Shown: positions 1 through 64,000 of the stretch, piece after piece
How the letters are laid out: each line of letters opens with the position of its first letter
Position numbering within the stretch: the first letter of the stretch is position 1
Origin: a virus
Lineage: Duplodnaviria > Caudoviricetes
Virus record (IMG/VR): IMGVR_UViG_3300001598_001791
Coordinates: 1-64,000 of that record
Reading direction: 5' to 3' (one strand)
DNA length: 64,000 bases
The notes under the pieces: generated by a model
The model's input: the letters and a program-made list of their open reading frames with translations, nothing else
The model's database searches: none
What the model was told of the DNA's origin: nothing
Translations under genes and position numbers: made by a program

Positions 1-1
1 C

Positions 2-862
2 GATTTTGCTGCATTAACTAATGCTCAATTCGTTGCTGATGCTGCTGGTGTTCAAATTACTGGTACAATTGATAAACCTGCTATTAACTTAACATCTGCT
101 TCACAAGATATTTTAACTGGTGTTGCTACTGCTGGTACTTTACCATCATTCACAGAAGGCAAATTTACTGCTGCTTCAATCGATGAAAGTAAATTCTTCA
201 ATGCTGGTTCATTAGCTTTCGGTACTTTCAACGGTGGTACTGTTCCAACATTAGGCGAAGCTACTAAAGGTTCTTTCGCTACTGCTGGTCTTATCTTCTC
301 AGCATATAGTGCTGATGATGAAATGATTACATTCGGTGATGCTACTTTAGCTTCTGCTGTTACTGCACAAGGTACTTTATCTGGTGGTGTTGCTGCTACT
401 TGGACTGGTTCTGCTTTCACTGCTCCATCAATCGATGTTGCACAAGGCTTCAATGGTGGTTCAAAAGCTGCTGATACATTTGCTTCTGGTGCTATGCCAA
501 CATTCGCAAGTGGATCATTCAACAAGATTACTGATGCTGCTTTAGCTTCTAACCCAGTCTTCACTGGTGCTAAATATGGCTTAAGTTTAGCTTCTGATAC
601 AGCTTTAAAGAGTGTTGCTTTCACAGGTACATCTGCTGCTATTAAATTAACAGGTGCTAAATACTTGAAACAAGAAATTAGTGCTGCTACATTCAGTGGT
701 ACTGCTGCTACATTAGGTTTCAGTGGTTCTACATTTGCTAGTGGTATTGTTACTGGTGTTAAATACAATCAAGCTGCTGTTAGCTCTGCTACATTCGCTG
801 GTTCTGCATTTACTCCAAGTGCTACATTCACTGGAAGCTCTGCTACAATTTCTGTTAACTAG
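2..862 (+). CDS. 5'-truncated Ala/Thr/Gly/Ser-rich probable virion structural protein
   Basis: Frame 2 is open from the window edge to TAG at 860-862; ATFSG-like repeats; high-expression codon style (GCT, TTC, AAC) like the capsid exons; followed by a hairpin terminator. Confidence 0.7.
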   Translation, partial: DFAALTNAQFVADAAGVQITGTIDKPAINLTSASQDILTGVATAGTLPSFTEGKFTAASIDESKFFNAGSLAFGTFNGGTVPTLGEATKGSFATAGLIFSAYSADDEMITFGDATLASAVTAQGTLSGGVAATWTGSAFTAPSIDVAQGFNGGSKAADTFASGAMPTFASGSFNKITDAALASNPVFTGAKYGLSLASDTALKSVAFTGTSAAIKLTGAKYLKQEISAATFSGTAATLGFSGSTFASGIVTGVKYNQAAVSSATFAGSAFTPSATFTGSSATISVN

Positions 863-873
863 TAGAAAAATTA

Positions 874-923
874 AATATCTTAGAGGAGAGGTTGAAATAT
901 ACTTCCCTCTAAGTATATTTTTT
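874..923 (+). terminator. intrinsic terminator
   Basis: CTTAGAGG (879-886) pairs with CCTCTAAG (906-913), followed by a T-rich tract. Confidence 0.6.
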
Positions 924-972
924 CAGTATATTAAATAGTTAGTATATTGAAAAGCTATAAGGAGAATTAGAT

Positions 973-1215
973 ATGGCAAAGAAGAAGAAAGTTATTAAAG
1001 AAGAAGTTGTTTCTGAACCTATTATTGAAGAAGTTGGAAAAGAAAATACAGGTAAAGAAATTGAAATGAGACTTTTAGACATTATTGAAATACCTTCAAC
1101 TGCGCTTAATTTCGTTCCAGTTAGAAATGATATTTTTGAATTCGCTGGTTGTGAAGTTAAGTGTATTAGAAATTTTGGAAGTAGAATTTTTATTAAAGTT
1201 TTAAAACAAATTTAG
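973..1215 (+). CDS. hypothetical protein (80 aa)
   Basis: AAGGAG RBS, ATG, TAG stop. Confidence 0.7.
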   Translation: MAKKKKVIKEEVVSEPIIEEVGKENTGKEIEMRLLDIIEIPSTALNFVPVRNDIFEFAGCEVKCIRNFGSRIFIKVLKQI

Positions 1216-1244
1216 TTTACAATTATAATAAAAGGTAGTATAAT
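1216..1244 (+). promoter_or_regulatory. sigma70/sigmaA-type promoter
   Basis: TTTACA-N17-TATAAT; the same architecture recurs at 32740, 32842 and 61592. Confidence 0.7.
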
Positions 1245-1361
1245 AAAAATATTATCTTTTTTATTGTATACTATTTTGTGGGTAGCGTTTTATGAGAACG
1301 AGATAAAGATGCCATAACATCGGCCACAACTTAAAAAAATATCTTTATGGAGGTATAAGAA

Positions 1362-2342
1362 ATGAAAAAATTAGATATTTTAATTCCACAATATAAAGAA
1401 ACAGATGAAATTGTTAAACCATTATTAGATAGTTTAGCAATTCAACAAAATGTTGACTTTAAAAAAATTGGTGTAATTATTTGTAATGACGGCACTGATG
1501 TTTACTTATCAGATGAATTATTGAAGTCATATCCATTTGATATTCAATATCACAAAGAGCCACATAGAGGAGTATCAGGAACTAGAAATGCTTGTTTAGA
1601 TTATTCTAAGGCAGAGTATGTAATGTTCTGTGACGCTGATGATATGTTCTATAATGCTTGTGGGTTATGGATTATTTTTAATGAAATGAATAAAAAGGGT
1701 GGGTTTGATAGCATGACTTCGTTATTTGTTGAAGAGGCCAGAGATGCTAATAAAAATGTTATCTATGTCAATAGGGAACAAGACTCAACCTTTGTTCATG
1801 GTAAAATTCATCGTAGAAAGTATTTATTAAAAGAAAATATCAGATGGAATGAAAAATTAACAATACATGAAGATTCATATTTTAATGTCCTTTGTCAGAA
1901 TTTAACAAAAAAATTTAAGTACTGTCAATCACCATTCTATTTATGGAAATGGAGAGATGCTTCTGTCTGCAGACATGACCCGAAATATATTTTAAAGACA
2001 TATAATAATCTTTTAGATGGCGTTGATGCTTTAGTTGATGAATTTGAAAGAAGGGGTAAAGATAAACATGCTAACCTCTATTGTTGTTCTGAGGTATTTG
2101 ATGCCTACTATACAATGAACAAGAAGGAATGGATTGATCAAGAGAACCAAGAATATAGAGATGCTGTTGAGAAACATTTTAGTGAATGGTTCAAGAAGTG
2201 GAAATATATTTGGGATAGAGTTCCTGAAAATGAAAGAATTCAATTATCAACCGGAATTAGACAACGTGGTGTTCAAGAAGGGTCTATGCTAATGGAAAAT
2301 ATTACAATGTCAGATTGGCTTGAACATATTCAATCATTATAG
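1362..2342 (+). CDS. GT2-family glycosyltransferase
   Basis: N-terminal ILIPQYKE, ICNDG, GVSGTRN, DxD motif FCDADD, HEDSYF; all 9 Trp codons are TGG. Confidence 0.85.
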   Translation: MKKLDILIPQYKETDEIVKPLLDSLAIQQNVDFKKIGVIICNDGTDVYLSDELLKSYPFDIQYHKEPHRGVSGTRNACLDYSKAEYVMFCDADDMFYNACGLWIIFNEMNKKGGFDSMTSLFVEEARDANKNVIYVNREQDSTFVHGKIHRRKYLLKENIRWNEKLTIHEDSYFNVLCQNLTKKFKYCQSPFYLWKWRDASVCRHDPKYILKTYNNLLDGVDALVDEFERRGKDKHANLYCCSEVFDAYYTMNKKEWIDQENQEYRDAVEKHFSEWFKKWKYIWDRVPENERIQLSTGIRQRGVQEGSMLMENITMSDWLEHIQSL

Positions 2343-2360
2343 AAAATTAAGATAAATATT

Positions 2361-2376
2361 TGCTAAAATTATTATA
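2361..2376 (+). promoter_or_regulatory. candidate phage late promoter motif TGCTAAA(A/T)TTA(A/T)TATA
   Basis: Near-identical intergenic copies at 14306, 23551, 33546, 35094, 40619 and 57755; a variant at 29905 lies inside intron 6. Confidence 0.65.
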
Positions 2377-2460
2377 AATAAAAGTATTTGAAATTGATAG
2401 TACTTATTAAAATAGAAGTACCTGGAAAAGATAGGTGAATATTTATTTAAAAAAATAGAT

Positions 2461-2496
2461 CCCTGTCTCTTCGAGTATGTAGAGATAGGGTTTTTT
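2461..2496 (+). terminator. intrinsic terminator
   Basis: CCCTGTCTCT/AGAGATAGGG stem followed by T6. Confidence 0.7.
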
Positions 2497-2513
2497 AATG
2501 TGAGGAATCTATC

Positions 2514-2804
2514 ATGTGTTTATTCATATATTTATTGAATATATTTGATTATTTATGCACAATGTTTTGAGTAAATAAATATGGTATTGAAATTGAAGCA
2601 AATCCTATTTCAAGATTTTTTATTCAAAATAATTTACTTGGATTTGTTAAGATAGTTATAGTTGGTATACTTCTTTATTATATAGAGAAGAAAAATAAAT
2701 TTAAGAAATTAAATATTTTTCTGTTAATTATTTATTTGATGTTAGCTGTATACCATATTTACTTATTAGTTATGACAGGATATTTTTTATGAAACAAGAA
2801 ATAA
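2514..2804 (+). CDS. small membrane protein, DUF5658-like (96 aa, code 4)
   Basis: GAGGA RBS; LNIFDYLCT...EANP motif plus hydrophobic segments; two in-frame TGA; absent from the code-11 ORF track. Confidence 0.6.
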
Positions 2805-3010
2805 AGAGAGAAAAGGCAGAAGACTGGGCTAAGGCAGTTAACTTTATCCCAAAGAAAGATGAAATTATTATTTATGATTGTGAAGATGGAACCAAGATCA
2901 AAATTGGTGACGGTGTTCACAAAGTAAATGAATTAGACTTTATTGATAATTATGTATCAATTGCTAATGTTAATAGAGTTGAGGACGAAGTAATTATTAT
3001 GGAGGATTAA
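2789..3010 (+). CDS. small protein resembling a phage fibre N-terminal (Mtd/hyaluronidase N-like) domain
   Basis: W...NFIP..EIIIYD...KIKIGDG...ELDF pattern. Confidence 0.55.
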   Translation: MKQEIKREKAEDWAKAVNFIPKKDEIIIYDCEDGTKIKIGDGVHKVNELDFIDNYVSIANVNRVEDEVIIMED

Positions 3011-3014
3011 TATT

Positions 3015-4793
3015 ATGTCTGAAGTAAGTAAGATAAATGTAAATGGTATTTCTCGGCCATTGAAGGATGCTGTTGCCCGTGAGATGATTGAGAACTTACC
3101 AAAACCAATGGTCTTTAAAGGAACTCTTGGTATAGGTGGTACCATCACTGAATTACCAGAGCCAACATTACAAACAATAGGACATACCTATTTAGTTATT
3201 ACTGAAGGTACTTATGCTGAAAAATATGCTCGTGTTGGAGATATGTTTGTTTGTGATGAAGCACCTGAGTGGGTATTAATTGTTGGTGGTACATCAGTTT
3301 CTGTTAGTAGAGATGGTACTTCAGCTAATAGTGTTAGGTATATTACTATCGATGGACAAGAGAGTAAACTAGATATTGACAGAAAAGACTTTGTTGGGTA
3401 TGTAAGTAATCTTACATCTTTAGCTGGAACAACTGAATTTATTGCTGTTAGTGGAAATAAAAATATTACTACCACCGCACAAACAGACGTTGCTTCATAT
3501 AGCACAGCTACTGTGTCAGATTCAGATTTGGTAGCTTCAAACATTAAAACAGGCGTAAATATTTTAGGTATAAATGGAACATATACTTCAGATGGCACTT
3601 TAGTGGCTAATGCTATTAGAAGTGGTTATACAGGATACTCTAAAGGGACTAAATATACAGGAACAATGGCTAATTATACTGGCTCATATCAAATAGTTCC
3701 TGGAACATCAACGACAACCTTACAAACAAGTGGTAAGTATGTTAATTCAAATATTTATTGCAATGGTGAATCTAATTTATTAGCTGGCAATATCAAAGCT
3801 GGTATTACTATCTTTGGTGTTGTTGGTACATATTCTGGTGGTGGACAAACTGAAATTAATCCAGTATTTAGTGGTTTTATTAGAACAGGTTCTCCACAAG
3901 AACAGCAAAGTGCTAGCCTTAGTTTTACAAACTCTGCTGGTTGGGCACAAGTAACTGATATAATTATAAAATTTTATAGTAGTATGTCAGCTTCTAACTT
4001 TTGCCAATATTTATTAAAGAAAGTTTCGTCAGCGTGGATAAAATATATTGAATCTGGTGATGCATCTGTTTCATCACAAAGTACGGTAATTGTAAACATT
4101 AATGGCACATTATTAACTATTGATGAATCAGCCTATAGTGATTATGGATGGGGATTACATAATTTCACTTTACCCTATACTGGATTTAGTGATTTACCAA
4201 CATTTAATCAATCTAGTGCTAATAAGGCTATTGAATTTACTGCTTCTGGATCAGGTACAACTACTGGAGCTAGTTCACTTTATGGTATTTCATTATCTGA
4301 AGTTAACGGGCCAGCTAATCCAAACTGGTCAAGTGTTATTATTTGTGATAATGGTTCAACTAGTTTTTCAACTACTTATACCTTATCTTATAACTCAGGC
4401 CCAAGTTCACTTCAGGGATATTATTGTGATGACTTAATTAGTGATTATTGTCCACAAGACGGGCCATATCAATCACGATTAAGATATTTAACTAATGCTA
4501 ATGATTACTCATCAATGAGTTCTATTGAACCATCAAATACATATATAGTGTACTCAAAAGGCCAAAATACTTATGTTTGTGTAGCTAGATATAATTTTGC
4601 TAGTGGTACAAATATTACTATCCAAAATGTATATTTAGATGGCGTTGCATTAACAGAAGAAACTATCATTACTGATAATGGCGAAGAACCTGGTTGGAAC
4701 GTTCCGGTTAGTGAAAATTTAAATTTAACTATTGAAACAACACAAAGTGAATATGAAACTTATGGCAACTGTATGTTTACAACAGCTGCTTAG
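3015..4793 (+). CDS. Thr/Ser/Gly-rich fibre-like virion protein (592 aa)
   Basis: Shares KP.VFKGTLG..GTIT.LP and YITIDG modules with genes 4830 and 14714; NIKTGVNILG/NIKAGITIFG repeats. Confidence 0.65.
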   Translation: MSEVSKINVNGISRPLKDAVAREMIENLPKPMVFKGTLGIGGTITELPEPTLQTIGHTYLVITEGTYAEKYARVGDMFVCDEAPEWVLIVGGTSVSVSRDGTSANSVRYITIDGQESKLDIDRKDFVGYVSNLTSLAGTTEFIAVSGNKNITTTAQTDVASYSTATVSDSDLVASNIKTGVNILGINGTYTSDGTLVANAIRSGYTGYSKGTKYTGTMANYTGSYQIVPGTSTTTLQTSGKYVNSNIYCNGESNLLAGNIKAGITIFGVVGTYSGGGQTEINPVFSGFIRTGSPQEQQSASLSFTNSAGWAQVTDIIIKFYSSMSASNFCQYLLKKVSSAWIKYIESGDASVSSQSTVIVNINGTLLTIDESAYSDYGWGLHNFTLPYTGFSDLPTFNQSSANKAIEFTASGSGTTTGASSLYGISLSEVNGPANPNWSSVIICDNGSTSFSTTYTLSYNSGPSSLQGYYCDDLISDYCPQDGPYQSRLRYLTNANDYSSMSSIEPSNTYIVYSKGQNTYVCVARYNFASGTNITIQNVYLDGVALTEETIITDNGEEPGWNVPVSENLNLTIETTQSEYETYGNCMFTTAA

Positions 4794-4829
4794 AAATTTA
4801 TTGTATGATATTATGGAGGATAAAAATAT

Positions 4830-6188
4830 ATGTCTGATGTAAGTAAGATAAATGTAAATGGTACTACCTATGACTTAAAAGATTCTACTGCTCGAGCTCA
4901 GATTGAGGCCTTACCGAAGCCAGTTGTATTTAAAGGCACATTAGGAACTACTGGTACTATTACTACATTACCAGAAGCTAGTGCTAGCACAATTGGTCAT
5001 ATGTATAAGGTTATTACTGCTGGAACATATGCTGGAAAAGAAGCTAAAGTTGGTGACTTATTTATTGGAACTGAGTTACCATCAGCTACTGAAACTTGGT
5101 TAATTAATGATACTCCAGCAGTTGCTACAGGTGTTACTACTTTTACAGTTAATTTTAATTCTAATAACACTGCTTATTCCCAAATGGAAATGACCAAGAT
5201 GACAATGCCTGGTCTTGGAACTGTTAGCACTATTACTTATGGTAGTGATACTGCTTATTCAAGTTCCCATTCACCTAATTGGTATAATAATGATTATAAA
5301 ACAATTACTTTAAAGACAGCTGCCAGTGGAGACTTATTAACTTGGTTAACTAACAATGCTTCAAAAGTTTTATACGATTGGGTATTAGTTCCATCTGGTG
5401 ATGAACCAAGTGGTACTGTTACAAATATTGCTACTGGATCTGGTTTAACTGGTGGACCTATTACAACTACTGGTACTATTAGTGTAGATTATACTGCAGT
5501 ACAAGAAAAATTAGTTTCTGGAACAAATATTAAAACAATTAATAATGAATCTATTTTAGGAAGTGGTAATATTACTGCTGGCTTAGAAATTCCTGAAGTA
5601 GTTATTACTCAAAGCCAAGTAACGTCAGTTGACCCATTAACAATTCAATTAACTGATGCGCAATATACTTTAATTAATAGTAGTGTCAGTAAATTTATTA
5701 AATTGAATGCTACTGATTTAGGCTCTGGCACAATGACATTTAACGTTGAAGATTGAGAAACACTTCTTTACTTAAGTTCTCATAATGGTGTTTGGGATGC
5801 CACCACATCAGTAGCCGCAGCACAACAAGAAAATTTATTTGTAGTTAACAAGACTACTAAAGTTGGTATTTATTCAACTGTATATAGCCAACCACAATTA
5901 ATTCCTGGTAACAATATTGATATTACCAATAATGTTATTAGCTGGGTAGCTCCAGTTACATCAATGACAACAACAATCACTGGTGATGGATCTACAAGTT
6001 TATTTACAATTGATCATTCATTTAATACAAGAGATTTAATTATCCAATTATATGAATTAACAAACTATGAAACTGTTGAAGCAACAGTTAAGAGAGCTAC
6101 AACAAGCACTATAACAGTAGAATTTAAAGATGCTCCAGCTGTTGGTTTAAACTTTAGAGTTTGTATTTATTCATTAAATAATTTATAG
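4830..6188 (+). CDS. fibre-like virion protein (452 aa, code 4)
   Basis: ORFs 4830-5756 and 5964-6188 share a frame and are separated only by TGA at 5754. Confidence 0.7.
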
Positions 6189-6207
6189 AGTTATAGGAGG
6201 CTAATAA

Positions 6208-9081
6208 ATGAAAAATTATGGCAAGATAACTGACAATAAAGATGTTACAACCAAAGAGTTTGTTGATGCTCAAGTTGGTACTAAACAAGATACTATTAGT
6301 GATTTATCAACAATCAGAAGTGGTGCTGCACTAGGTGCTACGGCGTTGCAACCAAATAGTGCAATTACAGCCGGAACAGCAACAAAAGTTACTTACGATG
6401 CTAAAGGTTTAATTACCAGTGGCACAACATTAGCTGCAAGTGATATTCCGAACTTAGATGCTGCAAAGATTACTAGTGGTACATTTGCTGACGCTAGAAT
6501 TGCTAGTGCATCTATTTGGAATGCTAAACAAGCTGCTATTACAGGTGCTGCTACTACTATTACTAGTTCAGATTTAACAGCTTCAAGGGCTTTAATTTCT
6601 AACGGAAGTGGAAAGGTTGCTGTATCTGATATTACTTCAACTGAGCTTAATTATTTAGATGGTGTTACTTCAAATATTCAAACACAATTAAATAATAAAG
6701 AAGCTGCTGATGCAACAATTTTGAAAAAAGCAAATGTTGTTGATAATGTTACTACAACTACAACAAATATTCCATTATCAGCAAATCAAGGTAAATTATT
6801 AAATGATAGAATTAACAATTTAGAATCAGTTGGTAGATTCTTATCAATTTGGAATTGTATTACTGGTAAACCAACATCAGATCCAACTACATTGCCTTAT
6901 GCTTATAAAACAGGTGACTATTATAGAGTTGGTGTAGTTGCTGCGACAGGTGGAACTAACTATAAACCAAGTGGCCAATCTTATACTGGGGCTGCTTCAA
7001 CAACACAAGAAACAGCTACAGTAGACATTGGTTATATTTATTACTATGATGGTTCAATCTGGACATTACAAGCTGGTTCACCTGAAGGTAAAGTACAAGA
7101 TGTTCAAGTTGATGATGTTTCTACTTTATCTGGTGGTATCGCTAAGATTACTTTAGGTAGTTTTGGTGTTACGGCTACTGCATCTGAATTAAATACCTTA
7201 GATGGAATCACGGCTACAACAACAGAACTTAACTATACAGATGGCGTTACCAGTAATATTCAAACACAAATAGATAATATTGGTAATGTTAGAATTGGTA
7301 CTACTACAAGTGGTCATGCCAATGGAGTTATTTTAAACGATTTAACTAACAATGTTGCTAGTGGAAACTATAGTATTGCTGAGGGGAATAGAACGACTGC
7401 TTCTGCTACCGGGGCTCATGCTGAAGGTTATTACACTATTGCCTCTGGTGCATACTCTCATGCAGAAGGTGGAAAGAATGGAGCATCATCCGAAGCTAGT
7501 GGTTACGCTTCTCACGTTGAAGGTATTTCTAATATAGCCTCAGGTGGTGCATCACATGCTGAAGGTATTTTTACTGTTGCTGGCAGTACTTATGCAACAC
7601 ATACTGAAGGTTATGGAACACAAGCATTATCGGATCTTCAACACGTAGAAGGTTCATATAATATTACAGATTCAAATTCAACTTATGTTCACATCATTGG
7701 TAATGGTGAAGATGATAATACAAGATCTAACGCTCATACAGTCGACTGGTCTGGTAATGCTTGGTATTCGGGAAATATCAAGGTTGGTGGAACAAGCTAT
7801 ACTGATGTTAATGCTAAACAATTAGCTACACAAGACTATGTAACAACAGCTGTTAGTGGAAAACAAGATACTTTAGTTAGTGGAACGAATATCAAAACGA
7901 TAAATAATACAACTATCTTGGGTAGCGGTGATATTTCTACTCCAGATACAAAGAATACAGCTGGTTCGACTGATACTTCATCTAAAATTTATTTAATAGG
8001 AGCTACAGAACAATCAGCTAATCCCCAAACATACTCAGATGATCAGGTATATGTTGAAAATGGTACTTTAAAAGCACCAATATTTAGCGGAACATTAACA
8101 GGTAATGCAACTAGTGCTACTACAGCAACTAAACTTAAATCAAATAGAACTATTGCTTTAGGAACTGGCGTTATAGGTACTGCCACGGCATTTGATGGTT
8201 CTTCAAATATAACTATTCCTGTTACTGAAGTAAAAGAGGGCTATTTAAGTTGGGGCGGTCAACATATAACTGGTAAAACATCTCCATTAGGTATGGCTAT
8301 TTCAAATGAACATAATGCTAATAGAATGGCTTATATAAATGGCGATGCTATAACAATGGAATATTCATCAGATGCCGGCTCTACTTGGACTGACTATGGA
8401 CACGGAGCAGCAAGTAAATCATGATTTTTTACATCTGGTTTAGACCTTCCTGTTGGGAGACCTTCTACTTCAACTGCTTATACGTTAGATTCAAGAACTA
8501 GAATTACAATTACAGCACAAAATGGTACAAATGGATATGTATATACTGATCCTAGAAAAATGTTATTACAAGTTTCAACCGCTTGTGGATTACAAGTGTT
8601 AATTGAAACACGTACTGGAGCCAATTATCAAAGCGAAGGATCATGAAGTACATTTGGAACATATGCAGTATCAGGGTGGAGCGGTTGGAATGATATTCCT
8701 CTTGTTTTAAGTACTTTAGGTGGAGCAACTAGTCAGCTAGCTAATATATGGCAATTAAGACTTACATTTAGTGTTACATCTGTTTCGTCATCTTCCTCAA
8801 CACATTGTAATGTTCGTGCGTGTCGTATTTATGGTACTAATCTTTGGACTAGTCCATCAACATTAGCAACTAATGGACATATGTATACAATTGATACTGC
8901 TCAAAATGTTACATTCCCTGCTGAGGTCAGAGATTCGTCTGGGTATAAGTTAGAAAATACGGGTAATAAAGTTACTTCTATTTCAAGTTCATCTACTGAT
9001 ACTCAATATCCAACGGCAAAAGCTGTGTATAATATAGTAGGAAATATTGAGGCTGCTTTAATAGCTATTAGAGGAGTATAA
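6208..9081 (+). CDS. tail fibre/adhesin with YadA-head-like SHAEG repeats (957 aa, code 4)
   Basis: Repeated (S/A)H(A/V/T)EG motifs; reading through two TGA joins 6208-8424 to 8881-9081 in frame. Confidence 0.75.
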
Positions 9082-9083
9082 TT

Positions 9084-10520
9084 ATGAGTATTGAAAGTCA
9101 ATTAACTGCTTTACAACAAGATATTACAAATGCTAGAGCTGCTGTCACCACAAAAGGTGGCACAGTTACTAGTGGAGGTGGGTCATCTCAATTAGCGACA
9201 GATATTGCTACAATTCCAACTGGTATTACTCCGTCAGGAAATATTGAATTAACACAACAAACAGGAACTAATGTTACTAATTATGCTACTGCTTCCGTTA
9301 AGTCAGGTTCATATTCAGCATCAGGTTCTGCAGCTATTACAACAACTCCAATTGTAACACCAGCAATTAGTGGTAATATTACAGATATTACTACTACAAC
9401 AACTCCATCTGGAACGAGTGGAACAGATTATTGGTTATTAGACCCAAGTGGTACTGTTACTACTACTGGTATTGCTACAGCTACTGGAACTGCTACGGTT
9501 GGTACTGCTGGTTGGTTAGCAACAGGCTCTAAAACAGGAACTGGCACAGCTAATATTACTCCAACAGTCGCGGCTGGAACTAATAGATATTTAACAAAAT
9601 CAACAATTACAAATAATACATCAGGTGGTACATCATCGGGAACTATTAATGCTGGTAGTCAAATTAAGTTTGGTGCTGGCTATAATAAAACAGATGTATA
9701 TTATACTGCCCAAGCGGCAAGAGGAACTGATAAAGCTGCAGCTACTTATAATACATCTACTTCAGATCAAACAATTGCTGCTGGTTATTATTTAACAGGT
9801 GCTCAAACAATTAAAGCTGTTACAACATCTAATATTTCAGCTGAAAATATTAAGAGTGGTGTCGTAGTTCAAGTCGGTGATGCTAATAGTGCTGGAAGAA
9901 TTAAAAATGTTACTGGTACTTATACAGGTCCTACTCTAAGAGGTACTGCGGTTGCTAGTGATGTTGCTGCTGGTAAGACGTTCTATAATACGTCAGCTAG
10001 TACAGTTGTAACTGGTACTGCTGCTATGGCTACTGCTACTTATAGTTCTGGTAATATTACTCTTACTAATGGTTTCCCTGCAGGAATTGGATTACAATCT
10101 AAAACAGTTACACCAACAACATCTGCCCAAACAGTTACTGCTGATAGTGGATATATTGGTTTATCAAGTGTTATCGTTAATGCTGCAACTGGTGGAACTG
10201 TTATGCAATATTATCAAGGAAGTGATAATAATACTAATACAACAATGACAGCTACAACTCTTACTTTAACTGTAAACCAAACAGGTACTTATACTGTTAT
10301 TTGGGGTGCTGGATATAATAGAAATTCAGGTTCTCCACAAACACAATTATATATTGGTACTACTGCTTATGGAAGTGCTACAACATATTCAGGAAACGGA
10401 ACATCTATTAAGTTGACTGGTGTTTCATTAACTGCTGGACAAACGGTTACGGTTTATGTAAAATCAGCCTCTAGTTCATACAGGGCTTCTGTATCTAACT
10501 TATTTATTATTAAAGAATAG
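9084..10520 (+). CDS. Thr/Gly-rich fibre-like virion protein (478 aa)
   Basis: Composition; ENIKSGV and GTA.ASDV.AGKTF fibre-type motifs. Confidence 0.65.
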   Translation: MSIESQLTALQQDITNARAAVTTKGGTVTSGGGSSQLATDIATIPTGITPSGNIELTQQTGTNVTNYATASVKSGSYSASGSAAITTTPIVTPAISGNITDITTTTTPSGTSGTDYWLLDPSGTVTTTGIATATGTATVGTAGWLATGSKTGTGTANITPTVAAGTNRYLTKSTITNNTSGGTSSGTINAGSQIKFGAGYNKTDVYYTAQAARGTDKAAATYNTSTSDQTIAAGYYLTGAQTIKAVTTSNISAENIKSGVVVQVGDANSAGRIKNVTGTYTGPTLRGTAVASDVAAGKTFYNTSASTVVTGTAAMATATYSSGNITLTNGFPAGIGLQSKTVTPTTSAQTVTADSGYIGLSSVIVNAATGGTVMQYYQGSDNNTNTTMTATTLTLTVNQTGTYTVIWGAGYNRNSGSPQTQLYIGTTAYGSATTYSGNGTSIKLTGVSLTAGQTVTVYVKSASSSYRASVSNLFIIKE

Positions 10521-10533
10521 GAGAATATAAAAT

Positions 10534-10848
10534 ATGGCAACTGTAAATCAAATAACATTATCAAATGGTACAACATATGATATTAAAGATAATATTAGCG
10601 GATACTTAACAACAGTTCCAACTGCTACTTCATCAGTATTAGGCGGTGTTAAGATTGGAACAAACATCAACGTCTCCTCTGGTGTTATTAGTGTAAATAC
10701 AGCTTCAACTTCTGCCTTAGGAGTTATGAAAGTTGGAACTGGTCTTACTGCTAGTTCAGGAACAGTTAGTGTTGCTGCTGCTACCTCATCAAACTATGGC
10801 GGAGTCAAAGTATCATTAAGTGGTACAACATTAACAATTACTGTTTAG
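10534..10848 (+). CDS. small fibre-associated protein with A(T/S)xSxxGxxK(I/V) repeats
   Basis: Three repeats: ATSSVLGGVKIG, ASTSALGVMKVG, ATSSNYGGVKV. Confidence 0.6.
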   Translation: MATVNQITLSNGTTYDIKDNISGYLTTVPTATSSVLGGVKIGTNINVSSGVISVNTASTSALGVMKVGTGLTASSGTVSVAAATSSNYGGVKVSLSGTTLTITV

Positions 10849-10857
10849 GAGGAATAT

Positions 10858-11364
10858 ATGCCAATTATTTATAATGGTACTACCCTATCTACAGTTAAAT
10901 ATAATGGAACAACTTTAGATAAAGTTATTTATAATGGAGTTACTGTGTTTGAGAGCTGGCAAACAACTCCAATTACTTTATATGATGGATATGTTGAAAA
11001 ACAAACAACCGGTTCATCTAGACAAGATTGTGAAATTTATAGTGGAACTCTTTCTGCCACAATACCAAGTACAATGACATTATATGTCTATGATACTAAC
11101 GGTTTATCTACTGTATCATGCTCTGTTCAAATTTATGGTAAAACATCTAGTTCAGGAAGCTGGACTTTGATTAAAACTTTTGATCCAGGAACTCTTACTA
11201 ATTGTAGCATAATTCCATCTGCGAGTAGCGTTACAACTATAAGTTTAGGTGATGACTTAACTACATCTTATGTTTCATATAGAGCACTTATTCCTAGGTC
11301 AAGTAGACCAGACTTAACTGTTAAATTAGGATATTTTACTTTAACTAAATATAAAAATGCTTAG
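10858..11364 (+). CDS. hypothetical fibre-associated protein
   Basis: GGAGG RBS; N-terminal YNGT repeats. Confidence 0.6.
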   Translation: MPIIYNGTTLSTVKYNGTTLDKVIYNGVTVFESWQTTPITLYDGYVEKQTTGSSRQDCEIYSGTLSATIPSTMTLYVYDTNGLSTVSCSVQIYGKTSSSGSWTLIKTFDPGTLTNCSIIPSASSVTTISLGDDLTTSYVSYRALIPRSSRPDLTVKLGYFTLTKYKNA

Positions 11365-11374
11365 GAGTTAATAT

Positions 11375-12370
11375 ATGAAATCTTATTCATTTGAATATAA
11401 AGGTGTAGATGTTTATGTTAATTGTTCAAATGGTAAAGGAACTATTTCTAGTGATTACTGGGAAACAGGAACAAAACATTTATTAAAAGACTTTAAAGTT
11501 CCTGAATATACAACAAAGAAAAGAAACATTGCAGTTAATGGTGGATTATTCTACACATATGATAATAAATATTATGCTTGTGGAATTGAAAAAGTTAATG
11601 GACAAGTTCACCAAGACTGGGATACTGAATACGATGATGTGTGTGCTATTGGAATTAAATCTAACGGCACTCCAGTCATTGATACTCAAGCAAACATTAA
11701 GGCAAATTTAAGTACATATAAACACGCTGTTACGGGTGCATTTGGTTTAATGAAGAATGGTTCTAAATATTTAGGTAATTATAAAAAGTTAGGTAGTTAT
11801 ACTAAAATGTCAGGTAGAACATTAGTTGGCTGGAGTTCAACCACTAATAAATGAGTTATCATTTCATTTGAAGGTGAAACTGGAGAATCAGGATTAACTG
11901 GATCTCAATGTTATGACCTAATTCAATATATTAATTCTAACTACTCTTTAAAGATCACTGATTGTTTATGTATGGATGGCGGTGGAAGTGTTGGATTAAT
12001 TGTAAATGAAGTACAAAAAATAACAACTTCTAGAAAAATTAAAAATGCTATTATTATTTATGATGATAGTGACGATGAGGAAGAAGAGGAGGAATATGAA
12101 ATGGGAACATTAAAAATGAAATGCACGAAAGGTCAACAAGCGATTAGAGAAGAAATTGAATTTAAATATAATTCAACTAAAAAATGTTATCAACCTTGTG
12201 GAACTATTTTAGAAATTCTTCCTAAAGGAAATACTGAATGCATAATTACTGGATTCGTTGAAGGCTTACAAAAAGATGGTTATCAATGAGTAAAAGTTAA
12301 ACACGATGATGTTGAAGGTTATGCACAGTGGGACTCGATGTATTTCGAAGTTTATGAAATTAAGAAGTAG
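11375..12370 (+). CDS. phosphodiester glycosidase (NAGPA/DUF2233-like) with possible C-terminal SH3-like domain (331 aa, code 4)
   Basis: AVNGGLF, GRTLVG and MDGGGS motifs lie in one frame only if TGA at 11852 and 12287 are read through; ends at TAG 12368-12370. Confidence 0.65.
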
Positions 12371-12387
12371 CCAAATTGGCTACTTTT
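12365..12387 (+). terminator. intrinsic terminator
   Basis: AAGTAGCCAA/TTGGCTACTT stem followed by T tract. Confidence 0.7.
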
Positions 12388-12415
12388 ATTGTATATTATT
12401 TAGAGGTAATGTTAT

Positions 12416-12925
12416 ATGATTAATAATACTTTAGATAATAAGTGAGTTACATTATGAAAAAATAATGATCCATCAGTCAGTTTTGAGAGAAATTTTATTC
12501 AGTTAACTGAAGAGTTACCATCAGTATCCACATGTGGTAACAGAACAGTCATCTTGTCAATGACTGTTTCTTATTTAAACGAAATTGACGAAAGAGTAAT
12601 CAGTCCTATTTTAGTTTGCTACCATACATCAAGGTTAAATGAAATTTTATCAACAGGCGGTCTTAATTTTTCTATTTCAATGGTTACTGAAACGGGAATG
12701 GTCACTGGAACAAGAATATTCTATATTGACCCGTTTGTCAGAGATATTGAAAAGAAAGATCTAAAAAATATTTTTATTTCAGATTTCTTCATTCAATCGT
12801 ATGATGTAAATATTTTAGGTGATAACCAAGATGGACAGCTTAATCAACGAACAGCTTTTGGTTATATAAAGAATAGTATTTCTGTTGAAGGAATTTACTA
12901 CTGTTTAGTAGATGATATAGAATAG
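12416..12925 (+). CDS. hypothetical protein (169 aa, code 4)
   Basis: AGAGG RBS and ATG at 12416; two TGA upstream of the ORF-track start at 12554. Confidence 0.6.
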
Positions 12926-12936
12926 AGGAGTTTATT

Positions 12937-13413
12937 ATGAAATTAGATCAAGAGTTTATTAACCATTTATTATTACTCTTCGGGTTAATGATTGGTTTTA
13001 CTTCATTTAAAATAGCGTCGTGTAAACCATTCAAAGAAGATGGTGAAGAATTTAGTTGGAAAAAATTATTTATTGGAACTACAAGACAGTTAATTGTAAT
13101 TACTGGGTGTTGTATTGTTTATTTAGCAGGATGTCATTGTGGGAAAGATCTCTTACTTGTAGAGATTGGTGATACTACTTTAACAATTCAAGGTGCTATC
13201 GATGTAACTATCTTAGCAGTCTTAGCAGTTTATGCCACCAAGTATATTAAAAATTTGGCTATTTTTTGTGGTATCAAAGAAGAAGACAGTGAATCAACTG
13301 ATAATGAGTCATGTAACCACGGGAAACTAATTGGATACTTATATGGAACAAAAGAAGATGATTGTGGTATACAGACAACCTTTGAAGATGAAGATGATGA
13401 CTTGGTAGGATAA
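12937..13413 (+). CDS. probable holin
   Basis: Three hydrophobic segments and a charged C-terminus; immediately upstream of the CHAP lysin. Confidence 0.55.
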   Translation: MKLDQEFINHLLLLFGLMIGFTSFKIASCKPFKEDGEEFSWKKLFIGTTRQLIVITGCCIVYLAGCHCGKDLLLVEIGDTTLTIQGAIDVTILAVLAVYATKYIKNLAIFCGIKEEDSESTDNESCNHGKLIGYLYGTKEDDCGIQTTFEDEDDDLVG

Positions 13414-13414
13414 C

Positions 13415-14266
13415 ATGAAATTCACTAGGAGATATATAAAACCCACCAAGAAAGATCTATGCTATGTTTTGAGGTCTGATGGCGGATGAAATGATTGTGT
13501 AGTAGGTAAACCGACAGATAAGGAATGTAGATGTCTAAGTAATTGTGTTGGTTATGCTTCAGGTAGATTCAATGAAATTTATAATGAGTTAACTGATAAG
13601 ATCGGCTGTAATTTCCCTTACTTAAACTGTAATGCTGAAAACTTCATTGAAAGAGTAAATAAGAAGTATCCTTCTTTGATTATCTCCCAGACACCTAAGC
13701 CAGGTTCAATAATGGTTTGGGCAAAGGGTGAGGTTGGTGTAAGCGAAGATGGTGCTGGTCATGTTGCTATTGTAGAAGATATATTAGAAGTAAATTCAAC
13801 AGGAGAACCAGTGTCTATTAAAACTTCTGAGTCAAGCTATAATGGAGAAGCTTTTTTTAATAAAATAAGAAATAAAGGATCTGATGGCCGGTGGGGAATG
13901 TCATCAAAATATACTTTTAGAGGATTTATTTTGTGTCCAATCGAAGAAACTGATGAAATAGAATTACCTACTTCATTAAAGTCTAGAGATATCCTAAAAA
14001 ACCAAATATATGTTGGACCAATTAAATTGAGAATGCGTGATATGTCTTCCACTAAAGGTAATATGATAGGAATATGTGATAGATGTTCTTTCTATGATGT
14101 AATATCTGTTTGTAAAAAATCTGATTATACCTGGTATCAATTGTCTAGTAAAGTATACGTAGCTGGAGTTTCTGGTGTTTCGTATTATCCCTCAAAACAT
14201 AGTACGAAAAAACTTACTTCAATAACTACTTTATTTACTTCAATTAGAAATGCTTTAAAAAAATAA
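13415..14266 (+). CDS. CHAP-domain endolysin (283 aa, code 4)
   Basis: Catalytic NCVGYASGRF and AGHVAIVE motifs in one frame; in-frame TGA at 13487 precedes the catalytic Cys; possible C-terminal SH3-like domain. Confidence 0.8.
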
Positions 14267-14334
14267 GAGGTGTAGGCCTCTTTTTATTTTATTAAATAAT
14301 TTTCTTGCTAAAATTAATATAGTGAGGTATAATT

Positions 14335-14703
14335 ATGTACTTGATAAAGAAAAATAACATTATTACATTAACTCGAGGAGATTATCTAGAATTCCCACTA
14401 TGCCTTACTGTGGGAGAATTTCCTGATAAAGAAATATATGAATTAGAAGACTCTGACGTAGTATTTTTTGGATTAACATTTCCGCATCAACCTTTTGAAA
14501 AGGCTATCTTGAAGAAGGAATACACAAAGGATGATCTTGATGAAAATAATAACTTAATTATAAAATTACTTCCAGAAGATACCATTAGATTATTACCCGG
14601 TAATTATTATTACTCAGTAAAAATTTTATATCATGATGAAGTTGATAATATTTCGAAAATCGATACAATAATTGACAAAACAAAATTTATTTTAGTTGAT
14701 TAA
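14335..14703 (+). CDS. BppU-N-like small virion protein
   Basis: ITLTRGD...YEL...D.VFFG...GNYYYSVK pattern; follows the late motif at 14306. Confidence 0.5.
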   Translation: MYLIKKNNIITLTRGDYLEFPLCLTVGEFPDKEIYELEDSDVVFFGLTFPHQPFEKAILKKEYTKDDLDENNNLIIKLLPEDTIRLLPGNYYYSVKILYHDEVDNISKIDTIIDKTKFILVD

Positions 14704-14713
14704 GGAGAATGCC

Positions 14714-17368
14714 ATGAAGAAAATAAAAGTTATAGAAGGAACTATTGCTAATTCCTTGAAAGCTATTTGAGGAAATATTGGTGGTGATATAGAAAACCAA
14801 GATGACTTAGTAGAATATATTGATGAGAAGGTTTCTTCATCTGAAGGAACTCTTGATACCAAGATAACATCAGAAACTAATAATAGAGTTTCCGCTGATG
14901 TTGTTTTACAAAATAATATAAACCAAGAAAAATCTTTACGTGAAAGTGCTGATCAAGTTCTTTCAGATAGAGTTACTACTGAAAAGACTCAAAGAGAATC
15001 TTCTGATGAGACATTATCTAGTAATATCTCGGCTAACTCATATGCTATTTCAAATGAAGTTTCTAATAGGACTTCTGAGATCTTACGTGTCGATGGAAGA
15101 ATTGATACTGAAGCTACCACTAGACAAACAGCTGATTCTTCACTCCAGTCAGCAATAAACCAAGAAGTTATTGACAGAAAAACTGCTATTGAAAATGAAG
15201 AAACCTCTAGAGTTGAAAATGATACCCTGTTAAATGGTAGAATAGATAATTTACCAAAATACAATTTATATAAGGGTACTTTGGGCGTCGGTGGTACTAT
15301 TACTTCATTGCCTACTGCATCAGCAGATACAGTTGGTCATGTATATAGAGTTATTAGTAATGGGATTTACGGTGTTGATAATGCTGTAGTTAATGATTTA
15401 TTTATTGGAGTTAATGATAGTAAAACCTGGCTAATTAATGATATTCCTGTAATTGACAACGGTATTACTACATTTACTGATAATTTTATTTCTAACAATA
15501 TTACTTATTCCCAGATGAAATTAACTGGAATTACCCTGCCAGGGATTGGAAAAGTTTATACTATTGACTATGATGATACCCAAGTTTATTCAAGCAGAAA
15601 TACACCATCATGGGTAGACAGATCATATCAACGAATTTATTTAACCAGTGATCCGTCAGAAGATCTCTTAACTTGGTTGAAGAATAATACTACAAACGGT
15701 GGATATCATTGGGTTTTAATCCCTTCTGGTTATGTAGGAACTGTTACTAAAATTGAAACAGGTACTGGCCTTTCAGGTGGCCCAATTACTTCTACAGGGA
15801 CAATCTCGGTTAATTATAGTGAAGTACAAGCTAAATTAACTCCAGGTGAACGAATTAGTATAAATAATAATACAATTAGTACTACGGCTAATGCTGTTAG
15901 TGTATCAAATACTGGAACTGCGACAGATGAAGTTCAGTATATTACAATTGATGGAGTAGAGAAGAAATTATCTGGATCAAGCATTACTGAGTATTTAAAA
16001 AATGCTTCGGTTGAGAATAATAAATTAACTTTAGTTAAAAATGATTCATCATCTATTATATATAATCCAGATATCCCTACAAAAACAAGTCAATTACAAA
16101 ATGACAGTGGTTTCTTAACAAGCCATCAAAGTTTAAGTGAATATAGAAAATGGGCTGATCAAGATATTATTGATGCTCAAAAACAACCATTGTTAACACA
16201 AGGACAAAATATTGTAATAGAAAATAATGTTATTAGTGCCATAGATACTACTTATACACAAGGTGAAAAAATAGAGATCACTAATAACACTATCAGTACT
16301 ACTGCTAATGAAGTTAGTGTATCAAATGCTGGAACATCAACTGATGAAGTTAGTTATATTACAATCGATGGTACTGAGAAGAAAATTGCTGGTGAACCTA
16401 GTGAATTTATCAAGAGTGCTTCCGTTAGCAATAAGATATTAACTTTAACTAATAAAGATGGTAGTACTGTAACATTTACAGATACAGGATCTATTGTTAG
16501 TGTAAGTAATACGGGTACTTCTACCGACACTGTTCAATACATTACAATTGATGGGGTAGAAAGAAAGCTGGCCGGTGGTGGAACTGGAAGTGGTACCGTT
16601 ACTGAAGTTAGAACTGGTGCTGGCCTTACTGGTGGACCTATTACATCAAGTGGAGAGATTTCTCATTCTACAAGTGGTGTTACTGCAGGAACATATACAA
16701 AAGTAACAGTTAATAATTTAGGACATGTTACTAATGGTACGACCTTGGGCGCAAGTGATATTCCAAATTTAACACTATCTAAGATTACAGATATTACTGC
16801 TACAGCTACAAATTTAAATTACACAAGCGGAGTAACTAGTAATATTCAAACACAATTAAATAATAAACAATCTACATTATCTGCACAAACTGCCTATAGT
16901 GCTAAAGGTAGTTCTACCAAAGTTCCCCAAATTACAACTAATAGTCTCGGACAAGTAACCGGAATTACCGAAGTAGCTATTGCTCACCAGGATATCAGTG
17001 GAAAACAAGATACACTAGTTTCAGGAACAAATATTAAGACAGTAAATAGCACTACACTACTTGGAAGTGGTAATTTAACTACACCATTATCAAGAATTAA
17101 ATCTGGTGTTGATGTTTCTACTAGTAATTGGTCAGGTAGCTCTACTAGCTATTTTACAAAGACAATCACTCTGTCTAATTCAGGAATTACTTCTGACGAT
17201 AACCCAATAGTTGATATTGACTTATCTGAGGTTACTACTAGCTCATCGGCTAAAACTAAATTAACTGAGTACAGTAAAATACTTAAAGTTACTACTGGTA
17301 CTAATAGTATTACTCTGTATGCATTAGAAGTACCTACAGAAGCTTTTAAAATTATGATTAAATATTAG
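14714..17368 (+). CDS. long mosaic fibre protein (884 aa, code 4)
   Basis: ATG at 14714 with GGAG RBS; TGA at 14768 falls in the W-x-NI-x-G-x-I-xx-Q-x-DL fibre motif; coiled-coil heptads, then modules shared with genes 3015, 4830 and 6208. Confidence 0.75.
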
Positions 17369-17380
17369 TTGAGGTAATTT

Positions 17381-17920
17381 ATGGGAAATGCATTTATTCG
17401 TAGACATGGTCTCCCAGTTCAAATAGAGGAGATAACAGAATTTCCACAATGTTGTGGCTCTATTATTAGCAATGATCCATCCTCTACTAACACAGCAGTC
17501 AACTCCTTAACAGGTAATGCTGTTTATAACGCATCAGGTGTTGCTATTTCTCCAACAAAAAGTTTAGATAAATATTATTTGATATTTGATGGCGAAGAGT
17601 GATCATCTTCACCAGACAGAGGATGCTATAATCTTGATACTAATAATTCAATAACTATATATTTATATTTGAAGAATGGACAATCATTTAGACCCACTAG
17701 TGTTACAAATAGTGGCCACGTCATGAGTCACACCGCAGATGCAACAGTAAAGGCATATGGCGGTTATGGTACTTCTGATTTATTGGCCACATTAACTACA
17801 AAAGGTACGACATCAATCACTACAGACAATTATTATTCAATTATTACAATAGTTATAGGCCCAAATACCGCTGAAACTGATGTGGGTGAACTTACATTTA
17901 ATGGGTACTGGAAACATTAA
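17381..17920 (+). CDS. hypothetical fibre-associated protein (179 aa, code 4)
   Basis: 17381-17602 and 17669-17920 are in frame across TGA at 17600. Confidence 0.6.
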
Positions 17921-17965
17921 AAAATAATTGTATTATATATTGAATTCATTGGAGGTACTACATCG

Positions 17966-18880
17966 ATGAATACAGAGTTATTTAGTAATTTATCAGATCA
18001 AGAAAAAGAATATGTACTTAAAATTTTAGATGGTATTTCAAAAAATGATAACTCAGAATTAACTAAACTGTTATATGAAGATTATAGAGAAATACCTGTA
18101 GACATAAATACTTTTTTACATGATCCTTATTATTTAGGAAGAGGTTTGATTGATGGTGAGGGGAGATTTACTTTATTTCCTTATTGAGAGGAATTATTAA
18201 AGAAAATATACCCAGACCCACTGAAACCTGCTATATGTAATACATTAGCTCTTACAGGAGCTATTGGTATTGGTAAATCAACTGAAGCAGTAATCATAGG
18301 TATTTATGAATTATATAGAATGATGTGTTTAAGAGACCCATCAGTTTATTATGGTATCATGAGTACTGATACAATTTCATTTGCAGTTATTAATATTACT
18401 TTAGAGGCATCTAAGGGTGTTGCTTGAGATAAATTTCAAAATCTGATTCAATCTTCAGGATGGTTTATGAATCATGGAAAAATGGCCGGTATAAATAAAC
18501 CTGAATGAGTTCCTGATACTCAATATAAAATTGATTTAATTTGTGGATCTCAGCCAAGACATTTTATTGGTAAAGCATTATATTGGTGTTTAGATGGTGA
18601 TACAGTTATAGCTACAACAGATGGCAATAAGAAGTTAAGTGAACTAACTAATAAAATAATACAAGTGTTTACTATTAACGAAAAAGGTGAAGTTGTTGTA
18701 AGTGAAGAGTGCACAGTAAAACCTACAGCTGTAGAAGATATAGAATATCAAATAGAACTAGATGATGGTTCAGTAATAAAATGTACACCTACACATAAAT
18801 TTATGCTAAAAGATGGTTCATATAAGGAAGCACAATTTTTAACTGAAGAAGATGAATTATATGATGTGGAGGTTTCTTAA
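17966..18880 (+). CDS. terL: terminase large subunit N-terminal part fused to N-intein (Int-N, 97 aa from Cys at 18587)
   Basis: Walker A TGAIGIGKS; three in-frame TGA (18185, 18425, 18506); then intein block A CLDGDTVIAT and block B CTPTHKFM; TAA stop. Confidence 0.9.
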
Positions 18881-19567
18881 ATGAAAGTTATTAAAGAACA
18901 AAAGCATTTTGGCTATATTTATAAACTTACAATGATTCCCACAGGTAAAATATACATAGGTAAAAGAGAAAAAGATAAAATTGATGTAGGTTATTATGGG
19001 TCAGGCAGAGATTGAAAGATTGATCTTAAAAAATATGGTAAAGAAAATGTTAAAGTTGAAATACTTGATTGAGCAGATTCAAGAGATGAATTAAGAGAAA
19101 AAGAAGTTTATTGAATTAAGGAGTATAATTCTCAAAATAAAGAAATTGGTTACAATGTTCATAAAGGTGGTGCTGGTGGAAATTCATTAGGTGATACTGA
19201 AGCTTGAGCAGAATTGCATAGAGGTGAGAAAAATGGTAGATATCATATGCCTGTCAGTCAAGAGACAAGAGATAAAATTGGTGTTGCAAACTCAGGTAAA
19301 ATAAGATCACAAGAAACAAAAGACAAAATTTCAGCTTCAACAAAAGGTGTTCCAAAACCAAATGGATTTGGTGATAAAATAAGTGCTGCAAGAAAAGGTG
19401 TTCCAAACACATGAGCATGAAAATCAGTTCAATGTATAGAAACAGGAAAGATATATAAAACAGTTCATGATGCATCAATTGATACAGGTGCAACAAATAT
19501 CGCAAGATCTTGCAAATTAGGTGTGACATCAGGTGGTTATCATTGGAGATATGTAAATGAAAATTAA
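18881..19567 (+). CDS. free-standing GIY-YIG homing endonuclease with NUMOD3/NUMOD1-like repeats (228 aa, code 4)
   Basis: GYIYKL...KIYIG, YYGSG, E..WIKEY and GYN motifs; SQETRDKI repeats; six in-frame TGA. Confidence 0.85.
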
Positions 19568-21071
19568 ATCAATTAGAAGAACTAAATTATCTTCTTTAAA
19601 ACAATACTATGATGTCATTAATGCTAATCCATATAATAATTTTTTAATTAAAACAAATAAAAGTTATGTTTGTTCTCATAATTGCTTTATGGATGAAGTG
19701 AGTTTTCAACCAAATCAAGACATTAATCGTCAGAAGGAGAAGGCTACAGAATTAGTATCTTCTGCAACTGCACGTATGCAATCACGTTTCATGAGAAATG
19801 ATGTTAATCCTACAATTCTTGTAATGGCATCATCAAAAAGAACTGAACAATCATTCTTAGAAACATGGATTGAAAACAAAAAGAAAAATGATAGTAAAAC
19901 TACTATTGTTATAGATGAACCTCAATGGATTATTAGAGCAGATAAACAGTCTGAAAGAACATTTAAAGTAGCAGTTGGTAATAAATTTCTTGTATCAGAA
20001 GTACTACCCCTAGACTTAACAGAAGATGAAATTGGCTATTATAGAGAAAAGGGGTATAAAATTATCGATGTTCCAATAGGATACTATGAAACATTTATAG
20101 ATAATATTGATATTGCTCTTACTGATGTTGCCGGTATTTCAACTACTAGCATCAGTGCCTATATTTCTGGGGCAAGGCTATCACAAACAAAAACTGAGAA
20201 AATTGAGAATCCTTTTGTTAAAGATATTATTGAAGTCGGTGATGGTAAAGATGACTTACAACAATATTCCGATTTCTTTAATTTAGATAAAGTAGACCCT
20301 AAGATGAAATCAAAACCCTTATTTATACATCTTGATATGTCTCTTACTGAAGATAAGACTGGACTGTGTGGTGTGTGAATAAAAGGTAAAAAACCACCAC
20401 AAGATGGTGTTCCAGAGAGCCGTGAATTATATTATCAACTGTCATTTGTTGTGTCCATAAAGGCACCAAAAGGGCATCAGGTTTCATTTGAGAAGACAAG
20501 AAATTTTATTTATTGGCTAAAAAAACAAGGTTTCAACATAAAGGGGATAACCTCAGATACTTATGCTAGGTCAGGTATAGAACAGGATCTAATTTCAAAA
20601 GGATACAATTATGGGATACTGTCAGTTGATAGGACTAAAGATCGTATCTGCGAACCATATGAATACCTTAAAAACACTATATATGAGCAAAGAATACTAT
20701 TACCTAGATATGGAGTTAATTTACTGACTGAAGAATTGGTTGGCCTGAAGCGAGATAATAATTCAGGAAAAATAGACCATGACCCGTCTGGAATAAATAG
20801 TAAAGATAGTTCTGACGCCTTGTGTGGAGCTTTATGGACTGCATCCCAACATGCTGAAGAGTTTGCATATGACTTCGGTGAAAATGCCCAAGCTTTATTA
20901 GATTTTAATAATGATCTTGGAATAACTGAATATAATGAAGAATTTGAAGAATCTATAAAATTAGCTAAAAAGAAATCTTTATATACACAGAATGAAGATT
21001 CTAATTATCTTGATTTTGGGTATGGTATCCCGATGGAATTACCCTTTGAAGATGGAATAATGCTATTTTAG
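19557..21071 (+). CDS. terL: C-intein (42 aa) fused to terminase large subunit C-terminal part (code 4)
   Basis: MKIKSIRR...YYDV...SHN followed by C-FMDE (Walker B); nuclease motif IHLDMS; read-through of TGA at 20376; SKDSSDA motif near the C-terminus. Confidence 0.9.
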
Positions 21072-21098
21072 TATATAATATTATGGAGGAATTAACTA

Positions 21099-23018
21099 AT
21101 GACACCAAATGAAATAAATGTAGAAAAGGAAGAAATCTTTCAAAACATAAATTATAAAAATAGAGTAATATCAGAGCCAAGCCCTAGTAAAATACCTGAT
21201 GTAGATACCAGGGGTAGTTTTTATGGATATCTCATGGACTCAGCTGAAACATCATCTCTTGATATTAATACTTTGAGCTCATTTACTTCAATTTCTAGAT
21301 CTCGTGATAGTGTTTATACACTATTAGATGTTATGGCAGAAGACCCTATGATATCATCGGCTATTAAAATTTATGCAGCAGATGTATGTGAACCAAATGA
21401 TCAAGGCCAAATAGTCTGGTGTAATTGTGATGATCCAAGAATCTTAAATGAAGTAAATAATTTATTAGATTCGTTAAATGTTAATAAAAATTCTGTAGAT
21501 TGGGTTACTTCATTAATTAAATATGGTGATATGTATTTGAGATTGTATAGACAGTCAGATTTTAGATTATTTGATCGATACATGGATGAATTCAGGAGAA
21601 ACCAAGATGACTATAAGAAAAAGAAACTTGATGAGAATTACATCCCACCTGAAAGAAATACTTTAGAAGAAGATCTCAAACTATTTGATTATTCTAAAAA
21701 TGACAGATATGCTGAGTATATGGAGTTGGTAAAAAATCCAGCACAAGTTTTTGATCTACAAAAATACGGCAAGTCATATGGTTACATTAAGACCACTACG
21801 GCACCAACTAACATCAGAAATGACTCTTTACAACCTAGATTAGAAACAAGATGGAATTATAGATATGATCAAGATGATGTAGAAATATATGAAGCAACAG
21901 AATTTGTTCATGCTTGTTTGACTGATAATTCATGTAGAACTGATGAGGAAATTTCATTAACAACTGGATCAAGTGGTACTACTGAAATTACTTTTAATGT
22001 AAGACGTGGACAATCTTTGTTATATAACTCTTTCAAAATTTGGCGCGAACTTACTTTATTAGAAAACGCTGTTTTATTAAATAGAATCACCCAATCATCA
22101 CTTATTAGATGTGTAAACGTTGAAGTACCTGATATGGATCAAAGTGAAGCTAAAAACATTTTAAGGAGAGTCAAGGGTTTATTTGAGCAAAAGTCGGCCT
22201 TGAATCTTGGAAATAATATGCAAGATTATACAAATGCTGGCCCTATTCAAAATACAATTTATATTCCTACTCACAATGGAATTGGAAATATTTCTGTTAC
22301 AAGTGTTGGCGGTGATGTTCAAGTAGGAGATCTTACTGATTTAGATTATTGGAAAAATAAATTATCTGGATCATTAGGTATCCCGAAGCAATACTTAGGT
22401 GATACTTCCGATTCAACTGGTTTCAATGGTGGTAGTTCTTTAAGTATTATTTCAAGTAGATATGCCAAGACGGTAAAGTCAATTCAAAATATCTATTTAC
22501 AATCTATTACAGATGCAGTTAATCTTATTTTATTAGATAAGGGATTGCGTAATTATATAAATAAATTTACATTAAGAATGCAAGAACCTACTACACAAGA
22601 AGAAAAGGATAGAAGAGATAATCTTTCAACTCAATTAAATTCTATTAGAGAAATAATGGGGTTAGTTGAAGACATTGAAAATAGAAAGATTAAGCTAGAA
22701 ATTCTTAAGTCATTGTTATCTAGTGCCTTAAACAATGAAGATGTTGTACAATTAATTCAAGAAGAGATTGACTCAATTTCTGAAACTACTAATTCTACTA
22801 GAGATGAATTAGGCGACAGTGACTTTGATGATATTAATTTTGAACCTAGTGAATCTGAAGGACCATCTCATATGGGAAATAGTGAACCTTCATCTCCTGT
22901 ATCTTCTGCAGGTGAAAATGAAACACCTATTGAAACGGCAGAAGCCCCAGCTGCCGGCGGAGATGATTTCTTAGAAACTTTTGAAGAAATGGGAGTTTCT
23001 TATAGAAACGTCTTATAG
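21099..23018 (+). CDS. portal protein (T4 gp20-like)
   Basis: Follows terminase; LRLY, RITQSS.IR, DYWKNKL..SLGIP and S.RYAK.V..IQ motifs. Confidence 0.8.
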   Translation: MTPNEINVEKEEIFQNINYKNRVISEPSPSKIPDVDTRGSFYGYLMDSAETSSLDINTLSSFTSISRSRDSVYTLLDVMAEDPMISSAIKIYAADVCEPNDQGQIVWCNCDDPRILNEVNNLLDSLNVNKNSVDWVTSLIKYGDMYLRLYRQSDFRLFDRYMDEFRRNQDDYKKKKLDENYIPPERNTLEEDLKLFDYSKNDRYAEYMELVKNPAQVFDLQKYGKSYGYIKTTTAPTNIRNDSLQPRLETRWNYRYDQDDVEIYEATEFVHACLTDNSCRTDEEISLTTGSSGTTEITFNVRRGQSLLYNSFKIWRELTLLENAVLLNRITQSSLIRCVNVEVPDMDQSEAKNILRRVKGLFEQKSALNLGNNMQDYTNAGPIQNTIYIPTHNGIGNISVTSVGGDVQVGDLTDLDYWKNKLSGSLGIPKQYLGDTSDSTGFNGGSSLSIISSRYAKTVKSIQNIYLQSITDAVNLILLDKGLRNYINKFTLRMQEPTTQEEKDRRDNLSTQLNSIREIMGLVEDIENRKIKLEILKSLLSSALNNEDVVQLIQEEIDSISETTNSTRDELGDSDFDDINFEPSESEGPSHMGNSEPSSPVSSAGENETPIETAEAPAAGGDDFLETFEEMGVSYRNVL

Positions 23019-23071
23019 TCTGTATAATATAACATAATCAAAGTTGTTAATAACAAATTGGAGGTAGACAA

Positions 23072-23527
23072 ATGATAACAAAGTCAGATGTAATTCTTCT
23101 TTTAACTGAATTACAGAATAAAGGTATCGATGTTTCAGGTGAAGTTAAAAATGTCTTGAGCTCACCATCTATTTCTATCGATGCATTGAAAAAAATTAAC
23201 GAAAATAGACCACTTGATGTTTTGAACTTTTACAACAAATTAAGAAAATCATATAACCAAAAAAGATCTAAGTTATATATCAACATCATGAAAAGTGATG
23301 AAAATGTTCTAGAAGACCCAAAGACAATTCTTACAACATTATCTGCTTTATTAAATCAGATATTACAATATAACGCAAATGATCAAGTTATGTTTTATAA
23401 ACATTCTAGAGCTGATGAAATTGTAAAAGTTTTACAGATATATTTTACTAAATACAATTTAGAGCCGGCTAGACAATTGTTAACTCTATATAAGGCTGAT
23501 ATAAAAGTAATGGAAATGACGAAATAA
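23072..23527 (+). CDS. hypothetical protein
   Basis: GGAGG RBS; 151-aa ORF. Confidence 0.7.
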   Translation: MITKSDVILLLTELQNKGIDVSGEVKNVLSSPSISIDALKKINENRPLDVLNFYNKLRKSYNQKRSKLYINIMKSDENVLEDPKTILTTLSALLNQILQYNANDQVMFYKHSRADEIVKVLQIYFTKYNLEPARQLLTLYKADIKVMEMTK

Positions 23528-23593
23528 TATGAAAATAAAGATGTTTTCATTGCTAAAATTATTATATAAATTAAATTATGGAGGTAAGAGCAC

Positions 23594-25852
23594 ATGTTAA
23601 AAAAGTTAGATGAAAATATGTCTCTGAGATTTAGAAATCTAGACCCTAAATATAAAAAAGAAAAAAATGTTTTAGGTAGATTCTACGGTGAGGTTGCTAC
23701 TTTTGGTGGTCAAACTAGAAACGGGAGACTCTATTCTGAAAAGTTATGGGAAAAACTATTTGAATCTGATCTTATTAAAGAGAGATTTGCTAATGGTGGA
23801 ATTTTTGGTGAATTGTGTCATCCTGACAGAGAAGAAGTTGATTTTGAAAAAGTTGCAATTGTAATGCCAGAACCACCAGTTAAAGATAAAGACGGATCAC
23901 TTATCGGATATGTAGATATTTTAGATACTCCATGTGGCCGTATTGCTTATCAGTTAGCAAAATATGGATATAAGTTTGGTATTAGTTCAAGAGGTACTGG
24001 TGACTTAGTTGATGGCCCTAATGGCGAAGAAGTTGATCCTGATACATATTCATTAACCGCCTTTGACCTTGTAGAAATGCCAGGTGTATATGGTGCGAGA
24101 ATGTCTTTTGCCGAATCATTAGATACTAAGAAATATAATAAAACATTAAAACAAAGATTATCTGAAGAATTAGAAAATTCAGAAGGAAGAGATAAAGAAA
24201 TTATGGAAGAGTCTTTAAAAGAATTAAATATCATCTTAAATGAAAATACTAATGAAGACTTCAGCCCTTATGGTTATTCTAAAGCTATTAAAGCTATTTC
24301 TGATGGTATTGAAAATGATACAGATTTAGATGGTTTACAAAAATACTTACAAAATATTGTTGGATTCTGTAAGTCTATTGCTGATGATTATGATCTGGCT
24401 ATAGAAGGTATCAGCGAAGAACTTGTAGAGAAACAATGCCAAGAATCAATTGGAGATGAAATTAAATATATTACAAAAGAAGAAGCTGATAAAGTAATTT
24501 CTGAAAGAAATCCAAAAGGTTTGTATATTATTAATGAACCAGAAAATAATAAAACAGTTGCTATTGATAATTCTACTGGTGATGCTTGGACTGAAGAATT
24601 TGATTCTGAAGAGGAAGCTATTAGATGGTTAAATGGTGAATTTGAAATGGCTGATAGAGTTAATGAAAAATTCTATTTATCACAAGAACCAGAAAAAGTT
24701 GAAAAAGCTAAAGAAGCTTTACAAGCAAATGTTGATTGTAAAGAGTTAGTTTCTGAATTATTAAGAGTTGCTGATAATGATACTATTGCTAAATTATGTA
24801 GACAATTTGGTGTTGAATCAAAAGAATTTGGTTTTAATATCTTAACTAAAGATGAAGTTAAACAAAAATATGGCACAGAAGATATTTCTGAGTTAGTAGA
24901 TGAATCATTAGAAAATGGAAAAACTGATTCAAGAGAAGCTGATGTTTTAGATAAGATATTTACATATTTAAGAGACGAATACACGGATGAAGAATTCGTT
25001 AAATTAGCTAAACAAAAATTTGGTATGACAGATGAAGAATTAGCTAATTTCTGTGGTTTAAATGAATCTATCAGCGAAAGCTGTGGAGATATAGAAGTTG
25101 TTAAAGAAAATGAAGAAGCTGACTGTGTCAGAGATGAATTATTAGTTAACGAACTTCAACAAACTTTATTGAAAAATAAAGAGTTAGAAAAAGATAATTT
25201 GGAACTTCAAGAAAAATTATCGGTTTGCAGTGCAAAAGAAATTAGTTTAGAAGAAGAGCTAAAGAAGTATAAAACTTCTACAGCTTCATTAAGTGAAACT
25301 GCTAAAAAGGTTAAAGATCTGAAAGAAGAAAATAGCCGTTTAACAGAAGAACTTAGACAAAATGAAAAATTACTTATTTCTGACAAAAGAAGATTCGAAA
25401 GATTAGGAGAACAAAGAAATAGCTATTCAAAGAAACTTGAAAAATCTATTGATGAGGTCAACAGTCTTAAGGATCAAGTAGTATCTCTTAAAGAGAATTT
25501 AGAGAAATCCTCTAAGAGAACTGAGGACTATGAATTATCTATTAAGAAATACCAAAAAGCTTTAAAAGAATCAAAAGATTTATATATTAGAGCTAAGGCT
25601 GACTCATACAACCTATCAGTTGATGAAGTTAAGTCAAATTTGAGTGAATCATTCAAATTAAAAGAAGTTGATTCAATTTGTGAAGATCTATATAATCAAA
25701 AGAAGAATTTAAATAAACTACCATTCAGAATCACTGAAGATGTTAAGATAAATGCTAAATCATCTAAAAATGAATATCTTGGTAGAGACACTTTCTATGA
25801 TGATGATAATATTGATTCTTTACTTAAGATGGCCAACTTATTTGAAAAATAG
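23594..25852 (+). CDS. prohead protease (T4 gp21-like) fused to a coiled-coil scaffold
   Basis: NGRLY, GELCHP, ILDTPCG, GISSRG.G and FDLV..PG motifs; long acidic coiled-coil C-terminus; directly upstream of the capsid gene. Confidence 0.85.
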   Translation: MLKKLDENMSLRFRNLDPKYKKEKNVLGRFYGEVATFGGQTRNGRLYSEKLWEKLFESDLIKERFANGGIFGELCHPDREEVDFEKVAIVMPEPPVKDKDGSLIGYVDILDTPCGRIAYQLAKYGYKFGISSRGTGDLVDGPNGEEVDPDTYSLTAFDLVEMPGVYGARMSFAESLDTKKYNKTLKQRLSEELENSEGRDKEIMEESLKELNIILNENTNEDFSPYGYSKAIKAISDGIENDTDLDGLQKYLQNIVGFCKSIADDYDLAIEGISEELVEKQCQESIGDEIKYITKEEADKVISERNPKGLYIINEPENNKTVAIDNSTGDAWTEEFDSEEEAIRWLNGEFEMADRVNEKFYLSQEPEKVEKAKEALQANVDCKELVSELLRVADNDTIAKLCRQFGVESKEFGFNILTKDEVKQKYGTEDISELVDESLENGKTDSREADVLDKIFTYLRDEYTDEEFVKLAKQKFGMTDEELANFCGLNESISESCGDIEVVKENEEADCVRDELLVNELQQTLLKNKELEKDNLELQEKLSVCSAKEISLEEELKKYKTSTASLSETAKKVKDLKEENSRLTEELRQNEKLLISDKRRFERLGEQRNSYSKKLEKSIDEVNSLKDQVVSLKENLEKSSKRTEDYELSIKKYQKALKESKDLYIRAKADSYNLSVDEVKSNLSESFKLKEVDSICEDLYNQKKNLNKLPFRITEDVKINAKSSKNEYLGRDTFYDDDNIDSLLKMANLFEK

Positions 25853-25886
25853 GCCAAATATTAATTGAAAGGTATAAAATTTTAAA

Positions 25887-28800
25887 ATGGCAAAAAACTT
25901 ATTAGAAGACTACAAAGGTAGACTTTCTGTTAGATTTTAAGCAGCGTAGTGAAGTAATTTATTATGATGTTTCTTATTGTACCTAAATACAATACTTTAA
26001 TCTACTGTCTCTAATAAGAGAAACAAACCTGGTGAATTCATGGAAAATCTAAAACTTAACGGGACCTCCCAACCCGGTTTTAGACAATCATGAGCCAAGC
26101 CCATTCGGGAAGGTGCAACGACTATCGAAATGGTAGTTTAGGAGAAAAACCTAAATAAGAACAAAGTAGAGTACATCTAATTAGGTGGAAGTACCAGGGT
26201 CCTTATAAAGGATAAAACAACATAAGGATATGATATAGTCTGATCTCCGTGGTGACATGGAGTTAACACAAATGTTCTGAAAAATTCTATGGCGACCGTA
26301 ATGAAGGCGCTAAGATGGGAAACGCTAAAAAACTTTTAACTGCTCAATGTTTAGACAATGTAGCTAAATATTTAAATGAGGCATTCACAATGACTGCAGG
26401 AACACAAAGAGGCGATTTAGGCGCTTTCAAAGTTTTCTGTATGGACATTACTACATTAACAATGCCAAACCTTATTGTTAATGACTTATTTATGGTTCAA
26501 CCAATGAGTTCATTCCAAGGTTATTAAAAAGTTATAGTAACCTAGCTGCTATAATAAAAAGAAGGCAGCTACAATAAACCTCATAAATTCATGGAAACTC
26601 CTTACCTTTCAGGACAATCATGAGCCAAGCTTTCAATTTCTCAGTTGAAAGAAGGTGCAACGACTATCGAAATGATGGCTAGTAATAGCTAGAACAAAGT
26701 AGAGTACAATTCAAATGAATTGGAAAGATGAGGCTGCCAGAAATGGTAGATAATATAGTCTAAACTATATGGTAACATATAGAAAATATTTTGAGAAATT
26801 ATTAATAAATGGCTACTGAGAAATAAAAAGCTTAAAATAATTTCAATGATTTATTTGTAATACAATTGTTAACTTACATGGAATATGCTTTAGCACCAGC
26901 TAAGGGTGGTGTTGCTGAAGGTACTGTTGTTCAAAATCCATTCCAATGGGCACCAATGACAGAAGCTAGAATGCAATACACTGGCGAAGCTGTTGTTGAA
27001 AAGATTGATGCTACTGGTGGTATTACCTTCGCTTGGGGACCAGTTGTTTATGGTAAAGCTGAAGACATCAGAGTTGAAGTAAACGGCGCTTACGTTCCAG
27101 TTCCAGCTGACAGACTAGTTAAAGATGCTAATGGTAAAGTTATTGGTATCGCTGCTGGTTATATGGCTGAAGGTACAAGAGTTGCTTATAGATATGACAA
27201 CCAATTAATCCCACAAGAAAAACTTCCTGGCATCAAAGGCCAAATGAAGGGTATCGCATTAGTTGCTAAAGCAAGAAGAATTGGTATTGAATATTCACAA
27301 TTCGCGGCTTAACTCAAGATACAAATCTTGAAAAGGTCCCTTACACAGTAATGTGTATTGAATAACCTATTTAATTGCTGGGAAACCTTTATAGCTAACT
27401 AAACTACAACGCAATTTGAAAAGATAATCGTGAAAGTTTTAAAATTAGTTAGATTAGGCAATCAGCAGCGAAGTTCCTTTAAAATGGAAAACGTTCAACG
27501 ACTATCACCGGCGGGTGAGTAGATATTATGTAATATCAAAATAATAGGTATTTTTAAATCAAAAAAATAAATTATGGAAAAGAAAAAGAGAATTCCTTGA
27601 AACAAGGGTCTTACAAAAGAAACAGATCTAAGGGTTGCTAAGGGAGCTGAAAATACTAAAAACACAGTATTATCTAGATACGGTGTTAGTAATATATTTC
27701 AGTCAAAAGAAGTACTTGATAAACTTTCTGCAGATAGACATTCAGGTGAACTTGCAAGAAGAGCAATGGACACAAAGAAGTTAAGATATGGCGATCCGAA
27801 TTATAATAATATTGAAAAGAATCATCAGACTAAATTAGATAGATATGGTGATCCAAACTATAATAATCAAGATAAAAACTATGAAACAAGAAAAATAAAC
27901 GGCACATTTAATACATCTAAACCAGAAGAAGAATTAAAACAAGAACTAGTAAATAAATACGGTGAGGAAGACGTAGAAGTTGAATATAGAGATCCTAGAT
28001 ACCATAATAAAGAAGGGTATAAATATAAATGTGATTTCTATGTTAAATCTGAGGATTTATTTATTGAACTTAATTACTGGCAAGGACACGGACCACATCC
28101 CTTTGATGAAAATAATGAAGAAGATTTGAAATTATTGGTTAAGTGAGAAGATAAGGCTAATTCAGGATTACCTCAATACAAAAATTATATTTATGTATGA
28201 ACTGTTGATGATCCTAATAAATTAAAATGCGCAAAGGAAAATAATCTTAATTATCTGATGATTTATAGGAATGGTTTAAAAATAAAGATATAGTCTCCTC
28301 TCTTACGAAAGTAAGAGGCAATAATTATTGCATTATAGAGTAACGATCTATAATAAAGAAAAGGTTTCAAGCTAAGCAAGATTACGGCATGGACTTCGAA
28401 GCTACTATCGCTCAACAAGCCCAAGCTGAATTAGAGTATGAAATTGACTCTGAAGCGGTATTCATGATCAAGAATGCTGCTGATGCATCAGCTCCAGTTG
28501 TTACTTGGGTTGATGAAGAATTGGATTAAGAAAAAAAAGTTTACATTTTCTTACAATTATTGTTACATTTATTATAAAGATAATGGAAATGATATAAGAA
28601 GATGTACTACATATTTTACATATTTATTTAATAATAAAGAACATACTTATACTCCTGATTTTATTATAGGAGATGAATATGCTGATGTTAAAGGTACACA
28701 TTTTATTAAAGATAACAGAATGATTAACCCGTATGATCGATCTTTAGATGATCAATATGAAGCAAAACATCAATGTATAATTAAAAATAATGTAAGACTT

Positions 28801-31800
28801 ATTTTAGAAGAAGAAATAAATAATTGTAAATTATTTGTAGACCAAGAATATGGTTGTAATTATATAAACCAATTTGAGGTGACTAAAGGTCCCTTAATAT
28901 AGAAATATATTTAGAAAACGATGTGAATTTCTGGGACATCTTATATACTTGCATACATATATAAGACAATCAGAAGCCAAGCAAATAGAAATATTTGAAG
29001 GTTCAACGACTATCGAAAAGTTAGTTTAAGAGAAATACTGAAATGAGAACTTAGTAGAGTACACTTTAAGTAAAGTGGAAGCGCATCGAAACTTACAGAG
29101 GTTCAAACAATGTAAGTTTATGATATAGTCTGATCTTATAGGTAACTATAAGAAATTAGATGGAAACGATCTAATTGTAACATAAATGACAATCAGCTAT
29201 TCAATGAAGGCTAAACCTATTTTGGTCTTGGCGTAAGTAATTACGTAAAAATATAAACCGCATTAACTCAGGGGAACTCCCACAGGGAAAATCCTGATCC
29301 GAGCCTCTACTGTAAGAGGAAGGTGCAACGACTATCGAAAAGGTCATTAATAAGAAATATATTAATGAGAACTTAGTAGAGTACATCTCAAAAGAGATGG
29401 AAGTGTGCGGCAACCTAGAGAGGATAAAACAATCTAGGCTGAAGATATAGTCTGAACTCTATAGCAATATAGAGAGAATTAAATTTAGTTTAAATATGAA
29501 CAATATAGAAGAAAAACAAAAAAATCACGCTGGAGGTACTAAAGGTTTAAAGTACTACAATGAGTGTAATTACAACTGAACTCATGGAAATACTGAACTC
29601 ATGGAAATCATGCATATGATTAAAATAATGAAGACGATCTTGAGAAGGTTGTTGAATGAGAAGATAAAGCCAATGAAGGAAAAAATTATTATAAGAATGC
29701 AATCTATACATGAACAATTTTGGATGTTCGTAAACAAAAGACTGCTAAAGATAATAATTTAAACTATATTGTTATATATAAATAATTGTTTAATTCGTAA
29801 CATAATTGGAAGGCTTTGCTAGAGCTATCGAAAGAGCTAAAGCTCATGTTTATAAAGCAACTGGCAGATTTATGCCTAACTGGATTAAAAATCTTGAATT
29901 TTGTTGCTAAATTTATTGTATAATATAATAAATAAGGCAATTTGGCATGAATGAACAAATAATAAAATTTTACAAAACACATACTGGTGCAAAAACTAGA
30001 AAACAATTTAGTTAATATATGGTAAAAATTATTTAAAGTCATTCAAAATTTAAAGATATGTCCCTTATTAAAGAAATTTAATATAGAAAACCACGAGAAT
30101 TCATGGAAACGCCTATTCACATTGGAGAGTGATTAGGTCAATCATGAGCCAAGCCCATTCGGGAAGGTGCAACGACTATCGAAATGATATGCATATACTT
30201 AATATGCAGAGTAACAGAGTAGAGTAAGACTTAAGAAATTCTGAAGTACGTGGGATCTAGAAATAAAGTAATCTAGATTATGATATAGTCTGAACTTATA
30301 AGTAATTATAAGAAAATAAACGGATTCGGTTTATTTGTAACACAATTGGTTAGTTTCTCCAGATATGATGACTATCCTTCCATTCGTTCCTGGTTTCGTT
30401 CATGCGAACAATGCTATTGCTAACGGACCATATGTTGCTGGAAATGTTGCTGGAATGAAAGTTATCGTATCACCAGCTTTAGGTAACAAAGTTTGTTACT
30501 TAGGTGTTTTGGGTGCAGATGGCAAGACTGCTGTTGGTGTATATGCTCCATTAAAAAATTATGCTTTCGCATAATGATTACAGTGGCCTTAAACAGAGAT
30601 GTTTAAGTGAAAACAAATTTAATTGCTGGAAAGTCCTTAGAGCTCTTTTGGCTACAACGAAAGAAGTAATTCTAATCGTGAAAGCTTAAAAACAAAAGAG
30701 ATTGGATAATCAGCAGCTAAGTTACTTATTTATGAAAACATATTTATTTAGGTATATTGGTAGGACAGTGGGTTGCAAACCATTTTCTATTACTCCTAAT
30801 AATAGAATTACTACCTATATATAAATTTAATTTTAGAGGATTATATTTTGTATGGATATGTTTATTTAACTGAAAATTTAATAAGTAAAAAGTTCAACGA
30901 CTAAGGGGTAGCACCCTGTAATAATCAAATGATTATGAAAGAGTTTGCATCTTATCCTAAATAAGATGATAATATAGTCTCTTCTCTATAGAAATATAGA
31001 GCTACAAATTGTAGTAGTTAAAGTAATGAATTAACTAAAAGATAAAAGATATGCCAATCGTCCCAACTCAATTATTAGGCTTTGCTGATGGCACTATGAG
31101 CCAAGGTTTGACAATCGCGACATGGCAGTTCGCGTAAGACCGTTTACTTAGCAATAAGTAAAATAAATCACATATTTAATTGCTGGAAAATCGTAAAGCT
31201 CACAAGCCTGAATGGTTACGAAAGTAGAAACAAGTTGTGAGATATCTATATGGTGTAAACCTAAGTAGATGTAAATCGATAATCAGCTTCCAAGCTTCTG
31301 TTTAGAAGAAGGATCAACGACTATCCCCTAGTGGGAGTAGAGAAGAAGTCTTCTCGAAAAGGTATGCATCTTAAAAAGATGATGATATAGTCTATACTTT
31401 ATTCGAAAGGTAAAGGAGAAATTATTTTGGGAAAAAGAACAAATTATATTAACCCTGATACAAAAGAAGTTATTTGATGTATTAGAGGTAATCAACCAGA
31501 AAACTGAGTTGAAATAAAACATTTTAAAAAGGTAGATGAGTTAAAGAATACTATTTCTAAAGAAGAATTATTTATTTATTATATTATAGAAAATAATAAT
31601 TTTATAACTACTGCTAAATATTTCAATATAAATCCTGCAAATGTATTACATGATTTACTAAAATATTACGGTATACATAAAGATAGTGTTTCTTCTAGTA
31701 AAAATAATAAATATAAAAGATCAAAAGAAGAATCCATTTTAGTTGGACAGAAATCTTCTTTAACACAAAAAGAAAAATGGAAAAATAAAAGCATTGAGGA

Positions 31801-32561
31801 AAAAGAAGAATATAAGGAAAAACAAAAAATAGCTCATTCAACTGATACTTTCAGAAAAAAAATAAGTGATATAAATAGAGAATATAGAAAAGAACTAAAA
31901 GATACTGATCCTGAATTAGATTTTGAATTAAATAGGCGTAGGTCTATTTCATGTAAAAAAACTTGGTCTAATAAAGATTTAATAGACAAAAGGAATGAAA
32001 CAGCTAAAAAGAACAGATTAGAAAGAAAAAATCAAATTTGTAGAACTAAGGCTGAACAATCAGTCTATAATGTACTGATTAATTTATTTCCAGATCTTAT
32101 TTATGATAAAATAATTGATGAAAGATATCCTTATCATATTGATTTTTATATTCCAAGTGAAGATCTATTTATAGAACTAAACGCACATCCTTCTCACGGT
32201 AAACATCCTTTTACTGGTGATCTGAATGAATGCTATAATATCACTGGTAATTGGCTAGATACTTATATTAGACGAGACGTAGAAAAAAGAAATTGTGCTA
32301 TTTCAAATAATCTTAATTATTTAGTTATTTATCCTCAATCATCTTTAAGAGAAAACATCTCATTTAATCCCGAAAAATATAAAGACTTAATAAAAATTAT
32401 TTATAATTCCCAGAATAAATCTCACTAATGATTAACGACCATTAGTAAATATATTAGTTAGCACACTTTATGATATGCGAATCTTAAATGAAAAATTATT
32501 AGCAAAGATCAACGTTGTTGAAGGCGATGAAGCTGCATTGGTAAAAGTTTTAGAAGCTTAA
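25887..32561 (+). CDS. major capsid protein (T4 gp23-like), 454 aa, spliced: join(25887..25930,26275..26524,26869..27309,28365..28526,29189..29212,29809..29885,30349..30551,31049..31108,32458..32561)
   Basis: Exons sum to 1365 nt with no internal stop; junctions give VQPMSSFQGYLTY, YSQFAAFQAKQDYG, ELDTISYSMKAEGFARA, MPNWMLVSPD, GVYAPYMPIVPT and SQGFSTLYD, matching gp23-type motifs. Confidence 0.9.
25931..26274 (+). other. group I intron 1 of the capsid gene (344 nt, no ORF)
   Basis: Exon ends in U, intron ends in G; P1 CUGU/GCAG; P3 CCUGGU/ACCAGG; P7 GACUA...AUAGUC. Confidence 0.85.
26525..26868 (+). other. group I intron 2 (344 nt, no ORF)
   Basis: P1 GGUUAU/GUAACC with U.G at the splice site; P3 CCUCAU/AUGAGG; P7; terminal G. 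Confidence 0.9.
27310..28364 (+). other. group I intron 3 with endonuclease ORF in P8
   Basis: AUUGCUGGGAAA, AAUCAGCAG, UUCAACGACUA and AAGAUAUAGUC core elements; P3 ACCUAUU/AAUAGGU; terminal G. Confidence 0.85.
27574..28293 (+). CDS. intron-encoded putative PD-(D/E)XK (Vsr/DUF559-like) homing endonuclease (239 aa, code 4)
   Basis: P(TGA)NKGLTKETD motif; RYGDPNYNN repeats; YKCDFY...LFIELN; the TAG stop lies inside the P7 3' strand. Confidence 0.75.
28527..29188 (+). other. group I intron 4 with ORF remnant in the P1 loop
   Basis: Exon GGAU pairs with GUCC about 365 nt downstream; P3 CGAUG/CAUCG; P7; ends GUAACAUAAAUG. Confidence 0.85.
28528..28902 (+). pseudogene. start-less TnsA/PD-(D/E)XK-like endonuclease fragment
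   Basis: YTPDFII..EYADVKG motif; no in-frame ATG upstream of the nuclease motif within the intron. Confidence 0.5.
29213..29808 (+). other. group I intron 5 with decayed endonuclease in P9
   Basis: P1 AAGGCU/GGUCUU; P3 CCGCAU/GUGCGG; P7; ends GUAACAUAAUUG. Confidence 0.85.
29496..29785 (+). pseudogene. degenerate homing endonuclease, paralogue of the intron-3 ORF
   Basis: C-terminal WEDKANEGKNYYKNAIYTWT...KDNNLNYIVIY matches intron-3 ORF WEDKANSGLPQYKNYIYVWT...KENNLNYLMIY; most of the N-terminal part is missing; 17-nt tandem duplication at 29575-29608. Confidence 0.75.
29886..30348 (+). other. group I intron 6
   Basis: Exon GGAU pairs with GUCC near 30060; P3 CCACG/CGUGG; P7; ends GUAACACAAUUG; splicing creates the AUG codon of MPNWMLV. 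Confidence 0.85.
30552..31048 (+). other. group I intron 7 with GIY-YIG remnant
   Basis: P1 CCAU/GUGG; AUUGCUGGAAA, AAUCAGCAG, UUCAACGACUA and AUAUAGUC cores; RBS plus LYGYVYLTENLISKK at 30848-30892. Confidence 0.85.
31109..32457 (+). other. group I intron 8 with endonuclease ORF in P9
   Basis: P1 GGUU/GACC; core elements at 31167-31392; terminal G at 32457 restores SQGFSTLYD. Confidence 0.85.
31427..32428 (+). CDS. intron-encoded putative PD-(D/E)XK homing endonuclease (333 aa, code 4)
   Basis: AAGGAG RBS plus TTG start; two TGA; RYPYHIDFYIPSEDLFIELN..HG.HPF motif shared with the intron-3 ORF. Confidence 0.7.
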
Positions 32562-32572
32562 TCCCAAAAATT

Positions 32573-32601
32573 AAAAGAAGCTGAAAAGCTTCTTTTTTTT
32601 T
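32573..32601 (+). terminator. capsid operon terminator
   Basis: AAAAGAAGCT-GAAA-AGCTTCTTTT followed by a T tract. Confidence 0.8.
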
Positions 32602-32655
32602 AGTTTACTTTTTGATATATTAATTGTAGTATAATTATCATTGTATATTATTATT

Positions 32656-32737
32656 GTAATCACCCACTGTGGTTATTCTAGTGTTTTAAACACAATCCTC
32701 TTTATTCAGAAGACTTAAATAAGTCTTCTTTTTTTTT
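32656..32737 (+). ncRNA. candidate small RNA 1
   Basis: TG-TATATT -10 at 32642-32649; 5' hairpin GUAAUCA/UGGUUAU; UCCUCUUUAU linker; terminator 32708-32737; no ORF. Confidence 0.5.
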
Positions 32738-32774
32738 AGTTTACAAACATATTTATTTGTTGTATAATAATAAT

Positions 32775-32837
32775 GTAATCAAATTAATGGTTATATTTTC
32801 CCCTTTATGACAGTAGAGATCTCTGATCTCTACTTTT
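32775..32837 (+). ncRNA. candidate small RNA 2 (paralogue of sRNA 1)
   Basis: Promoter TTTACA-N17-TATAAT at 32740-32768; same 5' hairpin at the same distance from the -10; UCCCCUUUAU linker; terminator 32812-32837. Confidence 0.55.
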
Positions 32838-32841
32838 CTAG

Positions 32842-32870
32842 TTTACAAGAAATAAATTGTATTATATAAT
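32842..32870 (+). promoter_or_regulatory. sigma70/sigmaA-type promoter
   Basis: TTTACA-N17-TATAAT. Confidence 0.7.
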
Positions 32871-32891
32871 AAATATATAGAGGTAAATGAG

Positions 32892-33146
32892 ATGGTAAAT
32901 CAGTTAATACAAGAGTTAATTAATTCTGAATATATCACATATAATAATCCGGCGATAACTGAAAAGGGTGATGCTTTTGTTTATAGATTAAATGATGGGA
33001 AATTATTATATACTCCTGTTGTTAAAGACTTTCCCTACAACAGCGGAAGTTATATAGTTAAATTAAATGATGAAGAATTTGATTTAACCGGGCAAGAATT
33101 TAGCAGATTGCAGTATGAAATTTTAGTTAGGTTTAGAAAACAATAA
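32892..33146 (+). CDS. hypothetical protein (84 aa)
   Basis: AGAGG RBS; own promoter. Confidence 0.65.
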   Translation: MVNQLIQELINSEYITYNNPAITEKGDAFVYRLNDGKLLYTPVVKDFPYNSGSYIVKLNDEEFDLTGQEFSRLQYEILVRFRKQ

Positions 33147-33170
33147 AAAGAGGGTTAATCCCTCTTTTTT
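33145..33170. terminator. bidirectional terminator
   Basis: AAAAAGAGGG-TTAAT-CCCTCTTTTTT between convergent genes. Confidence 0.8.
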
Positions 33171-33496
33171 CATACTCTTTCTTTCCATGATTTCTTTTTT
33201 CTTTCTTTGGTTTTTATTCCATGAACTTCTTTGTGACATTTGATACATAAAAGAGTCAGATCACTATCTTCTTCATTACCTACTCTATCATAAGTTAGGT
33301 GGTGTACATTGGCATCCCTTAGTTGTATAGCTTTACCACATTTAGTACATCTTCGATCATATTTCCTATAAATTTCTATTCTCTTGAATTTTCAATGTGA
33401 AGTTTTGAGATAGTTCTTATACCCAAGAACTTTCTCATTAGTATCTTCACAGATAATCTCTCTATTTTCTCAGAATTCTTTTGATTTGTATTTCAT
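33155..33496 (-). CDS. free-standing HNH endonuclease (113 aa, code 4)
   Basis: YLKTSH(TGA)KFKR, CTKCG, VHHLTY..VGNE..DL.LLCIKCH..VH motifs; three TGA; ends at TAA; the only supported minus-strand gene. Confidence 0.8.
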
Positions 33497-33576
33497 ATAA
33501 TATCATACATTTAAATTTGAAGTGTATTTTATTTTGAATAGTTATTGCTAAAATTAATATACAAAGGAGGTTATCT

Positions 33577-34335
33577 ATGTTTATTAAGAGATCTTTAAAT
33601 GAGGCATCCCGTGGTCAATTGATAAGCAAATCAAAGAATGCTGATGTAGTAAAATCTTATGGGACTACTAGATATGGACGAAAAGACTATCAACACGTTG
33701 AAGATACTACTGATAACCTAAATAGAGTTGATTTTAATGCGTTGTTTAAAGCTGATCTGTTATCTCTCATAATCCCTGTTCAGGGTGAAACTTCTGAGTA
33801 TAATGTAGAAATACTTTTTGAGGGTGTTTGTTCCAATATAAAAGATCAAATAAAAAATAACAACTATATTCGAGAATATAAATGTATATATAGAGCTCTA
33901 ATTGATGCGATAAATAAATATGATTTATATGTTAGTTGTGACTGCAAAGATTTTAAATTTAGACAGGCCTATTATGCATCAAAAGGGAGATACAATTCAG
34001 GTCAAACACAAATTACTCCTTCGAGGATAACCAACCCAAATGATACTAAAGGTGCAGGGTGTAAACATATCATGAAGGTTATTTCTGACCTAGATTGGTT
34101 GCTTAATTTATCTACTTGCATAAATAATTATATTACTTATATAGAAGAAAATTATAATGATAAATATAGAGATATTATTTTTCCAGCTATTTATGGAATT
34201 GATTATGATTCTGCTATAAATAGAGGGATTATCGACATTGATGACAATGAGATAGATAATATCAATATTGAAGAAGAGCCTATAGAAGATAGTTCTACTG
34301 AGCCTAGTGAAGAAAGCCAAGAGGAGGAATTATAA
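33577..34335 (+). CDS. SWIM-type Zn-finger protein
   Basis: CDCKDFKFR...GCKHI motif; downstream of the late motif at 33546. Confidence 0.6.
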   Translation: MFIKRSLNEASRGQLISKSKNADVVKSYGTTRYGRKDYQHVEDTTDNLNRVDFNALFKADLLSLIIPVQGETSEYNVEILFEGVCSNIKDQIKNNNYIREYKCIYRALIDAINKYDLYVSCDCKDFKFRQAYYASKGRYNSGQTQITPSRITNPNDTKGAGCKHIMKVISDLDWLLNLSTCINNYITYIEENYNDKYRDIIFPAIYGIDYDSAINRGIIDIDDNEIDNINIEEEPIEDSSTEPSEESQEEEL

Positions 34336-35042
34336 TGGAAAAAAGTGAATATATAGATCAAATTAAACTTCAATTATTTGGTGGTATTTTAGAATCTGAG
34401 ATAGACGATAATACTTTTAGTAAAATAATGGATATGTCTCTAAGTGAATTGAATAGATATTACAATGGAACGGCTTTAATTGAAGTTCCTGCCAGTAGTT
34501 GTATTGACCTAGCTTCACATCCTGAGATCAGCACTGTTGTTGCTATATATAGACCAAACCCATCTGGATTCTCTACTACTAGTAATTATTCAGGTGACCC
34601 AGTATACATGTCTCAGTTACAGATGTATAACTTTGGATCTAGTTATTATTCTAATAGTTGGATCTATAACTATTTAACATACTCACTCAATCAAAAAATA
34701 CGGAATACTATGTCTACTGATCTTGATTTTAAAGAAGATAAGAAGGATAAAAAATTATATATTAGTTTTAGTAATGGAACTCCATCTAAAATAGCGATTG
34801 AGTACGTACCTCAATTACGTGATTGTTCAGATGTATTTGAAGATTATTGGCAAGATATTCTTCTTAGACTAGCTCTTGCTCATACAAAGGTAGCTTTAGG
34901 TAGAATTAGAACTAGATTTACTCAAAGTGATGCCGTGTGGTCAGGTGATGGTGCTACTATCTTGGCAGAAGGAAGTACTGAGTTAAAAGAACTCAGAGAA
35001 TTACTTAGATCCCATACTGATTTAATTTACCCAATAGACTAA
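34335..35042 (+). CDS. probable neck/head-completion protein (gp13-like)
   Basis: Position after capsid gene; LA.AHTK..LG.IR..F and LNG/DG..I..EG..E..EL pattern. Confidence 0.55.
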   Translation: MEKSEYIDQIKLQLFGGILESEIDDNTFSKIMDMSLSELNRYYNGTALIEVPASSCIDLASHPEISTVVAIYRPNPSGFSTTSNYSGDPVYMSQLQMYNFGSSYYSNSWIYNYLTYSLNQKIRNTMSTDLDFKEDKKDKKLYISFSNGTPSKIAIEYVPQLRDCSDVFEDYWQDILLRLALAHTKVALGRIRTRFTQSDAVWSGDGATILAEGSTELKELRELLRSHTDLIYPID

Positions 35043-35119
35043 TGTTCTAGCATGAGTTTTGAAAAATTTTTTGTAAAATATCTAATTTTTTATTGCTAAA
35101 ATTATTATAGTACATATCT

Positions 35120-36340
35120 ATGGGAAAGGAAAAAATATTAATGAAAAATAATGATAATTATTACATCAGAGAAGCCTTTAATAGATTAAAATGTCTCGAT
35201 GAAGAAGTATTTGATCTATCTGTTGATTCAGGAAAATTAGATGATTTAAGATCATTTGTTAAAGATGATATTGAGGCACCATTTGATGAATATGTTATTG
35301 AAAGAGATGCTGAAACAGTAGATGACTTAAGAGATAATAATCTCGGAAGAATTGTTACTGCCTGTGAAAGTTGTGGTGCTAAAGTTTATACCGATACTTT
35401 GGTAGAAGATGAACAAACCGGTAAAATGAATGTTGATGTTGAATGCCCTAATTGTGGAGCTAAACTTGGATATTTTGTCGTAGGTAAAATTGTTCCTTTT
35501 GAGAATAAAGAAGTAGAAGAAAACCCAGAAGTAAATGATATTGAAGATGGCGCTATCACAGATGATATTATTCAAAATGCATTAAAAGAAGAATTACAAG
35601 AAAGAGAAATTTGCCCTGAATGTGGTGAAGAAGAATGTGAATGTGATGAATCTTGTGAGAATGATGAATCATTGTCTAACTCTAAATTAGCGTCAGATGA
35701 TTCAAAGAAATTAGATGAATCTATTGAAGAAGTTGAAGTAAAAACTGAAGATGGTGAAGTTGAAGTCGAAAAAGAAGATAATAAAATAACTATTGAATTT
35801 AAAGAAGAAAATAAAGAAGAAAATGGCCTTGAACAAATTGCACCTCTTTCAGATGAAGATATCAGAGAAATTGAAAATGGCTCAAAAGCTGATATTGATT
35901 TAGAAGTAGAAGAACCTATAGAAGATGACGAAAATGCTGAAGAAGGAGATATTGATGACTTCGATGAAGAAGGCTTTGAAAATATCAGTGAATCTTTCTT
36001 AACTAGAGTTTATGATAATGTCAAGTCATTTAGAGTTAATGAAGTCAAGGAAAATGAAAATAAAGGATTAGTTATTGAAGGATTAATTACTTTTGAATCA
36101 GGGAAACAAACAAAAACATCATTTGTATTTGAAAACGCTAAGAAAACAAAGAGAGGAAAAACTTTATTTGAAGGAAGAAATACTATGTTCTCAAAATCAA
36201 ACAAAGCTTTCTTATTAAAAGGTAACGTTAGTGATAATAGTTTTGTCTGTGAAAGCTTAACGTACAATTATAACGCTTCAAATATCAATGAATCAAACCA
36301 ATCTGAAACTATTAGAGTTTACGGAAGAGTTGTTAGATAA
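35120..36340 (+). CDS. acidic protein with Zn-ribbon motifs, possible head-internal protein
   Basis: CESCG/CPNCG and CPECGEEECECDESC; very Glu/Asp-rich; late motif at 35094. Confidence 0.6.
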   Translation: MGKEKILMKNNDNYYIREAFNRLKCLDEEVFDLSVDSGKLDDLRSFVKDDIEAPFDEYVIERDAETVDDLRDNNLGRIVTACESCGAKVYTDTLVEDEQTGKMNVDVECPNCGAKLGYFVVGKIVPFENKEVEENPEVNDIEDGAITDDIIQNALKEELQEREICPECGEEECECDESCENDESLSNSKLASDDSKKLDESIEEVEVKTEDGEVEVEKEDNKITIEFKEENKEENGLEQIAPLSDEDIREIENGSKADIDLEVEEPIEDDENAEEGDIDDFDEEGFENISESFLTRVYDNVKSFRVNEVKENENKGLVIEGLITFESGKQTKTSFVFENAKKTKRGKTLFEGRNTMFSKSNKAFLLKGNVSDNSFVCESLTYNYNASNINESNQSETIRVYGRVVR

Positions 36341-36356
36341 TTAGAGGATTATTATA

Positions 36357-36842
36357 ATGGGAAACTATGGACGTCTGGTATTACCACCTATTGAATTACA
36401 AAGACAAAATTTTAAAGAGTGTTGTAAATTATTGGGCGTCAAGACTCAATATCAATACCCACTAGAAAATAAACAGTATAATACTCAGACAGAGTTAGAA
36501 AGTAGTTATTCACTACCACAGGAAGTGTTCTGCATTTTTAATGAAAAGATGGATCAAAAAACAGCAAAGAGATTAGGTTGGAACGCTGAAGCTGATACAA
36601 AAGCTTCTATTATAAGTGTCCCATATGATCTAGAAAATCTTCAACTTGGGTGTCTATTTGAAATACCTAGTACTTTTGATAATACTCCCGGTAGAAAATT
36701 TAGAGTAATAGAGATGAGTGCTATCATGATATATCCTGCATCTATTACCTGTAAATTAGCTCTTGAATATGAAACAGAAATGGAAAAATCAGATACTGAA
36801 TTTTTTGTAAATAGCAACTTTAATTTACTATACGAGGGGTAA
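36357..36842 (+). CDS. probable neck/head-tail protein
   Basis: Position; 161-aa ORF. Confidence 0.5.
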   Translation: MGNYGRLVLPPIELQRQNFKECCKLLGVKTQYQYPLENKQYNTQTELESSYSLPQEVFCIFNEKMDQKTAKRLGWNAEADTKASIISVPYDLENLQLGCLFEIPSTFDNTPGRKFRVIEMSAIMIYPASITCKLALEYETEMEKSDTEFFVNSNFNLLYEG

Positions 36843-36846
36843 TTCA

Positions 36847-37695
36847 ATGAAGATAATTAAATTAAGTGAAGAATCATCTGATATTAAAAAGAGGATTAAC
36901 ATTGGTAAAATTTACTCAACTCCGGGAGAGGCCTATAATAATTCTAAAAATCTTAAAGAACTAGACAATGCTGTAGCTTGACAAATAAATATAACTACTG
37001 GCAACCTAGATCCAATCAAAGATATGTTAGGGAAAGATAGTTATCTAGGAAAAGAAGAATCATTTAAAGGTAAGGGTGATGATCTACTGAAGGTTCTCCC
37101 ACCTGGAACTCTTACAGAATTTGCTTCATCAATTGGATGAGATGAACTAACCAACAAAAATAACTTATTCATGAAAGTTCTGTCAAAAGTTAAACCTGAT
37201 GAGATAAATAAATTCTTTTCTAACAATTCAATTAAAGATAAACCTTATGATAAGTTTATTACTATTTATAATGGATACGTAGATGGTTTATACAACCTAA
37301 ATGATATTGAACATGCATTGAATGAAGGTAACAGTTGGAATACTGCAAAAATCAATTCAGGTAGAAAACATACTAATCAGATTAAGAGTAATCGAGGTAA
37401 TAACTCAGGTGAAGACATAAAATCTCCTGATAGTAAAAATATGAATACTGACCTATTAACAACTCTTTATAATAAGTGTAAAAATTTACCACTCACAAAA
37501 GATAAACTCCCTACACAGGATAAAGATGAATACTACGACATACCTGATGATATTTTAGATAAAATACAGAAACTTGGTAATGATAATAACGGTACTGATA
37601 AATTAAGAAATGCTTTTTATAATTTAGAGGGGAAAGATCAAAAATCTTTAATTAACTCATTAAAGAAATTATCTGATGGATTAGATGAGAATTAA
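36847..37695 (+). CDS. hypothetical protein (282 aa, code 4)
   Basis: ATG at 36847 is in frame with 37171-37695 across two TGA. Confidence 0.65.
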
Positions 37696-38050
37696 ATTAA
37701 TTAAAAATGATTTTGATAGAAATTTTGTCTATTACTATTTACCAAAGTTTATGTATAGTATACTAAACAATGAGTTGATCTATAATAGATCTAGTATCCA
37801 TAGACTAGATTCTCTCTTAAATATAGATTGTCAAGAAATTATGCTATCTTCTTTTAGGAGATTAGATATTTCATATGATAATGATTATTATTATATAAAA
37901 ATAAATCAAATTGATTTACCTTTAATCAGAGAAATTACTTATGGAAATCTTTCTTGCCGTGGATATGATCTTGTAATGAAAATATTTCAATTAGTTAGTG
38001 ATAAAAAATATACTATTTATAGTGAATGGAAAGGTAATTATGGCTATTAG
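37685..38050 (+). CDS. hypothetical protein
   Basis: Overlaps both neighbours in operon fashion. Confidence 0.6.
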   Translation: MRIKLIKNDFDRNFVYYYLPKFMYSILNNELIYNRSSIHRLDSLLNIDCQEIMLSSFRRLDISYDNDYYYIKINQIDLPLIREITYGNLSCRGYDLVMKIFQLVSDKKYTIYSEWKGNYGY

Positions 38051-38654
38051 ATACTATGATTTGGCTCTAGTGGAAAAGATCAAAAAATGAATTAAAGATC
38101 CTAATTTAACAATATTGAGTCCATCAGATGCTTCAAGATTATTTCAGGTAACAGCAGATCAATTAAATGATCAGCCCTTAAAGTTACCATTAATTTCTAT
38201 CTCAAGAGACCCAACTGTTGAGATTTTATCAACTACTAAAAAGGCCTTATCTTATGACGGTGGTCATATTTCAGCAAATAGTAAAAAATCTGAAGTATTA
38301 AATGCGATACCTATTAAAATATCTTATCAGATAGATATCTATACAAAGTTTTTTGCTGAAGCTGATGAGTATGTTAGAAATTTCGTGTTTAACCTTATTA
38401 ACTATCCAAAGATTAGAATAGAGATCCCTTATAATAACTCTAAAGTTTTACACGATTCAAACTTAATGGTCGAATCAAATATATCTGACAATTCAGATAT
38501 ACCAGAAAGATTAATTAACGGACAATTTACTCGGATGAGTTTAAAAGTTAATATAGATGATGCATATTTATTCAGTGTACCATTTATGGATAACTGGAAC
38601 ATCGAGTATATTGGAGATATAGATATAAAAGAAAAAATAGAAGGAGAAAAATAA
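38040..38654 (+). CDS. probable tail completion/sheath terminator protein (204 aa, code 4)
   Basis: ATG at 38040, one TGA; LPLISISRD and PIKISYQIDIYTK motifs; directly upstream of the sheath gene. Confidence 0.55.
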
Positions 38655-38655
38655 A

Positions 38656-39981
38656 ATGCCATATATTAATATTAATGAAAGCGAAATTTCAACACCTTCA
38701 TTATTTGATGTGACTGAGAATACGGTATTAATTCCTATTTTATATGTAAGAAAATTAGAACTAGTTCCAGGTTCAACTGAATTAGAATATACAGAAACTG
38801 AAGTTCCTGCCGCTAAGTTGTATACATCGGCTACTGAGTTTAATAAAGATTTTTCAAGTGGCGGTGGCAAGAATGGGCAAGGCGCTCGATATATTTATTA
38901 TAAAGATGATGAGTCTGGTATTGATAAGTCCTATCTCATGGCTTATGAGTTATTACTAAGCGGATTAAACGTAGTGATCAAGCCAATTAAATTTGATAAT
39001 AAAGAATTGTGGGATTCTGCATCATTTCAAACAAAAATTACATATAATGCTGCCCTTATTAAAATAGCCAATGAAGTAAATGATGGTTTATTAAAAGAAT
39101 TTAATGATAGAAATAATTTTAATATTAAATTCCTTACCACTGGTGGCTACTATAATGTAAAAGTACCTATTGGATATGATGAAGTAAAACAAGAAATAAT
39201 TTATAGTAACCCATGTCTTGAGCTTGAAAGTATTGCTAATTCCAGACAAGATTGTGTAGCATTATTTGAATTTAAAGAATTTGATAATACTGATGATTTC
39301 TTAACATTACTTAATGATCAAAACCCTGGCTCGGGAAGTATTTATTCAACTGCTTTCTTCCCTTGGTGTTTATTTAACACTACTAAACAATCAAATATTA
39401 TAATGCCTGCATGCTTTGGATATCTAATGGCCTATGCTAATTCAATCCAAAACAATGCTAACTGGTTTGCTGCTTCAGGAGTTAACCGTGGTTATATCCC
39501 TAAAATGATTGCACCAGTAGTTGAAGTAGGTGAAGCATTTATGCATATCTTACAAGGTGACAATACAGGTAACAAATTAAGTTGTAGAGTTAATCCAATT
39601 ATGAATGCCGGTTCATATGGATATCGTATTTGGGGTAACAAGGTATATTATCCAACACCTGTTACTGAAAATCAATACAGAGAATATTTGAATGTCAGAA
39701 TCTTACTATGTGATATTAAGAAACAAATTTATCATTCTGCCATGAGAACAACTTTTGAACCAAATGATGATTTAGTTTGGATTAATTTCAAGAGCTTATG
39801 TAATTCATTATTAGATACAATGAAGAGTGGCCGTGGAATTAAATGGTATAAATGGGAAAAAGTTAAATCAGATAAATATGCTACTATTACTGCTAAATTA
39901 TGAGTTACACCTATCGAGGCAGTTGAATCATTTGACATCAGTGTCATATTAACTTCTGAAGAAGTAAATGTTACAGAATAG
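38656..39981 (+). CDS. contractile tail sheath protein (441 aa, code 4)
   Basis: WFAASGVNRG, VNPI, IWGNK, LNVRILL and FEPND motifs; reading TGA at 39901 as Trp restores the C-terminal VTPIEAVE.F.I strand. Confidence 0.85.
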
Positions 39982-39993
39982 GAGAGATAAGTA

Positions 39994-40572
39994 ATGGCGA
40001 TTAATACAACAACAGATTTTGGTGTCTATCATTTAGCTGATACTCCAGATGCATATCAACCAGTAAGAACAAATAATTTTAGATTCTCAGTTACTGGATT
40101 AAACGGAATTTTAAGAGTTGGTGATGATTCAGAAGTATTTGATAAGGCTGAAGAAGTCCTTGACTTCTCAGTAGTTAAATTTGATGCTCCACATTTTAAA
40201 CAAGATGAAATTCCTGTTCAAAGAGGTAACTCAACTATGTATTTTGCTGGTAAAGCCTCATTTGATACTGGTAATTTAGTTATCAATGACTTTGCCGGAG
40301 CAGAAGGAAAATCAATTCTTGAAGCTTGGCAAAATTTATCTTATGATGTTATTAATGATATTATACCTTCATCAACTGTATATAAGAGAGATGCTATTGT
40401 TTTAGAATATTTACCTGATAATACTTTAATTCGTTATTGGGAATTAAAAGGATGTTGGGTAAAAGGTATTACTGAAACAGGATGGGATAATGAGTCATCA
40501 ACTAAGAAAGTTGTTACGGCAACAATCCGTTATGATAGAGCAATTCCACATACATCAAAAGCTGAATTATAA
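39994..40572 (+). CDS. tail tube protein (T4 gp19-like)
   Basis: Follows sheath; YFAGK, YKRD, W.L.GCW and YDRA motifs. Confidence 0.8.
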   Translation: MAINTTTDFGVYHLADTPDAYQPVRTNNFRFSVTGLNGILRVGDDSEVFDKAEEVLDFSVVKFDAPHFKQDEIPVQRGNSTMYFAGKASFDTGNLVINDFAGAEGKSILEAWQNLSYDVINDIIPSSTVYKRDAIVLEYLPDNTLIRYWELKGCWVKGITETGWDNESSTKKVVTATIRYDRAIPHTSKAEL

Positions 40573-40664
40573 TAATTAAAGGCTGATTATAAAATCAGCT
40601 TTTTATTTGAGAAACCTTTGCTAAAATTATTATAATTAGACATATAGATAGGAGAAAGAGAGAT

Positions 40665-40895
40665 ATGATAATCAAGAAAGAATATAAGTCTAAAAACGCT
40701 ATAAGTTACACATTGACAGACAATATAGAAAAAATTGACTCAGGAGTCCTTGAGAACGGTACTAGCTTTATAAATGTATATAAGCGAGATCGTAAGAAAG
40801 ATGATGATTTTGAGACTATTTTAATTGAGTCTGTCAATATTTATGTTTGTAATGATGAGGGAAAAACTTTATCAATTTTTAGATCAAATAGATAG
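40665..40895 (+). CDS. hypothetical protein
   Basis: GGAG RBS; late motif at 40619. Confidence 0.6.
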   Translation: MIIKKEYKSKNAISYTLTDNIEKIDSGVLENGTSFINVYKRDRKKDDDFETILIESVNIYVCNDEGKTLSIFRSNR

Positions 40896-40904
40896 GAAGA
40901 TATT

Positions 40905-41657
40905 ATGGGAAAAGAAATTATTACAGAAGAATACACATTACCAAGTTTAGGTAATATTTACAAAACTAAATTTAATCCAGAAGTAAAATTAAGATCGATG
41001 ACTGTCGCTGAAGAAATGAAGAGATTATCTCCATCTAAAAATCCTTATAAAACAATGTCTGAAATTATTGAAGATTGTTTAGTTGAGAAATTACCTATAC
41101 CTGTTTATAACTTATGTATCGGTGATTATACTTATTTATTACACAAATTAAGAGTTACTACCTATGGCCCAGATTATGTAATTAACTATAGATGTCCTGT
41201 TTGTGGAAATAATGAAAAAATAATAATTAATTTAGATGATATTGAAGTATTTAAATATAATGACTCTATTATTAATGATATGAGTTTTACTTTACCTAAG
41301 TTAGGAAACGTAGTAAAACTAAGATTCCAAACACCACGTGACTTAGATACTATTGAAAGAAAGAAAAGAGAATTCGAAGAGAAATTCCCAGACCACAAAG
41401 AAGATCAAACAATACTTCTTACATTAGAATCACTAATTGATACAATAGATGACGAACCACTTGATCCTATTTTAGGAAAAGAATGGTTAAGACAATTAAA
41501 TATGATGGATATGAACACTATTGCACAAAAAGCTACACAACTACAATCAAAAATAGGTGTTAATAATTTAGTTAATTTAAAATGTAGTAAGTGTGGTAAT
41601 GAGGTAACGACACCCTTTCGCTACACAAGTGAATTTTTTGGACCCTCTATTGGATAG
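40905..41657 (+). CDS. baseplate hub/tail assembly chaperone-like protein (gp26-like)
   Basis: LPSLG..Y, LRSMTVAEE, two CxxC pairs; upstream of the tape measure candidate. Confidence 0.55.
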   Translation: MGKEIITEEYTLPSLGNIYKTKFNPEVKLRSMTVAEEMKRLSPSKNPYKTMSEIIEDCLVEKLPIPVYNLCIGDYTYLLHKLRVTTYGPDYVINYRCPVCGNNEKIIINLDDIEVFKYNDSIINDMSFTLPKLGNVVKLRFQTPRDLDTIERKKREFEEKFPDHKEDQTILLTLESLIDTIDDEPLDPILGKEWLRQLNMMDMNTIAQKATQLQSKIGVNNLVNLKCSKCGNEVTTPFRYTSEFFGPSIG

Positions 41658-41865
41658 TAGAGGAAATCCATATGGACCTACTAGACTAAAAGAAATAATA
41701 AAAGAATGTTTTATGATTTCTAAAAATTGTAGTACTTCATACGTAGATATTTTAAAAATGACTCCTACTGAGAAAAAATATCTATGTGAATTTATTATTG
41801 AGGATGCCAAAAAAGCACAGGAAATGATAGAAGAAAATAGAGACCGATTGAGAAACAACCAATAA
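41629..41865 (+). CDS. small tail assembly chaperone-like ORF overlapping the previous gene in the +1 frame
   Basis: SY.DILKMTP.E...L pattern; no RBS before the GTG. Confidence 0.5.
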   Translation: MNFLDPLLDSRGNPYGPTRLKEIIKECFMISKNCSTSYVDILKMTPTEKKYLCEFIIEDAKKAQEMIEENRDRLRNNQ

Positions 41866-41881
41866 AGGAGGTAACTAAACT

Positions 41882-43693
41882 ATGCCAAATAGAATGGGGA
41901 ATGGAAATAATTATACCCTGAACTCTGCTATTAAATATCTAGAAAATAATAAGAAAACAGATCAAGATGAAGCCTCCCTTGAGATTTTAAAAGACGCCAA
42001 AAGAGAAGAGATTGCCAAGAAGGAACTAGATCAGAGAAAAAAAATTGAAGAATTAGTCCATCAAGCTAAATTAGAGAATTTAAAAAAAGAAGGTAAAGTA
42101 CTTCAGGCTGGACTTGAAGAGGCTGGAGATAAGTTTCAAGAAAAACTTGAAGAGGCGACAAATAAGCTAGTATCAGGTATCCAAAGCGGTGACTATACTA
42201 AATCTCTAACTTCTACATTGGACGGAATTATTGATAATTATATTAGCGCACAAGAAAGTTTATCAGCACACTTAGTCGGAAGCAATACTCAGCTATCAGA
42301 TATGATAAATAACCTAAATGGTGCATTATCTTCAACTAGTTTAGTAAAACAAGAAAGTGTCTATAATAATTTATCTAAATTAGTTGAGTCTGGTATTGTT
42401 TATAACGTTGAACAAAGAGCTTTTCTTGAAACGTTATCACAAGATCTTGATATGACCTTCAATGCCGCTGACGGTACTCTTTCAAGATTAATCAGATTAC
42501 AAACAGAAGATTTGAGTGCTAATAGAATGGCTATTGAATATAGTTTACAAGAGTTCTTGAATCAAAACTATAATACATCTGAGTATATCAAAGGAGCTTT
42601 TACTGACGTATCGTCTGCTATTATTGAGATGCAATCATTAGTATCTGCTAGTCAAGCTGTTTCATTAGAAACAGGAATTCAAACTTGGTTAGGTACTTAC
42701 TATAGTGCTGGTGTCGACAAGTCTACAGTAACTAGTTTAGCTAGCGCTATTAATGCTTTGGGTAGTGGTGACATTTCTAATTTGGGAAGTGGTATTTCTA
42801 ACTTGGTGTTAATGGGTGCTGCTAGGATGGGTATGGATTATGGTGGACTTCTTACTAATGGATTATCTACGGCAGACCTTGATAAATTAATGACTGGTAT
42901 TACCGGATATCTACAAGAAATAAATAGCGGTTATTCTAGTAATGTTGTTAAGTCACAATTAGCCAGCTTATTCGGGGTTAAAGTATCTGACTTAGTAGCA
43001 TCAGGTAATCTTAGAGCAACTACAGGAACAGTTAGCTCAGATATATATTCAACTGTTTTAAGTGATTTAGGTAGTTTAGTCCCATGGCAACAATGGATAC
43101 AGAATTCATTAGGTAATGCTATGTTTACTTGAGGTACTTCAATTGCTTCTGATTCTGGTGAATATATTGCCTATGAAATAGAGAAGTTAATATCAAATTC
43201 TGGTATTGGGACAATGGTTAATGAATGAGGTAATACTCTTGGTGGATTAGGTGGCTTGGCCCTCAATCTTTTGGGGACTGGGTTAAGTAACGCACCTCTT
43301 CTTTCTTTATTCACCTCAGGTGCCTTTGAAAATATTTTAAGTTCAATTTCAGGAACGGTGACTTCTGGTGCTTCTAATATATTTGATAGTTTATATAGAG
43401 CTAATACTTTAGGATCTGTTTTTAAATTTTCAGGAAGTAATCAATCTGGTACCATGTATATATCGACTGGTACTGAAGATTTATTGAATGGGTCAAGTAG
43501 CACAGTTACTGATTTTAGTAATTCTATCAACAATTATACTGGAGACACTGAAGAACCAATTGATTTCATAAGATCTGATGTTGCTAGTATTTTAGATTTT
43601 TTAACTAATAACCTTTTGGATTTATCAGGTAAAGTAAGTGAGTTAAATGAGACAATCGGTAAAATGGACTTTGGTCAATTGGGTGGATATTAG
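41882..43693 (+). CDS. probable tape measure protein (603 aa, code 4)
   Basis: Coiled-coil N-terminus, Ser/Gly/Ala/Leu-rich; 41882-43132 joins 43256-43693 across TGA at 43130 and 43226. Confidence 0.55.
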
Positions 43694-43704
43694 GAGGTAA
43701 TTAA

Positions 43705-45141
43705 ATGAAATATAACTTTCAAGATACATCTATTATTGTTGGTCAAATAAAAGAGTTATTAAGAAACTTTAATTTACCAATGATACCTGTCTATTCAGAA
43801 AAAACAGTTTTATATGATAATAGAGTATATATAAAAAATAATGATATCGTGAAATATCATAAACTAGATAATTCATTTGAGGTTTTAGGCAATTATATGT
43901 ATGGAAAAGAGTTTCTGAACTTAACAAAGAAAATGGAACTCAATTCATCTAATTATGATACATATACTCATAAATGTTTAGGTGATTATTTAAGATTTAT
44001 CCGTGATTATAAAAAAATTAACTTAATGTCTATGTATAATTGTTTTGGTAATCAACAACCCTCTAGAATATATAGTTCAGTAAAATTGTCTTCAGGTAAC
44101 TATTTAATTGATACCGATGATAAAAGATACAATTTTTATATTATTCCAGTAAAATTTAATGAAGTTTACACTATTGCAATTGATTCAGCTGCTAGATATG
44201 ATATTTTCTGTTGTTTTTATAATAATAAGTTCATTACAGATACACCAGTTAATTTAATAGAACAATCTTTATTAGTGAAAAATGGATCTAACTTTAACTC
44301 ACCCTTTATTTATAACACTAATTTCAAGTGTGCTGAAAATTGTTGGAGGAAAGAGAAAGATCTCATGATGGTATTAAAATTACCACAAATAGTTAATTCA
44401 TCAGTTGTTATCTTAGAAGGAAATTATACTGAAAGTTGTAATATCGTAGATGGTACACTAGTAACTGATTATCATTACAACGATAATAACTTACCAGAAA
44501 ATTATTTATCAAAAATTTCACTACTACAATACAATAATAAAATAAGTTATCCCTTTAGTGATAGGTTAGTTGAATACTTAACAAATAATGCTATTACTTC
44601 ACAAGATACAATTAATAAAAATATCGAAAGAGTTCAAGATGGGTTGTATCCAGTAGTTTTAAATGGATATTATGGATTATGAGATGAATCCATCAGAAGT
44701 GATATCTATAAACACTCAATTGAAGAGGATAAGACTAAAGGTAAAATTGGGAGATATGGTAATATTATTAAGCGTGACATAACTAAACTAAGAATACCTA
44801 AGTCTTTCAGAGATCTGTATAAAGACTTAATTTACTGTGTAGATAAAGATGTAGAGACTATGATCTCAGTTCTATGAGATACCCTAATTATTTTAGATCA
44901 CGGAGTTGGTATTACCTTTGATAAAAAGATTGTAAATCCTGTTACAAAAATAGTTGTTAAATATGGAGAAGACCTACCTGTTATCAGTGTACCTTCAAAA
45001 TCTGGGTTTAAATTAGATGGTTATTATAATAAACCAGATGGTGAAGGGATAAAATATTACAATGATAAAGGTAATCCATTATTAAAATGAAATATTCTTA
45101 CAACTAAAGAAACTCTATATGCATATTGGGTGGAGGTATAA
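43705..45141 (+). CDS. virion protein with C-terminal InlB-B/Listeria-Bacteroides-like repeat (478 aa, code 4)
   Basis: Three TGA read-throughs to TAA at 45139; P...GFKLDGYY...LYAYW motif. Confidence 0.65.
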
Positions 45142-45143
45142 TT

Positions 45144-45866
45144 ATGGAAAATAAAGGAATTAGTTTATTAGATAATTACATTTATTTATACCACTTAGAG
45201 AAATTTTGTTTAATACCTACATACCCAGATTCTATTCAAGATTCGATGAGATCATCATTTGAAGAAACACAAGCACTATCAAGATCAGCACCTGTATTTT
45301 CTTATAAAAATTCAGGACCTAGAAGTGTCCATATTTCTCTAACATTACATCGTGATATGATGAATGATCTTAACAGAGATATCTCTAATTTAAAGGATAA
45401 TGTAGTAGATTTCAGAGGAGATGACTATGTAGATACTTTAATAAAATATTTGCAATCATGTTCTCTACCAAAATATAATAGTTATAGTGGAGGCTCTAAG
45501 GGTGTTATTCCACCAATGGTAGCCGTTAGATTTGGTAATAATATTTTTATAAAAGGTGTTATTAACTCTGAAATTTCAATTACTTGGAAGAAACCTATCA
45601 CCGTAAATAATAAGTATATTCAATGTGAGATATCATTTAATATAACAGAGTCAGATCCATATGATGCAGTGTCAGTTGCCTCTGAGGGATCATTTAGAGG
45701 TCTTACCAGAACGTTTAAAGATGGAATATTTAAATCTGAGACATTAGGCCCAATTATGAACACAGTTAATTCTGTAGATACTAATAATGCTAGTGGAAGT
45801 AATGAAGATATTAAGAGTAAATCAGTTAACCAAAAAATTACTCCAAGAGTATGAGGAGGTAAATAG
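45144..45866 (+). CDS. baseplate/tube initiator-like protein
   Basis: P.SIQDS...F..T..L.RS.P...Y..SG.R pattern; in code 4 the TAG abuts the next ATG. Confidence 0.55.
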
Positions 45867-46187
45867 ATGAGTGTGTTAATTAATAAAGGAAAAAAAGACT
45901 ATAATTACACTTCAAGATATGCTATCTTCCCCTATTACTATAATACAAATGATAAAAAATATGTGTATGGTATTACAGGAAGCCTGAGGCAAGATACTGA
46001 GTATACATTACATACAGTTGAAGATACTGATACTCTAGACTCTCTTGCTTTAAAATATTATGGTAGACCTGATTTCTTCTGGATCATTGCTGATTTTAAT
46101 AGAATAAATGATTCATATACTAATCTAAAAGAAAATTATAATTTTTTATATATTCCATCATTAAGTGGGATCAGATACAAAAAATAG
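45867..46187 (+). CDS. LysM/tail-X-like baseplate protein
   Basis: HTV..TDTLDSLA.KYYG....FWIIADFN.I motif. Confidence 0.75.
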   Translation: MSVLINKGKKDYNYTSRYAIFPYYYNTNDKKYVYGITGSLRQDTEYTLHTVEDTDTLDSLALKYYGRPDFFWIIADFNRINDSYTNLKENYNFLYIPSLSGIRYKK

Positions 46188-46197
46188 GAGATAATTT

Positions 46198-47481
46198 ATG
46201 GGTGATATTTTAAGTAGATCGAATGGCCCTACATCTTTAATTTCAACAGTTTGCTTAGTTGAAGCACCTTTTATTAGAGTTCAATTAGGTGGTTTTACTA
46301 TGGGGGTTTATGAGGGAAAGACATCTGTTGAAAATACTGCCAATGGTGTCGTTACTACGGTTACGAATAAATACCCAAATTACGTTCAGGAATTAAGTAT
46401 AAAGAAAATTAATGGCAGTGTTAACCAATATAGTTTAACAATAAAATATCCTATTACAGAAAACAACGACCCAAATTTCTTTGAAAAATTACTTAGTTCA
46501 GTTTCAACAACTAGAAAGATTTCAATTACCTATGGTGACTTTATGTTACCAGATTATATTTATAGAGATGAAGAAGCTATTATTACTAAAGTTACTAATA
46601 GGTTTAATATTGCTACTTCAGTTATCGATTATACTATAGAAGCTGTGTCTGCTGCAAAATTAACACTTAGCGGTACCTATAATTTCCCGTCAGTATATGC
46701 TAAACCTAGTGATATTATTATTCAAAAACTATATGAAAGCTCATATCATTTAACTGATGTTTTTGTGGGAATGAGAGATCGGTCGTTAGTTGAACAACTA
46801 GGATTGATAGCGACTGATGATCAACCTACTCAAATACCTACATGCACAAACGTTTCTATTCTTGAATATATTTCGACTCTAGTTGATTATATGGCACCAG
46901 AAGGTAGTGGTAATTCAGCTATCAAGTCAAACATATATTCACTTGCTACTTTTGAAGACACCACCGGTACTATAGGTGGAGCTTATTTTAAAGTTCAAAA
47001 AATTCAAAAGTCATCAAATTCATTGAATCAGTTATGTACTTACAACATTGATATTGGCTACCCATCATCAAATGTAATTACTGACTTCAGTGTTAATAAT
47101 GATGAGAACTGGTCGATGTATTATAACTATAATAGGGATCTAGGTAATTCTGATTACATAAAAAGAATTGACAGTAAAGGTGAAGTTGAGTACATATTTT
47201 CACCACAATTGATGGGTACTAATTTTAGTTTTAAGGAATCAGACTCAACTTGGTGGACTAGAGTTACTGAGTATCCAATAACTGCTACTATAAAATTAAA
47301 GGGTTTATTAAAACCAGCAGTATTGATGAGTTATGTTAAATTAAATGTTTGGTTTTATGGCCATAAACATATATTGAGTGGGTTCTATTTAATTAAAAAC
47401 CAGGTTGATAGAGTAGGATATTCAGGTTATTCCACAACATTAACCTTATTAAGAGTAGCCCCAGATGAGGATATGCAATAA
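46198..47481 (+). CDS. probable baseplate hub protein
   Basis: Position between the LysM and spike genes; C-terminal LSG.Y.I..Q.D....GYSTTL.L. Confidence 0.55.
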   Translation: MGDILSRSNGPTSLISTVCLVEAPFIRVQLGGFTMGVYEGKTSVENTANGVVTTVTNKYPNYVQELSIKKINGSVNQYSLTIKYPITENNDPNFFEKLLSSVSTTRKISITYGDFMLPDYIYRDEEAIITKVTNRFNIATSVIDYTIEAVSAAKLTLSGTYNFPSVYAKPSDIIIQKLYESSYHLTDVFVGMRDRSLVEQLGLIATDDQPTQIPTCTNVSILEYISTLVDYMAPEGSGNSAIKSNIYSLATFEDTTGTIGGAYFKVQKIQKSSNSLNQLCTYNIDIGYPSSNVITDFSVNNDENWSMYYNYNRDLGNSDYIKRIDSKGEVEYIFSPQLMGTNFSFKESDSTWWTRVTEYPITATIKLKGLLKPAVLMSYVKLNVWFYGHKHILSGFYLIKNQVDRVGYSGYSTTLTLLRVAPDEDMQ

Positions 47482-48059
47482 TGATAGTTACTAAAGCTTA
47501 TATAACAGAGATGCCAAAAGATGGCGATAATATCTTTAAGGTTAATGTACCCTTGATGTCAGATAACACTTTAAATGATGCTATATTTGATGCGTTATTG
47601 TGTACTGACCCTATTAGTTATAGTGGTTATTCTGTTGGTGACCCAGTCTTTGTGACATTTGAAGATGAAAAATATAATATTGCTATAATTTTAGGTAAAT
47701 TATTTGTTTCTATACCAACAGAGTCTAAGTCATATACTATTACAAATGAATTGAGAGTAACTGGACAAGCAAACTTACCACCAAGTACAAAATTTGGAGA
47801 GTATACCGTTCAAGACTTCACTAATTTATATAATGCTACACTTAATTCAGGTGGAGGATCGCTAGATAAAGAAGGATTAGAAAAGTACTTAAAAGAATAT
47901 GTTAAGTGAGAAAGCACTGAAGAAATAATAGAAGAAGAACCAGTAGAGGTTTTTGCGAATAAAATTTTATGTATGTCAGGTGAAACCTACTCTCTGATAA
48001 CACCAGTAGATAATACATTATACTTCTTAACAAGTGTACCTACAGAGGAAACTCAATAA
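47481..48059 (+). CDS. probable baseplate spike (gp5/gpV-like OB fold; 192 aa, code 4)
   Basis: FKV.VP, VGD.VFV.FE....IILG pattern; TAATG overlap with the next gene. Confidence 0.55.
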
Positions 48060-49105
48060 TGCCAATTAAGTTAAAAATAGAAGATATTTTAAGAATTAGA
48101 TTAAAAGATAAACAAATTTGGAGAGTATATAACAAAGATCAACTTATCTGAGGATATTATCTAGTTAATTATAACTTTGCTGAGGGAATTAACGACCCAG
48201 ATAATCCTAAAGATTATGTTTGAGGTATTAAAGATATTACTTTATTACCAGCTGAATGAGAAGAAGCTGATGACTTTATGGGTTGATATGATAGTATAAC
48301 TCTTGAACGAGTTATTGATAAAATAAGCAAAGATGATCACCTTGATTTTAACTTATATGCAAAGTGAGTTAAACATAAGTTGCAATACAGAGGATGGTAT
48401 ACTTGGACAGAGCCATTTACTCCAACTTGGACTATTAGAACAGCCAGGCCTACAGTAACCAGACCAGATGTGTTCCCTTATACAAATGATATTTATTGGG
48501 GGTGGAGTCCACATACTTGTGCCTGGTATTGTTATGGTAGAACTGCCGAAGCAGCAGTCAATAGTGGTATAAGTAGTGAATCCAATGCGTTTTTTGCACC
48601 AAATGGAAACCCACCATGGGATGGTAAGTCGGGTGGTCACTATGGAGATGCCAAAGACTGGATTAACAGTGTATATGCAGTAACAGACTCTACAGTTGGT
48701 GTTCAACCTGGAAATGTTGTTATTTGTACCTATACTGGAGAAACATCTGGATATAAACCAGGTCACGTTTTATTTATTGAAAGAGTTGAGTCAACTAGAA
48801 TAACTACAACTTGTACTGCATATGGTTTCCCCTATTACTGAGATCCTGGTGCCTTGAATATGGGTCAAAATTTATATAATATTCCAGGTGATAGTGGTTA
48901 CTTTACTGTTATTGGTTATATAGATAATCCTCAAATGGGAGGCACTGTTATCAAAGAAGCTGAACAAACTGAATGGAGTGATAACCCAAACCCACCCAAG
49001 GGAAGTTGAAAAGAAGGTTACCCTGAAACAAGAGGACTTGAAAGTGTGTATGATTATGAAAGTGAATCATGGGGAGAATGGAGGGAGATAAATGAGATCA
49101 ATTAA
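48059..49105 (+). CDS. virion-associated CHAP-like peptidoglycan hydrolase (348 aa, code 4)
   Basis: TCAWYCYGR and PGHVLFIE motifs; seven in-frame TGA. Confidence 0.7.
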
Positions 49106-49463
49106 ATTTCCAGATATGTTTAGTCGTACTAAAACAAATTTAGTAACTGACTATGACGCAACATTACAAAATTTAAAAATGTTATTATGGTCAGAAAAAG
49201 GAGAACTGTTTGGAGACCCTTATTATGGAACAGGTCTTAAAAAATATCTATTCGACCAAAATGATTACGTATTACAAGATATCTTAATTGATAATATCTA
49301 CACGGCAATATGTTTATTTATACCTCAAATAAAGATTGAGAGAAAAGATATAACCTTGGTAAAAGAAGAAAATGGTAAATTAACTATTACTATAAAAGCG
49401 ATAAATAGAGCTGACTTCACTACAAACCTATACTCAATAGTTTTACTTGAAGCTGAAGTTTAA
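49092..49463 (+). CDS. baseplate wedge protein (gp25-like)
   Basis: L..LL..EKGE..GDP.YG..L..YLF motif. Confidence 0.8.
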   Translation: MRSIKFPDMFSRTKTNLVTDYDATLQNLKMLLWSEKGELFGDPYYGTGLKKYLFDQNDYVLQDILIDNIYTAICLFIPQIKIERKDITLVKEENGKLTITIKAINRADFTTNLYSIVLLEAEV

Positions 49464-49499
49464 TCTATATATTATACAAATGAAAGGAAATTTGTAAAA

Positions 49500-52400
49500 A
49501 TGAAAGATCCTAATATCTCAGCAATGAGTTATACCTCAAAAGACTTTGGTCAAATTTATAAAGAGGCGCTTGATCTGGCTAAAGAATTAACAAACAGATG
49601 AGATCCTTCACAATCAAATGAAAGTGACCCTGGAGTTGTTCTTTTAAAAGAAGGTGCTTTTTTAACAGACCACAATAACTATAATATTGATAAAAATGTT
49701 TTAGAAAACTTTTTACCTAGTGCTACACAAGATAGATCTGTCCGTAATATTATGGAGATGAATGGCTATACACCAAGATATTATGTATCAGCTATGGGTA
49801 AAGTATCATTCAAATGGGAAAATCCAAATGCCACAAAAGGTGATTACTCAGGGACTAGCTTTACTATACCTAGATTTACCTTAGTAGTATCTGACGCTGA
49901 TGGAACTGTTTCATATACTCAAGCTGATGATCTAGCTATCTCGATAGATTATGAAAACCCATCTTCTGCCTCATTAGTATCATCATGTAACTTCATTGAA
50001 GGTACTTTACAAACATTAACGATAAATAACTCTGATACTGTTTTCTTGGAAAATATCGACGACAACAATAGAGTTTATTTACCTGAAACAATGGTTGCCC
50101 AAAATGGTGTTTATATCAGATACTCAAATGATTCTGAGCATAAAGAATATGGATTCTGGGAAAGAAATAATTATTTATCTACACAACCAGCCGGTTCTAG
50201 ATTATATAAAATTGATTATGACTCATTTAAAGGATTACCTTATATTGAATTCCCTTCAGATATTTCTAACATTATTTTAAGTGGGTTATTAGTTCAATAC
50301 ATTTCAACATCAGGTGAAGCCGGTAATGTTAGTGCTAACACTTTAGTTAATATTGTTACACCGACAGAATTTTATGATAGAGACGGATATTCTAGGTCAA
50401 CTGAGTACTTAACTTTAAATAACGTTTCAGCAATTACTAATGGCAAAGACCCTGAAACAATTGAAGAGATGTACCAATCGTTTAAAAAAGTTGTTGGTAC
50501 TTTCGATACTTTAGTTTCATGTAATGATTATAAAAATAAAATTAATTTATTGGATGATGGTGTCAATTATCTTGTATCAAATAACTATGTTACGGATAGA
50601 AGAACTGATTACAATAAATCAGCTAATGTAGTTACTTTTGATAGTAAAGGTGTTTATCAGGCTAATTTAAGTATTAAACCATGTTCACTAAGACTTAAAG
50701 GATCAGCTGATGAGTGTACTTCCATAGGTGATATGTACTATGATTCTGTCTCTAAAAAATTAAAAGTTAAAATTGGAGTCACTGAAGATAATTTTGAAAG
50801 TTGCGATACAATTAATTTAAATGACTTCTCTTTATTGACAGAGGCAATGACTCCATATGATTTAGTTGTTTACGCTTTAAAGAATTTTTCTCTTTCAGAT
50901 TATAATAGATCATATCCTTATAGGGCTTTACAAAATTCTTTTACTCCTATTTCATCTTCAGTTAGAAATGATTTAGAGAATTTAAATTATGGATATCTAA
51001 GTGATAGTAAATGTATTTGCCATACATTTAACGATCCTAAATCAGGTGAAGTTTACTGTTTTAAAAATTATGTACCATTAAATGTTACTATTATACCATA
51101 TAACAAAATTACTGCTGATGAAAAGTCTAATATTATAAATAATATTTATATTGCTTTGTCAGAAAACTTTAACCCTAGAAATATTGAATTCGGTGAAGAT
51201 TTAGATATTACAGCTGCAAAAGAAGTTATTCTAAATAGTGATAGCAGAATTAAAGATTGTAATATTGATTATAAATATGAAACCTATGCTATGAACAGTA
51301 TTTCTGGTAGTGATGGTATTTATGAAGAGAAAAAACTAAATGGTACTCTCACCGGATCTTCATCAGTATTACTACTTGATTTAGTTACTAAAAATATTTT
51401 AGCTGGTAGAGTCTGTTTATTTGAATTTGATGAAGACTTTACTTATGACTATGAGCAATCTGATTGTAAATTTATCGATAATGCTACATCATTTAAAACA
51501 GCACTCCCATTACCACTTAAACAGTCAGCCGTAAAAAGTGTAACAACTGCGAAAACAACTACAACAACTTCAGTCATTGATGGTTCTTCTAGTGGTTATA
51601 CAATTTACTATAATTTTAATGCACCTAACTTAGATTCACCTGAAAGTAGAGTAAATGTAACAAAGGGAACTTCATATACACTACAAACAGATGAAGATGG
51701 AGTATATGTTGACTCCTTTAGACTAGAAATTATTCAAGGCACTGGCACTGAAAGTAAAGTTATTAGTGATGTTACCTATAAAGCTTCACTTGACACTACA
51801 TATAGTTTCAGTTTAGATGATGCAAATATCATTAACACTGCTGATGATACATTAACTTCGATAACTGGTAAATTAACTATTGTTACTATTAGGGTTGATG
51901 CATCAGATGATGAAGGAACAGAGAACCTTAATTATACTTTAGATAAGAATGAATATATTCAAATCCTTTATCCAAATTACTACTCAACTGATACATATGG
52001 AATCTATGTTAATTATAGATATCAATCAACTGATCCAGACAGTATAATCAGAGCTAACACTGAACATACATTGAGATCTGATGAAAAACTAGTATTAGTT
52101 TATACAAATAATGGTGTTACTGTAACTGATGTACCTGTTACTGGTACTATCATTAGATCAAGTTTTGATATCAATCAAACTGATAAATTATCGGCAACAG
52201 GAACCAAAAAGAGTTGAACTGATTTAGATGGTACTTACCATGATAATGAAAAATTCATGTCATTGTCATCAAATCAAACTATTTCAAAACGTTCTCAATT
52301 TAGTACTATTCTAAATGGTACTAATATTAACTGTTATTGGATGGTTAATAATTCAACAAATACTCTATTCTCAAATAAAGGACTGAGTGAAGAAAGAGTT

Positions 52401-53807
52401 TTAGGCAATAATGAATATTTCATTTATACCAATTCAACTAAAGATGAGATGATGATTCTAGGTTCTGGGACTAAACTTTTGAAGTCTAGTAATGATAAAA
52501 ATAATTGGATAATTGATAAAGATACTACTCAAACTATTGAGTCTATTACTACAAACGGAATTACATCTTCAATTCCGTGGTCAGTTATGGACTTCTCACA
52601 AGCACCATTTGAGATAGTTGAAATGAATTTTATTACATTATCAGAAGGTGATTCTATTAAGATTAGCGGATGAGAAGGATTAAAATCAGGTGATAAGATT
52701 AATAACTCATGGGTATATTGTAATGGTACAATAGCCTATACGTCAGGTGGAACTACTACAATTTTACCAAAAGTTTCAAATTTTTATAAAATTAGAAGTA
52801 GACTTGATTTAGTTTGTGGCCCAACAACTCCACAAGAAATAATCTATCGAGGAACTGACGGAATAAACCAAGAAGTACATATTAACAGTACTGCCTTATC
52901 CGGGTATAAAATCCAGTCATCTATTCAATTAAATTTATTAGGTGATGAAAATATTGATGTTTCTGTATATACTCAAAATGGGATATCAATTAACATCTTA
53001 GGATATAAGACAGAAGAAAAAATGACAGCAGTATTAACTCCTGATGGATTAGACCCTATAAATCTAACTCCAGGTAGATCTGTTAATATTGATTATAATA
53101 AGTCATATCCAAATAGAAAACAAACTTATACATACACATACCCGTTCTATTATTTCAATTCAGCTGAACATGTTCGTGAATATCTTGTACCTGTTTATAT
53201 TGAAGGTGATGAAATTAACCTCAACGCTAAGATGCAGAAAAAGTCTGGAGAAGATAGTTGGGAAGATATTTATTTCATTGATTATAATGTTGATACTTCT
53301 TCAGTGCTTTCAAAAACTCTCACTGGAAATAACATGTATTTCTTATCACCGTCTACATCAGGAGGAACAACCCCTCTAGTTTATACAGGTGAATTAAGAT
53401 TAGTTCTAACATGGGAATTCCCGGAATCATTTACTGGAATGAAAAACTTACAAACTTTAATAGTTGATGATTTAACAGTTATTAAGGGTATTAATAATAA
53501 ATTATCTATTGATATTACTAATATAAATAAAACCAATATACTTTCAAGAATAAATGGTATTATTAGTGGATCTGATAAACCAAGTACAAAGTTCTATTAC
53601 TCATATAGACCAGATTCATCAATGGAAATTAATTTAGATAAATATTTGAGTTATACTATTAACAACAATCAGATAGTTTATGAAATGAAGGCCTTTGATA
53701 ATCCATTAATTATGTGAGATACAAATAACGTTGCCAATAAAATGACTATTGCTCAATTAGATTTGGCCAATTCTAGAATTGATACAGATAGTAACATGGT
53801 GGTTTAA
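49500..53807 (+). CDS. baseplate wedge/baseplate-J-like protein (gp6-like; 1435 aa, code 4)
   Basis: SYTSKDF...(TGA)D...ESDPG..L motif; three code-11 fragments (49752, 52257, 53022) join in one frame across four TGA. Confidence 0.75.
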
Positions 53808-53808
53808 T

Positions 53809-54453
53809 ATGATTGATGTTGTAAAAAATACTCCAAGTGAGTACAGTAAACAATCAAGAGATTTCCAGGTGATTGCAAGATTATATACAGCAATGTTCAA
53901 TTACACAAAGATGTATATTGATAATATGTCAGTGTGGAATACTAATATTGACGATAATCTTGCTTCACTTAGAGCAACTACGTTAAACCTAATTACTGAG
54001 CACCAATGAGATCTTTCTGATCTAGAGGCAATTACTTCTTGTTTTAAGTACTTAATTATCAGAAAGGGAACTATCGAGGCAATTAAGGCACTTATTTGTA
54101 TTTTAATGAAGGTTCAACATTTAGAAGGAACTGTTGATGACACTACGGTAACCTTTGAAAATAATAATCTAACAATTAGAATTGAAGATGCTCTAGTTAC
54201 GGTTGGCATTATTGAAGACCTATTTAAATATCTATTACCGGCAGGATTAACCTACAGAATTGTTAGATATAAATCAGTTAATATTAATGATTTACTAAAT
54301 ACCAACATTTATTACAATGATGAAAAAGTTAAATATAGTGATCTAAGTAGAGGTGATTATTTATATGTTGGAAATAATAACTCAAGTGACAGAATAATTA
54401 CTAGAACATACGTATATAATAATAGATGAGACCCTAGTTTGAAGGAGGAATAA
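53809..54453 (+). CDS. probable baseplate wedge (gp7/tail protein I-like; 214 aa, code 4)
   Basis: RKGT..AI motif; LLPAG..Y; two TGA. Confidence 0.55.
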
Positions 54454-54455
54454 TT

Positions 54456-54989
54456 TTGCCAAAAAAGAAAAAACAAATAACTTTATATAATGAAGTTAAA
54501 GAGGTTAAAGTTAAAGAAAACAATAATATAGCCGGTAATGTTAAAATAACTGTGGTTCAGGGTGGAAGAAAGATAAGATCTTTCACCCGCCACAATGAGG
54601 CAACACAGGCTTTGTGTGAATACATTAGAGATGCTCTTTTAGGTGATTATGTTATAGCCAAACGACCTGGAATAATTATCCCTTGTAGAAAAGTTGATGG
54701 TGTTTTAACTGAAATTTTCTCTGCCGGTATACCAGATGAAGGAGTCTTGGGAAGAACCAGCCCATCAACAGGATCAACTGATATCTGAGCAGGTGGTACT
54801 CTAAAATTTATCATACCTGAAACATCTTTAACATCTGGTATGTCCATAAATGGATTTAACCTTTACAGCAGAGGGTATGATAGAAAATTATTTGCTACTC
54901 TAGACTTAGGCGACTCTTCTATTATTGTAAGTGGAAACATAAGTCTAGAAATAGAATGAACAATGAAAGTTAGCCCAACAGTAGGCTAA
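54456..54989 (+). CDS. baseplate/fibre attachment protein (177 aa, code 4)
   Basis: GNV.I...N pattern; C-terminal IE(TGA)T strand; TTG start with GGAGG RBS. Confidence 0.5.
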
Positions 54990-55008
54990 GGAGAGGAAAA
55001 AATATTTT

Positions 55009-55806
55009 ATGAGTTATATATCATCTTCAAACGTTAGTGTGTTTCCTTCAACATATAGAAACCAATACCAGACAAGCAAGCTAACAAGTGAAAATAATTT
55101 TGTAAATATAATTAATGCCATTATCAATAGACCTAACGGTAGCTATGTAGTATCACATGAAAATAATGTATTACGATTAGTTATTCATGGTTATTATTTC
55201 GAAGTAACCAATTGGACAAAATCTCCAAATTTAGTTGCATCAATTAAAGTTGAAAATAACGGTTTCAGTTTGGTTAGACATGATAATTTATCAATTGATA
55301 ATTTAGATCAAAATTCAATTTTTTATGGCTTAGATATTTCAGAGGGTAATCCTGTTAATGGCTCTGATGAAAATTATACAACTTATTCATTACAAATAAC
55401 AGACTCATCTAATAATATTATTAACCAAGAAAGACTTACTACAGATGTTATCGAATGAGGTAAGTCAGGAAAAACGTTATCTACAAGATTAGATGAGCTT
55501 CAAGAGCAATTAGTTGTGGGAGATAATTCAGGTCTTACTTTATCATCTGACAAGAAAACGCTTGCTCTCAATCTTAAATATAAAAATAGCCTAGATAACT
55601 TAGGTAACAAAGGTGGTTCTGGTAATAAATTAATCTACTTCGATAACGATGGCGTTGTCAAAGATTCAACTTCTACAATAGGAACAGATCATCAAATTGT
55701 TTATGTGAATAATGGAACATTAACAGCAGGAGCTAAAATAACTATTAGTAATTCTAATCCATCTGGTGGAAATAACGGTGACATCTGGCTTAAATATGGA
55801 GGCTAG
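55009..55806 (+). CDS. fibre-associated protein (265 aa, code 4)
   Basis: One TGA; C-terminal ISNSNPSGGNNGDIWLKY fibre motif. Confidence 0.6.
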
Positions 55807-55811
55807 ATAGT

Positions 55812-57623
55812 ATGTCAATAAATGTTGTTATACATACATACGATACAGAATTATCAAGAAGTGGTAATGTTACTGGGTATCATTATGACTCTAGTGGAAC
55901 TTCAATTAAAACAATCAATATTCCATCAGGAACTATTAAAAAAACATATCAATGTAATTATGGAGATGTTTTATATTCATTAAAATATTCTCATGTGGGT
56001 TATACTATAGACCATTGATATGGAGAAATATCAACAGGATCTTCAGCTAGATCCACAGTATATTTACCAACAGAAGGTATAGTAAATATTGATATAACCT
56101 CTGATATGAAGGCTCTAGAGCTATGGCCAGAAGTTAATGCTAATACCTATACAGTAACTGCATCTGCTAGTGGAAGCGGTGGTTCTGTAAAACCTACTTC
56201 AACAACAGTAGAGTACAAAAAAACTGCTACATTTACAGCTAATGTAGATTCTGGATATGTAGTTGATTGTTGGTATTTTAATAATGCTCCTAAAACTTCG
56301 GCCGGAACTAGCTCAACGTATACTACTCCAGAAATAACAGAAAATAGTACTGTTAAAGTTGTATTTGCGAAAACCCAATTGAAGTATTATTTTTATGATA
56401 ACGGCCAAGAAGTAAAATCAGGTGATGGATACCTGGGTGAAACGATTAACTTTTCTAAGTATAAAATATCTAAAGATAATACTGTAACACAGAGAACTGG
56501 GTATAAGATGTCTTTTTATGATTATCAAGGTGGAAGTAAAATTGGTGAGTCTGACATATCTGGTGGACAAATTATAACATCATATACTTTGTCAGGTTGA
56601 AATAACGGGTTTGGTAATTTTTTTGAGGCAGATGGAATTGAAACTATAAAACCACTATCAGGAAATCGAGAATTCTATGCACAATGAACAGAGTCTTCTA
56701 CATCTACTAATAACAAATTACAATCAATACTAGATTCACCTTCTAGATTAGGGTATACTTTTAATTTCTGGAAGTGAAATGGTGAACAGCTATCAAAAGG
56801 ACAAGAGATTACCGAAGATGGTAATCAAAATGCTTATGGTGATTGGACTCCACGTATATATAATGTATCATTTGCACTTGGATCTTCTGATACAACAATT
56901 GGAAAGTTACCAGAACCAACTTGAGGAACTGGATCAAAACCGTCTACTCAAACAAAAACATTCGGTACTGCTATAGGGAAACCTGAAGTTATACCTGAAA
57001 GATTTGGTTATACTTTTGTTGGTTGGCATATTGATAAAAATGTATCACCAACAGATTCTAGTATAATTACTGGTACTACTATTGATGATAGATTCTTTAC
57101 CTCAAATTCAACTACTACTGTAACATTATATACTATTTGGAAACCAAAAGAATTAACAGGTAGAAAAAATTATTACTATAACGGTGTCTCTTATACTGAA
57201 GACTTCTCCTACACTATTGAAAGTGTTAATTCTAGAGGTGAAAGAATTTATGATGTAGGATTGCCGGATAAGGGATCTACCGACGGTGAGTGGGTTTTTG
57301 CTGGATGAGTAAAAGATAAACCTTCTAGTTGAACAGATAAAAAGGGAAGATATAGAAATCTTATCGAAGTAGGAAGTGAGCCTAAATTACCTTATGAAAT
57401 TAAGGTAATCACTATCACTGACTGGGACAGTAAAGACACAGAACAATTTTATGGCATCTGGTCTTCAAGTGGTAAATATGTTAAAATAAATGGTGAATGA
57501 GTTCAAGTTCCGGTAGCATATGTAAACGTTAATGGTGAATGGAAATTAATGTATGATTCAGATGGTTGTTCATTCTATGTTAATGTTAATGGAAACTGAA
57601 AACCTGAAGCAGGTGGAAATTAA
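55812..57623 (+). CDS. tail fibre/receptor-binding protein with InlB-B-like repeats (603 aa, code 4)
   Basis: Nine in-frame TGA; P.R.GYTF..W repeats; terminal YV(K/N)(I/V)NG.W triplet. Confidence 0.7.
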
Positions 57624-57647
57624 GAGAGGATTAATCCTCTCTTTTTA
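57623..57647 (+). terminator. late operon terminator
   Basis: AAGAGAGGA-TTAA-TCCTCTCTT followed by T tract. Confidence 0.8.
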
Positions 57648-57769
57648 ATAGTTTACTTTTTATAAAAAAGTGATGCAAGATATAAGGTATGCTTTAGCTT
57701 AGCCTTGTGAATTGCATCTATTTTGTAAAAATTAAAATTTTTGTAAAAATCTAATGCTAAATTTAATAT

Positions 57770-57937
57770 ATGGAAAAATACAAAGCAACAGACAGAATTG
57801 TGGCGTCAATAAAGCCAGACAACCCTCTAATGAAACAACTAATTAGGTATTTAGAGGAAAATGACTACTCTATGACAAGTGTAGTTAAAAAAGCTTTGAA
57901 GATGTACCTTGACAGTGAGGAGAATAAACAAAAATAA
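57770..57937 (+). CDS. small ribbon-helix-helix-like protein (55 aa)
   Basis: Short strand-helix-helix pattern, S.TSVVKKAL..YL; not in the ORF track. Confidence 0.45.
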   Translation: MEKYKATDRIVASIKPDNPLMKQLIRYLEENDYSMTSVVKKALKMYLDSEENKQK

Positions 57938-58439
57938 TTTTAAGTCAAGAAATCATTCAAAGTTTCTATTGCAATTTCATGTGATTTTAGTTTGTAAATA
58001 CAGATTAAAATTATTGGATAGTAATGTTTCAATCGAAATAAAAAAATTATCTGATGAAATTGTGCAAAAGCATGGTTGTTCTATTAAGTATGTTGAGTCT
58101 GATTTAGATCATATTCACTACTTAATAGAAACATTGCCAACAACAAATCTTTCAAATCTAGTAAGAGTACTTAAACAATACACTACATATCACATTTGAA
58201 AAAGATTTGATTTTTCAAACTATTTATGAAAAGAACATACTTTTTGAACTGATGGCTATTTTATTAGCTCAATAGGTAATGTGTCAGAAATGACAATAAG
58301 AGAGTATATAGAAAACCAAGGGAGAAATCATGGTCAAAAAACAAAGCATACAAATTTAAACTTGAACCAACTAAAGATCAAGCTATTTTGATCAATAAAA
58401 CTTTTGGTTGTGTTCGCTTTATTTACAATAAAATGCTAG
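57909..58439 (+). CDS. tnpA: IS200-type Y1 transposase (code 4)
   Basis: FHVILVCKYR, HUH motif DHIH, KEHTF(TGA)TDGYF..SIG, catalytic Tyr in IREYIENQ; C-terminus extended by an extra A near 58340. Confidence 0.85.
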
Positions 58440-59459
58440 CTGACAAAAAAAGAAGCTTGAGAAAAAGATAAAATAAATTTAAAAGTTTCTCCAGCACAAT
58501 ATAAAGAAGAATTTGAATGGCTGTCTGAAGTAGATAGTCATGCACTTGGTAATGCTCAATTAGATTTGAATGCCGCATATTCTAATTTTTTCAGAGGACT
58601 CAAAAAGAAACAAAATATTGGATTCCCCAAATTTAAGTCAAAGAAATTTTCGAAAAGAAGTTATACAACTAATATAGCGAATAAAGACTCAACATCAATA
58701 AGGCTTGAAGATGATCATTTCTTAGTTCTTCCTAAGCTAGGTAGAGTAAGATTTAGAAAATCTAGGGATGTTGTTGGTAAAATAAAATCAGCTACAATTT
58801 TTCAAAATGCAGTTGGAAAATACTTTGTAAGTATCTTAGTCGAATACGAATGAGAAAAACCAAATTATCAAATAAACTTAGAAAATTCAATTGGTCTAGA
58901 TTATTCATCTCCTGATTTCTATGTAGATAACTTTGGAAACTCTCCTGAAAAGATTAAATTCTTTAGAGAGTATGAAGATCAGTTAGCTAAAGAACAAAGA
59001 AAATTAGCAAACATGAAATTAAACTCAAACAATTATCAAAAGCAAAGAAAGAAAGTTGCAAAAGTATATGAGAAGATAGCCAATTCTCGTTTAGATTTTT
59101 GTCATAAACTTTCTACACAACTTGCTAACCAATATGATATTGTTTGTGTTGAAGATATAAATTTAAGAGCTATGTCTCAATGTCTTACTTTAGGCAAAGC
59201 AACTATGGACAATGTGTTTGGAATGTTTAGATCTTTTCTACAGTACAAACTAGAAGATAGAGGTAAAGAATTTGTAAAGATAGACAAATGGACTCCAACA
59301 TCTACGGTATGTTCAGTTTGTGGAACGTATCATAAAGATATAGTCTCTAATCTCTCTGTTAGAGAATGGACATGTCCAGATTGTGGGACTATCCACAACA
59401 GAGATATCAACGCTGCTGAAAATATTAGATTAGCTGGAATTAGTTTACTCACAACATAA
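58330..59459 (+). pseudogene. tnpB: TnpB RNA-guided nuclease gene with two +1 frameshifts in A-runs
   Basis: KAYKFKLEP and GCVRFIYN N-terminus; RuvC IGLD, VEDIN and RDINAA; CSVC/CPDC Zn finger; frame changes at 58336-58341 and 58445-58451; two TGA. Confidence 0.8.
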
Positions 59460-59571
59460 GTTGTGTTAAAATAATTATACAGGGTAGGGACTACCCGGTG
59501 AGCCTGTTGATACTGTGCCAGTTATGGCACTTGAGCAGGAATGGTCTTAGCTTTAGCTGAGACCTAGTTCA
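59460..59571 (+). ncRNA. TnpB omega/reRNA scaffold and IS right end
   Basis: GGGTAGGGACTACCC, CCTGTT/GAGCAGG and terminal hairpin downstream of tnpB. Confidence 0.55.
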
Positions 59572-59592
59572 AATATAGTAAAGGAGATCTTT

Positions 59593-59919
59593 ATGAATAT
59601 AGAAAAGAAAATTCCATTAATTGTTTGCCCTGTTTGCGGACAAACCTATGTTCCATCTGAAGTATTTATCCCTGAATCATTTTTTGGAGATCAAAAAGAA
59701 GTTATTAAAGATAACCAAGGAAAAGTTGAATTCTACACTGGGGATGACATGGATCTTGAAGAAGAATATATTTGTGATGGATGCGGTACTAAATTGAAGA
59801 TAATTGCAGATTTAAGTTTTGATGTTATACCTGAAGATAAATTTGATGATGAATATACTGTTGAAATAAATAAACCTGCTAAATTAAAACTAAGAGAAAC
59901 CGACTTATTTAATGATTAA
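59593..59919 (+). CDS. Zn-ribbon protein
   Basis: CPVCG and CDGCG; AAGGAG RBS. Confidence 0.7.
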   Translation: MNIEKKIPLIVCPVCGQTYVPSEVFIPESFFGDQKEVIKDNQGKVEFYTGDDMDLEEEYICDGCGTKLKIIADLSFDVIPEDKFDDEYTVEINKPAKLKLRETDLFND

Positions 59920-61591
59920 AATAACTGAGATACCATCAATAAAGGTAGTAGGTGAAACGTCACTATCAATAGAGTTTCCATTTGATGAAAAGGTTATTAA
60001 AATTATAAAAGAAGCAGGAGATTCTGTTTGGAATAAAAAATTAAAAATATGGGAATTACCAACAAATAAATTATCATTTTTAATAGATAACTTAACATAT
60101 ATTAGTGATATTGAAATAAATTTATTACCGGATATTGAGAAAACTAAAACATTATTAAATAAAAATTATAAAACAACACCTTTTAGTTATCAAGAAGAGG
60201 GAATACAATACATTGTTGATAATAAAAATATTTTACTCCTGGATCAGCCAGGTACTGGAAAGACATTGCAAACAATCTATGCCGCACAAGAGTTAAAAGA
60301 AAAAGAAGGTTATGGACATTGTCTTGTTATCTGTGGGATTAATTCATTAAAAACCAATTGGGAAAAGGAGATTCATAAACACTCAGAACTTGATTGTATA
60401 ATTATAGGTAAACAAATAACCAAAAAAGGTACTGTTAAATATGCATCTATCAAAGAAAGAGCTGATCAATTATATAATAAAATAGATGAATTCTTCGTTA
60501 TTATAAACATAGAATCATTGAGAGATAACTTAGTTATAGATGCTATTTTAAATAGTGTTAATAAGTGGGATATGATTGTAATAGATGAGTGTCATCGAGT
60601 AAAAGATCCTGGAAGTATTCAAGGTAAGAATTTCTTAAAATTATCTAAGGTAGGTAAGTCACATTTAGGTTTAACTGGTACCTTATTAGTAAATGAGCCA
60701 ATGGACTCATATGTACCTTTAAAATTCATTGGAAAAGAAAAGGGTACCTGGACTAATTTTAAACAATTCTATTGTATTTATGAACAAAAATTTGGACACA
60801 ATCAAATAGTAGGATACAAAAATCTAGATGTATTAAAAGAAGAAATAGGTGAATGTTCAATCAGGCGAACAAAGGATCGTTTAGGATTTCAATTACCGCC
60901 AAAAACTATTTTACCTGAATATATTGAAATGAGTGATAGGCAGTTAAAATTTTATGATGATATTTCTAAAGGTGTTTTAGATGAAGTAGACCGTGTTGAG
61001 ATAAAAACAACATCATTATTAGGTTTGGTTATCAGATTAAGGCAGGCCTCAACGTGCCCATCTGTCTTAACAACTTCAATTGAAATAGATTCATGTAAAG
61101 TAAAAAGAGCGATTGAACTAGTTGATGAGATAGTAGGTAATGGTGAAAAAGTTGTTATATTTTCTACTTTTAAAGAGCCATTGAATATCTTAAAAAATAT
61201 ATTATCAAAATATAATCCATTATTGGGTACGGGTGACATCTCAGATGATGAAGTATCCCAGAATATAGATAAATTTCAAACAGATGATAAATATAAAGTA
61301 TTTCTAGGAACATTTTCTAAAACATCAACAGGTGTAACCTTAAATGCTGCTAGTTATATGATTATGCTTGATGAACCGTGGACATATGCCCTATTTGAGC
61401 AGGCAACAGATAGAATTCACCGTATTAATAACGTTAATCCGGCTTTTATTTATGTATTAATAGCTGAAAACACTATTGATGAAAGAGTATTCTCATTAGT
61501 TGAAAAGAAAAAAGAATTAAGTGATGACATAATTGATGATTCATTACAAAGAGAAGAACTGTTAGAATTAATAAAAGGAAGTAAATTCTAG
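59912..61591 (+). CDS. SNF2-like superfamily 2 helicase
   Basis: LDQPGTGKT, IDECH, LTGT..N, RRTK, LIRLRQ, KVVIFS, GVTLNAA and QATDRIHR motifs. Confidence 0.9.
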   Translation: MIKITEIPSIKVVGETSLSIEFPFDEKVIKIIKEAGDSVWNKKLKIWELPTNKLSFLIDNLTYISDIEINLLPDIEKTKTLLNKNYKTTPFSYQEEGIQYIVDNKNILLLDQPGTGKTLQTIYAAQELKEKEGYGHCLVICGINSLKTNWEKEIHKHSELDCIIIGKQITKKGTVKYASIKERADQLYNKIDEFFVIINIESLRDNLVIDAILNSVNKWDMIVIDECHRVKDPGSIQGKNFLKLSKVGKSHLGLTGTLLVNEPMDSYVPLKFIGKEKGTWTNFKQFYCIYEQKFGHNQIVGYKNLDVLKEEIGECSIRRTKDRLGFQLPPKTILPEYIEMSDRQLKFYDDISKGVLDEVDRVEIKTTSLLGLVIRLRQASTCPSVLTTSIEIDSCKVKRAIELVDEIVGNGEKVVIFSTFKEPLNILKNILSKYNPLLGTGDISDDEVSQNIDKFQTDDKYKVFLGTFSKTSTGVTLNAASYMIMLDEPWTYALFEQATDRIHRINNVNPAFIYVLIAENTIDERVFSLVEKKKELSDDIIDDSLQREELLELIKGSKF

Positions 61592-61620
61592 TTTACTTCC
61601 TTTTTATTTTGTTGTATAAT
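61592..61620 (+). promoter_or_regulatory. sigma70/sigmaA-type promoter
   Basis: TTTACT-N17-TATAAT with TG upstream of the -10. Confidence 0.7.
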
Positions 61621-61647
61621 GATAAGGTAGTAATTAGAGAGGTAGAT

Positions 61648-62190
61648 ATGAGTGATGTATTGGTTATTCATCTAGATGACAGAAGCACAGATTTTTTAAA
61701 ATTAATCTATAAAGATAAAAATTATGATATTATAAATGATGGTAATATGAGAAATAGTGAGTTAGTAGATCAAATTAGAAATCATAATAAAATTATTATG
61801 ATGGGTCATGGTCTTCCTTATGGGTTAATTAATGTAAATAGAGGACCTAAAAATTTGAATTTATTTTTTATCAATGACTCACATGCCGACTTATTAAGAG
61901 AAAAAGAAACTGTTTCTATATGGTGTTTCTCAGATGAGTATTTTAGTAGAAATACTATTAAAGGTTTTCATACAGGGATGATCATATCAGAAACTTCAGA
62001 AGAACGTATGGTTTTAAATTATGAACCACTTAATAAAGATGAATTGCTTGATAATATGAATTTTATGGCAACTATATTTAGTGAATGTATTGAGTTATCT
62101 CCTGAAGAGATAAGGTCTTATATGCTAACTAATTATAATAGACATGATCCTGTTAGTGAATTTAATAGAAAAAACATGATTGTTATTTAG
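61648..62190 (+). CDS. hypothetical protein, possibly clan CD peptidase-like
   Basis: AGAGG RBS favours ATG at 61648 over TTG at 61609; IIMMGHG...VSIWC motif. Confidence 0.6.
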   Translation: MSDVLVIHLDDRSTDFLKLIYKDKNYDIINDGNMRNSELVDQIRNHNKIIMMGHGLPYGLINVNRGPKNLNLFFINDSHADLLREKETVSIWCFSDEYFSRNTIKGFHTGMIISETSEERMVLNYEPLNKDELLDNMNFMATIFSECIELSPEEIRSYMLTNYNRHDPVSEFNRKNMIVI

Positions 62191-62202
62191 TAGGTGAGAT
62201 AG

Positions 62203-62973
62203 ATGTTAGAAGATGTATATAAAAGTTATAGAAAACTTGCAGATGAGGTAAGTTGGAAAAAGTATAATATCAATGAATTATTTTTTAAAACAATAGAATA
62301 TGAAAATACTGATTTGTATGAAAAATACTATGCAGGTGTTATTTGTAGAGTATGGGGTTATTCTGGTAAAGTGTTTAGATCAGTTAACCGTCATATACCA
62401 TTTGATCAATGTTATGATATTGTAATAGATGCAGTAAATTATGTGTTATCTAAAAGAGTTTGGGAAAGTGAGAATAGTTCACTATATGGTGATAAATCAG
62501 CCCCTGATAAAGCTTTTCATATTGCCCTTAGGAGACAGAGATCCATTATCCTTTCTAGCCTTACAGCTGATAAAAGGCAGTCTAATTTTAATAATTTAAG
62601 TATAGATTCTTTTAGAGAAGAATATAATGATGCCTCTGATGGGTTACTAATATTCAATCAAACAGAATACTCAGATAATACTAAAATCAGAAGTTTAATA
62701 ACTCATTATTTTGATCATAATTATCCTGTAAAAGGTTTTGCTTTAGATTTCATTTGTTTTGGGAATTCAGATCAATTTTCTACTGATAGAATAATCAAAC
62801 AAATAAAGGAAATAAATTGTAATGAATATAATTATTACAACTTAGTTTACGGGATATCAAAACAACAATATAATAGATATGTTAATGAAATTAAACATAC
62901 TAGTAAACAGATTATAAATTATCAAATAAAGGGTTTACTATATGAGTTAAGAAAGGAGTATGTTAATGCGTAA
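62203..62973 (+). CDS. putative sigma-factor-like protein
   Basis: Region-2-like CYD.V.DAV.Y.L...W followed by KR..NF..LSID; weak, by-eye call. Confidence 0.35.
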   Translation: MLEDVYKSYRKLADEVSWKKYNINELFFKTIEYENTDLYEKYYAGVICRVWGYSGKVFRSVNRHIPFDQCYDIVIDAVNYVLSKRVWESENSSLYGDKSAPDKAFHIALRRQRSIILSSLTADKRQSNFNNLSIDSFREEYNDASDGLLIFNQTEYSDNTKIRSLITHYFDHNYPVKGFALDFICFGNSDQFSTDRIIKQIKEINCNEYNYYNLVYGISKQQYNRYVNEIKHTSKQIINYQIKGLLYELRKEYVNA

Positions 62974-63790
62974 TATTGATGCAAGATTTTTTGTAATTCA
63001 TGGGTGGATGATGAGTAAATTAGGTTTATGCGGATGTGATCGTGACGTTTATTCAATTATATATGGTTTCTCACAAGATGGTGAAAGTGACTATCATGGT
63101 AGTATCGGATATCTATCAGATCTCACTCAATACTCAAAAAGATCATGTGGTAACTCGTTAAAATTTCTAACTGACTCAAAATTAGTAATTAAATACTGGG
63201 AACCTAATGCTAAGTCTGCTACCTATAAAATTAATTTTAATATTATTAATAATTTCAATAATGAAGATAATTCTGGCAATGAAGATACTTCCTCTCTACC
63301 AGAAAATACTTCTGGTGAACAAGAAGATACTTCTGGTATAACGGAAAATACTTCCTACAATAATATAGATATAAAAAATAATAATAAAATTATAAATAAT
63401 ACTGATTCTCTTTTAGAAAATAATAAATATATTAAAGAAAAGAGTTTACAAGAGACTGTCGATGAGGTGATTGATTTTATGAACACTACGTGCCATACCT
63501 CATTTAAGAAAACAACCAATGGGACTAAGCGGAAAATTAAATCACTAATAAAACAAGGTTTTAGTTTACAAGATATGAAAAATGTTATATTATGTAAATA
63601 TGAACAGTGGGGAAAGAAACCTATTAAATTTAGTAATGGCCAAATGAGTGATGCCTATCTAAGGCCAGATACTTTATTCAGTGATAAATTTGAAAGTTAT
63701 CTATCTGAATACCAAAAGAATACCCCAAAACAACGTTCAAATGAAAATAATATCGATATCAATAATATAGAAATAATTGATGAGTATTAA
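62960..63790 (+). CDS. replication initiator-like protein (N-terminal HTH, C-terminal TIGR02220-like domain)
   Basis: IYSIIYGFSQDGE..Y.GS..YL; VIDFMN...F...LI..GF...D..YLRPDTLFS.KFESYL. Confidence 0.75.
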   Translation: MLMRNIDARFFVIHGWMMSKLGLCGCDRDVYSIIYGFSQDGESDYHGSIGYLSDLTQYSKRSCGNSLKFLTDSKLVIKYWEPNAKSATYKINFNIINNFNNEDNSGNEDTSSLPENTSGEQEDTSGITENTSYNNIDIKNNNKIINNTDSLLENNKYIKEKSLQETVDEVIDFMNTTCHTSFKKTTNGTKRKIKSLIKQGFSLQDMKNVILCKYEQWGKKPIKFSNGQMSDAYLRPDTLFSDKFESYLSEYQKNTPKQRSNENNIDINNIEIIDEY

Positions 63791-63801
63791 AGGAGGTAAC
63801 C

Positions 63802-64000
63802 GTGGATAGTAGTAAATGTTGGTTAAAGAATGATTGCAGTTGTGTTGATTGTGATTCTCCTAGTTGTATAAGGTTAGTAAAATTAGATTATTTATATACT
63901 AATGCCAATATCTCACTGAATCAAAGATATGATGTAAAATTAAAAATAATTTCAGGTGTGAATAATGTTGATAGTGAATCATTTAAACGATTAGGAGATA
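63802..64000 (+). CDS. 3'-truncated protein, possibly a DnaC-like helicase loader
   Basis: AGGAGG RBS, GTG start, Cys-rich N-terminus, follows the initiator. Confidence 0.45.
   Translation, partial: MDSSKCWLKNDCSCVDCDSPSCIRLVKLDYLYTNANISLNQRYDVKLKIISGVNNVDSESFKRLGD

What the first reader, a model, noticed from the sequence alone, without database searches (positions are those of the whole stretch)
1216..64000. TGA usage is partitioned by expression class, suggesting a phage-driven code switch in a walled, probably code-11 host
The GT2 gene under a host-type TTTAC(A/T)-N17-TATAAT promoter has 9/9 Trp as TGG, and the replication block 59593-64000 has 14/14. The most abundant structural genes (capsid, portal, protease, tube) also lack TGA. 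Lysins, baseplate, fibres, terminase, homing endonucleases and the IS carry many. In AT-rich constitutive code-4 bacteria (Mycoplasmatales) TGA is the preferred Trp codon, and those hosts lack peptidoglycan, whereas this phage encodes two CHAP hydrolases and a holin. The pattern matches stop-codon-recoded gut phages in which early genes stay readable in the host code and late genes need phage-supplied UGA decoding.
Basis: inference. Interest (0 to 1): 0.8.

Follow-up and report, generated by a model that had tools for sequence, protein, structure and literature searches.

The report
TGA-as-tryptophan phage sparing early genes
This is about half the genome of a gut or rumen phage that spells tryptophan with the stop codon TGA in many late genes but hardly ever in its DNA-replication genes; this trick is already published for phages of normal-code bacteria, so it is a clean new example and not a new principle.

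Summary
With TGA read as a sense codon, structural, lysis and packaging genes carry 53 TGA against 125 TGG. The replication block 59593-73565 carries 1 against 50 (Fisher P=4e-6), GT2 carries 0:9, and homing endonucleases plus the IS carry 16:7. TGA aligns with conserved Trp, not Gly. Every other A/G-ending codon pair is 72-92% A-ending in all gene classes, and early and late genes share one codon usage (r=0.985). TGA is therefore specifically kept out of early genes, which a code-4 host would not explain.

The split recurs in about 13 relatives that are only 56-64% identical (late 132:127, early 26:220). The contig is about 47% complete and has no tRNA. Three recoded relatives encode a tRNA(UCA). 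In one it sits right after the TGA-free early block, and in another it lies 70 nt before a phage tryptophan-tRNA ligase gene. Six standard-code relatives have none. The host was not identified, but lysins, ribosome-binding sites and cultured relatives point to walled Bacillota.

This matches the published 'Agate' TGA-recoded phages (Borges et al.), and this scan has noted the pattern before on other DNA. One addition: the major capsid gene has 0 TGA against 51 TGG across 12 recoded relatives.

The parts
1216..1244 (+). Sigma-70-type promoter-like site TTTACA-N17-TATAAT upstream of GT2
   Evidence: It matches 11 of 12 consensus positions. The motif TTTACN-N16-18-TATAAT occurs 9 times on the + strand of the contig against 0.6 expected from shuffles. 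All six intergenic copies precede ORFs without TGA.
1362..2342 (+). Family 2 glycosyltransferase, 0 TGA : 9 TGG
   Evidence: Pfam PF00535, E=2e-11; codon counts.
2514..2804 (+). Small protein with three hydrophobic segments, 2 TGA : 0 TGG
12416..14266 (+). Lysis cassette: 169-aa protein (2:0), holin-like 158-aa protein with three hydrophobic segments (0:1), CHAP endolysin 13415-14266 (1:3)
   Evidence: CHAP PF05257, E=1e-9; hydropathy scan; counts.
17966..21071 (+). Split large terminase: N part 3:2, C part 1:4, with a GIY-YIG homing endonuclease gene 18881-19567 (6:1) between them
   Evidence: PHROG hits and tblastn to relative G001; counts.
21099..25852 (+). T4-type portal (0:5), 151-aa protein, prohead protease (0:3)
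   Evidence: phrog_213 and phrog_207; PF07230 listed for the portal; counts.
25887..32561 (+). gp23-like major capsid gene broken by group I introns. Exons have 0 TGA and at least 4 TGG. Intron ORF 27574-28293 has 3:1 and ORF 31427-32428 has 2:3.
   Evidence: Rfam RF00028 matches; exon matches to intact capsid proteins of relatives.
38656..40572 (+). Tail sheath (1:7) and tail tube (0:4)
   Evidence: phrog_23 and phrog_4542; counts.
41882..57623 (+). Baseplate, tail-lysin and fibre module with many TGAs: 43705-45141 has 3:2, CHAP tail lysin 48059-49105 has 7:12, the 1435-aa protein has 4:8, and the fibre-like 55812-57623 has 9:10
   Evidence: synteny with relatives.
57909..59459 (+). IS200/IS605 element: TnpA 4 TGA : 0 TGG, TnpB 1:2
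   Evidence: PF01797, PF01385 and PF07282. Three TnpA TGAs align with Trp in 75-81 of about 82 homologues, which spell it TGG.
59593..64000 (+). Start of the TGA-free replication block (SNF2-type helicase, two unknowns, replication initiator, DnaC-like loader): 0 TGA : 14 TGG. The block runs on to 73565 beyond the window, 1:50 in all.
   Evidence: PHROG hits; counts.

Best explanation
The contig is roughly half of a ~150-165 kb T4-like myophage of a walled, standard-code Bacillota host from a gut or rumen. The phage reads UGA as tryptophan.

Genes translated before the code change, or independently of it, stay readable in both codes. These are the replication and nucleotide-metabolism genes and probably the promoter-bearing GT2. 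They use neither TGA sense codons nor TGA stop codons. Late genes (packaging, tail, baseplate, fibres, lysis) have drifted part of the way from TGG to TGA. They can be completed only when a phage UGA-reading tRNA-Trp is present. That tRNA is inferred to lie in the missing half, probably a few kb beyond the right end.

Decoding probably stays partial because it competes with host RF2. This would explain why the proteins needed in the largest amounts, above all the major capsid protein, remain TGA-free. Selfish elements (homing endonucleases, the IS) approach the mutational equilibrium of about 70-80% TGA.

What is shown and what is inferred:
- Shown: the codon distribution, TGA=Trp, the recurrence of the split across relatives, and suppressor tRNA and trpS genes in relatives.
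- Inferred: a suppressor in this phage, the host's code, timing, and partial efficiency.
For: 1. TGA=Trp. Three TnpA TGAs align with Trp in 75-81 of about 82 homologues. Against phage relatives, 22 of about 40 aligned TGA positions are Trp and none of the frequent partners is Gly.
2. The partition. Late 53:125, replication block 1:50 (P=4e-6), mobile elements 16:7, GT2 0:9.
3. It is not compositional. Lys, Glu, Gln, Leu(TTR) and Arg(AGR) are 72-92% A-ending in every class, yet Trp is 29% in late genes, 4% in early genes and 70% in mobile elements. Early-late RSCU correlates at r=0.985, against 0.993 for two halves of the late set.
4. TGA is never a stop here: the stops are TAA 50 and TAG 31. 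The standard-code relative G001 ends 26 of 108 genes in TGA.
5. Clade-level replication without this genome: late 132:127 against early 26:220, P=8e-24. In L110 the late side is 54:6 and the early side 0:22. G004 shows the same gene-level pattern, including a recoded resolvase.
6. Decoding machinery. A tRNA(UCA) is present in recoded relatives G004, G006 and G007 and in none of six standard-code relatives, which carry 9-26 tRNAs each. In G004 it lies directly after the TGA-free early block, 3.7 kb past the exonuclease gene; this contig ends 1.0 kb past its own exonuclease gene. In G006 a TGA-free trpS (TIGR00233, 321 bits) starts 70 nt after the tRNA(UCA).
7. The host looks walled and Gram-positive. 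There are two CHAP domains and a holin-like protein. SD motifs precede 54 of 61 genes. The nearest cultured portals come from Streptococcus, Listeria and Bacillus myophages. The relative L106 has SH3_3, holin_6_1 and XkdX families. Four genomes holding TnpA relatives (a Roseburia, two 'Bacilli' MAGs and a Ruminococcus MAG; the Bacilli MAG L012 is among the closest at 61% identity) have rpoB without in-frame stops.
8. Dosage layer. The major capsid gene has 0:51 across 12 dereplicated recoded relatives, against 131:143 for its head-module neighbours, P=2e-13.
Against: No tRNA of any kind was found in the 78.4 kb. ARAGORN, ARAGORN with introns allowed, and Rfam all drew a blank, and there is no RF1 or trpS either. 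UGA decoding by this phage is therefore an extrapolation from relatives that are only 49-59% identical in the helicase.

Two of the five long recoded relatives also lacked a detectable tRNA(UCA). The host is not identified: there were no spacer-like matches in 405 genomes searched. No expression data could be obtained, so 'early' and 'late' rest on gene function and promoter-like motifs.

The early block is not absolutely TGA-free in relatives (helicase 10:72, the 256-aa protein 10:28). GT2 alone is only marginally different from late genes (P=0.06).
Confidence: 0.8

Rival explanations
1. The host itself uses code 4 (UGA=Trp, no RF2), as Mycoplasmatales do, and the phage simply follows its host's code.
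For: TGA is never used as a stop. No suppressor tRNA was found in the contig. Mobile elements use TGA for 70% of Trp codons, close to what a free synonymous codon would show.
Against: A code-4 host gives no reason to keep TGA out of replication genes. Here they have 1:50, and in relative L110 0:22 beside late genes at 54:6, with identical usage of all other codons. Late genes sit at 29% TGA while comparable A/G pairs sit at 72-92% A. The phage has CHAP lysins and a holin, and its relatives infect walled Bacillota. Sister phages use TGA as a stop. A recoded relative carries its own tRNA(UCA) plus trpS.
Confidence: 0.04
2. The replication block is a recent import from a standard-code phage, so its lack of TGA reflects history and not selection.
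For: Phage genomes are mosaic, and standard-code relatives exist in the same family.
Against: Early and late genes share codon usage (r=0.985). They are about equally diverged from the standard-code relative G001: 30-51% against 28-53% amino-acid identity. The same split recurs in about 13 relatives only 56-64% identical to this phage. Single genes inside the block are recoded in more than one genome: the resolvase in this phage and in G004, and the 256-aa protein in L107 and L109.
Confidence: 0.04
3. There is no temporal switch. UGA is decoded weakly and constantly, either by a phage tRNA made from the start or by leaky host tRNA-Trp. TGA is then tolerated only in genes whose products are needed in small amounts or whose truncation is harmless.
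For: The major capsid gene, a late gene, is as TGA-free as the replication genes: 0:51 across the clade. Portal and protease are also low (13:47 and 4:17). In-frame TGAs show no bias toward the 5' end of genes, as a pure gate might favour. In this genome TGA is followed by a purine in 48 of 53 cases against 81 of 125 for TGG (P=4e-4). From general knowledge, that context favours suppression over release.
Against: Replication proteins such as primase or the helicase loader are not needed in large amounts, yet they are TGA-free. In G004 the suppressor sits at the end of the early block, which fits delayed supply. The purine context effect is weak in relatives (77% against 70%, P=0.04). This rival overlaps with the best explanation, because both layers may act together.
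Confidence: 0.1

Closest known systems
Agate clade of TGA-recoded gut and rumen phages (Borges et al., bioRxiv 10.1101/2021.08.26.457843; later published in Nature Microbiology, from my own knowledge)
   Same: Both show TGA=Trp in structural and lysis genes, replication genes in standard code, and intron homing endonucleases preferentially spelled with TGA. Both have a recoded protein just upstream of the lysis cassette and a recoded membrane protein. Genomes are about 127-154 kb, the source includes cattle rumen, close standard-code relatives exist, and only a minority of recoded genomes have a detectable suppressor. All of these features are seen here or in this phage's relatives.
   Different: Clade membership is defined by a terminase tree that I could not reproduce, because no Agate sequences are held. 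Here the relative G001 still uses TGA stops freely (24%), whereas the paper's standard-code relative had almost lost them. The strict exclusion of TGA from the capsid gene is not mentioned in that paper: the word 'capsid' does not occur in it.
Code-change module of Jade phages (suppressor tRNA, TrpRS, RF1; same paper)
   Same: The recoded relative G006 has a tRNA(UCA) followed after 70 nt by a TGA-free trpS.
   Different: No RF1 was found in G000 or in G004-G007. None of the module is present on this contig.
TAG- or TGA-recoded crAss-like and Lak phages (cited in Borges et al.; the metaproteomic proof for TAG=Gln is listed as PMC9523058)
   Same: Late genes carry the reassigned stop codon, early genes avoid it, and a phage suppressor tRNA does the decoding.
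   Different: These are unrelated lineages with Bacteroidota hosts, and most use TAG=Gln.
Constitutive code 4 of Mycoplasmatales, and code 25 phages of Absconditabacteria
   Same: TGA is a sense codon.
   Different: In those systems every gene class uses TGA, and in code 25 TGA is Gly. Here TGA is Trp, is below equilibrium, and is excluded from early genes and the capsid gene.

Membership tests
Stop-codon-recoded (TGA to Trp) phages of standard-code hosts | In-frame TGA at positions that are Trp in homologues, and longer, contiguous genes under code 4 | tested here: met
   Searches give the Trp alignment. Plus-strand ORF coverage is 0.785 under code 11 and 0.902 under code 4.
Stop-codon-recoded (TGA to Trp) phages of standard-code hosts | Uneven use: structural and lysis genes recoded, early or replication genes readable in the standard code | tested here: met
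   53:125 against 1:50, P=4e-6. The clade without this genome gives 132:127 against 26:220.
Stop-codon-recoded (TGA to Trp) phages of standard-code hosts | Phage-encoded UGA-reading tRNA, with or without an aaRS or release factor | tested here: inconclusive
   None was found in this contig, which is about 47% complete. It is present in relatives G004, G006 (with trpS) and G007, and absent from six standard-code relatives.
Stop-codon-recoded (TGA to Trp) phages of standard-code hosts | The host uses the standard code | not testable with these tools
   The evidence is only indirect: codon-equilibrium and partition arguments, lysins and a holin, Bacillota-type relatives, and no spacer-like match in 405 genomes.
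Agate clade (Borges et al.) | Placement in the Agate clade of the large-terminase tree with at least 95% bootstrap | not testable with these tools
   No Agate reference sequences are held. Only descriptive features agree.
Phage of a constitutively code-4 host | TGA used in all gene classes near the level of other A-ending codons | tested here: not met
   Trp is 4% TGA in early genes and 29% in late genes, against 72-92% A-ending for the other NNR pairs.
Code 25 phages (TGA=Gly) | TGA aligns with Gly in homologues | tested here: not met
   Trp dominates. Gly appears once among about 82 TnpA homologues at one position and is not among the frequent partners.

The most novel reading that the evidence does not exclude
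In this phage family UGA decoding is never fully efficient, so TGA density works as a dosage dial as well as a timer. The major capsid gene is kept completely TGA-free (0:51 Trp codons in 12 recoded relatives). Portal and protease are low, terminase, adaptor, fibres and lysins are high, and selfish elements sit near mutational equilibrium. A related point is that an IS200/IS605 whose transposase needs UGA=Trp would be locked to recoded phages and silent in the host.
Probability: 0.4. Interest if true: 0.5.

Novelty: new member of a known kind. Interest (0 to 1): 0.3.

Why it matters
The practical point is annotation. Under code 11 about a quarter of this contig's genes are truncated, and the contig must be called with code 4.

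Biologically it adds a well-controlled example of phage-driven stop-codon reassignment. It includes an internal control that earlier descriptions did not spell out: all other A/G-ending codon pairs are 72-92% A-ending in early and late genes alike. It also gives a clade-wide gene-by-gene table.

The strict absence of TGA from the capsid gene suggests that suppression competes with termination throughout infection. That is testable, and it bears on how such code changes evolve and on using these tRNA and TrpRS pairs as tools.

Tried and rejected
- Closest portal relative: the contig of P0002 (66% identical) is not on record, and the metagenome scan did not recover it.
- Records behind L105 and L106 are not held, so they could not be searched whole for tRNAs.
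- No near-identical record exists in the phage collection.
- Hidden suppressor: ARAGORN with introns and with lowered thresholds, and Rfam at E<=0.05 over all 78 kb, found only the capsid group I introns. This followed a lead from earlier notes about intron-split tRNA(UCA) genes.
- The ORF-less units at 32.57-32.87 kb are too short to be tRNAs and match no tRNA family.
- RF1 was found in none of five records.
- Spacer-like matches: 4 genomes plus 401 Lachnospiraceae gave only short matches of 76-96% identity at chance level.
- The idea that in-frame TGAs cluster near gene starts is rejected: median relative position is 0.59 against 0.57 for TGG.
- The purine after TGA is strong here but weak in relatives, so I do not build on it.
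- I first took L105 for a standard-code phage because its portal has no TGA; gene-by-gene counts showed it is recoded.
- My first ORF call gave dCMP deaminase four TGAs; they are out of frame in dUTPase.


Full report
**What the sequence is.** The window is the first 64 kb of a single 78,431-nt virus record with 30.8% G+C. CheckV completeness is given as 47%. Nearly all genes lie on the + strand. In order they are:
- a family 2 glycosyltransferase;
- fibre-like proteins;
- a lysis cassette (holin-like protein plus CHAP endolysin);
- a split large terminase with a GIY-YIG endonuclease gene between the halves;
- a T4-type portal, a prohead protease, and a gp23-like capsid gene interrupted by group I introns;
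- sheath, tube and a baseplate module with a second CHAP protein, then fibres;
- an IS200/IS605 element.

From 59.6 kb onward comes a replication and nucleotide-metabolism block: SNF2-type helicase, initiator, DnaC- and DnaB-like proteins, primase, SSB, a split PolA, a thymidylate-synthase-like protein, dUTPase, dCMP deaminase, clamp, resolvase and exonuclease.

**TGA is a sense codon and means Trp.** Plus-strand ORF coverage rises from 0.785 under code 11 to 0.902 under code 4. Three TGAs of the IS200 transposase align with Trp in 75-81 of about 82 homologues, and those homologues spell it TGG. Against phage relatives, 22 of about 40 aligned TGA positions are Trp. That is a similar share to TGG positions (95 of about 150), and Gly is not among the frequent partners. 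Code 25 is therefore excluded.

**The partition.** I used gene coordinates checked against family hits and relatives. All counts are TGA:TGG.

| Gene class | TGA:TGG | Test |
|---|---|---|
| Structural, lysis and packaging genes | 53:125 | reference class |
| Replication block 59593-73565 | 1:50 | P=4e-6 vs late |
| Homing endonucleases, intron ORFs and the IS | 16:7 | P=3e-4 vs late |
| GT2 | 0:9 | P=0.06 vs late |
| Capsid exons, portal, protease and tube | 0:16 | P=0.004 vs other late genes; grouping chosen after seeing the data |

It contains only three in-frame TGAs: one in an NTP-pyrophosphohydrolase-like gene and two in the resolvase. One of the resolvase TGAs aligns with Trp in a relative. 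Four further apparent TGAs were an artefact of my ORF call. They lie out of frame in the 3' end of a dUTPase gene that I had missed. A resolvase is plausibly a late, packaging-related function, as for T4 endonuclease VII (from my own knowledge).

**Why this is selection against TGA and not composition or history.** In every gene class the other two-fold A/G codon pairs (Lys, Glu, Gln, Leu TTR, Arg AGR) are 72-92% A-ending. A freely synonymous TGA should therefore make up about 80% of Trp codons. It makes up 70% in mobile elements, 29% in late genes and 4% in early genes.

Three further points argue against a recent foreign origin of the replication block:
- Early and late genes have the same usage of all other codons (r=0.985, against 0.993 for two halves of the late set).
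- The early block is the most AT-rich part of the contig.
- Both modules are about equally diverged from the standard-code relative G001.

TGA is also never used as a stop: the contig's stops are TAA 50 and TAG 31. G001 ends 26 of 108 genes in TGA and only 2 in TAG. Early genes thus avoid TGA in both senses. This is what genes that must be read correctly under either code would do.

**Relatives.** The portal and helicase belong to a large family of uncultivated phages with contigs up to about 160 kb. The more distant members, about 50% identical in the helicase, use the standard code. The nearer ones, 56-64% identical, are TGA-recoded.

I counted Trp codons in matches to this phage's proteins across 13 dereplicated recoded relatives. 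Six late families give 132:127 and eleven early families give 26:220, P=8e-24. The extreme case is L110, with 54:6 upstream of the helicase and 0:22 from it onward. Late genes at equilibrium beside TGA-free early genes in one genome is not what a code-4 host or a recent host jump would produce.

G004 is syntenic with this contig from the capsid gene to the exonuclease gene. It repeats the pattern gene by gene, including a recoded resolvase at 3:1.

**Who decodes UGA.** No tRNA, intron-split tRNA, RF1 or trpS was found in the contig. Among five long recoded relatives, three carry a tRNA with anticodon UCA, in a loop context (CUUCAAA) that differs from their own tRNA-Trp(CCA) only at the wobble base. 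Six standard-code relatives with 9-26 tRNAs each carry none.

In G004 the tRNA(UCA) lies directly after the TGA-free early block, 3.7 kb beyond the exonuclease gene. This contig ends 1.0 kb beyond its own exonuclease gene. The expected site therefore falls just off the end, although gene content between the two points is not conserved.

In G006 (93% complete) a full-length, TGA-free tryptophan-tRNA ligase gene (TIGR00233, 321 bits against a cut-off of 177) starts 70 nt after the tRNA(UCA). This resembles the 'code change module' described for Jade phages.

**Host.** It was not identified. The indirect evidence points to a walled Bacillota:
- Two CHAP domains and a three-segment holin-like protein next to one of them.
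- Shine-Dalgarno motifs before 54 of 61 genes, against 20% at random positions.
- Sigma-A-like promoters with extended -10 elements.
- Nearest cultured portals from Streptococcus, Listeria and Bacillus myophages at about 27% identity.
- SH3_3, holin_6_1 and XkdX families in a recoded relative.
- IS relatives mostly in gut Lachnospiraceae. The four genomes tested, including two small 'Bacilli' MAGs, have rpoB without in-frame stops.

One relative's record name (STEW19) suggests a cattle rumen source; that is an inference from the label only. Searches for spacer-like matches found nothing beyond chance.

**A second layer.** Among late genes of this contig alone, heterogeneity is not significant (P=0.08). 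Across the clade it is clear: the major capsid gene has 0:51 in 12 dereplicated recoded relatives.

| Head-module family | TGA:TGG |
|---|---|
| Major capsid protein | 0:51 |
| Terminase N part | 36:14 |
| Terminase C part | 33:37 |
| Adaptor | 18:13 |
| Portal | 13:47 |
| Protease | 4:17 |

The capsid gene against the other head-module families (131:143) gives P=2e-13. It also holds where the capsid gene has no introns (L105), so intron homing is not needed to explain it.

My reading is that suppression stays partial, in competition with RF2. On that view, TGA is not tolerated in the protein needed in the most copies, whose truncated forms could poison assembly. This is inference. The Borges preprint does not mention the capsid, and one literature search found no report of this. 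I do not claim it is unpublished.

In this genome TGA is followed by a purine in 48 of 53 cases against 81 of 125 for TGG (P=4e-4). Relatives show only 77% against 70%.

**Comparison with the known.** Borges et al. (bioRxiv 10.1101/2021.08.26.457843) describe TGA-recoded Agate phages from cattle and other animal guts. Their features are these:
- Genomes of about 127-154 kb.
- An intron endonuclease family, a tail protein upstream of the lysis cassette and a membrane protein preferentially spelled with TGA.
- Very close standard-code relatives.
- A detectable suppressor tRNA in only about 35% of code-4 genomes.

Everything found here fits that description. Formal clade membership needs their terminase tree. 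Earlier notes of this scan report the same phenomenon on other genomes.

**Verdict.** It is a new member of a known kind, of modest interest apart from the capsid-gene nuance.

Noticed in passing
window 25987-31415: Rfam finds eight or nine group I intron matches, six of them above the gathering score, all inside the gp23-like capsid gene. The exons match intact capsid proteins of relatives. The standard-code relative G001 also has an interrupted capsid gene.
   Followed up: partly
window 57909-59459: The IS200/IS605 element has a TnpA that spells all three conserved Trp residues as TGA, so it could not be translated in a standard-code cell. Its TnpB ORF is short (297 aa) and seems to lack the usual N-terminal part. 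The nearest TnpA relatives (50-61% identity) are in gut Lachnospiraceae and use TGG.
   Followed up: partly
G000 73613-74502 (L001 14613-15502): A dUTPase gene ends in TAATG, overlapping the start of the dCMP deaminase gene. A naive longest-ORF call extends the deaminase upstream through four out-of-frame TGAs.
   Followed up: yes
window 1216, 32740, 32842, 61592; G000 66757, 73566: TTTACN-N16-18-TATAAT occurs nine times on the + strand against 0.6 expected. Six copies are intergenic, three of them with a TTGTTGTATAAT extended -10, and all six precede ORFs without TGA.
   Followed up: partly
whole contig, compared with relative G001 (L099-L104): Stop-codon use has shifted. This phage has TAA 50, TAG 31 and TGA 0, while the standard-code relative has TAA 80, TGA 26 and TAG 2. 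TAG appears to have taken over the role of TGA.
   Followed up: partly
window, late genes 2514-57623: In-frame TGA is followed by G or A in 48 of 53 cases, against 81 of 125 for TGG (P=4e-4). In 12 relatives the effect is weak (77% against 70%).
   Followed up: partly
L239 18184-19315 (G006 38184-39315): In a 166-kb recoded relative that is 93% complete, a tRNA(UCA) is followed after 70 nt by a TGA-free tryptophan-tRNA ligase gene, and a block of about 30 further tRNA genes follows.
   Followed up: yes
L194 1498-1596 (G004): The tRNA(UCA) of the syntenic relative is 99 nt long, with a long variable arm and G73. ARAGORN labels it SeC under code 11. Its charging identity is unknown.
   Followed up: no
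G000 67583-70779 (L001 8583-11779): The PolA gene is in two ORFs with about 690 nt between them. Relatives have a GIY-YIG or other endonuclease gene at this place, with 5:0 and 6:0 TGA:TGG. Rfam finds no intron here.
   Followed up: no
window 62203-62973: This 256-aa protein of the early block has 0:3 here, but its homologues in L107 and L109 have 3:0 and in G004 1:4. Recoding of single genes inside the early block therefore varies between relatives.
   Followed up: partly

Follow-up and report, generated by a model that had tools for sequence, protein, structure and literature searches.

Probable decoding of UGA as tryptophan in the structural, lysis and mobile genes of a tailed phage, and a UGA-reading tRNA on the same genome

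Many genes in the window, by which we mean the whole stretch of 64,000 nucleotides analyzed here, are continuous only if TGA is read through, and a first-pass annotation proposed that TGA is decoded as tryptophan across all of it (genetic code 4). This raises the questions of which amino acid TGA specifies, whether it does so uniformly, and whether the change belongs to the phage or to its host. The window makes up the first 64 kb of a phage contig of 78.4 kb (G000), whose completeness of about 47% corresponds to roughly half of a tailed-phage genome, and whose GC content is about 31%. Judging from its predicted T4-like portal, tail sheath and CHAP peptidoglycan hydrolases, the genome is that of a myovirus of the roughly 140-kb class. 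Using the portal gene as an anchor, we located three standard-code relatives (G001, G005 and G006) and two recoded ones (G002 and G003); the standard-code sister genome is syntenic, with protein identities of 30–53%. A blastn search of the GenBank phage collection with positions 59593-64000 returned no match, and an extension past the 5' end of the contig was sought and none was obtained. The landmarks needed first are the following.

2514..59459, + strand: structural, lysis, homing-endonuclease and transposase block; 34 predicted genes with 79 in-frame TGA versus 137 TGG
59593..64000, + strand: start of the DNA-replication block, which ends at contig position 73565; no TGA stops
21099..23018, + strand: T4-like portal gene (Pfam PF07230, E = 8e-36), zero TGA
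2789..2792, + strand: ATGA overlap, in which the start codon of gene 2789-3010 (ATG) shares bases with TGA codon 93 of gene 2514-2804

When TGA was treated as a sense codon, coverage of the + strand by open reading frames of at least 200 amino acids rose from 57.6% to 75.5%, compared to only 60.5% when TAG was treated as sense. The comparison of coding densities proposed in the first-pass annotation gave a similar picture, with the coding fraction of the gene calls increasing from 0.785 to 0.909 once TGA was sense, and reading through TGA restored full-length homologues that are collinear with their relatives. On the whole contig, 41 of 85 + strand frames carry in-frame TGA (86 TGA versus 206 TGG). 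The earlier estimate of about 30 genes that need read-through agrees with the 34 counted within 2514-59459, a few of which are doubtful small frames in an intron-rich region. Annotation under code 11 would lose or fragment a fifth of the coding sequence, cutting terminase, tail, lysis and transposase genes.

Gene ends point in the same direction. As had been claimed, no gene requires TGA as its stop: G000 genes terminate at TAA (49) or TAG (33) and at TGA in 0 of 82 cases, whereas TGA ends 24 of 103 genes in G001. Among 26 late-gene orthologues, TGA is the stop of eight in G001 and of none in G000, where nine end in TAG; the TAG share of stops is 40% in G000 versus 2/103 in the standard-code relative. 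The sole site where TGA would plausibly act as a stop is the ATGA overlap at 2789-2792. The product of gene 2514-2804 is predicted to be a small two-helix membrane protein. In-frame TGAs are over-represented at the ends of frames, with 17 of 86 in the first tenth and 14 of 86 in the last, and part of these may stem from wrongly extended N-termini or be genuine stops; about 55 are firmly internal.

We then compared TGA positions with their counterparts in homologous genes, including the examples on which the tryptophan proposal had been built.

18185..18187, + strand: TGA in the N-terminal piece of the terminase (FPY-TGA-EE), TGG in YPYWEE of G001
18881-19567, + strand: GIY-YIG homing endonuclease (PHROG 314, E = 6e-42), six TGA and one TGG
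19112..19114, + strand: TGA at codon 78 of this endonuclease; homologue column (n = 114) W 62, Y 22, F 11
20376..20378, + strand: TGA in the C-terminal piece of the terminase (GV-TGA-IKG), TGG in GVWILG of G001
27598..27600, + strand: TGA within the P-TGA-NKGL motif of an endonuclease-like, intron-associated gene; a G001 paralogue has PWNKGL
49599..49601, + strand: TGA at codon 34 of a tail or baseplate protein of 1435 amino acids (NR-TGA-DPSQ), RWDPSM in G001
57498..57599, + strand: repeat motif of a fibre-like protein, ending in TGA (57498), TGG (57540) and TGA (57597)
57909..58439, + strand: IS200-type TnpA (Pfam Y1_Tnp, E = 2e-31), four TGA and no TGG

The quoted motifs were found at 18185, at 27598, at 58245 (F-TGA-TDGY) and at 49599 (R-TGA-DPSQSNESDPG), and the triplicated fibre motif, put forward as an internal control, matched exactly; the quoted HNH example, SH(TGA)KFKR, is absent from every + strand frame. 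Of the 18 TGA positions that could be aligned with G001, 8 have TGG there and none has a glycine codon, the terminase C-terminal alignment extending over 397 amino acids at 52% identity; in the recoded relatives, most shared sites are occupied by TGA or TGG. Over the 41 aligned codons other than TGA in three relatives, tryptophan was found 13 times, phenylalanine six times, tyrosine twice and cysteine once, with glycine and serine at zero, and the summed BLOSUM62 score was 94 for tryptophan, 24 for tyrosine as the next best residue, and negative for glycine, cysteine and serine. In the endonuclease-like gene with the P-TGA-NKGL motif, TGA 209 corresponds to tryptophan in three paralogues. In TnpA, TGA 113 matches tryptophan in all three PDB chains of solved TnpA structures, and TGAs 97, 107 and 113 are TGG in 17–18 of 18 viral homologues. 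These alignments support UGA as a tryptophan codon in the predicted structural, lysis, homing-endonuclease and transposase genes.

The use of TGA is, however, far from uniform across the window, and this part of the proposal did not hold. The replication block (59593-73565), which encodes a SNF2 helicase, a DnaB-like helicase, a primase, PolA and thymidylate synthase, carries one TGA to 50 TGG, versus 79 to 137 in 2514-59459 (Fisher p = 4.4e-8). Since the density of out-of-frame TGA is similar in the two blocks, mutational supply does not explain the partition, whose pattern is the same in recoded relatives G002 and G003. It is not absolute: TGA is missing from the portal, the prohead protease and several further structural genes, and in G002 the SNF2 helicase carries five.

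No tRNA was detected on the 78-kb contig itself by ARAGORN or Rfam. An exact-protein look-up led past the contig end to Logan contig SRR1221442_28678, which matches G000 positions 74935-78431 at 100% and adds 11.5 kb that are collinear with G001. A tRNA with anticodon UCA, of the kind that the first-pass annotation had suggested looking for in the rest of the genome, was found there, approximately 1.5 kb past the end of G000.

L162:5039-5136, on the overlapping Logan contig: tRNA of 98 nt with anticodon UCA, adjoining tRNA-Ser and tRNA-Thr

The genes around it are TGA-free and belong to the early/replication block. Identity marks of the Trp type in this tRNA are A1-U72, G73 and an anticodon arm like that of tRNA-Trp. 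It also has a long variable arm which, like G73, is a feature used by SerRS; its charging with tryptophan is thus indicated by the codon alignments and not by the features of the tRNA. Recoded relative G003 has a homologous tRNA(UCA) of 96 nt, the only counterpart in the standard-code relatives G005 and G006 is an ordinary tRNA-Trp(CCA) of 76 nt, and no UCA tRNA was found in G001. Neither RF1 (PF00472) nor TrpRS/TyrRS (PF00579) was found in G000 or in any of the five relatives, which would leave charging of the tRNA to the TrpRS of the host; RF1, TrpRS or an RF2 inhibitor may be encoded in the missing part of this 47%-complete genome. A PCRF match inside the portal (E = 0.007) was weak and was taken as spurious.

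Taken together, we consider it likely that the phage imposes the TGA-to-Trp switch on a standard-code host by means of its own tRNA(UCA). Early genes, which avoid TGA both as sense and as stop codon, would be translatable by the unaltered host machinery; the suppressor tRNA would then build up, charged by the host TrpRS, and full translation of the TGA-containing late genes would become possible only after it had accumulated. In this manner, recoding could time, or lock, the expression of late genes and of mobile elements. The code of the host, the timing of expression and the charging enzyme are points that we infer. Given the confinement of TGA to certain gene classes, to ascribe "genetic code 4" to the organism is probably the wrong frame.

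The competing explanation that survives best, and that we nevertheless regard as unlikely, is that the host itself uses code 4, as a member of the Mollicutes or of another lineage, and that the phage mirrors it, with the uneven TGA use reflecting recent acquisition or a stronger constraint on replication genes. A host of this kind would fit the lack of TGA stops anywhere on the contig, the fact that no phage RF1 or TrpRS was found in any of the six genomes, the exclusive use of TGA for tryptophan in the IS200 TnpA, and the low GC. It would not account as readily for a phage-borne tRNA(UCA) where standard-code relatives have tRNA-Trp(CCA), for a replication block with a single TGA despite AT pressure and equal out-of-frame TGA density, or for closely syntenic relatives in which TGA is a common stop. 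A U following TGA is a strong termination context, and in G000 this base follows 4 of 52 sense TGA codons versus 40 of 169 TGG codons (p = 0.01); this avoidance, which was not seen in G002 or G003, weakly suggests competition with RF2 and would also speak against a code-4 host. The bacteria known to use code 4 are Mollicutes, which lack a wall, or endosymbionts of insects, whereas the two CHAP domains and the NAGPA glycosidase encoded here are wall hydrolases that point to a walled host. The nearest cultured relatives of the portal are phages of Streptococcus, Listeria and Bacillus (27–31% identity), and a member of the Bacillota with the standard code is the most likely host. The IS element did not point to any one host: TnpB homologues in species genomes reach at most 46% identity and are scattered over many phyla, from Erysipelotrichaceae to methanogens; TnpA relatives in viral contigs reach at most 62% identity.

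Very improbable, in our view, is a Sec-like or class-II-like tRNA(UCA) that is charged by SerRS, or whose charge is converted to selenocysteine or cysteine, so that UGA would mean Ser, Sec or Cys. The long variable arm and G73 would be in keeping with it, the best Rfam match is tRNA-Sec (RF01852, 36.8 bits), and allo-tRNAs and selC*-type tRNA-Cys(UCA) provide precedents (PMC5389517). Identity as tRNA-Sec was however rejected, since the Rfam score lies below the cut-off of 47 and the ARAGORN fold has a 7/5 acceptor/T arrangement instead of 8/5, and A1-U72 and the anticodon arm are of tRNA-Trp type. The scarcity of serine and cysteine at aligned TGA positions (0/41 and 1/41) and the interchange of TGA and TGG among relatives point away from this alternative as well, and a SECIS element for each of 86 scattered TGAs would be impossible. 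In E. coli extract, moreover, 13 of 13 phage tRNA(UCA) inserted tryptophan (PMC12636597).

Two further readings are refuted, the first by alignment. Glycine (code 25) is used by phages of Absconditabacteria/Gracilibacteria (10.1101/2022.11.22.517103) and would agree with the low GC and with TGA never being a stop, but the alignments that could have placed glycine at TGA positions did so at 0 of 41 codons, with conserved tryptophan columns in TnpA, the GIY-YIG endonuclease and the terminase, and with glycine as a minor residue in one variable column only. Pseudogenes, assembly errors or occasional programmed read-through have nothing in their favor other than the bare presence of stop codons. 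All 86 in-frame stops are TGA (TAA 0, TAG 0), read-through yields collinear full-length homologues, an independent assembly gave the identical sequence, and relatives have TGA at the same sites.

Returning to the phage-imposed switch, recognition by TrpRS relies on the CCA anticodon, which a tRNA(UCA) lacks at its decoding position. The long variable arm of the present tRNA folds as a predicted hairpin whose loop displays precisely this triplet (U-CCA-A). A scan of IMG/VR identified at least 59 tRNA(UCA) with the same anticodon arm and, among the matches listed, at least 34 of the 59 (at least 26 unique) have the CCA-loop variable arm, with at least 19 different stem sequences and a 7-nt loop in at least 20. 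For 24 of these 26 unique tRNAs among the matches listed, UCCAA falls within the loop of the predicted hairpin. The 34 were picked by the presence of UCCAA itself, and the independent comparison is therefore that with the 10 other long-form tRNA(UCA) among the matches listed, which lack it, nine being of tRNA-Sec type and one (L271) Trp-like. At least 13 ordinary tRNA-Trp(CCA) from the same loci are all 74–77 nt long. Judging from these sequences, we tentatively propose, as a possibility that we hold at somewhat below even chances, that the tRNA has two anticodon-like arms, UCA reading the codon and the CCA hairpin serving as the handle by which host TrpRS charges the suppressor. Such a handle would explain how phages of this family can do without their own TrpRS when recoding. 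Should TrpRS indeed recognize the hairpin, the tRNA-identity problem would have been solved in a new way, and a natural suppressor with a spare wild-type anticodon hairpin would provide a template that could be used as it stands for engineering UGA suppressors. A CCA-loop variable arm in tRNA-Trp(UCA) is described nowhere in the literature searched, although such an account may have been published.

A phage-driven code switch is itself a known strategy, of which this phage is a further example. The work of Borges et al. on "Agate"-type phages was reportedly published in 2022 in Nature Microbiology. These gut phages of approximately 127 kb show the pattern seen here, down to a preference for TGA in intron endonucleases (10.1101/2021.08.26.457843). 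Shared features are in-frame TGA in structural and lysis genes with replication machinery in standard code, loss of TGA stops, close standard-code relatives, a suppressor tRNA(UCA), TGA-preferring homing endonucleases, genome size class and low GC, a likeness that is one of description and not of placement in a terminase tree. In contrast, the contig studied here is a 47% fragment without the tRNA, which lies on an overlapping contig; TGA stops have apparently been replaced by TAG; and the CCA-loop variable arm is not described in Borges et al. Multi-code phages detected by Mgcod (10.1101/2022.06.29.495998) likewise combine a standard-code-compatible block with an opal-reassignment block, but are mostly crAss-like podoviruses of Bacteroidota, unlike this myovirus with a T4-like portal and nearest cultured relatives that infect Bacillota. 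Code 4 in Mycoplasma and Spiroplasma also assigns UGA to tryptophan via tRNA-Trp(UCA); there, the change is cellular and affects all genes, and RF2 is absent, whereas the phage described here uses TGA in some gene classes and largely avoids it in others, brings its own tRNA and encodes cell-wall hydrolases. The phage thus offers a clean example of early genes that the host could read and of late and selfish genes that would be locked behind a reassigned stop. Comparison with the sister genome also allows the steps to be read off, namely the change of TGA stops to TAG, that of TGG to TGA in late genes, and the gain of a UCA tRNA, which either replaced tRNA-Trp(CCA) or joined it.

The contig (G000, 78,431 bases), of which the window is the leading 64,000 bases, represents a single virus record that is 47% complete by CheckV, lacks terminal repeats, has a GC content of ~31% and carries nearly all of its genes on the + strand. 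Its main features are listed below.

11375-12370: NAGPA-type glycosidase
13415-14266: CHAP peptidoglycan hydrolase
17966-18880 and 19557-21071, + strand: large terminase, two ORFs
18881-19567, + strand: GIY-YIG endonuclease gene, between the two terminase pieces
21099-23018: T4-like portal
23594-25852: prohead protease
25987-26262, 26515-26782, 28871-29152, 29203-29474 and 30040-30312, + strand: group I introns (Rfam)
38656-39981: tail sheath
48059-49105: CHAP peptidoglycan hydrolase
57909-59459, + strand: IS200/IS605 element, inside the phage
from 59593: replication block (SNF2 helicase, DnaB-like helicase, primase, PolA, thymidylate synthase, sliding clamp, PD-(D/E)XK nuclease)
several locations: fibre-like proteins

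With TGA read as a sense codon, ORFs of 200 residues or more cover 75.5% of the + strand, up from 57.6% (60.5% with TAG as sense), and in simple gene calls the coding fraction rose from 0.785 to 0.909. In-frame TGA occurs in 41 of the 85 + strand ORFs of the contig, 34 of them within 2514-59459, with 86 TGA and 206 TGG codons in total. The in-frame TGA codons reported in many genes by the first-pass annotation are thus confirmed, and its statement that no gene requires TGA as its stop agrees with the called gene ends (49 TAA, 33 TAG, 0 TGA), with one possible exception, an ATGA overlap at 2789-2792. This overlap, the clearest candidate for a genuine TGA stop, joins the start of the next gene to TGA codon 93 of a possible holin, a small protein containing a pair of hydrophobic helices (2514-2804; TGA also at codon 19), where codon 93 could be a true stop. 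TGA codons cluster in the outermost tenth at either end of ORFs, so a minority could be real stops or reflect a misplaced gene start. Four of the five Trp motifs quoted in the annotation are present, SH(TGA)KFKR being the one that was not found, and the fibre triplet lies at 57498, 57540 and 57597 as described.

A portal search identified a syntenic relative, G001 (IMG/VR 3300011008_000021, 100.8 kb), which uses the standard code, since TGA read-through brings no gain and 24 of its 103 genes end in TGA. When 18 TGA positions of the window were aligned to this genome, the matching codons were TGG (8), TTT (3), TAT (1) and others (6), with no Gly. In two TGA-recoded relatives, G002 and G003, TGA or TGG is present at 15 of 29 and 5 of 10 aligned sites, respectively, and over the 41 non-TGA codons aligned from all three genomes W reaches a BLOSUM62 sum of 94 against 24 for Y, with negative sums for G, C and S. 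Code 25, in which TGA encodes Gly, is excluded by the absence of Gly from these 41 codons and its negative sum. TnpA of the IS200/IS605 element (within 57909-59459) contains four TGA and no TGG; TGAs 97, 107 and 113 correspond to TGG in 17-18 of 18 viral homologues, and three solved transposase structures have W opposite TGA 113. At the position of TGA 78 in the GIY-YIG protein, 62 of 114 homologues have W. The TGG matches, the W score and these Trp columns support the proposed decoding of TGA as Trp (code 4) in this phage. With TGA counted as Trp, the structural and replication blocks carry 1.24 and 1.17 Trp per 100 residues.

The first-pass annotation extended this decoding across the window, and it holds for 2514-59459 (79 TGA, 137 TGG) but not for the replication block (59593-73565), with 1 TGA and 50 TGG (Fisher p = 4.4e-8) and no TGA stops. 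Out-of-frame TGA density is nearly equal in the two blocks (30 and 25 per kb). G002 and G003 show the same partition, with many structural genes nearly all TGA (for example, 16 TGA to 1 TGG); the rule has exceptions, such as the SNF2 helicase of G002, with five TGA. Stop usage is inverted between the sister phages: G001 ends its genes in TAA (77), TGA (24) or TAG (2), against 49, 0 and 33 in G000, and among 26 late-gene orthologues 8 stop at TGA in G001, with 9 at TAG and 0 at TGA in G000. In G000, T follows 4 of 52 interior sense TGA codons, against 40 of 169 TGG codons (p = 0.01) and 36 of 82 true stop codons, a depletion absent in the more heavily recoded G002 and G003. The best frame for these observations is a phage-driven, gene-class-specific recoding.

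The annotation had also suggested searching the rest of the genome for a tRNA-Trp(UCA) and a phage RF1. No tRNA genes were found on the contig itself. Exact-protein look-up of its last gene led to Logan contig SRR1221442_28678, which overlaps G000 74935-78431 (3,497 bases) at 100% identity and adds 11.5 kb, collinear with G001 7386-82. This extension (L162) carries a 98-nt tRNA(UCA) at L162:5039-5136, outside the window and ~1.5 kb beyond the contig end, in a small cluster with tRNA-Ser(UGA) and tRNA-Thr(AGU) (L162:4014-5136, 1.0-1.6 kb past the end) neighboured by TGA-free genes for metallophosphatase, clamp loader and SbcCD-type proteins. The cluster is missing at the collinear place in G001, which has its tRNAs at 90-100 kb instead. 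G003 carries a homologous tRNA(UCA) of 96 nt; none was found in G001 or in two further standard-code relatives, G005 and G006, each with 21-22 tRNAs, among them an ordinary tRNA-Trp(CCA) of 76 nt. Neither RF1 nor TrpRS was found in the 47% complete G000 or in the five relatives G001, G002, G003, G005 and G006.

The tRNA(UCA) has A1-U72, G73 and an anticodon arm that is that of tRNA-Trp except for C34U; its acceptor/T branch folds as 7/5, and its long variable arm forms a hairpin with a GUCCAA loop. A tRNA-Sec identity was rejected, as the Rfam model scores 36.8 bits, below the cut-off of 47. Scanning IMG/VR with the 15-nt anticodon arm returned at least 59 tRNA(UCA). Among the matches listed, at least 34 (26 unique) are 93-100 nt long with UCCAA in the variable arm, at least 10 are long but lack it (tRNA-Sec type in nine cases, Trp-like in one, L271) and at least 15 are short; at least 13 ordinary tRNA-Trp(CCA) from the same loci all measure 74-77 nt. 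The 26 unique sequences were selected for UCCAA, so that invariance of the motif in their alignment is not an independent result. Among these listed sequences, UCCAA lies within a predicted hairpin loop in 24, a 7-nt loop N-U-CCA-A-N occurs in 20 and the exact tRNA-Trp anticodon loop, CUCCAAA, in 12; the 26 have 19 different stem sequences between them. In the alignment, the anticodon loop and UUAU variable loop of ordinary phage tRNA-Trp fall on the suppressors' variable arm. To judge from sequence, this arm looks like a duplicated anticodon stem-loop, and may provide a handle for TrpRS.

Phage-driven TGA recoding of this kind is already known. [quoted passage not shown] G000 fits all of these features, making it a candidate member of the clade. 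Phage tRNA(UCA) insert Trp in vitro (PMC12636597); in the literature we could not find a published description of the two-armed suppressor tRNA.

Taken together, the evidence favours a walled, standard-code host: the phage encodes wall hydrolases and a UCA tRNA of its own, its closest cultured relatives by portal (27-31% identity) infect Bacillota, its early genes avoid TGA both as a sense codon and as a stop, and U is depleted behind sense TGA. The IS200/IS605 element (57909-59459, +) gave no host signal; its TnpB shares the frame of TnpA, opens immediately past the TnpA stop and lacks roughly the first 45-87 residues of ISDra2 TnpB, depending on the start.

The first terminase ORF has an intein-like segment at its end (Pfam Intein_splicing, E = 7e-5), and the region is a single 1072-aa ORF in the standard-code relative (L001:6673-9891); the protein database already lists the intervening GIY-YIG protein with all 228 residues of its code-4 translation. 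The five group I introns, all above the Rfam gathering score (25987-30312, +), occupy the expected place of the major capsid gene, and the endonuclease-like ORFs interleaved with them use TGA (for example, 27574-28293). The DNA polymerase A gene is divided between two ORFs, ~690 bases apart, at contig positions 67583-69226 and 69913-70779 (L161:3583-5226 and 5913-6779).

Follow-up and report, generated by a model that had tools for sequence, protein, structure and literature searches.

A phage large terminase gene fractured at its Walker B strand by a putative split intein and a GIY-YIG endonuclease gene

Layout of the terL locus

We examined a window of 64,000 nucleotides, positions 1 to 64,000 of the IMG/VR virus record IMGVR_UViG_3300001598_001791, in which a sequence-only reading had proposed a large terminase gene (terL) fractured into three ORFs. 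Translation under table 4 (TGA=Trp) gives three + strand ORFs at 17966–18880 (304 aa, ORF1), 18881–19567 (228 aa, ORF2) and 19557–21071 (504 aa, ORF3), exactly reproducing the coordinates and lengths of that reading, whereas table 11 yields only fragments broken at TGA across the 17966–21071 region. Because TGA sits at conserved Trp positions, as in FPY-W-EE of the window against FPFW and YPYW in cultured standard-code phages, we read TGA as Trp throughout the window. A tRNA scan of the window found no tRNA, and thus offers no suppressor tRNA in support of this code.

ORF1, preceded by an SD-like GGAGG at 17951, encodes the TerL N-extein (17966–18586), 207 aa under code 4 that carry the Walker A motif GAIGIGKST (18257–18283) and end in ...GKALYW. 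Fused to it is a 97-aa N-terminal intein half (Int-N, 18587–18877), which opens with block A CLDGDT (18587–18604), contains block B TPTH (18785–18796) and ends in LYDVEVS. The TAA that closes ORF1 (18878–18880) abuts the ATG of ORF2 and is the sole separator of Int-N from the endonuclease ORF, the two ORFs sharing one frame ((18881−17966) mod 3 = 0). ORF3 lies in a different frame, overlaps ORF2 by 11 nt and is preceded by an SD-like GGAGA at 19545. It begins with a 42-aa C-terminal intein half (Int-C, 19557–19682; MKIKSIRR...CSHN; GC 17.5%), with block F YYDVINANPYNNF at 19605–19643 and block G VCSHN at 19668–19682. The TerL C-extein follows (19683–21071, 462 aa plus stop), starting with Cys+1 and the Walker B sequence CFMDE (19683–19697) and comprising the remainder of the ATPase domain plus the nuclease domain. 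All three ORFs and the features within them are on the + strand. Recomputed in this way, the boundaries of both intein halves, the position of the TAA, the start of the C-extein and a predicted spliced product of 669 aa agree with the earlier description, as do its statements that the ORFs abut or overlap and that neither intein half contains a TGA. In-frame TGA codons number six in the endonuclease and four in the TerL exteins, with none in Int-N and none in Int-C.

The abutting and overlapping ORFs suggest that all three are probably read from one transcript. A scan for promoters and terminators detected fewer promoter-like sites than shuffled sequence contains, and between the ORFs it gave no convincing terminator on the + strand. 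The three-part layout is real and probably functional. It is not a chance arrangement: of at least 173 ORF1-like protein clusters, most of the best 120 show it (as TerL-N plus Int-N), as do 40 of the best 120 that resemble ORF3. Directly downstream of terL lies a T4-type portal gene (E 8.4e-36), with an S77 prohead protease further on, and relatives keep the same order of the terL–portal–protease head-packaging module. The gene is single-copy in the 78-kb record, a metagenomic fragment estimated to be 47% complete, so a second terL could lie elsewhere in the genome.

The gene between the halves had been called a GIY-YIG endonuclease of 228 aa, and profile searches bear this out. ORF2 matches the homing endonuclease family phrog_314 (E 6e-42) and exceeds the Pfam cut-offs for SegE_GIY-YIG (30 bits; cut-off 25) and NUMOD3 (23.3 bits; cut-off 20.4), with 19.2 bits against the general GIY-YIG model (cut-off 22.6). 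Its GYIY and IYIG motifs lie at 18911–18922 and 18950–18961 and its NUMOD3-type repeats at 19256–19390; the downstream residues that we take to be the catalytic Arg, Glu and Asn were assigned by eye against I-TevI. It shares about 31% identity with annotated Seg-like endonucleases from T4-like phages over 93–98% of its length and 58% with the Int-N-fused nuclease of the relative P0113, and it is single-copy in the 78-kb record. By these matches, ORF2 is a free-standing GIY-YIG/NUMOD3 homing endonuclease gene, whose putative target is the intein-free terL allele. We also considered that TGA density might gate expression of the endonuclease apart from that of the terminase, and set this aside since the TerL exteins carry TGA codons too.

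The intein halves and the terminase they interrupt

To judge the chemistry of the two halves, we aligned 37 Int-N and 35 Int-C sequences from split relatives, which are 46–81% identical to the window over those segments. Int-N Cys1 is invariant in all 37; in block B (T67-P-T-H70) every sequence keeps the His and at least 90% keep the Thr. All 35 Int-C sequences share M1, Y18, D19, N28, F29, S40, H41 and N42, and across the 35 relatives Cys+1 and the Walker B Asp-Glu of the C-extein are likewise invariant. By its motifs, the window intein is class-1, with a position-1 nucleophile, TxxH, block-F Asp, His-Asn end and Cys+1. It is also canonically split: a stop follows after 97 residues, Int-C has its own ATG in another frame, and the break falls between blocks N4 and C2. 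Most relatives keep this split position, and in nearly all split relatives residue 42 is the last of Int-C, with one reaching residue 49. The proposal of a canonically split class-1 intein thus holds, with every motif present and invariant among the relatives apart from the nearly invariant block-B Thr.

Comparison with known inteins returned faint similarity. Against the Pfam model Intein_splicing, ORF1 reaches 23.1 bits (E 7e-5) where the curated threshold is 35.8, a shortfall to be expected of half a domain; the contiguous-intein relative P0170 reaches 34.8 bits with the same model. The best PDB sequence match of Int-N is weak (Npu DnaE, 4lx3, E 0.007), with C1 and TxxH in register and TPTH opposite TKDH, and the match of the window intein to NrdJ-1 (8ubs, E 0.039) is also weak.

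Int-N carries a net charge of −13 and Int-C of +7, which agrees with the charge complementarity noted earlier. A predicted Int-N/Int-C complex scored 0.73, against 0.01 for the best of three controls; this mark was attained by 58 of 80 solved complexes and by 2 of 110 mismatched pairs, counts that apply only roughly to this pair because custom alignments were used. Model runs agreed in at least 96% of contacts, with a partner pLDDT of at least 72. Since split-intein complexes have already been solved, the result may mirror likeness to them and is not independent evidence. Hence, the halves are predicted to associate, in a model that displays likeness rather than binding.

The identity of the interrupted protein rests on tblastn matches to annotated phage genes and on a fold search, because Pfam and PDB sequence searches were blank: Pfam gave no terminase match for ORF1, ORF3 or P0122, the closest intein-free relative at 671 aa, and a PDB sequence search with ORF3 alone and with a 29-sequence TerL profile gave no meaningful match. 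By tblastn, the N-extein matched annotated terminase large subunits, such as that of Maribacter phage Colly_1 (residues 5–206, E 3e-22), and the C-extein matched annotated TerL of Bacillus, Listeria and Rhizobium phages (E 1e-68 to 1e-40). The exteins are 67–79% identical over their whole length to full-length intein-free TerLs, with the C-extein 79% identical to P0122. In a Foldseek search with the AF2 model of P0122 (mean pLDDT 76.6), the top matches were all large terminases (HK97, 6z6d, 6.5e-13; T4 gp17, 3cpe, 5.6e-9; also Sf6 and D6E). As modeled on P0122, the protein has the TerL fold, an ASCE ATPase with Walker A and B motifs joined to an RNase H-like nuclease.

The model also places the break. 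Strand 206–214 of P0122 ends in the invariant D213-E214, and intein-free relatives, about 660–680 aa long against 669 aa for the predicted spliced TerL, read GRALFW[A/S/C]FFDE without a break across the junction. Mapped onto this strand, the intein break is in the Walker B strand of the ATPase domain (ALYW|CFMDE), three residues before the catalytic Asp-Glu. Joining ALYW to CFMDE would thereby rebuild the strand, as the first reading had proposed.

Alleles of the intein site among relatives

A pattern scan of IMG/VR with ORF3 found no relative, and the relatives analyzed here came from protein collections. Their alleles include HNH nucleases, in-frame-fused GIY-YIG nucleases, contiguous mini-inteins and empty sites. 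Fusions of Int-N to a GIY-YIG or HNH nuclease that lack the TAA occur in P0113, P0021, P0028, P0064 and a 541-aa ORF of L011. An Rfam search of the relatives L002, L008 and L009 gave no group I intron match at gathering score near the intein site.

Comparison of a filled and an empty site came from the pair L011 and L012, whose flanks are 95–98% identical for about 500–700 nt on each side. The two differ by exactly Int-N, nuclease and Int-C, about 1.1 kb, inserted at ...TTCTGG|TGT..., which speaks for mobility of the cassette and gives indirect support to cutting of the empty allele by its nuclease; sequence of the L012 type around the intein-free terL site reads ...TTCTGGTGTGGACAAGATGAG....

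Mobility is also favored by a tree built from the C-exteins of 119 relatives, where the presence of the intein requires no fewer than 16 changes and well-supported branches force 10 of these. Within a 29-member C-extein clade whose other members all lack the intein, the window has the sole split allele. The N-extein and the two intein halves of the window most resemble another lineage (L006, P0002 and P0123; 72–79%), which has an HNH nuclease in place of the GIY-YIG. One reading, which we hold at even odds, is that the window cassette arrived recently by horizontal transfer instead of by inheritance, and that the TerL split-intein site is a shared landing pad where unrelated nucleases (GIY-YIG or HNH, free or fused to Int-N) replace each other and recombination breaks at the intein. 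In that case, every stage of the intein life cycle would be present in this phage clade, as a natural system.

Proposed trans-splicing, its alternatives and known systems

Very probably, this T4-like, TGA=Trp phage has a fractured terL gene, in which a mobile cassette lies in the codons of the Walker B strand and consists of a split class-1 intein (97 + 42 aa) with a GIY-YIG gene in the split. ORF1 would yield TerL(1–207)–Int-N, ORF2 the free endonuclease, and ORF3 Int-C–TerL(C). The acidic Int-N and basic Int-C would assemble into a Hint fold and, as their catalytic residues suggest, splice in trans by an N–S acyl shift at Cys1, attack by Cys+1, cyclization of Asn42 and an S–N shift, producing a 669-aa TerL of about 77 kDa with the intact Walker B motif that packaging needs. 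During co-infection, the endonuclease would cut intein-free terL, and repair would copy in the whole cassette.

It is conceivable that the intein halves merely hold the TerL fragments together without a peptide bond, and that a two-piece terminase works unspliced. Genes split by homing endonucleases without inteins can give active enzymes, such as NrdA of phage Aeh1 (cited in PMC2677866), and our complex model displays association only. Against this stand the position of the break inside the Walker B strand, three residues ahead of the catalytic Asp-Glu, and the roughly 140 residues of Hint fold that would stay wedged in the ATPase core. Moreover, the residues needed only for splicing (Cys1, TxxH, block-F Asp, terminal Asn and Cys+1) are invariant or nearly so in 35–37 diverged relatives, which would not be expected of a mere dimerization module. 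We therefore think an unspliced enzyme very unlikely. Decay is less likely still: that terL is inactive, with neither splicing nor packaging, in a defective or fragmentary phage genome could be argued from the incompleteness of this metagenomic contig, but all three ORFs are intact and free of frameshifts, the catalytic residues of the intein are all kept, as are both Walker motifs and the core motifs of the GIY-YIG nuclease, and the exteins retain their identity to full-length intein-free TerLs throughout.

A further alternative concerns the TAA at 18878. Were it an assembly or sequencing error, TerL-N–Int-N would be fused in frame to the GIY-YIG nuclease while Int-C–TerL-C remained a separate ORF, an arrangement made plausible by the shared frame of ORF1 and ORF2, one codon apart, and by the in-frame Int-N–GIY-YIG and Int-N–HNH fusions of relatives. 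Yet 94 of the best 120 ORF1 relatives likewise stop 12–47 residues past the block-B His (median 26; window 27), and ORF2 has its own ATG right after the stop with GGAGG (18868) 8 nt upstream, so an error here has little probability. It would also leave the main conclusion unchanged, because the intein is split either way. The sequence-only reading had envisaged such an error together with one contiguous intein; this would require more than it stated, since Int-C lies in another frame, and loss of the TAA would only fuse Int-N to the endonuclease, as in some relatives. A contiguous GIY-YIG intein, which we rejected, would need read-through of the TAA plus a frameshift at 19557–19567, and thus two independent sequence errors, because the frame of ORF3 differs from that of ORF1 and ORF2.

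For phage biology, the locus adds one more essential single-copy packaging gene that would depend on protein trans-splicing, and it illustrates the heavy load of selfish elements in such genomes. In protein engineering, an intein family with a canonical 97 + 42 aa split and strong charge complementarity would provide useful reagents, with dozens of natural orthologues; the copy in the window should be directly expressible in E. coli because neither half has a TGA. The relatives also bear on intein evolution: their alleles include empty, contiguous, split, nuclease-fused and nuclease-swapped forms, together with a near-identical pair with and without the cassette, and jointly they back the 2009 gene-breaking model better than the window locus alone. 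A layout of this sort has been on record since 2009 and is widespread in related phages, and nothing here alters what is known in kind.

That model comes from Dassa, London, Stoddard, Schueler-Furman and Pietrokovski, who published in 2009 fractured genes with GIY-YIG endonucleases, one terminase among them (PMC2677866). As the first reading had supposed, the window fits their definition: ORF2 is free-standing, on the same strand, and lies between the intein-bearing halves of terL. Their loci (gp41-1, gp41-8, NrdJ-1, IMPDH-1 and NrdA-2) have an Int-N of 88–105 aa and an Int-C of 33–54 aa, with oppositely charged halves and, in some loci, overlapping coding frames; their sole terminase locus is split atypically, with a 122-aa C part (PMC2677866). 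Like the window, these genes consist of two same-strand ORFs with an intein broken between N4 and C2 and a free-standing GIY-YIG or Vsr-like endonuclease gene between them. Unlike them, the window carries its intein in a large terminase at the Walker B strand, and the similarity between the inteins is weak.

The claim of a new intein at the Walker B site was, however, overstated, as allelic split inteins occur in well over a hundred metagenomic protein clusters and at the same insertion and split site in GenBank records of cultured phages, namely Bacillus phages vB_BceM-HSE3 (gp054/gp056) and SP-15, Streptococcus phage vB_SagM-GXN1 and Listeria phage LIS04. Their TerLs belong to the family of the window (35–39% identity), with junctions ...VF|CLTG... 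and ...VVHN|C[AG][ML]LDE and an Int-C that starts MKV or MKG and ends HN. All four use the standard code, and none has the GIY-YIG gene of the window. In HSE3 the halves flank a 90-aa ORF that is not a nuclease, and GenBank gives the N-half no label other than "intein splicing region protein"; in GXN1 the halves are about 60 kb apart and a second intein sits in the nuclease domain; LIS04 has an extra endonuclease-bearing insert upstream of Int-N. That viable isolates, HSE3 and GXN1, carry this split site favors the fractured-gene reading.

Phage TerL genes from metagenomes also contain the naturally split inteins AceL-TerL and GOS-TerL, which are split atypically after about 25–37 N-terminal residues with a long C part. 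As those inteins are described, the canonical 97 + 42 aa split of the window sets it apart from both. Npu and Ssp DnaE, like the window intein, are class-1 and canonically split, with Int-N acidic and about 100 aa long, Int-C basic and about 36–42 aa long, and Cys1 and Cys+1 as nucleophiles. Unlike the window halves, those of DnaE are encoded at distant places in the genome, with no intervening endonuclease, and belong to another host protein; similarity to them is marginal. Finally, the Seg- and I-TevI-type endonucleases of T4-like phages share with ORF2 an N-terminal GIY-YIG domain, NUMOD3 repeats and a C-terminal DNA-binding module, but they lie between genes or in a group I intron, whereas ORF2, with its six TGA=Trp codons, lies inside a split intein.

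Layout and genetic code of the terL locus

Under the standard bacterial code, this region falls into short open reading frames (ORFs) broken at TGA. Reading TGA as tryptophan restores three plus-strand ORFs, placed exactly as the sequence-only reading had described. ORF1 (17966–18880, 304 aa) carries the TerL N-extein and a 97-aa Int-N (18587–18877) with Cys1 and T67-x-x-H70, and ends at a TAA (18878–18880). ORF2 (18881–19567, 228 aa) encodes the GIY-YIG endonuclease. ORF3 (19557–21071, 504 aa) opens with a 42-aa Int-C (19557–19682), which holds the block-F Asp and a terminal Ser-His-Asn, and passes at Cys+1 (19683), the first residue of CFMDE, into the TerL C-extein. Scripted translation confirmed both half lengths, the CFMDE start and a predicted spliced TerL of 669 aa. 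It also bore out the proposed charge complementarity, with net charges of -13 for Int-N and +7 for Int-C.

In-frame TGA codons number six in the endonuclease and four in the exteins, with none in either intein half, as had been claimed. TGA specifies 10 of the 17 tryptophans in ORF1–ORF3 and six of the seven in the endonuclease. We judge the recoding to be real from conservation, because the TGA at 18185 sits on a tryptophan kept in cultured standard-code phage homologues (FPY-W-EE in the window, FPFW in Bacillus phage vB_BceM-HSE3, YPYW in Streptococcus phage vB_SagM-GXN1). ARAGORN found no tRNA genes in the 64-kb window, TGA suppressors included, although TGA reads as tryptophan throughout.

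ORF1 and ORF2 share one frame with the TAA alone between them, while ORF3, in a different frame, shares 11 nt with the end of ORF2. Therefore, a single error at the TAA would yield only an Int-N–nuclease fusion, never the one contiguous intein that the sequence-only reading had offered as its alternative. The Int-C coding segment has 17.5% GC in a sample of only 126 nt, against 29–33% in the exteins, Int-N and endonuclease gene.

Terminase identity, insertion site and probable intein competence

The exteins have no terminase match in Pfam and no sequence match in the PDB. By tblastn, they match many annotated terminase large subunits, with E values down to 1e-68. In Maribacter phage Colly_1, the ORF1 match ends at residue 206 and the ORF3 match starts at residue 42, adjoining at record positions 39566 and 39567. 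We built a model of P0122, an intein-free relative of 671 aa whose C-extein is 79% identical, using an alignment of 29 sequences (mean pLDDT 76.6). For this model, Foldseek returns only large terminases as top PDB matches, HK97 first (6.5e-13), then T4 gp17, Sf6 and D6E. In P0122 numbering, the intein point lies between W209 and residue 210; on the model, this places the intein within the Walker B strand, three residues ahead of the catalytic Asp-Glu, because β-strand 206–214 ends at the invariant D213-E214. The window's terL is single-copy in its record, with a T4-type portal gene directly after it (E 8e-36) and a prohead protease farther on.

ORF2 hits the homing endonuclease family PHROG 314 at E 6e-42, and its Pfam SegE_GIY-YIG and NUMOD3 scores both exceed the curated cut-offs, which upholds the earlier assignment of a GIY-YIG gene between the intein halves. 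It resembles the Seg-like endonucleases of T4-like phages at ~31% identity across almost its full length, and is single-copy within the 78-kb record.

We aligned the window Int-N with 36 relatives and the Int-C with 34, at 46–81% identity to the window over aligned segments. All class-1 splicing chemistry residues are kept: Cys1, the His of block B, the Asp of block F, Ser-His-Asn and Cys+1 are invariant, and the block-B Thr is present in at least 90% of Int-N sequences. The Walker B Asp-Glu is invariant too. Int-N matches the Pfam intein model below threshold and aligns with the Npu DnaE N-intein (E 0.007), in register at blocks A and B. Structure prediction of the Int-N/Int-C complex scored 0.73 versus 0.01 for the best of three controls. 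Among solved complexes, 58 of 80 reach that mark, and among mismatched pairs, 2 of 110; these counts apply only approximately here, since the prediction used our own alignments. Runs agreed in at least 96% of contacts, with partner pLDDT of at least 72. The predicted complex shows likeness to solved split-intein complexes, which is no proof that the window copy binds.

Cultured phages that plainly produce infectious particles have the same split site, namely HSE3 (gp054, gp056) and GXN1 (halves ~60 kb apart). The split arrangement is therefore compatible with packaging in this TerL family. Motifs, alignments and the terminase fold support the core reading of a fractured terL with a split intein and an intervening GIY-YIG gene, and the locus is probably a genuine, splicing-competent split intein.

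Allelic forms of the site and evidence of mobility

A search with ORF1 gave at least 173 clusters. Among the best 120, 94 end 12–47 residues past the block-B His, like the window; in at least five the frame runs on into a GIY-YIG domain and in at least five into an HNH domain, and about four appear contiguous. The best 120 of 2065 ORF3 matches include 74 intein-free TerLs, 40 Int-C–TerL-C proteins and four contiguous mini-inteins at the same site. With a single exception, the split forms have an Int-C that ends at residue 42. At +1, intein-free alleles have Ala in 42 cases, Cys in 14, Ser in 11 and a different residue in four.

The closest split relative among the matches listed is contig L006 (ORF1 homologue P0002, 74% identical), where an HNH endonuclease gene (4417–5430) replaces the GIY-YIG gene. 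HNH endonucleases occupy this split site in P0064, P0030, P0069, P0079 and P0080 as well; across these relatives, the HNH gene is either free-standing, as in L006, or fused in frame to Int-N. Contig L008 (P0113) encodes a GIY-YIG domain 58% identical to ORF2, but as an in-frame fusion with Int-N. By eye, the HNH protein of L006 and the GIY-YIG fusion of contig L011 have similar C-terminal tails (...IYIYTFEG.DY.CRDDLMIILK...YVIDNL.WRLK), which suggests different catalytic domains on a common DNA-binding module.

The clearest evidence of mobility is the pairing of L011 (1895–5021) with L012 (3501–5516), both arranged as CHAP peptidase, terL, portal. Over ~500–700 nt on each side, the terL flanks of the two contigs are 95–98% identical, and what L011 has in addition is exactly the ~1.1-kb Int-N + GIY-YIG + Int-C cassette. 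The empty site in L012 reads ...TTCTGG TGT GGA CAA GAT GAG (FW|CGQDE), with Cys already at +1. Past the flanks, identity falls to 70–85%, a pattern resembling a tract of recombination or co-conversion.

On a FastTree phylogeny of 119 C-exteins, a fast method applied to the top 120 matches only, intein presence requires a minimum of 16 changes, and well-supported branches force 10 of these. In a 29-member clade that otherwise lacks inteins, the window is the sole split allele, as sister of P0122. Its C-extein is closer to P0122 (79% versus 66% to L006), its N-extein to L006 (72% versus 67% to P0122), and its intein halves are 76–79% identical to those of L006. The window terL looks mosaic, and, judged from these percentage identities, the pattern is consistent with acquisition by recombination.

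Relatives show signs of further insertions. The terL frame stops a few codons past the C-terminal intein junction in L008 (1801–1950; CFFDEIN*) and in contig L009 (5494–5760; CNFTDKEI...), where it resumes ~250 nt on. These may be extra insertions right beside the intein site, possibly group I introns; Rfam gave them no match at gathering score. In Listeria phage LIS04 (OQ999172; L002, 1011–3134), the annotated TerL-N ORF ends early (...SHGLGERKAG*) before a 314-aa endonuclease gene, and the frame resumes in Int-N (...RDIF|CLTGDS...), ahead of the point where the 'Hint domain protein' is annotated to begin. An insert carrying an endonuclease, perhaps an intron, thus seems to lie a few codons upstream of the split intein. 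GXN1 (PQ819873) encodes its halves at L003 1209–2147 and L004 1578–4184, and its unannotated C-half ORF apparently contains a second intein within the nuclease domain (...PNS|CLVEDT...), this one with an endonuclease-like insert. P0016, P0089, P0114, P0139 and P0143 carry an additional contiguous mini-intein within Walker A (LTG|CL..DT......HN|SIGIGKS), so that inteins target both nucleotide-binding motifs in this TerL family.

Relation to known fractured genes

The description that fits this locus best is a class-1 intein with the canonical split, set in the Walker B strand of TerL and accompanied by a free-standing GIY-YIG homing endonuclease; the phage is T4-like and reads TGA as Trp. The sequence-only reading had proposed a new intein at Walker B; the P0122 model supports the site, but calling the intein new goes too far, given the same split site in HSE3 and GXN1 and a large allelic family. 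GenBank labels the HSE3 N-half 'intein splicing region protein', and a full-text search, of incomplete coverage, found no paper naming a canonically split Walker B TerL intein family. The remaining interest lies in the family as a supply of new split inteins and in the unusually complete range of evolutionary intermediates among its relatives.

The arrangement itself is already published. 'Fractured genes' were defined from ocean metagenomes by Dassa et al. 2009 (PMC2677866) by an endonuclease gene of GIY-YIG or Vsr-like type that stands free between split-intein halves, with N parts of 88–105 aa, C parts of 33–54 aa and complementary charges. Later literature adds a fractured PolB in cultured phage MIJ3 and a survey of terminase inteins in actinobacteriophages. 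The sole terminase locus of the 2009 study was split atypically, with a C part of 122 aa.

Follow-up and report, generated by a model that had tools for sequence, protein, structure and literature searches.

How does a phage make its major capsid protein from a gene that lies in nine pieces, and what are the eight stretches that keep these pieces apart? The question arises at positions 25887-32561 of the window, the whole stretch of viral DNA that was analysed (64,000 nucleotides). We consider it very probable, on the evidence set out below, that a gp23-family major capsid gene lies here, that its eight interruptions are mobile group I introns (type IA), and that TGA encodes tryptophan in this phage. 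The record to which the window belongs is 78 kb long and is estimated to be about 47% complete; the full phage genome is probably about 165 kb. The split gene occupies the usual position of a capsid gene in the head module, after the genes for the portal and the prohead protease (Table 1). No tRNA, and hence no suppressor tRNA, was found in the window.

Table 1. Predicted features of the split capsid gene and its neighbours (positions in the window)
Feature	Position	Strand	Details
Portal	21099-23018		phrog_213
Prohead protease (S77) fused to scaffold-like tail	23594..25852	+	752 aa; PF03420, phrog_207
Exon 1	25887..25930	+	44 nt; start codon; aa 1-15 partial
Intron 1	25931..26274	+	344 nt; no ORF; family A; RF00028 78.4 bits
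Guide, intron 1	25941/25946	+	GCAG or GUAG, equally good candidates
Exon 2	26275..26524	+	250 nt
Intron 2	26525..26868	+	344 nt; no ORF; family A; RF00028 62.9 bits
Guide, intron 2	26537	+	GUAACCU; 7-bp P1
Exon 3	26869..27309	+	441 nt
Intron 3	27310..28364	+	1055 nt; family B; ORF in P8 loop splits core
Guide, intron 3	27335	+	GGUC
Intron 3 ORF (P0006)	27574..28293	+	239 aa; three TGA=Trp; homing-endonuclease-like
Exon 4	28365..28526	+	162 nt
Intron 4 ORF	28474..28902	+	142 aa; ATG inside exon 4, other frame; start uncertain
Intron 4	28527..29188	+	662 nt; family A; core 28871-29152; RF00028 71.1 bits
Guide, intron 4	28889	+	GUCC; ORF between 5' splice site and guide
Exon 5	29189..29212	+	24-nt micro-exon, TISYSMKA
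Intron 5	29213..29808	+	596 nt; family A; RF00028 70.7 bits
Guide, intron 5	29224	+	GGUCUU; 6-bp P1
Intron 5 endonuclease remnant	29570..29782	+	P0006-type, after P9; in-frame TAA
Exon 6	29809..29885	+	77 nt
Intron 6	29886..30348	+	463 nt; family A; core 30040-30312; RF00028 67.6 bits
Guide, intron 6	30060	+	GUCC; 175 nt past 5' splice site
Exon 7	30349..30551	+	203 nt
Intron 7	30552..31048	+	497 nt; no ORF; family B; 136-nt insertion, P6 region
Guide, intron 7	30583	+	GUGG
Exon 8	31049..31108	+	60 nt
Intron 8	31109..32457	+	1349 nt; family B; core 31126-31415; RF00028 56.8-57.6 bits
Guide, intron 8	31138	+	GACC
Intron 8 ORF (P0007)	31427..32428	+	333 aa; two TGA=Trp; located after P9
Exon 9	32458..32561	+	104 nt incl. 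TAA stop
Head-tail adaptor	34335-35042		

Results

Exon map and joined protein

The nine exon lengths proposed in the earlier note, and their in-frame joining into a protein of 454 amino acids, were reproduced exactly. The joined exons comprise 1365 nt, end with a TAA codon and have no internal stop. Two junction peptides that had been named as markers of splicing, FQGYLTYMEY and MPNWMLVSPD, are both present in the joined protein as given; the other predicted junction peptides are QFAAFQAK, DEELDTISYSMKAEGF, VYAPYMPIV and MSQGFSTLY.

The proposed gp23-like identity was upheld by the comparison with homologues. A profile built from five PF07068-carrying proteins matches the joined protein in one stretch, from profile position 2 to 463 of 468, with an E value of 1e-212. 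The joined protein is 60-63% identical to the intron-free PF07068 proteins P0001, P0003 and P0005 over residues 4-452, and the end-to-end alignment with intron-free gp23-family homologues, on which the earlier reading had staked itself, is gapless at all eight junctions. The neighbourhoods of seven junctions are 78-100% identical to the homologues, against 64% overall, and that of the eighth junction is 67% identical. When searched as separate exons rather than as the joined protein, the pieces match Pfam PF07068 with scores of 15.4 and 13.7 bits (cut-off 24.4) at the colinear profile positions 7-32 and 249-321, the latter being the part of the Gp23 profile matched by exon 7. Exon 2 matches the major head protein family phrog_138 (E 2.4e-7), and exon 3 encodes the capsid protein's variable insertion domain.

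It had been predicted that standard annotation would miss such a gene, and P0009 (144 aa), the gene publicly called at exon 3, is indeed without a Pfam domain. Gene callers give only fragments that belong to no family, and capsid-based detection and classification of phages therefore misses or mis-scores such genomes. Among the matches of the exon-3 search there was no full-length protein near-identical to the joined sequence, and the records thus contain no spliced transcript in assembled form.

Intron cores

By sequence, each of the eight interruptions is assigned to the group I introns, type IA, a level at which IA1, IA2 and IA3 are taken together. Six of them (introns 1, 2, 4, 5, 6 and 8) reach the curated cut-off of 50 bits for Rfam RF00028. 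Intron 3 falls below it, with two matches of 39.3 bits (27364-27516) and 28.3 bits (28232-28317) that flank its 720-nt ORF, as does intron 7, which matches the model over its full length with 30.4 bits and a 136-nt insertion; the E values of these sub-threshold matches are 1.8e-7, 3.6e-4 and 8.2e-5. The P3/P4, P7 and P7' words are preserved in both introns, and both align with intron 8. The Infernal models thus bear out the group I assignment made earlier in six introns, which reach the cut-off; the other two score below it, with cores retained.

The core words CAACGACTA and ATATAGTCT are present in one copy in each of the eight introns. CAACGACTA is absent elsewhere in the 78-kb record, and the shorter ATATAGTC has one further copy in the whole record. 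By sequence, the introns form two families, A (introns 1, 2, 4, 5 and 6) and B (introns 3, 7 and 8). Rfam alignments place an insert of about 35-70 nt between P7 and P3', the position of P7.1/P7.2 in IA introns, in the six introns whose alignment shows this part. When the 62 nt after ACGACUA were folded, introns 2, 3 and 8 each gave a clean pair of hairpins and the rest less tidy structures, and in intron 1 additional hairpins precede the core. Group II introns, inteins and translational bypass were rejected as explanations of the gaps, every one of which combines in-frame stops with a group I core. Outside the capsid gene, no further group I intron was detected in the 78-kb record.

Splice sites, guides and early stops

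The pattern described earlier, a U at each 5' splice site paired to a guide G and a G at the end of each intron, holds at all eight junctions, with the pairing itself being predicted. Among the junction shifts that leave the mRNA the same, only T...G is available; it is the sole possibility in four introns, and one of two in each of the remaining four. A predicted P1 helix, formed by a guide of 4-7 bp that starts with G and lies upstream of P3, is found in all eight introns, and in six of them the guide G is located 37-41 nt before the P3 strand. The guide changes with each different 5' exon, as is evident from introns 3 to 8 in Table 1. In several introns P1 is only 4 bp long.

An in-frame TAA is located 0-26 nt inside each of the eight introns. 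Spare copies of the downstream exon, which relatives do have, were not found inside the introns of this gene, and the peptides read through after introns 7 and 8 bear no relation to the exons that follow. Because of these early stops and the lack of spare exon copies, a capsid subunit is predicted to need the removal of all eight introns, in accord with what had been proposed. The agreement of exon map, homology, splice-site pattern and intron scores is much greater than chance would give.

Reading frames within the introns

Introns 3, 4 and 8 carry putative endonuclease genes with TGA as a Trp codon, and intron 5 holds a decayed one. Neither P0006 nor P0007 had a significant match of its own in Pfam, PHROG or PDB sequence searches. 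Relatives carry DUF7487 or NUMOD3: among the 38 aligned, 21 match PF24308 and 6 match NUMOD3. D154, D161, E165, H172 and K216 are invariant in the P0006 family alignment, and the atlas neighbours of the group include DUF559/Vsr-type clusters. The C-terminal domain of P0007 is 41% identical to that of P0006, and the remnant in intron 5 is 55% identical to P0006 residues 164-232. The intron 4 ORF has a weak match to Phage_endo_I (E 0.049) and atlas neighbours of the TnsA-like/DUF7487 kind; it may encode a small nuclease-like protein, which we take as a lead only. A PDB profile match between an intron ORF and a phycobilisome linker was discarded as the match of a short repeated motif.

Capsid genes of relatives

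Related contigs from gut and rumen phages have from one to at least eight introns in the capsid gene, and most relatives have none. High counts are seen in L144, with at least eight RF00028 matches in its capsid gene, and in L145, with five to six. Homologues of intron 7 are found at the same site in L081, L138, L141 and L144, and homologous introns are present at the residue-245 and residue-401 sites in independently assembled relatives. A scan of 12 relatives' loci at the Rfam gathering threshold gave no match. The capsid genes of L010, L012 and L014 are each split once, and the L010 and L012 contigs (re-fetched as L089 and L103) contain the 22-nt core word of family A; the scan therefore missed at least these two. 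In a tblastn search, exon 3 matched none of the cultured-phage records, and no close relatives of exon 3 were found in viral contigs. The nearest cultured capsid proteins, from Bacillus, Listeria and Streptococcus phages, are 27-28% identical to the homologue P0001.

Discussion

The type of these eight introns is nothing unusual; what is extreme is their number. The introns of the T4 genes td, nrdB and nrdD are of the IA2 type and are found one per gene in genes of nucleotide metabolism. They are characterized by P7.1/P7.2, a U-G pair at the 5' splice site, a terminal G, an early in-frame stop and conserved insertion sites, and their endonucleases are GIY-YIG or HNH proteins encoded by ORFs in peripheral loops. 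The introns described here share with them the IA architecture, the predicted U-G pair, the terminal G, the early stop, the peripheral endonuclease-like ORFs and the conserved sites; in contrast to T4, there are eight in one gene and their putative endonucleases are related to DUF7487. [quoted passage not shown] The cox1 introns are mostly of the IB and ID types with LAGLIDADG ORFs, and cox1 is an organelle gene, not a structural gene of a virus. A capsid gene intron is also a feature of Cluster J mycobacteriophages, which are unrelated to this phage, as are their hosts, and which reportedly have a single intron per gene. Splicing of introns in the capsid and tail genes of Cluster J is reported in PMC3706429. 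Among viral group I introns, IA2 is the commonest subtype (PMC11835236).

Eight introns exceed the published maximum that we found, which is three or four per phage gene. Twort orf142 contains three introns (Landthaler & Shub 1999, PMC22036), and the polymerase and terminase genes of the Bastillevirinae have at most three each (PMC11878797). In these phages, the interrupted genes have no more than three introns each and are not capsid genes, whereas here eight interrupt the major capsid gene of a phage with TGA as a tryptophan codon. Another parallel is the capsid gene of the crAss-like Zeta-group phage OLRF01000054, which consists of five fragments separated by four gaps, three of them with intron-type domains (Yutin et al. 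2021, PMC7886860). The Zeta lineage also has altered stop codons and many introns per genome (PMC7886860). Both are uncultured gut phages in which the capsid gene is fragmented by group I introns. However, the Zeta capsid protein has the crAss-type fold, while the present one is of the gp23 type, in nine exons, with covariance-model core matches in all eight gaps (two below the cut-off). The Jug jumbo gut phages resemble this phage in having many group I introns in essential genes: they have about 18.5 introns per 360-400-kb genome and a terL gene in two to three fragments, and metatranscriptome reads confirmed splicing for 37 of 76 introns (PMC12880540). Their introns are spread over the genome, whereas all those detected in the 78 kb are packed into one gene. 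The earlier claim that eight introns go beyond any known case therefore stands against the published three or four, but does not set this gene apart from L144.

This gene would bring the documented number of introns in one phage gene to eight, up from three or four. The gene concerned is the virion gene with the heaviest expression, where any inefficiency of splicing would be multiplied eight times. The relatives, with none to at least eight introns at partly shared sites, provide a natural series on how introns spread between sites and genomes. The series also bears on the co-folding of ribozymes across exons as short as 24 nt, and on whether such introns are a selfish load or a competitive weapon.

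A metagenome assembly invites the question of whether the contig is a composite of a population, in which no strain has the full set of introns and the assembler chose the version with an intron at every site. The presence of introns does vary widely among relatives, and exons 2, 3, 4 and 7 (162-441 nt) are estimated to be probably longer than typical assembly k-mers. We nevertheless regard a composite as very unlikely, as exons 5, 6 and 8 (24, 77 and 60 nt) are so short that fragments very probably link introns 4-5-6 and 7-8, and as independent assemblies are intron-rich as well, with at least eight RF00028 matches in L144 and five to six in L145. The chance is slighter still that the split gene is a decaying copy and that a working capsid gene is located in the unsampled half of the genome. 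The incompleteness of the record (about 47% complete) leaves room for such a gene, but the exons have kept 60-63% identity over their full length without a frameshift or stop, the gene lies at its usual location after the portal and protease genes, the eight ribozyme cores are intact, and no second capsid-like sequence was found in the 78-kb record.

It is also conceivable, if unlikely, that the introns are real but that at least one of them depends on help from a protein or an adjacent ribozyme, or splices so poorly that capsid production is limited or timed by it. Introns 3 and 7, which score below the cut-off, and those with a 4-bp P1 would be the likeliest candidates; P1 helices are short, and eight sequential reactions would multiply any inefficiency. 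On the other hand, every intron has all of the conserved core segments, and four other phages have retained a homologue of intron 7 at the corresponding site.

We thus prefer the reading of a capsid gene with eight self-splicing introns. In this case the head-gene transcript would fold into eight ribozymes, in each of which the guide would base-pair with the final 4-7 nt of the exon before it, with a U-G pair where the RNA is cut. There a free guanosine would attack, the terminal G of the intron would then occupy the same pocket, and the exons would be ligated. Ribosomes that enter an unspliced intron would halt at the TAA 0-26 nt inside it, and the 454-aa subunit would be made only from RNA that is free of all eight introns. 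The putative intron endonucleases probably drive the copying of these introns to co-infecting relatives whose capsid genes lack them; such copying would explain why the most conserved stretches are the ones interrupted, and why distant relatives have homologous introns at matching sites.

A wider reading, which we consider doubtful, is that, in this lineage of gut and rumen phages with a recoded stop codon, the capsid gene serves as an arena for IA introns, which would increase in number and pass from site to site by guide-directed reverse splicing into GGNU sites and by endonuclease homing. The stack of eight ribozymes and three endonucleases might then be kept as a weapon against intron-free co-infecting relatives, or eight-fold splicing might gate capsid production on GTP or on the late phase of infection. 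The use of an intron endonuclease as a weapon against a co-infecting phage is described in one case, phage PhiPA3 (PMC11620839). In the present gene, five of the eight insertion sites are GGNU sites (P about 7e-6).

The split capsid gene

Between 25.8 and 32.6 kb, the table-11 ORFs are short pieces that resemble parts of a capsid protein. Placed according to the exon lengths proposed in the earlier note, the nine exons join in frame, as that note had claimed, into 1365 nt encoding 454 aa, with a TAA at the end and no internal stop. Exon 3 as a query retrieved uninterrupted proteins of 470-479 aa carrying the Pfam Gp23 domain (PF07068). The joined protein aligns with these intron-free homologues end to end (60-63% identity over residues 4-452, gapless at all eight junctions), and a profile from five PF07068 homologues matches it in one stretch (E 1e-212, positions 2-463 of 468), which bears out the proposed gp23-like identity. 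Single exons gave colinear matches, below cut-offs, to phrog_138 (a major-head family) and to the Gp23 profile. The 12 residues surrounding a junction are 78-100% identical to homologues in seven cases out of eight, against 64% overall, the exception being the intron 1 junction (67%). Conserved stretches of this kind are the usual location of group I introns and of the endonucleases that go with them. The observation is confirmed and its interpretation supported, and we consider a capsid gene split by eight group I introns highly probable.

Exons, introns and intron-encoded ORFs of the split capsid gene (all on the + strand; scores are for the Rfam group I intron model RF00028)
Feature	Window position	Size	Match or remark
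Exon 1	25887-25930	44 nt	
I1	25931-26274		78.4 bits
Exon 2	26275-26524	250 nt	
I2	26525-26868		62.9 bits
Exon 3	26869-27309	441 nt	
I3	27310-28364		39.3 (E 1.8e-7) and 28.3 bits (E 3.6e-4), pieces flanking a 720-nt ORF
P0006 (intron 3 ORF)	27574-28293	239 aa	three TGA, read as Trp
Exon 4	28365-28526	162 nt	
I4	28527-29188		71.1 bits
Exon 5	29189-29212	24 nt	
I5	29213-29808		70.7 bits
Exon 6	29809-29885	77 nt	
I6	29886-30348		67.6 bits
Exon 7	30349-30551	203 nt	
I7	30552-31048		30.4 bits (E 8.2e-5), matching the model over its full length, 136-nt insertion
Exon 8	31049-31108	60 nt	
I8	31109-32457		56.8-57.6 bits, from a more permissive E-value search
P0007 (intron 8 ORF)	31427-32428	333 aa	two TGA, read as Trp
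Exon 9	32458-32561	104 nt	

The window belongs to a 78,431-bp IMG/VR virus record, estimated to be 47% complete, in which no second capsid-like stretch, and hence no second intact capsid gene, was found. Genes for the portal (21099-23018) and for a fusion of protease and scaffold (23594-25852) lie upstream of the split gene, and a head-tail adaptor gene lies downstream. An eight-intron gene could also be the product of a composite assembly, for which the longer exons leave room. Because exons 5, 6 and 8 are short, direct linkage of introns 4-5-6 and of introns 7-8 by sequenced fragments is very probable.

The fusion consists of a prohead protease domain (Peptidase_S77, residues 41-146) and a 600-residue acidic, coiled-coil-like tail, which probably serves as scaffold. 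Upstream, the terminase region (17966-21071) is broken: a weak TerL match (17966-18877) comes first, next a gene for a GIY-YIG homing endonuclease (18881-19564, phrog_314, E 6e-42), and then an ORF of 504 aa without a PHROG match. A sub-threshold Rfam match to the histone 3' stem-loop at 56032-56080 (26.6 bits, cut-off 34) is most likely due to chance.

Ribozymes and splice sites

The eight gaps have the features of group I introns, as had been proposed. Six exceed the RF00028 cut-off of 50 bits; I3 and I7 fall below it, and the P7 words are present in both. The 5' strand of P7, CAACGACUA, and its 3' strand, AUAUAGUCU, occur once in each of the eight introns, and CAACGACTA has exactly eight occurrences in the 78-kb record, all inside these introns. 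A search with a permissive threshold found no further group I intron elsewhere in the record. In the Rfam alignments an insert lies between the P7 strand and P3', the position of P7.1/P7.2 in subgroup IA; in introns 2, 3 and 8 it folds cleanly into two hairpins, in the others less tidily. The capsid introns themselves are predicted to be ordinary IA ribozymes, and IA2 is reported to be the commonest subtype of viral group I introns (PMC11835236). Introns 1, 2, 4, 5 and 6 form family A, with pairwise identities of 56-63% and a common 3' tail, GUAACA(C/U)AA(A/U)UG; introns 3, 7 and 8 form family B by sequence.

The claim that every 5' splice site is a U paired to a G of an intron guide, and that every intron ends in G, holds at all eight junctions, the pairing being predicted. 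The joined sequence is fixed by the homologues, and U...G is the only legal choice at every junction among the shifts that yield it. Upstream of P3, each intron carries a guide that starts with G and is complementary to the last 4-7 exon bases; in six of eight this G lies 37-41 nt before the P3 strand. The guides differ as the exons differ (GGUC in I3, GUCC in I4 and I6, GGUCUU in I5, GUGG in I7, GACC in I8), and such covariation, with the position constant, speaks for the predicted P1 helices. Intron 2 has a predicted 7-bp helix with its guide 49 nt before P3; in intron 1, extra hairpins separate the core from two 4-bp candidates that lie further upstream. The distance from splice site to guide is 363 nt in intron 4 and 175 nt in intron 6, which places an ORF or its remnant inside the P1 loop.

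Read from the upstream exon, an in-frame TAA occurs 0-26 nt inside every intron. Early stops of this kind in T4 td are believed to prevent ribosomes from entering the ribozyme core. Unlike in some relatives, none of the eight introns contains a copy of the downstream exon. RNA keeping any intron therefore yields a truncated protein, in agreement with the view that all eight must be removed before a capsid subunit can be made. Splicing by the eight ribozymes, like its efficiency, is a prediction.

GGNU precedes five of the eight insertion sites but occurs at only 4% of U positions in coding sequence (P about 7e-6); the positions given for this site-motif observation are 25930, 27309, 28526, 29212, 29885 and 31108. 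The intron 2 site is preceded by GGUUAU; introns 4 and 6 have the same guide, GUCC, and the same exon end, UGGAU. The GGNU excess could reflect guide-directed reverse splicing and possible spread between sites, or it could mean no more than that P1 needs G-C pairs when the genome is AT-rich.

Intron-encoded proteins and genetic code

With TGA taken as Trp across the window, table-4 ORFs fill the stretches of the + strand gene map left empty under table 11 (e.g., 17.4-19.6 kb and 55.8-57.6 kb), and an IP-TGA-NKG motif becomes IPWNKG. The capsid exons contain four TGG and no TGA, and no tRNA gene was found in the window.

P0006 and P0007 have no direct match in Pfam or PHROGs, and no solved structure for their family was found by sequence. 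The two proteins share 41% identity in the C-terminal domain (E 8e-15), and intron 5 holds a decayed copy with an in-frame TAA (55% identity to P0006 residues 164-232). P0006 has more than 500 relatives in a large, mostly unannotated viral family; among 38 aligned sequences, 21 match DUF7487 and six match NUMOD3, and D154, D161, E165, H172 and K216 (P0006 numbering) are invariant. Because of these relatives, and of language-model neighbours that include DUF559/Vsr-type clusters, we read both proteins as putative, not proven, homing endonucleases. The intron 4 ORF, of uncertain start, is weakly similar to small PD-(D/E)xK-type nucleases.

Comparison with known phage introns and with relatives

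The eight-intron capsid gene is an extreme case among known phage group I introns. Three introns are reported for Twort orf142 (PMC22036), and up to three for polymerase or terminase genes of Bastillevirinae (PMC11878797). Compared with the nine exons here, one crAss-like Zeta capsid gene lies in five fragments, with up to 14 introns per genome (PMC7886860). Jug phages carry about 18.5 introns per genome, with terL in 2-3 pieces, and RNA reads confirm splicing for about half (PMC12880540); their introns are spread through the genome, whereas all those detected in the 78-kb record lie in one gene. Intron splicing in capsid and tail genes is also reported for cluster J mycobacteriophages (PMC3706429). 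What is unusual here is the number of introns, their concentration in one essential late gene, a 24-nt exon between two introns, and the clade-wide pattern.

The assertion that eight exceeds every known case stands for the literature, since no phage gene with eight introns was found in searchable published papers, but not for relatives: locus L144 (G001:C40:1-12923, a 12.9-kb contig) also has eight RF00028 matches above cut-off, all inside the capsid gene. Since profile positions 42-82 and 99-134 of its protein were not located, its intron number may exceed eight. Related capsid genes are mostly uninterrupted. Among 82 loci surveyed by tblastn segments (80 taken from viral contigs; the other two, L081 and L082, were reached via fragment-length homologues of exon 3), only L010, L011, L012, L014 and L081 gave more than one segment. 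L010-L012, which look like one phage, and L014 have a single gap each near residues 62-70, and L082 (1.8 kb) holds one exon with an intron on both sides. Four interruptions were inferred in L081; three cores match RF00028, one above cut-off, and the fourth is recognised solely by similarity to intron 7. Other contigs, binned with gut and rumen MAGs, have at least two (L134), two (L140), three (L141) or 5-6 introns (L142/L145).

L081, L138, L141 and L144 have homologues of I7 at residue 401, the I7 site, or next to it, and L144 has a homologue of I3 at residue 245. For several introns of the split gene, the closer match is an intron in another phage, in some cases at a different site, and not a neighbour in the gene; I4 shares 74% identity with L138 and L081 introns and 68% with I6. 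These recurrent sites and similarities would fit introns that were acquired horizontally, again and again, by homing and that now and then moved to a new site. At the I7-type site of L081 (4446-5832), L138 (7069-8289) and L144 (9998-10510), an in-frame continuation of the capsid C-terminus directly follows the 5' splice site, and then come the intron and a repeat of that C-terminal exon; the full protein could therefore be encoded by RNA with or without splicing. Intron 7 of the split gene, unlike these three, has no spare C-terminal exon.

In L081 (1579-2262), group I cores of 46 and 87 bits lie between capsid residues 79 and 80-84, and a 48-nt stretch between them, NLIAHDLVIVHP, resembles the neighbouring exon; it could represent either a micro-exon or a pseudo-exon that arose by duplication. 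The capsid exons of L145 (G002:C4:33000-46000, at 7577-9603) contain in-frame stops unread by table 4 (TAA or TAG), at least two of three aligning with Gln in homologues (D-*-LAEKA, S-*-GWSTLY), a sign of possible TAG=Gln recoding in a lineage that is sister to the TGA=Trp phage.

Follow-up and report, generated by a model that had tools for sequence, protein, structure and literature searches.

The interrupted capsid gene

The window, meaning the whole stretch of 64,000 nt that was analysed, comes from an uncultured phage whose only capsid gene found consists of nine exons and eight group I introns at positions 25887-32561, on the plus strand like every feature described below. Exon 1 (25887..25930, 44 nt) carries the start codon and lies directly after the prohead protease gene, exon 2 (26275..26524, 250 nt) matches the major head protein family phrog_138, and exon 3 (26869..27309, 441 nt) contains a variable region that is free of intron sites family-wide. 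They are followed by exon 4 (28365..28526, 162 nt), the micro-exon 5 of 24 nt, or 8 aa (29189..29212), exon 6 (29809..29885, 77 nt), exon 7 (30349..30551, 203 nt), exon 8 (31049..31108, 60 nt), and exon 9 (32458..32561, 104 nt), which includes the stop codon. The exons add up to 1365 nt and, when joined, give a single frame of 454 aa. A hairpin resembling an intrinsic terminator, recognized by consensus match only, lies 3' of the gene (32573..32596), and promoter matches are no more frequent than chance. Used as a query, exon 3 matched no viral contigs and no Pfam or PHROG family; as a separate observation, P0130 is a close relative of exon 7 and has no contig on record.

Each upstream exon closes with a U and each intron with a G (8/8). 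As a control, we looked for other in-frame pairs of this kind and found several close to each junction, so the splice-end rule alone is insufficient to fix the junctions. A spliced alignment that used a profile of homologous capsid proteins from relatives, without any splice rule, returned the same eight introns, six of them exactly and two tied by a 1-nt shift. The joined protein aligns over residues 4-452 with the homologues P0001 and P0005 (Pfam Gp23) at 62% and 60% identity, respectively, with zero gaps at the junctions. The structure proposed by the initial annotation, with nine exons joining in frame to 454 aa, is therefore upheld by the rule-free alignment and by full-length agreement with capsid homologues, free of gaps at the junctions. 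Reading the sequence also revealed an in-frame stop near the start of every intron, and all eight must consequently be removed, as had been claimed for this Gp23-type gene. The accompanying claim that standard annotation would miss the gene needs qualification: the gene is fragmented but not invisible, since fragments of 69-70 aa are called and exon 2 matches a head-protein family.

Homologue P0001 matches Pfam Gp23 (PF07068) with 105 bits (cut-off 24), the capsid profile matches solved gp23-type major capsid structures, and the gene is located after a T4-like portal and a prohead protease (Pfam PF03420). These findings support the initial annotation in assigning the gene to the T4 Gp23 type of major capsid protein. 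Exon dN is 0.21-0.27 versus a dS of 1.4-2.6, and by this estimate the capsid exons are under purifying selection. The share of C-ending codons is 0.49 in the capsid gene, 0.13-0.20 in other genes, and 0.41-0.42 in intron-free capsid copies. A second intact capsid gene, which the initial annotation had named as a finding that would overturn it, was not found on the 78-kb contig (about 47% of the genome). TGA is read as Trp in structural genes, with the standard code in replication genes, and no suppressor tRNA was found on the contig. The best cultured relative, Bacillus phage vB_BceM-HSE3, reaches only 28.5%, and no close cultured relative was found.

Ribozyme cores and endonuclease reading frames

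The P7 and J8/7 motifs are present in all eight introns, as are paired P3, P4, P6, P7, and P8 helices, P7 including the G-C pair that binds G; the helices of introns 4 and 7 were read by hand. Mismatches are limited to a U-U at the first P4 pair of intron 8 and a U-U at the first P6 pair of intron 5. P10 is clear in introns 2, 3, and 5 (4-7 bp) and has 3 bp or fewer in the other five. The pairing of every 5' splice-site U with a guide G, stated by the initial annotation, was confirmed for all eight introns (P1 with 4-7 exon pairs), with the correction that P1 is long-range in introns 4 and 6, because their guide G is nucleotide 363 and nucleotide 175 of the intron, respectively. A local P1 search missed both of these guides, which were found by seeking next to P2.

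Intron 1 (25931..26274, 344 nt, without ORF) follows codon 14 in phase 2, with its guide G at 25941, P7 motifs at 26116 and 26233, and an RF00028 score of 78 bits. Intron 2 (26525..26868, 344 nt, without ORF; 63 bits) follows codon 98, has its guide G at 26537, and occupies a site that is also filled in the relatives L017, L053, L057, and L086. Intron 3 (27310..28364, 1055 nt) follows codon 245, with the guide G at 27335, a long P5 extension, and an endonuclease ORF inside the P8 loop. Intron 4 (28527..29188, 662 nt, after codon 299; 71 bits) and intron 6 (29886..30348, 463 nt, after codon 332 in phase 2; 68 bits) have identical guide sequences, with the guide G at 28889 and 30060, respectively. 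Between them, intron 5 (29213..29808, 596 nt; 71 bits) follows codon 307, with its guide G at 29224, and relatives have long ORFs at the same site. Intron 7 (30552..31048, 497 nt, after codon 400 in phase 1, guide G at 30583) has an insert of about 150 nt in P6a; L017 and L086 share its site, as do strain variants seen in L009 and in L011. Intron 8 (31109..32457, 1349 nt, after codon 420 in phase 1, guide G at 31138) shares its site with L086. The long-range P1 with one common guide that introns 4 and 6 need, and the P4 mismatch of intron 8, count against the preferred account given below.

The comparison with group I models that had been suggested gave a mixed outcome: RF00028 recovers five of the eight introns above its cut-off, matches introns 3 and 7 partially and below it, and misses intron 8; long inserts break the model. 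A weak Rfam match at 59210-59366 (13.6 bits) was left out of the intron count. Two extra hairpins, P7.1 and P7.2, are predicted between P7 and the 3' strand of P3 in the seven folded introns, and such hairpins were also seen in intron 7. In these sequence features, the eight introns resemble IA-type phage introns (IA2 or IA3). Covariation is strong across the 13 introns compared, window introns 1, 2, 4, 5, and 6 included: the core pairs are 98.9% paired, and 27 of 42 changed on both sides (shuffles, 0/500; slid controls, 33-41%). By analogy with known group I biology, we infer that the eight introns are spliced in vivo.

The ORFs within the introns form a decay series: those of introns 3 and 8 are long, and at least two other introns, 4 and 5, hold remnants. 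The long ones are putative PD-(D/E)XK-type endonucleases with in-frame TGA=Trp codons, namely a 239-aa ORF in intron 3 (27574..28293, three such codons) and a 333-aa endonuclease-like ORF in intron 8 (31427..32428, TTG start, two such codons), situated 3' of P9. A fold model built from P0010, a homologue of the intron 3 ORF, suggests that this family resembles Vsr (Z 8.2, rmsd 2.8, 95 aligned) and I-Bth0305I (Z 6.4, rmsd 2.9, 78 aligned), both middling matches; Foldseek with the endonuclease model gave no match at E<=0.001. Residues D152, E163, and H170 are invariant, and the six intron-3 endonuclease homologues that were looked up first all occupy the same capsid site. The C-terminal domain of the intron 8 ORF is related to the intron 3 enzyme, and no close relative of this ORF turned up in a homologue search. 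Intron 4 holds in its P1 loop a probable truncated nuclease ORF (28528..28902), to which an intron ORF of 303 aa in L015 is similar in its C-terminal half (38% over 143 aa), and intron 5 contains a broken endonuclease remnant (about 29564-29782).

Origin and persistence of the introns

Among 35 capsid genes of the family, 16 have introns and 19 have none, with 64 copies at 35 sites; coreless "introns" of 150-276 nt that the aligner called in variable regions were excluded from these counts. The load ranges from 0 to 12 per gene, the maximum being L086, and two further relatives have eight and seven introns. Intron sites lie in conserved sequence (0.70 vs 0.62, P about 0.002), and heavily loaded genes have only one or two sites in common with one another. 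Core identity is 70% at the same site and 60% within one genome. Local duplication was rejected as a source, same-genome cores being no more alike than unrelated ones. The introns thus group by site, which argues for independent homing and hitchhiking and not for local duplication or designed control. In the sequences of G000 (78 kb), G001 (140 kb), and G006 (44 kb), and in loci of 7-20 kb, every core found lies within the capsid gene; the sample is biased, because the queries that retrieved these loci were capsid genes or the intron-3 endonuclease. In two distant relatives, with 39-40% capsid identity, it is instead the DNA polymerase genes that contain group I introns.

The account that we consider highly probable is that of a working eight-intron capsid gene burdened by selfish introns through homing and hitchhiking. 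A TGA=Trp-recoded, myovirus-like phage would transcribe its gp23-type gene into a pre-mRNA whose capsid part is 6.7 kb long and 80% intron, from which eight cis-acting IA-type ribozymes would excise themselves by the guanosine-initiated two-step reaction to leave the 1365-nt frame. The introns would have been acquired one at a time, via endonuclease-driven homing between co-infecting relatives, with conserved parts of the capsid gene as targets. Homing of these introns would follow known group I biology. More tentatively, capsid-only clustering may come from a hitchhiking feedback, in which repair of a cut capsid gene copies the flanking DNA, so that introns accumulate there and those with dead or lost endonucleases are carried along by active neighbours. 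Trans or collaborative homing has precedent (PMC2790892, PMC3984707).

The introns could instead be kept because they benefit the phage, with serial splicing delaying or throttling capsid production and TGA-gated endonucleases, expressed late from the plentiful capsid mRNA, cutting the capsid genes of co-infecting competitors. The restriction of cores to the capsid gene among close relatives would fit this, as would the presence of TGA in endonuclease ORFs and its near absence from the family's capsid exons (3 TGA vs 128 TGG); the intron endonuclease of Agate phages is likewise TGA-biased (bioRxiv 10.1101/2021.08.26.457843), and interference competition by an intron endonuclease has been published (PMC11620839). 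However, most relatives are intron-free, heavy-load genes share few sites, the ORF has been lost from most window introns, and the TGG preference of the capsid may be plain high-expression codon bias, making this benefit quite unlikely. A related conjecture would make the capsid gene a selected intron island, where TGA-gated endonucleases encoded on its plentiful late transcript hit the capsid genes of competitors, a splicing chain of up to 12 steps sets capsid timing or yield, and other essential genes receive only inteins or ribosome-bypass cassettes; we regard it as unlikely.

Alternatively, the introns may be real and their number an assembly mosaic of coexisting strains with different sets of introns. 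A single assembly represents this genome, and in L009 and L011 strain variants that carry or lack the intron at site 400 are visibly collapsed, yet independent assemblies contain 7, 8, and 12 introns, no more than 203 nt make up five of the seven internal exons, and duplicated exons are absent, which leaves this explanation very improbable. A decayed locus filled with mobile elements, the working capsid gene being elsewhere, would be favoured by the half of the genome that is missing and by two mismatched cores; it is scarcely credible given that the frame and the cores are intact, dN/dS is low, codon bias is of the high-expression kind, and the position after portal and protease is normal.

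Scale of the intron load and known systems

Under the preferred reading of a working gene with selfish introns, eight to twelve introns interrupt the late gene whose expression is normally the highest. By calculation, full splicing over eight introns would be reached in 66% of transcripts at 95% success each, and in 17% at 80%; this suggests that the ribozymes work with high efficiency or receive assistance. With 0-12 introns and 35 sites in one gene, the old question of why mobile introns accumulate in particular genes becomes testable, and the family offers dozens of natural ribozymes together with a large endonuclease family. The introns would also account for the fragmented form of these phages' capsid genes in databases. 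The published maxima that we found for one phage gene are four gaps (crAss-like capsid) and three introns (Twort), so eight at least doubles the published group I number per phage gene that could be found (three to four). The initial annotation's view that eight lies beyond known cases holds against these maxima, but eight is no record, since a relative has twelve, and capsid introns have been published.

The crAss-like Zeta-group capsid gene (cMAG OLRF01000054) is divided into five fragments by four gaps (Yutin et al. 2021, PMC7886860). It is likewise a gut phage major capsid gene split by several group I introns, in an order with stop-codon recoding, the capsid gene itself being without recoded stops. 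Its gaps were inferred from protein domains, and Zeta genomes have introns in many different genes (as many as 14 per genome), whereas here eight to twelve lie in one Gp23-type gene and close relatives have none elsewhere. A gene of Staphylococcus phage Twort, described by Landthaler and Shub in 1999, reportedly contains three group I introns and undergoes exon skipping. It resembles our case in that a single phage gene holds several group I introns, exon skipping being a risk; it differs in having three and not eight, and in that splicing was demonstrated in Twort and is inferred here.

Single introns occur in the capsid genes of mycobacteriophage LittleE and lactococcal phage Tuc2009, with efficient splicing in LittleE established by RT-PCR and N-terminal sequencing (PMC3706429). 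These introns too interrupt the most abundant virion protein, but there is one in each, in siphoviruses with other capsid families. The Jug jumbo gut phages are T4-like, with 18.5 group I introns per genome and splicing supported by metatranscriptomes (PMC12880540). They share with our phage the abundance of such introns; theirs are short, about 206 nt, and distributed over terL, nrdD, and others, with the capsid counted as a conserved single-copy gene and no recoding. The Lak preprint describes no capsid introns. Agate phages (genomes of 127-154 kb) read TGA as Trp in structural genes and not in replication genes (Borges et al., bioRxiv 10.1101/2021.08.26.457843). This pattern and a TGA-biased intron endonuclease are found here as well, while the reported Agate intron lies in an early gene and a multi-intron capsid gene is not mentioned. 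The recoding pattern is common to several clades, and the trait therefore does not identify Agate.

The mitochondrial cox1 gene of the fungus Agaricus bisporus is said to contain many group I introns. Fungal cox1 is, like the capsid gene, one conserved gene that acts as a reservoir of mobile group I introns at many sites; it is an organelle gene without the rapid coupled translation of phages, and its introns and endonucleases belong to other families.

Exon-intron structure and function of the capsid gene

The initial annotation had divided the gp23-like major capsid gene (25887-32561) into nine exons and eight group I introns; these positions were borne out, as was the joined frame of 454 aa. 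All eight introns end in G, and all eight exons upstream of them end in U. Because several further in-frame pairs of such sites (a cut after U, a cut after G) are present near each junction, the boundaries were tested independently by a spliced alignment that imposed no splice rule, in which the genomic DNA was matched to a profile of capsid homologues. It recovered the same eight introns, six at exactly the same positions and two with an equally good alternative one nucleotide away. Over residues 4-452 the joined protein shows 62% identity to the homologue P0001 and 60% to P0005, and every junction is gap-free. P0001 belongs to Pfam Gp23, and the capsid family profile matches solved gp23-type capsid proteins. 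Upstream of the capsid gene lie a T4-like portal gene and a prohead protease gene, an arrangement identical to that of the intron-free relative L001.

Compared with seven relatives, the capsid exons show dN of 0.21-0.27 and dS of 1.4-2.6, the latter close to saturation. Codon bias equals that of intron-free capsid genes and exceeds that of every neighbour gene tested, and no second capsid gene was found on the window's contig, which is 47% complete by CheckV. Judged from sequence, the capsid gene is a working one.

Ribozyme cores, intron ORFs and genetic code

With the Rfam group I model (RF00028), five introns scored above the cut-off, introns 3 and 7 were matched in part, and intron 8 was missed. 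Motif and helix checks revealed a full core in all eight (P3, P4, P6, the invariant P7 and P8), with two hairpins between P7 and P3, a mark of IA-type introns (PMC3984707). In a covariation alignment of 13 introns (five from the window, eight from relatives), 98.9% of the cells pair, and in 27 of 42 pairs both partners vary; shuffled and slid controls fell far short of this. Because the structure was drawn from one of these introns, the test leans somewhat in its favour. The window introns form two lineages (1, 2, 4, 5 and 6; 3, 7 and 8). P1 is local in six of the eight, while its guide lies 363 nt inside intron 4 and 175 nt inside intron 6; these two have an identical guide paired to an identical exon ending, so that mis-pairing and exon skipping are possible. 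Single mismatches occur in P4 of intron 8 and in P6 of intron 5, the latter also present in relative L055. The P6a insert of intron 7 (30733-30885) ends in a short frame resembling, by eye, a GIY-YIG nuclease start, but has no significant match.

Intron 3 carries an ORF of 239 aa in its P8 loop, with three TGA codons, and intron 8 one of 333 aa after P9, with two; introns 4 and 5 hold broken ORF remnants. The intron 3 ORF family has at least 530 members, and a confident structure model of a homologue is similar, at middling Z, to Vsr and to I-Bth0305I, a homing endonuclease. The capsid exons contain no TGA. Coding density in the structural region is 0.80 under table 11 (TGA as stop) versus 0.92 under table 4, and on this sequence basis TGA is read as Trp there. 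The stretch spans 2514-59459; TGA is scarcely used in the replication region, almost never in replication genes beyond 59.9 kb, a split known from recoded gut phages (bioRxiv 10.1101/2021.08.26.457843). No suppressor tRNA was found on the window's contig. A CHAP-domain protein (48059-49105; just under the Pfam cut-off, seven TGA codons) is a hint that the host has a cell wall, unlike a wall-less code-4 host.

Introns across the capsid family and in other genes

Family capsid genes were sought among viral contigs, in metagenomes and through endonuclease contexts, which yielded 35, some of them on partial loci: 16 with introns and 19 without, with 64 introns at 35 sites. Relatives L052, L055 and L086 carry seven, eight and twelve introns; in L086 (5896-17178; ENA ERZ27279218 k141_557930) the gene extends over 11.3 kb in thirteen exons, one of 13 nt, and 11 of its 12 introns exceed the Rfam cut-off. 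Their capsid proteins show just 42-43% identity to that of the window. The three genes have one or two sites in common with one another and share four (L086), one (L052) and one (L055) with the window, and therefore heavy loads mostly arose separately. Conserved sequence is favoured by the sites (P about 0.002 if each site counts as independent), whose distribution avoids residues 102-197. Core similarity follows the site rather than the genome (70% identity at the same site versus 60% inside one genome). The last capsid intron of L055 (11953-12942; Logan SRR33917144) apparently has A as its last nucleotide in place of G: the 3' splice site falls after an A by reading frame, by guide and by P10 alike, and an omega-A intron or an assembly error is possible.

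All group I cores on the window's contig and in two relatives (140 kb and 44 kb) lie in the capsid gene, a clustering whose survey is biased by how loci were found; the window's contig also has polymerase A, thymidylate synthase, helicase, primase, terminase and portal genes. In two distant relatives, DNA polymerase genes harbour group I introns, so the capsid-only rule is not absolute. In the window, a split intein divides the terminase large subunit (17966-21071) into two genes, and the DNA separating them holds a free-standing GIY-YIG endonuclease gene (18881-19567); the L086 portal and terminase carry intein domains instead of introns. In L002 (8584-11780; genome 67583-70779) DNA polymerase A is encoded by two ORFs, and the interval between them lacks a group I core. 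Transposase-family genes of the window (57909-59459; phrog_506) accompany a weak group I match (13.6 bits, 59210-59366), and in L064 a stronger match, perhaps a transposon-linked intron, adjoins a gene similar to these. L086 has a tRNA-like element (18939-19012) with an abnormal anticodon loop, scoring 39 bits in Rfam and unassigned by ARAGORN. Downstream of the capsid gene, the first long gene has the same DUF7487 endonuclease-associated domain in L052, L055 and L056, and unannotated ORFs of comparable size follow immediately in L057 and L059; these are possibly free-standing endonuclease genes.

Origin of the intron set and known systems

The most probable account is that every intron removes itself in cis by the usual group I pathway and that repeated homing events built up the set. 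Where several introns are crowded into a few hundred bases, the repair of a single endonuclease cut could carry ORF-less neighbours along, for which T4 trans homing (PMC2790892) and collaborative homing (PMC3984707) are precedents; we infer such a feedback, which would explain the pile-up in a single gene. A selected regulatory or competitive role of the introns is possible, but fits poorly with the 19 intron-free relatives. In L009 (1-2484) and L011 (78-1754), an intron-free capsid end is followed by an intron core and then the last exon again, an arrangement that probably reflects the collapse of strain variants differing in whether they carry the intron after codon 400, the site of window intron 7. 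Such collapse lends something to the view that the intron count may be an assembly mosaic of strains, but independent assemblies match or exceed the window's count.

In conclusion, the eight-intron capsid gene is real, and repeated homing with cis splicing best accounts for it. No phage gene with eight introns was found in the literature covered, outside which most subscription papers lie. What is added is a capsid-gene intron hotspot across a family, with 0-12 introns. Single introns in capsid genes were already known (PMC3706429), a crAss-like capsid gene has four gaps (PMC7886860), and the reference list of PMC11878797 points to a Twort gene with three introns, whereas Jug phages have many introns distributed over other genes (PMC12880540); with eight, the window's gene is extreme relative to known capsid-gene introns.
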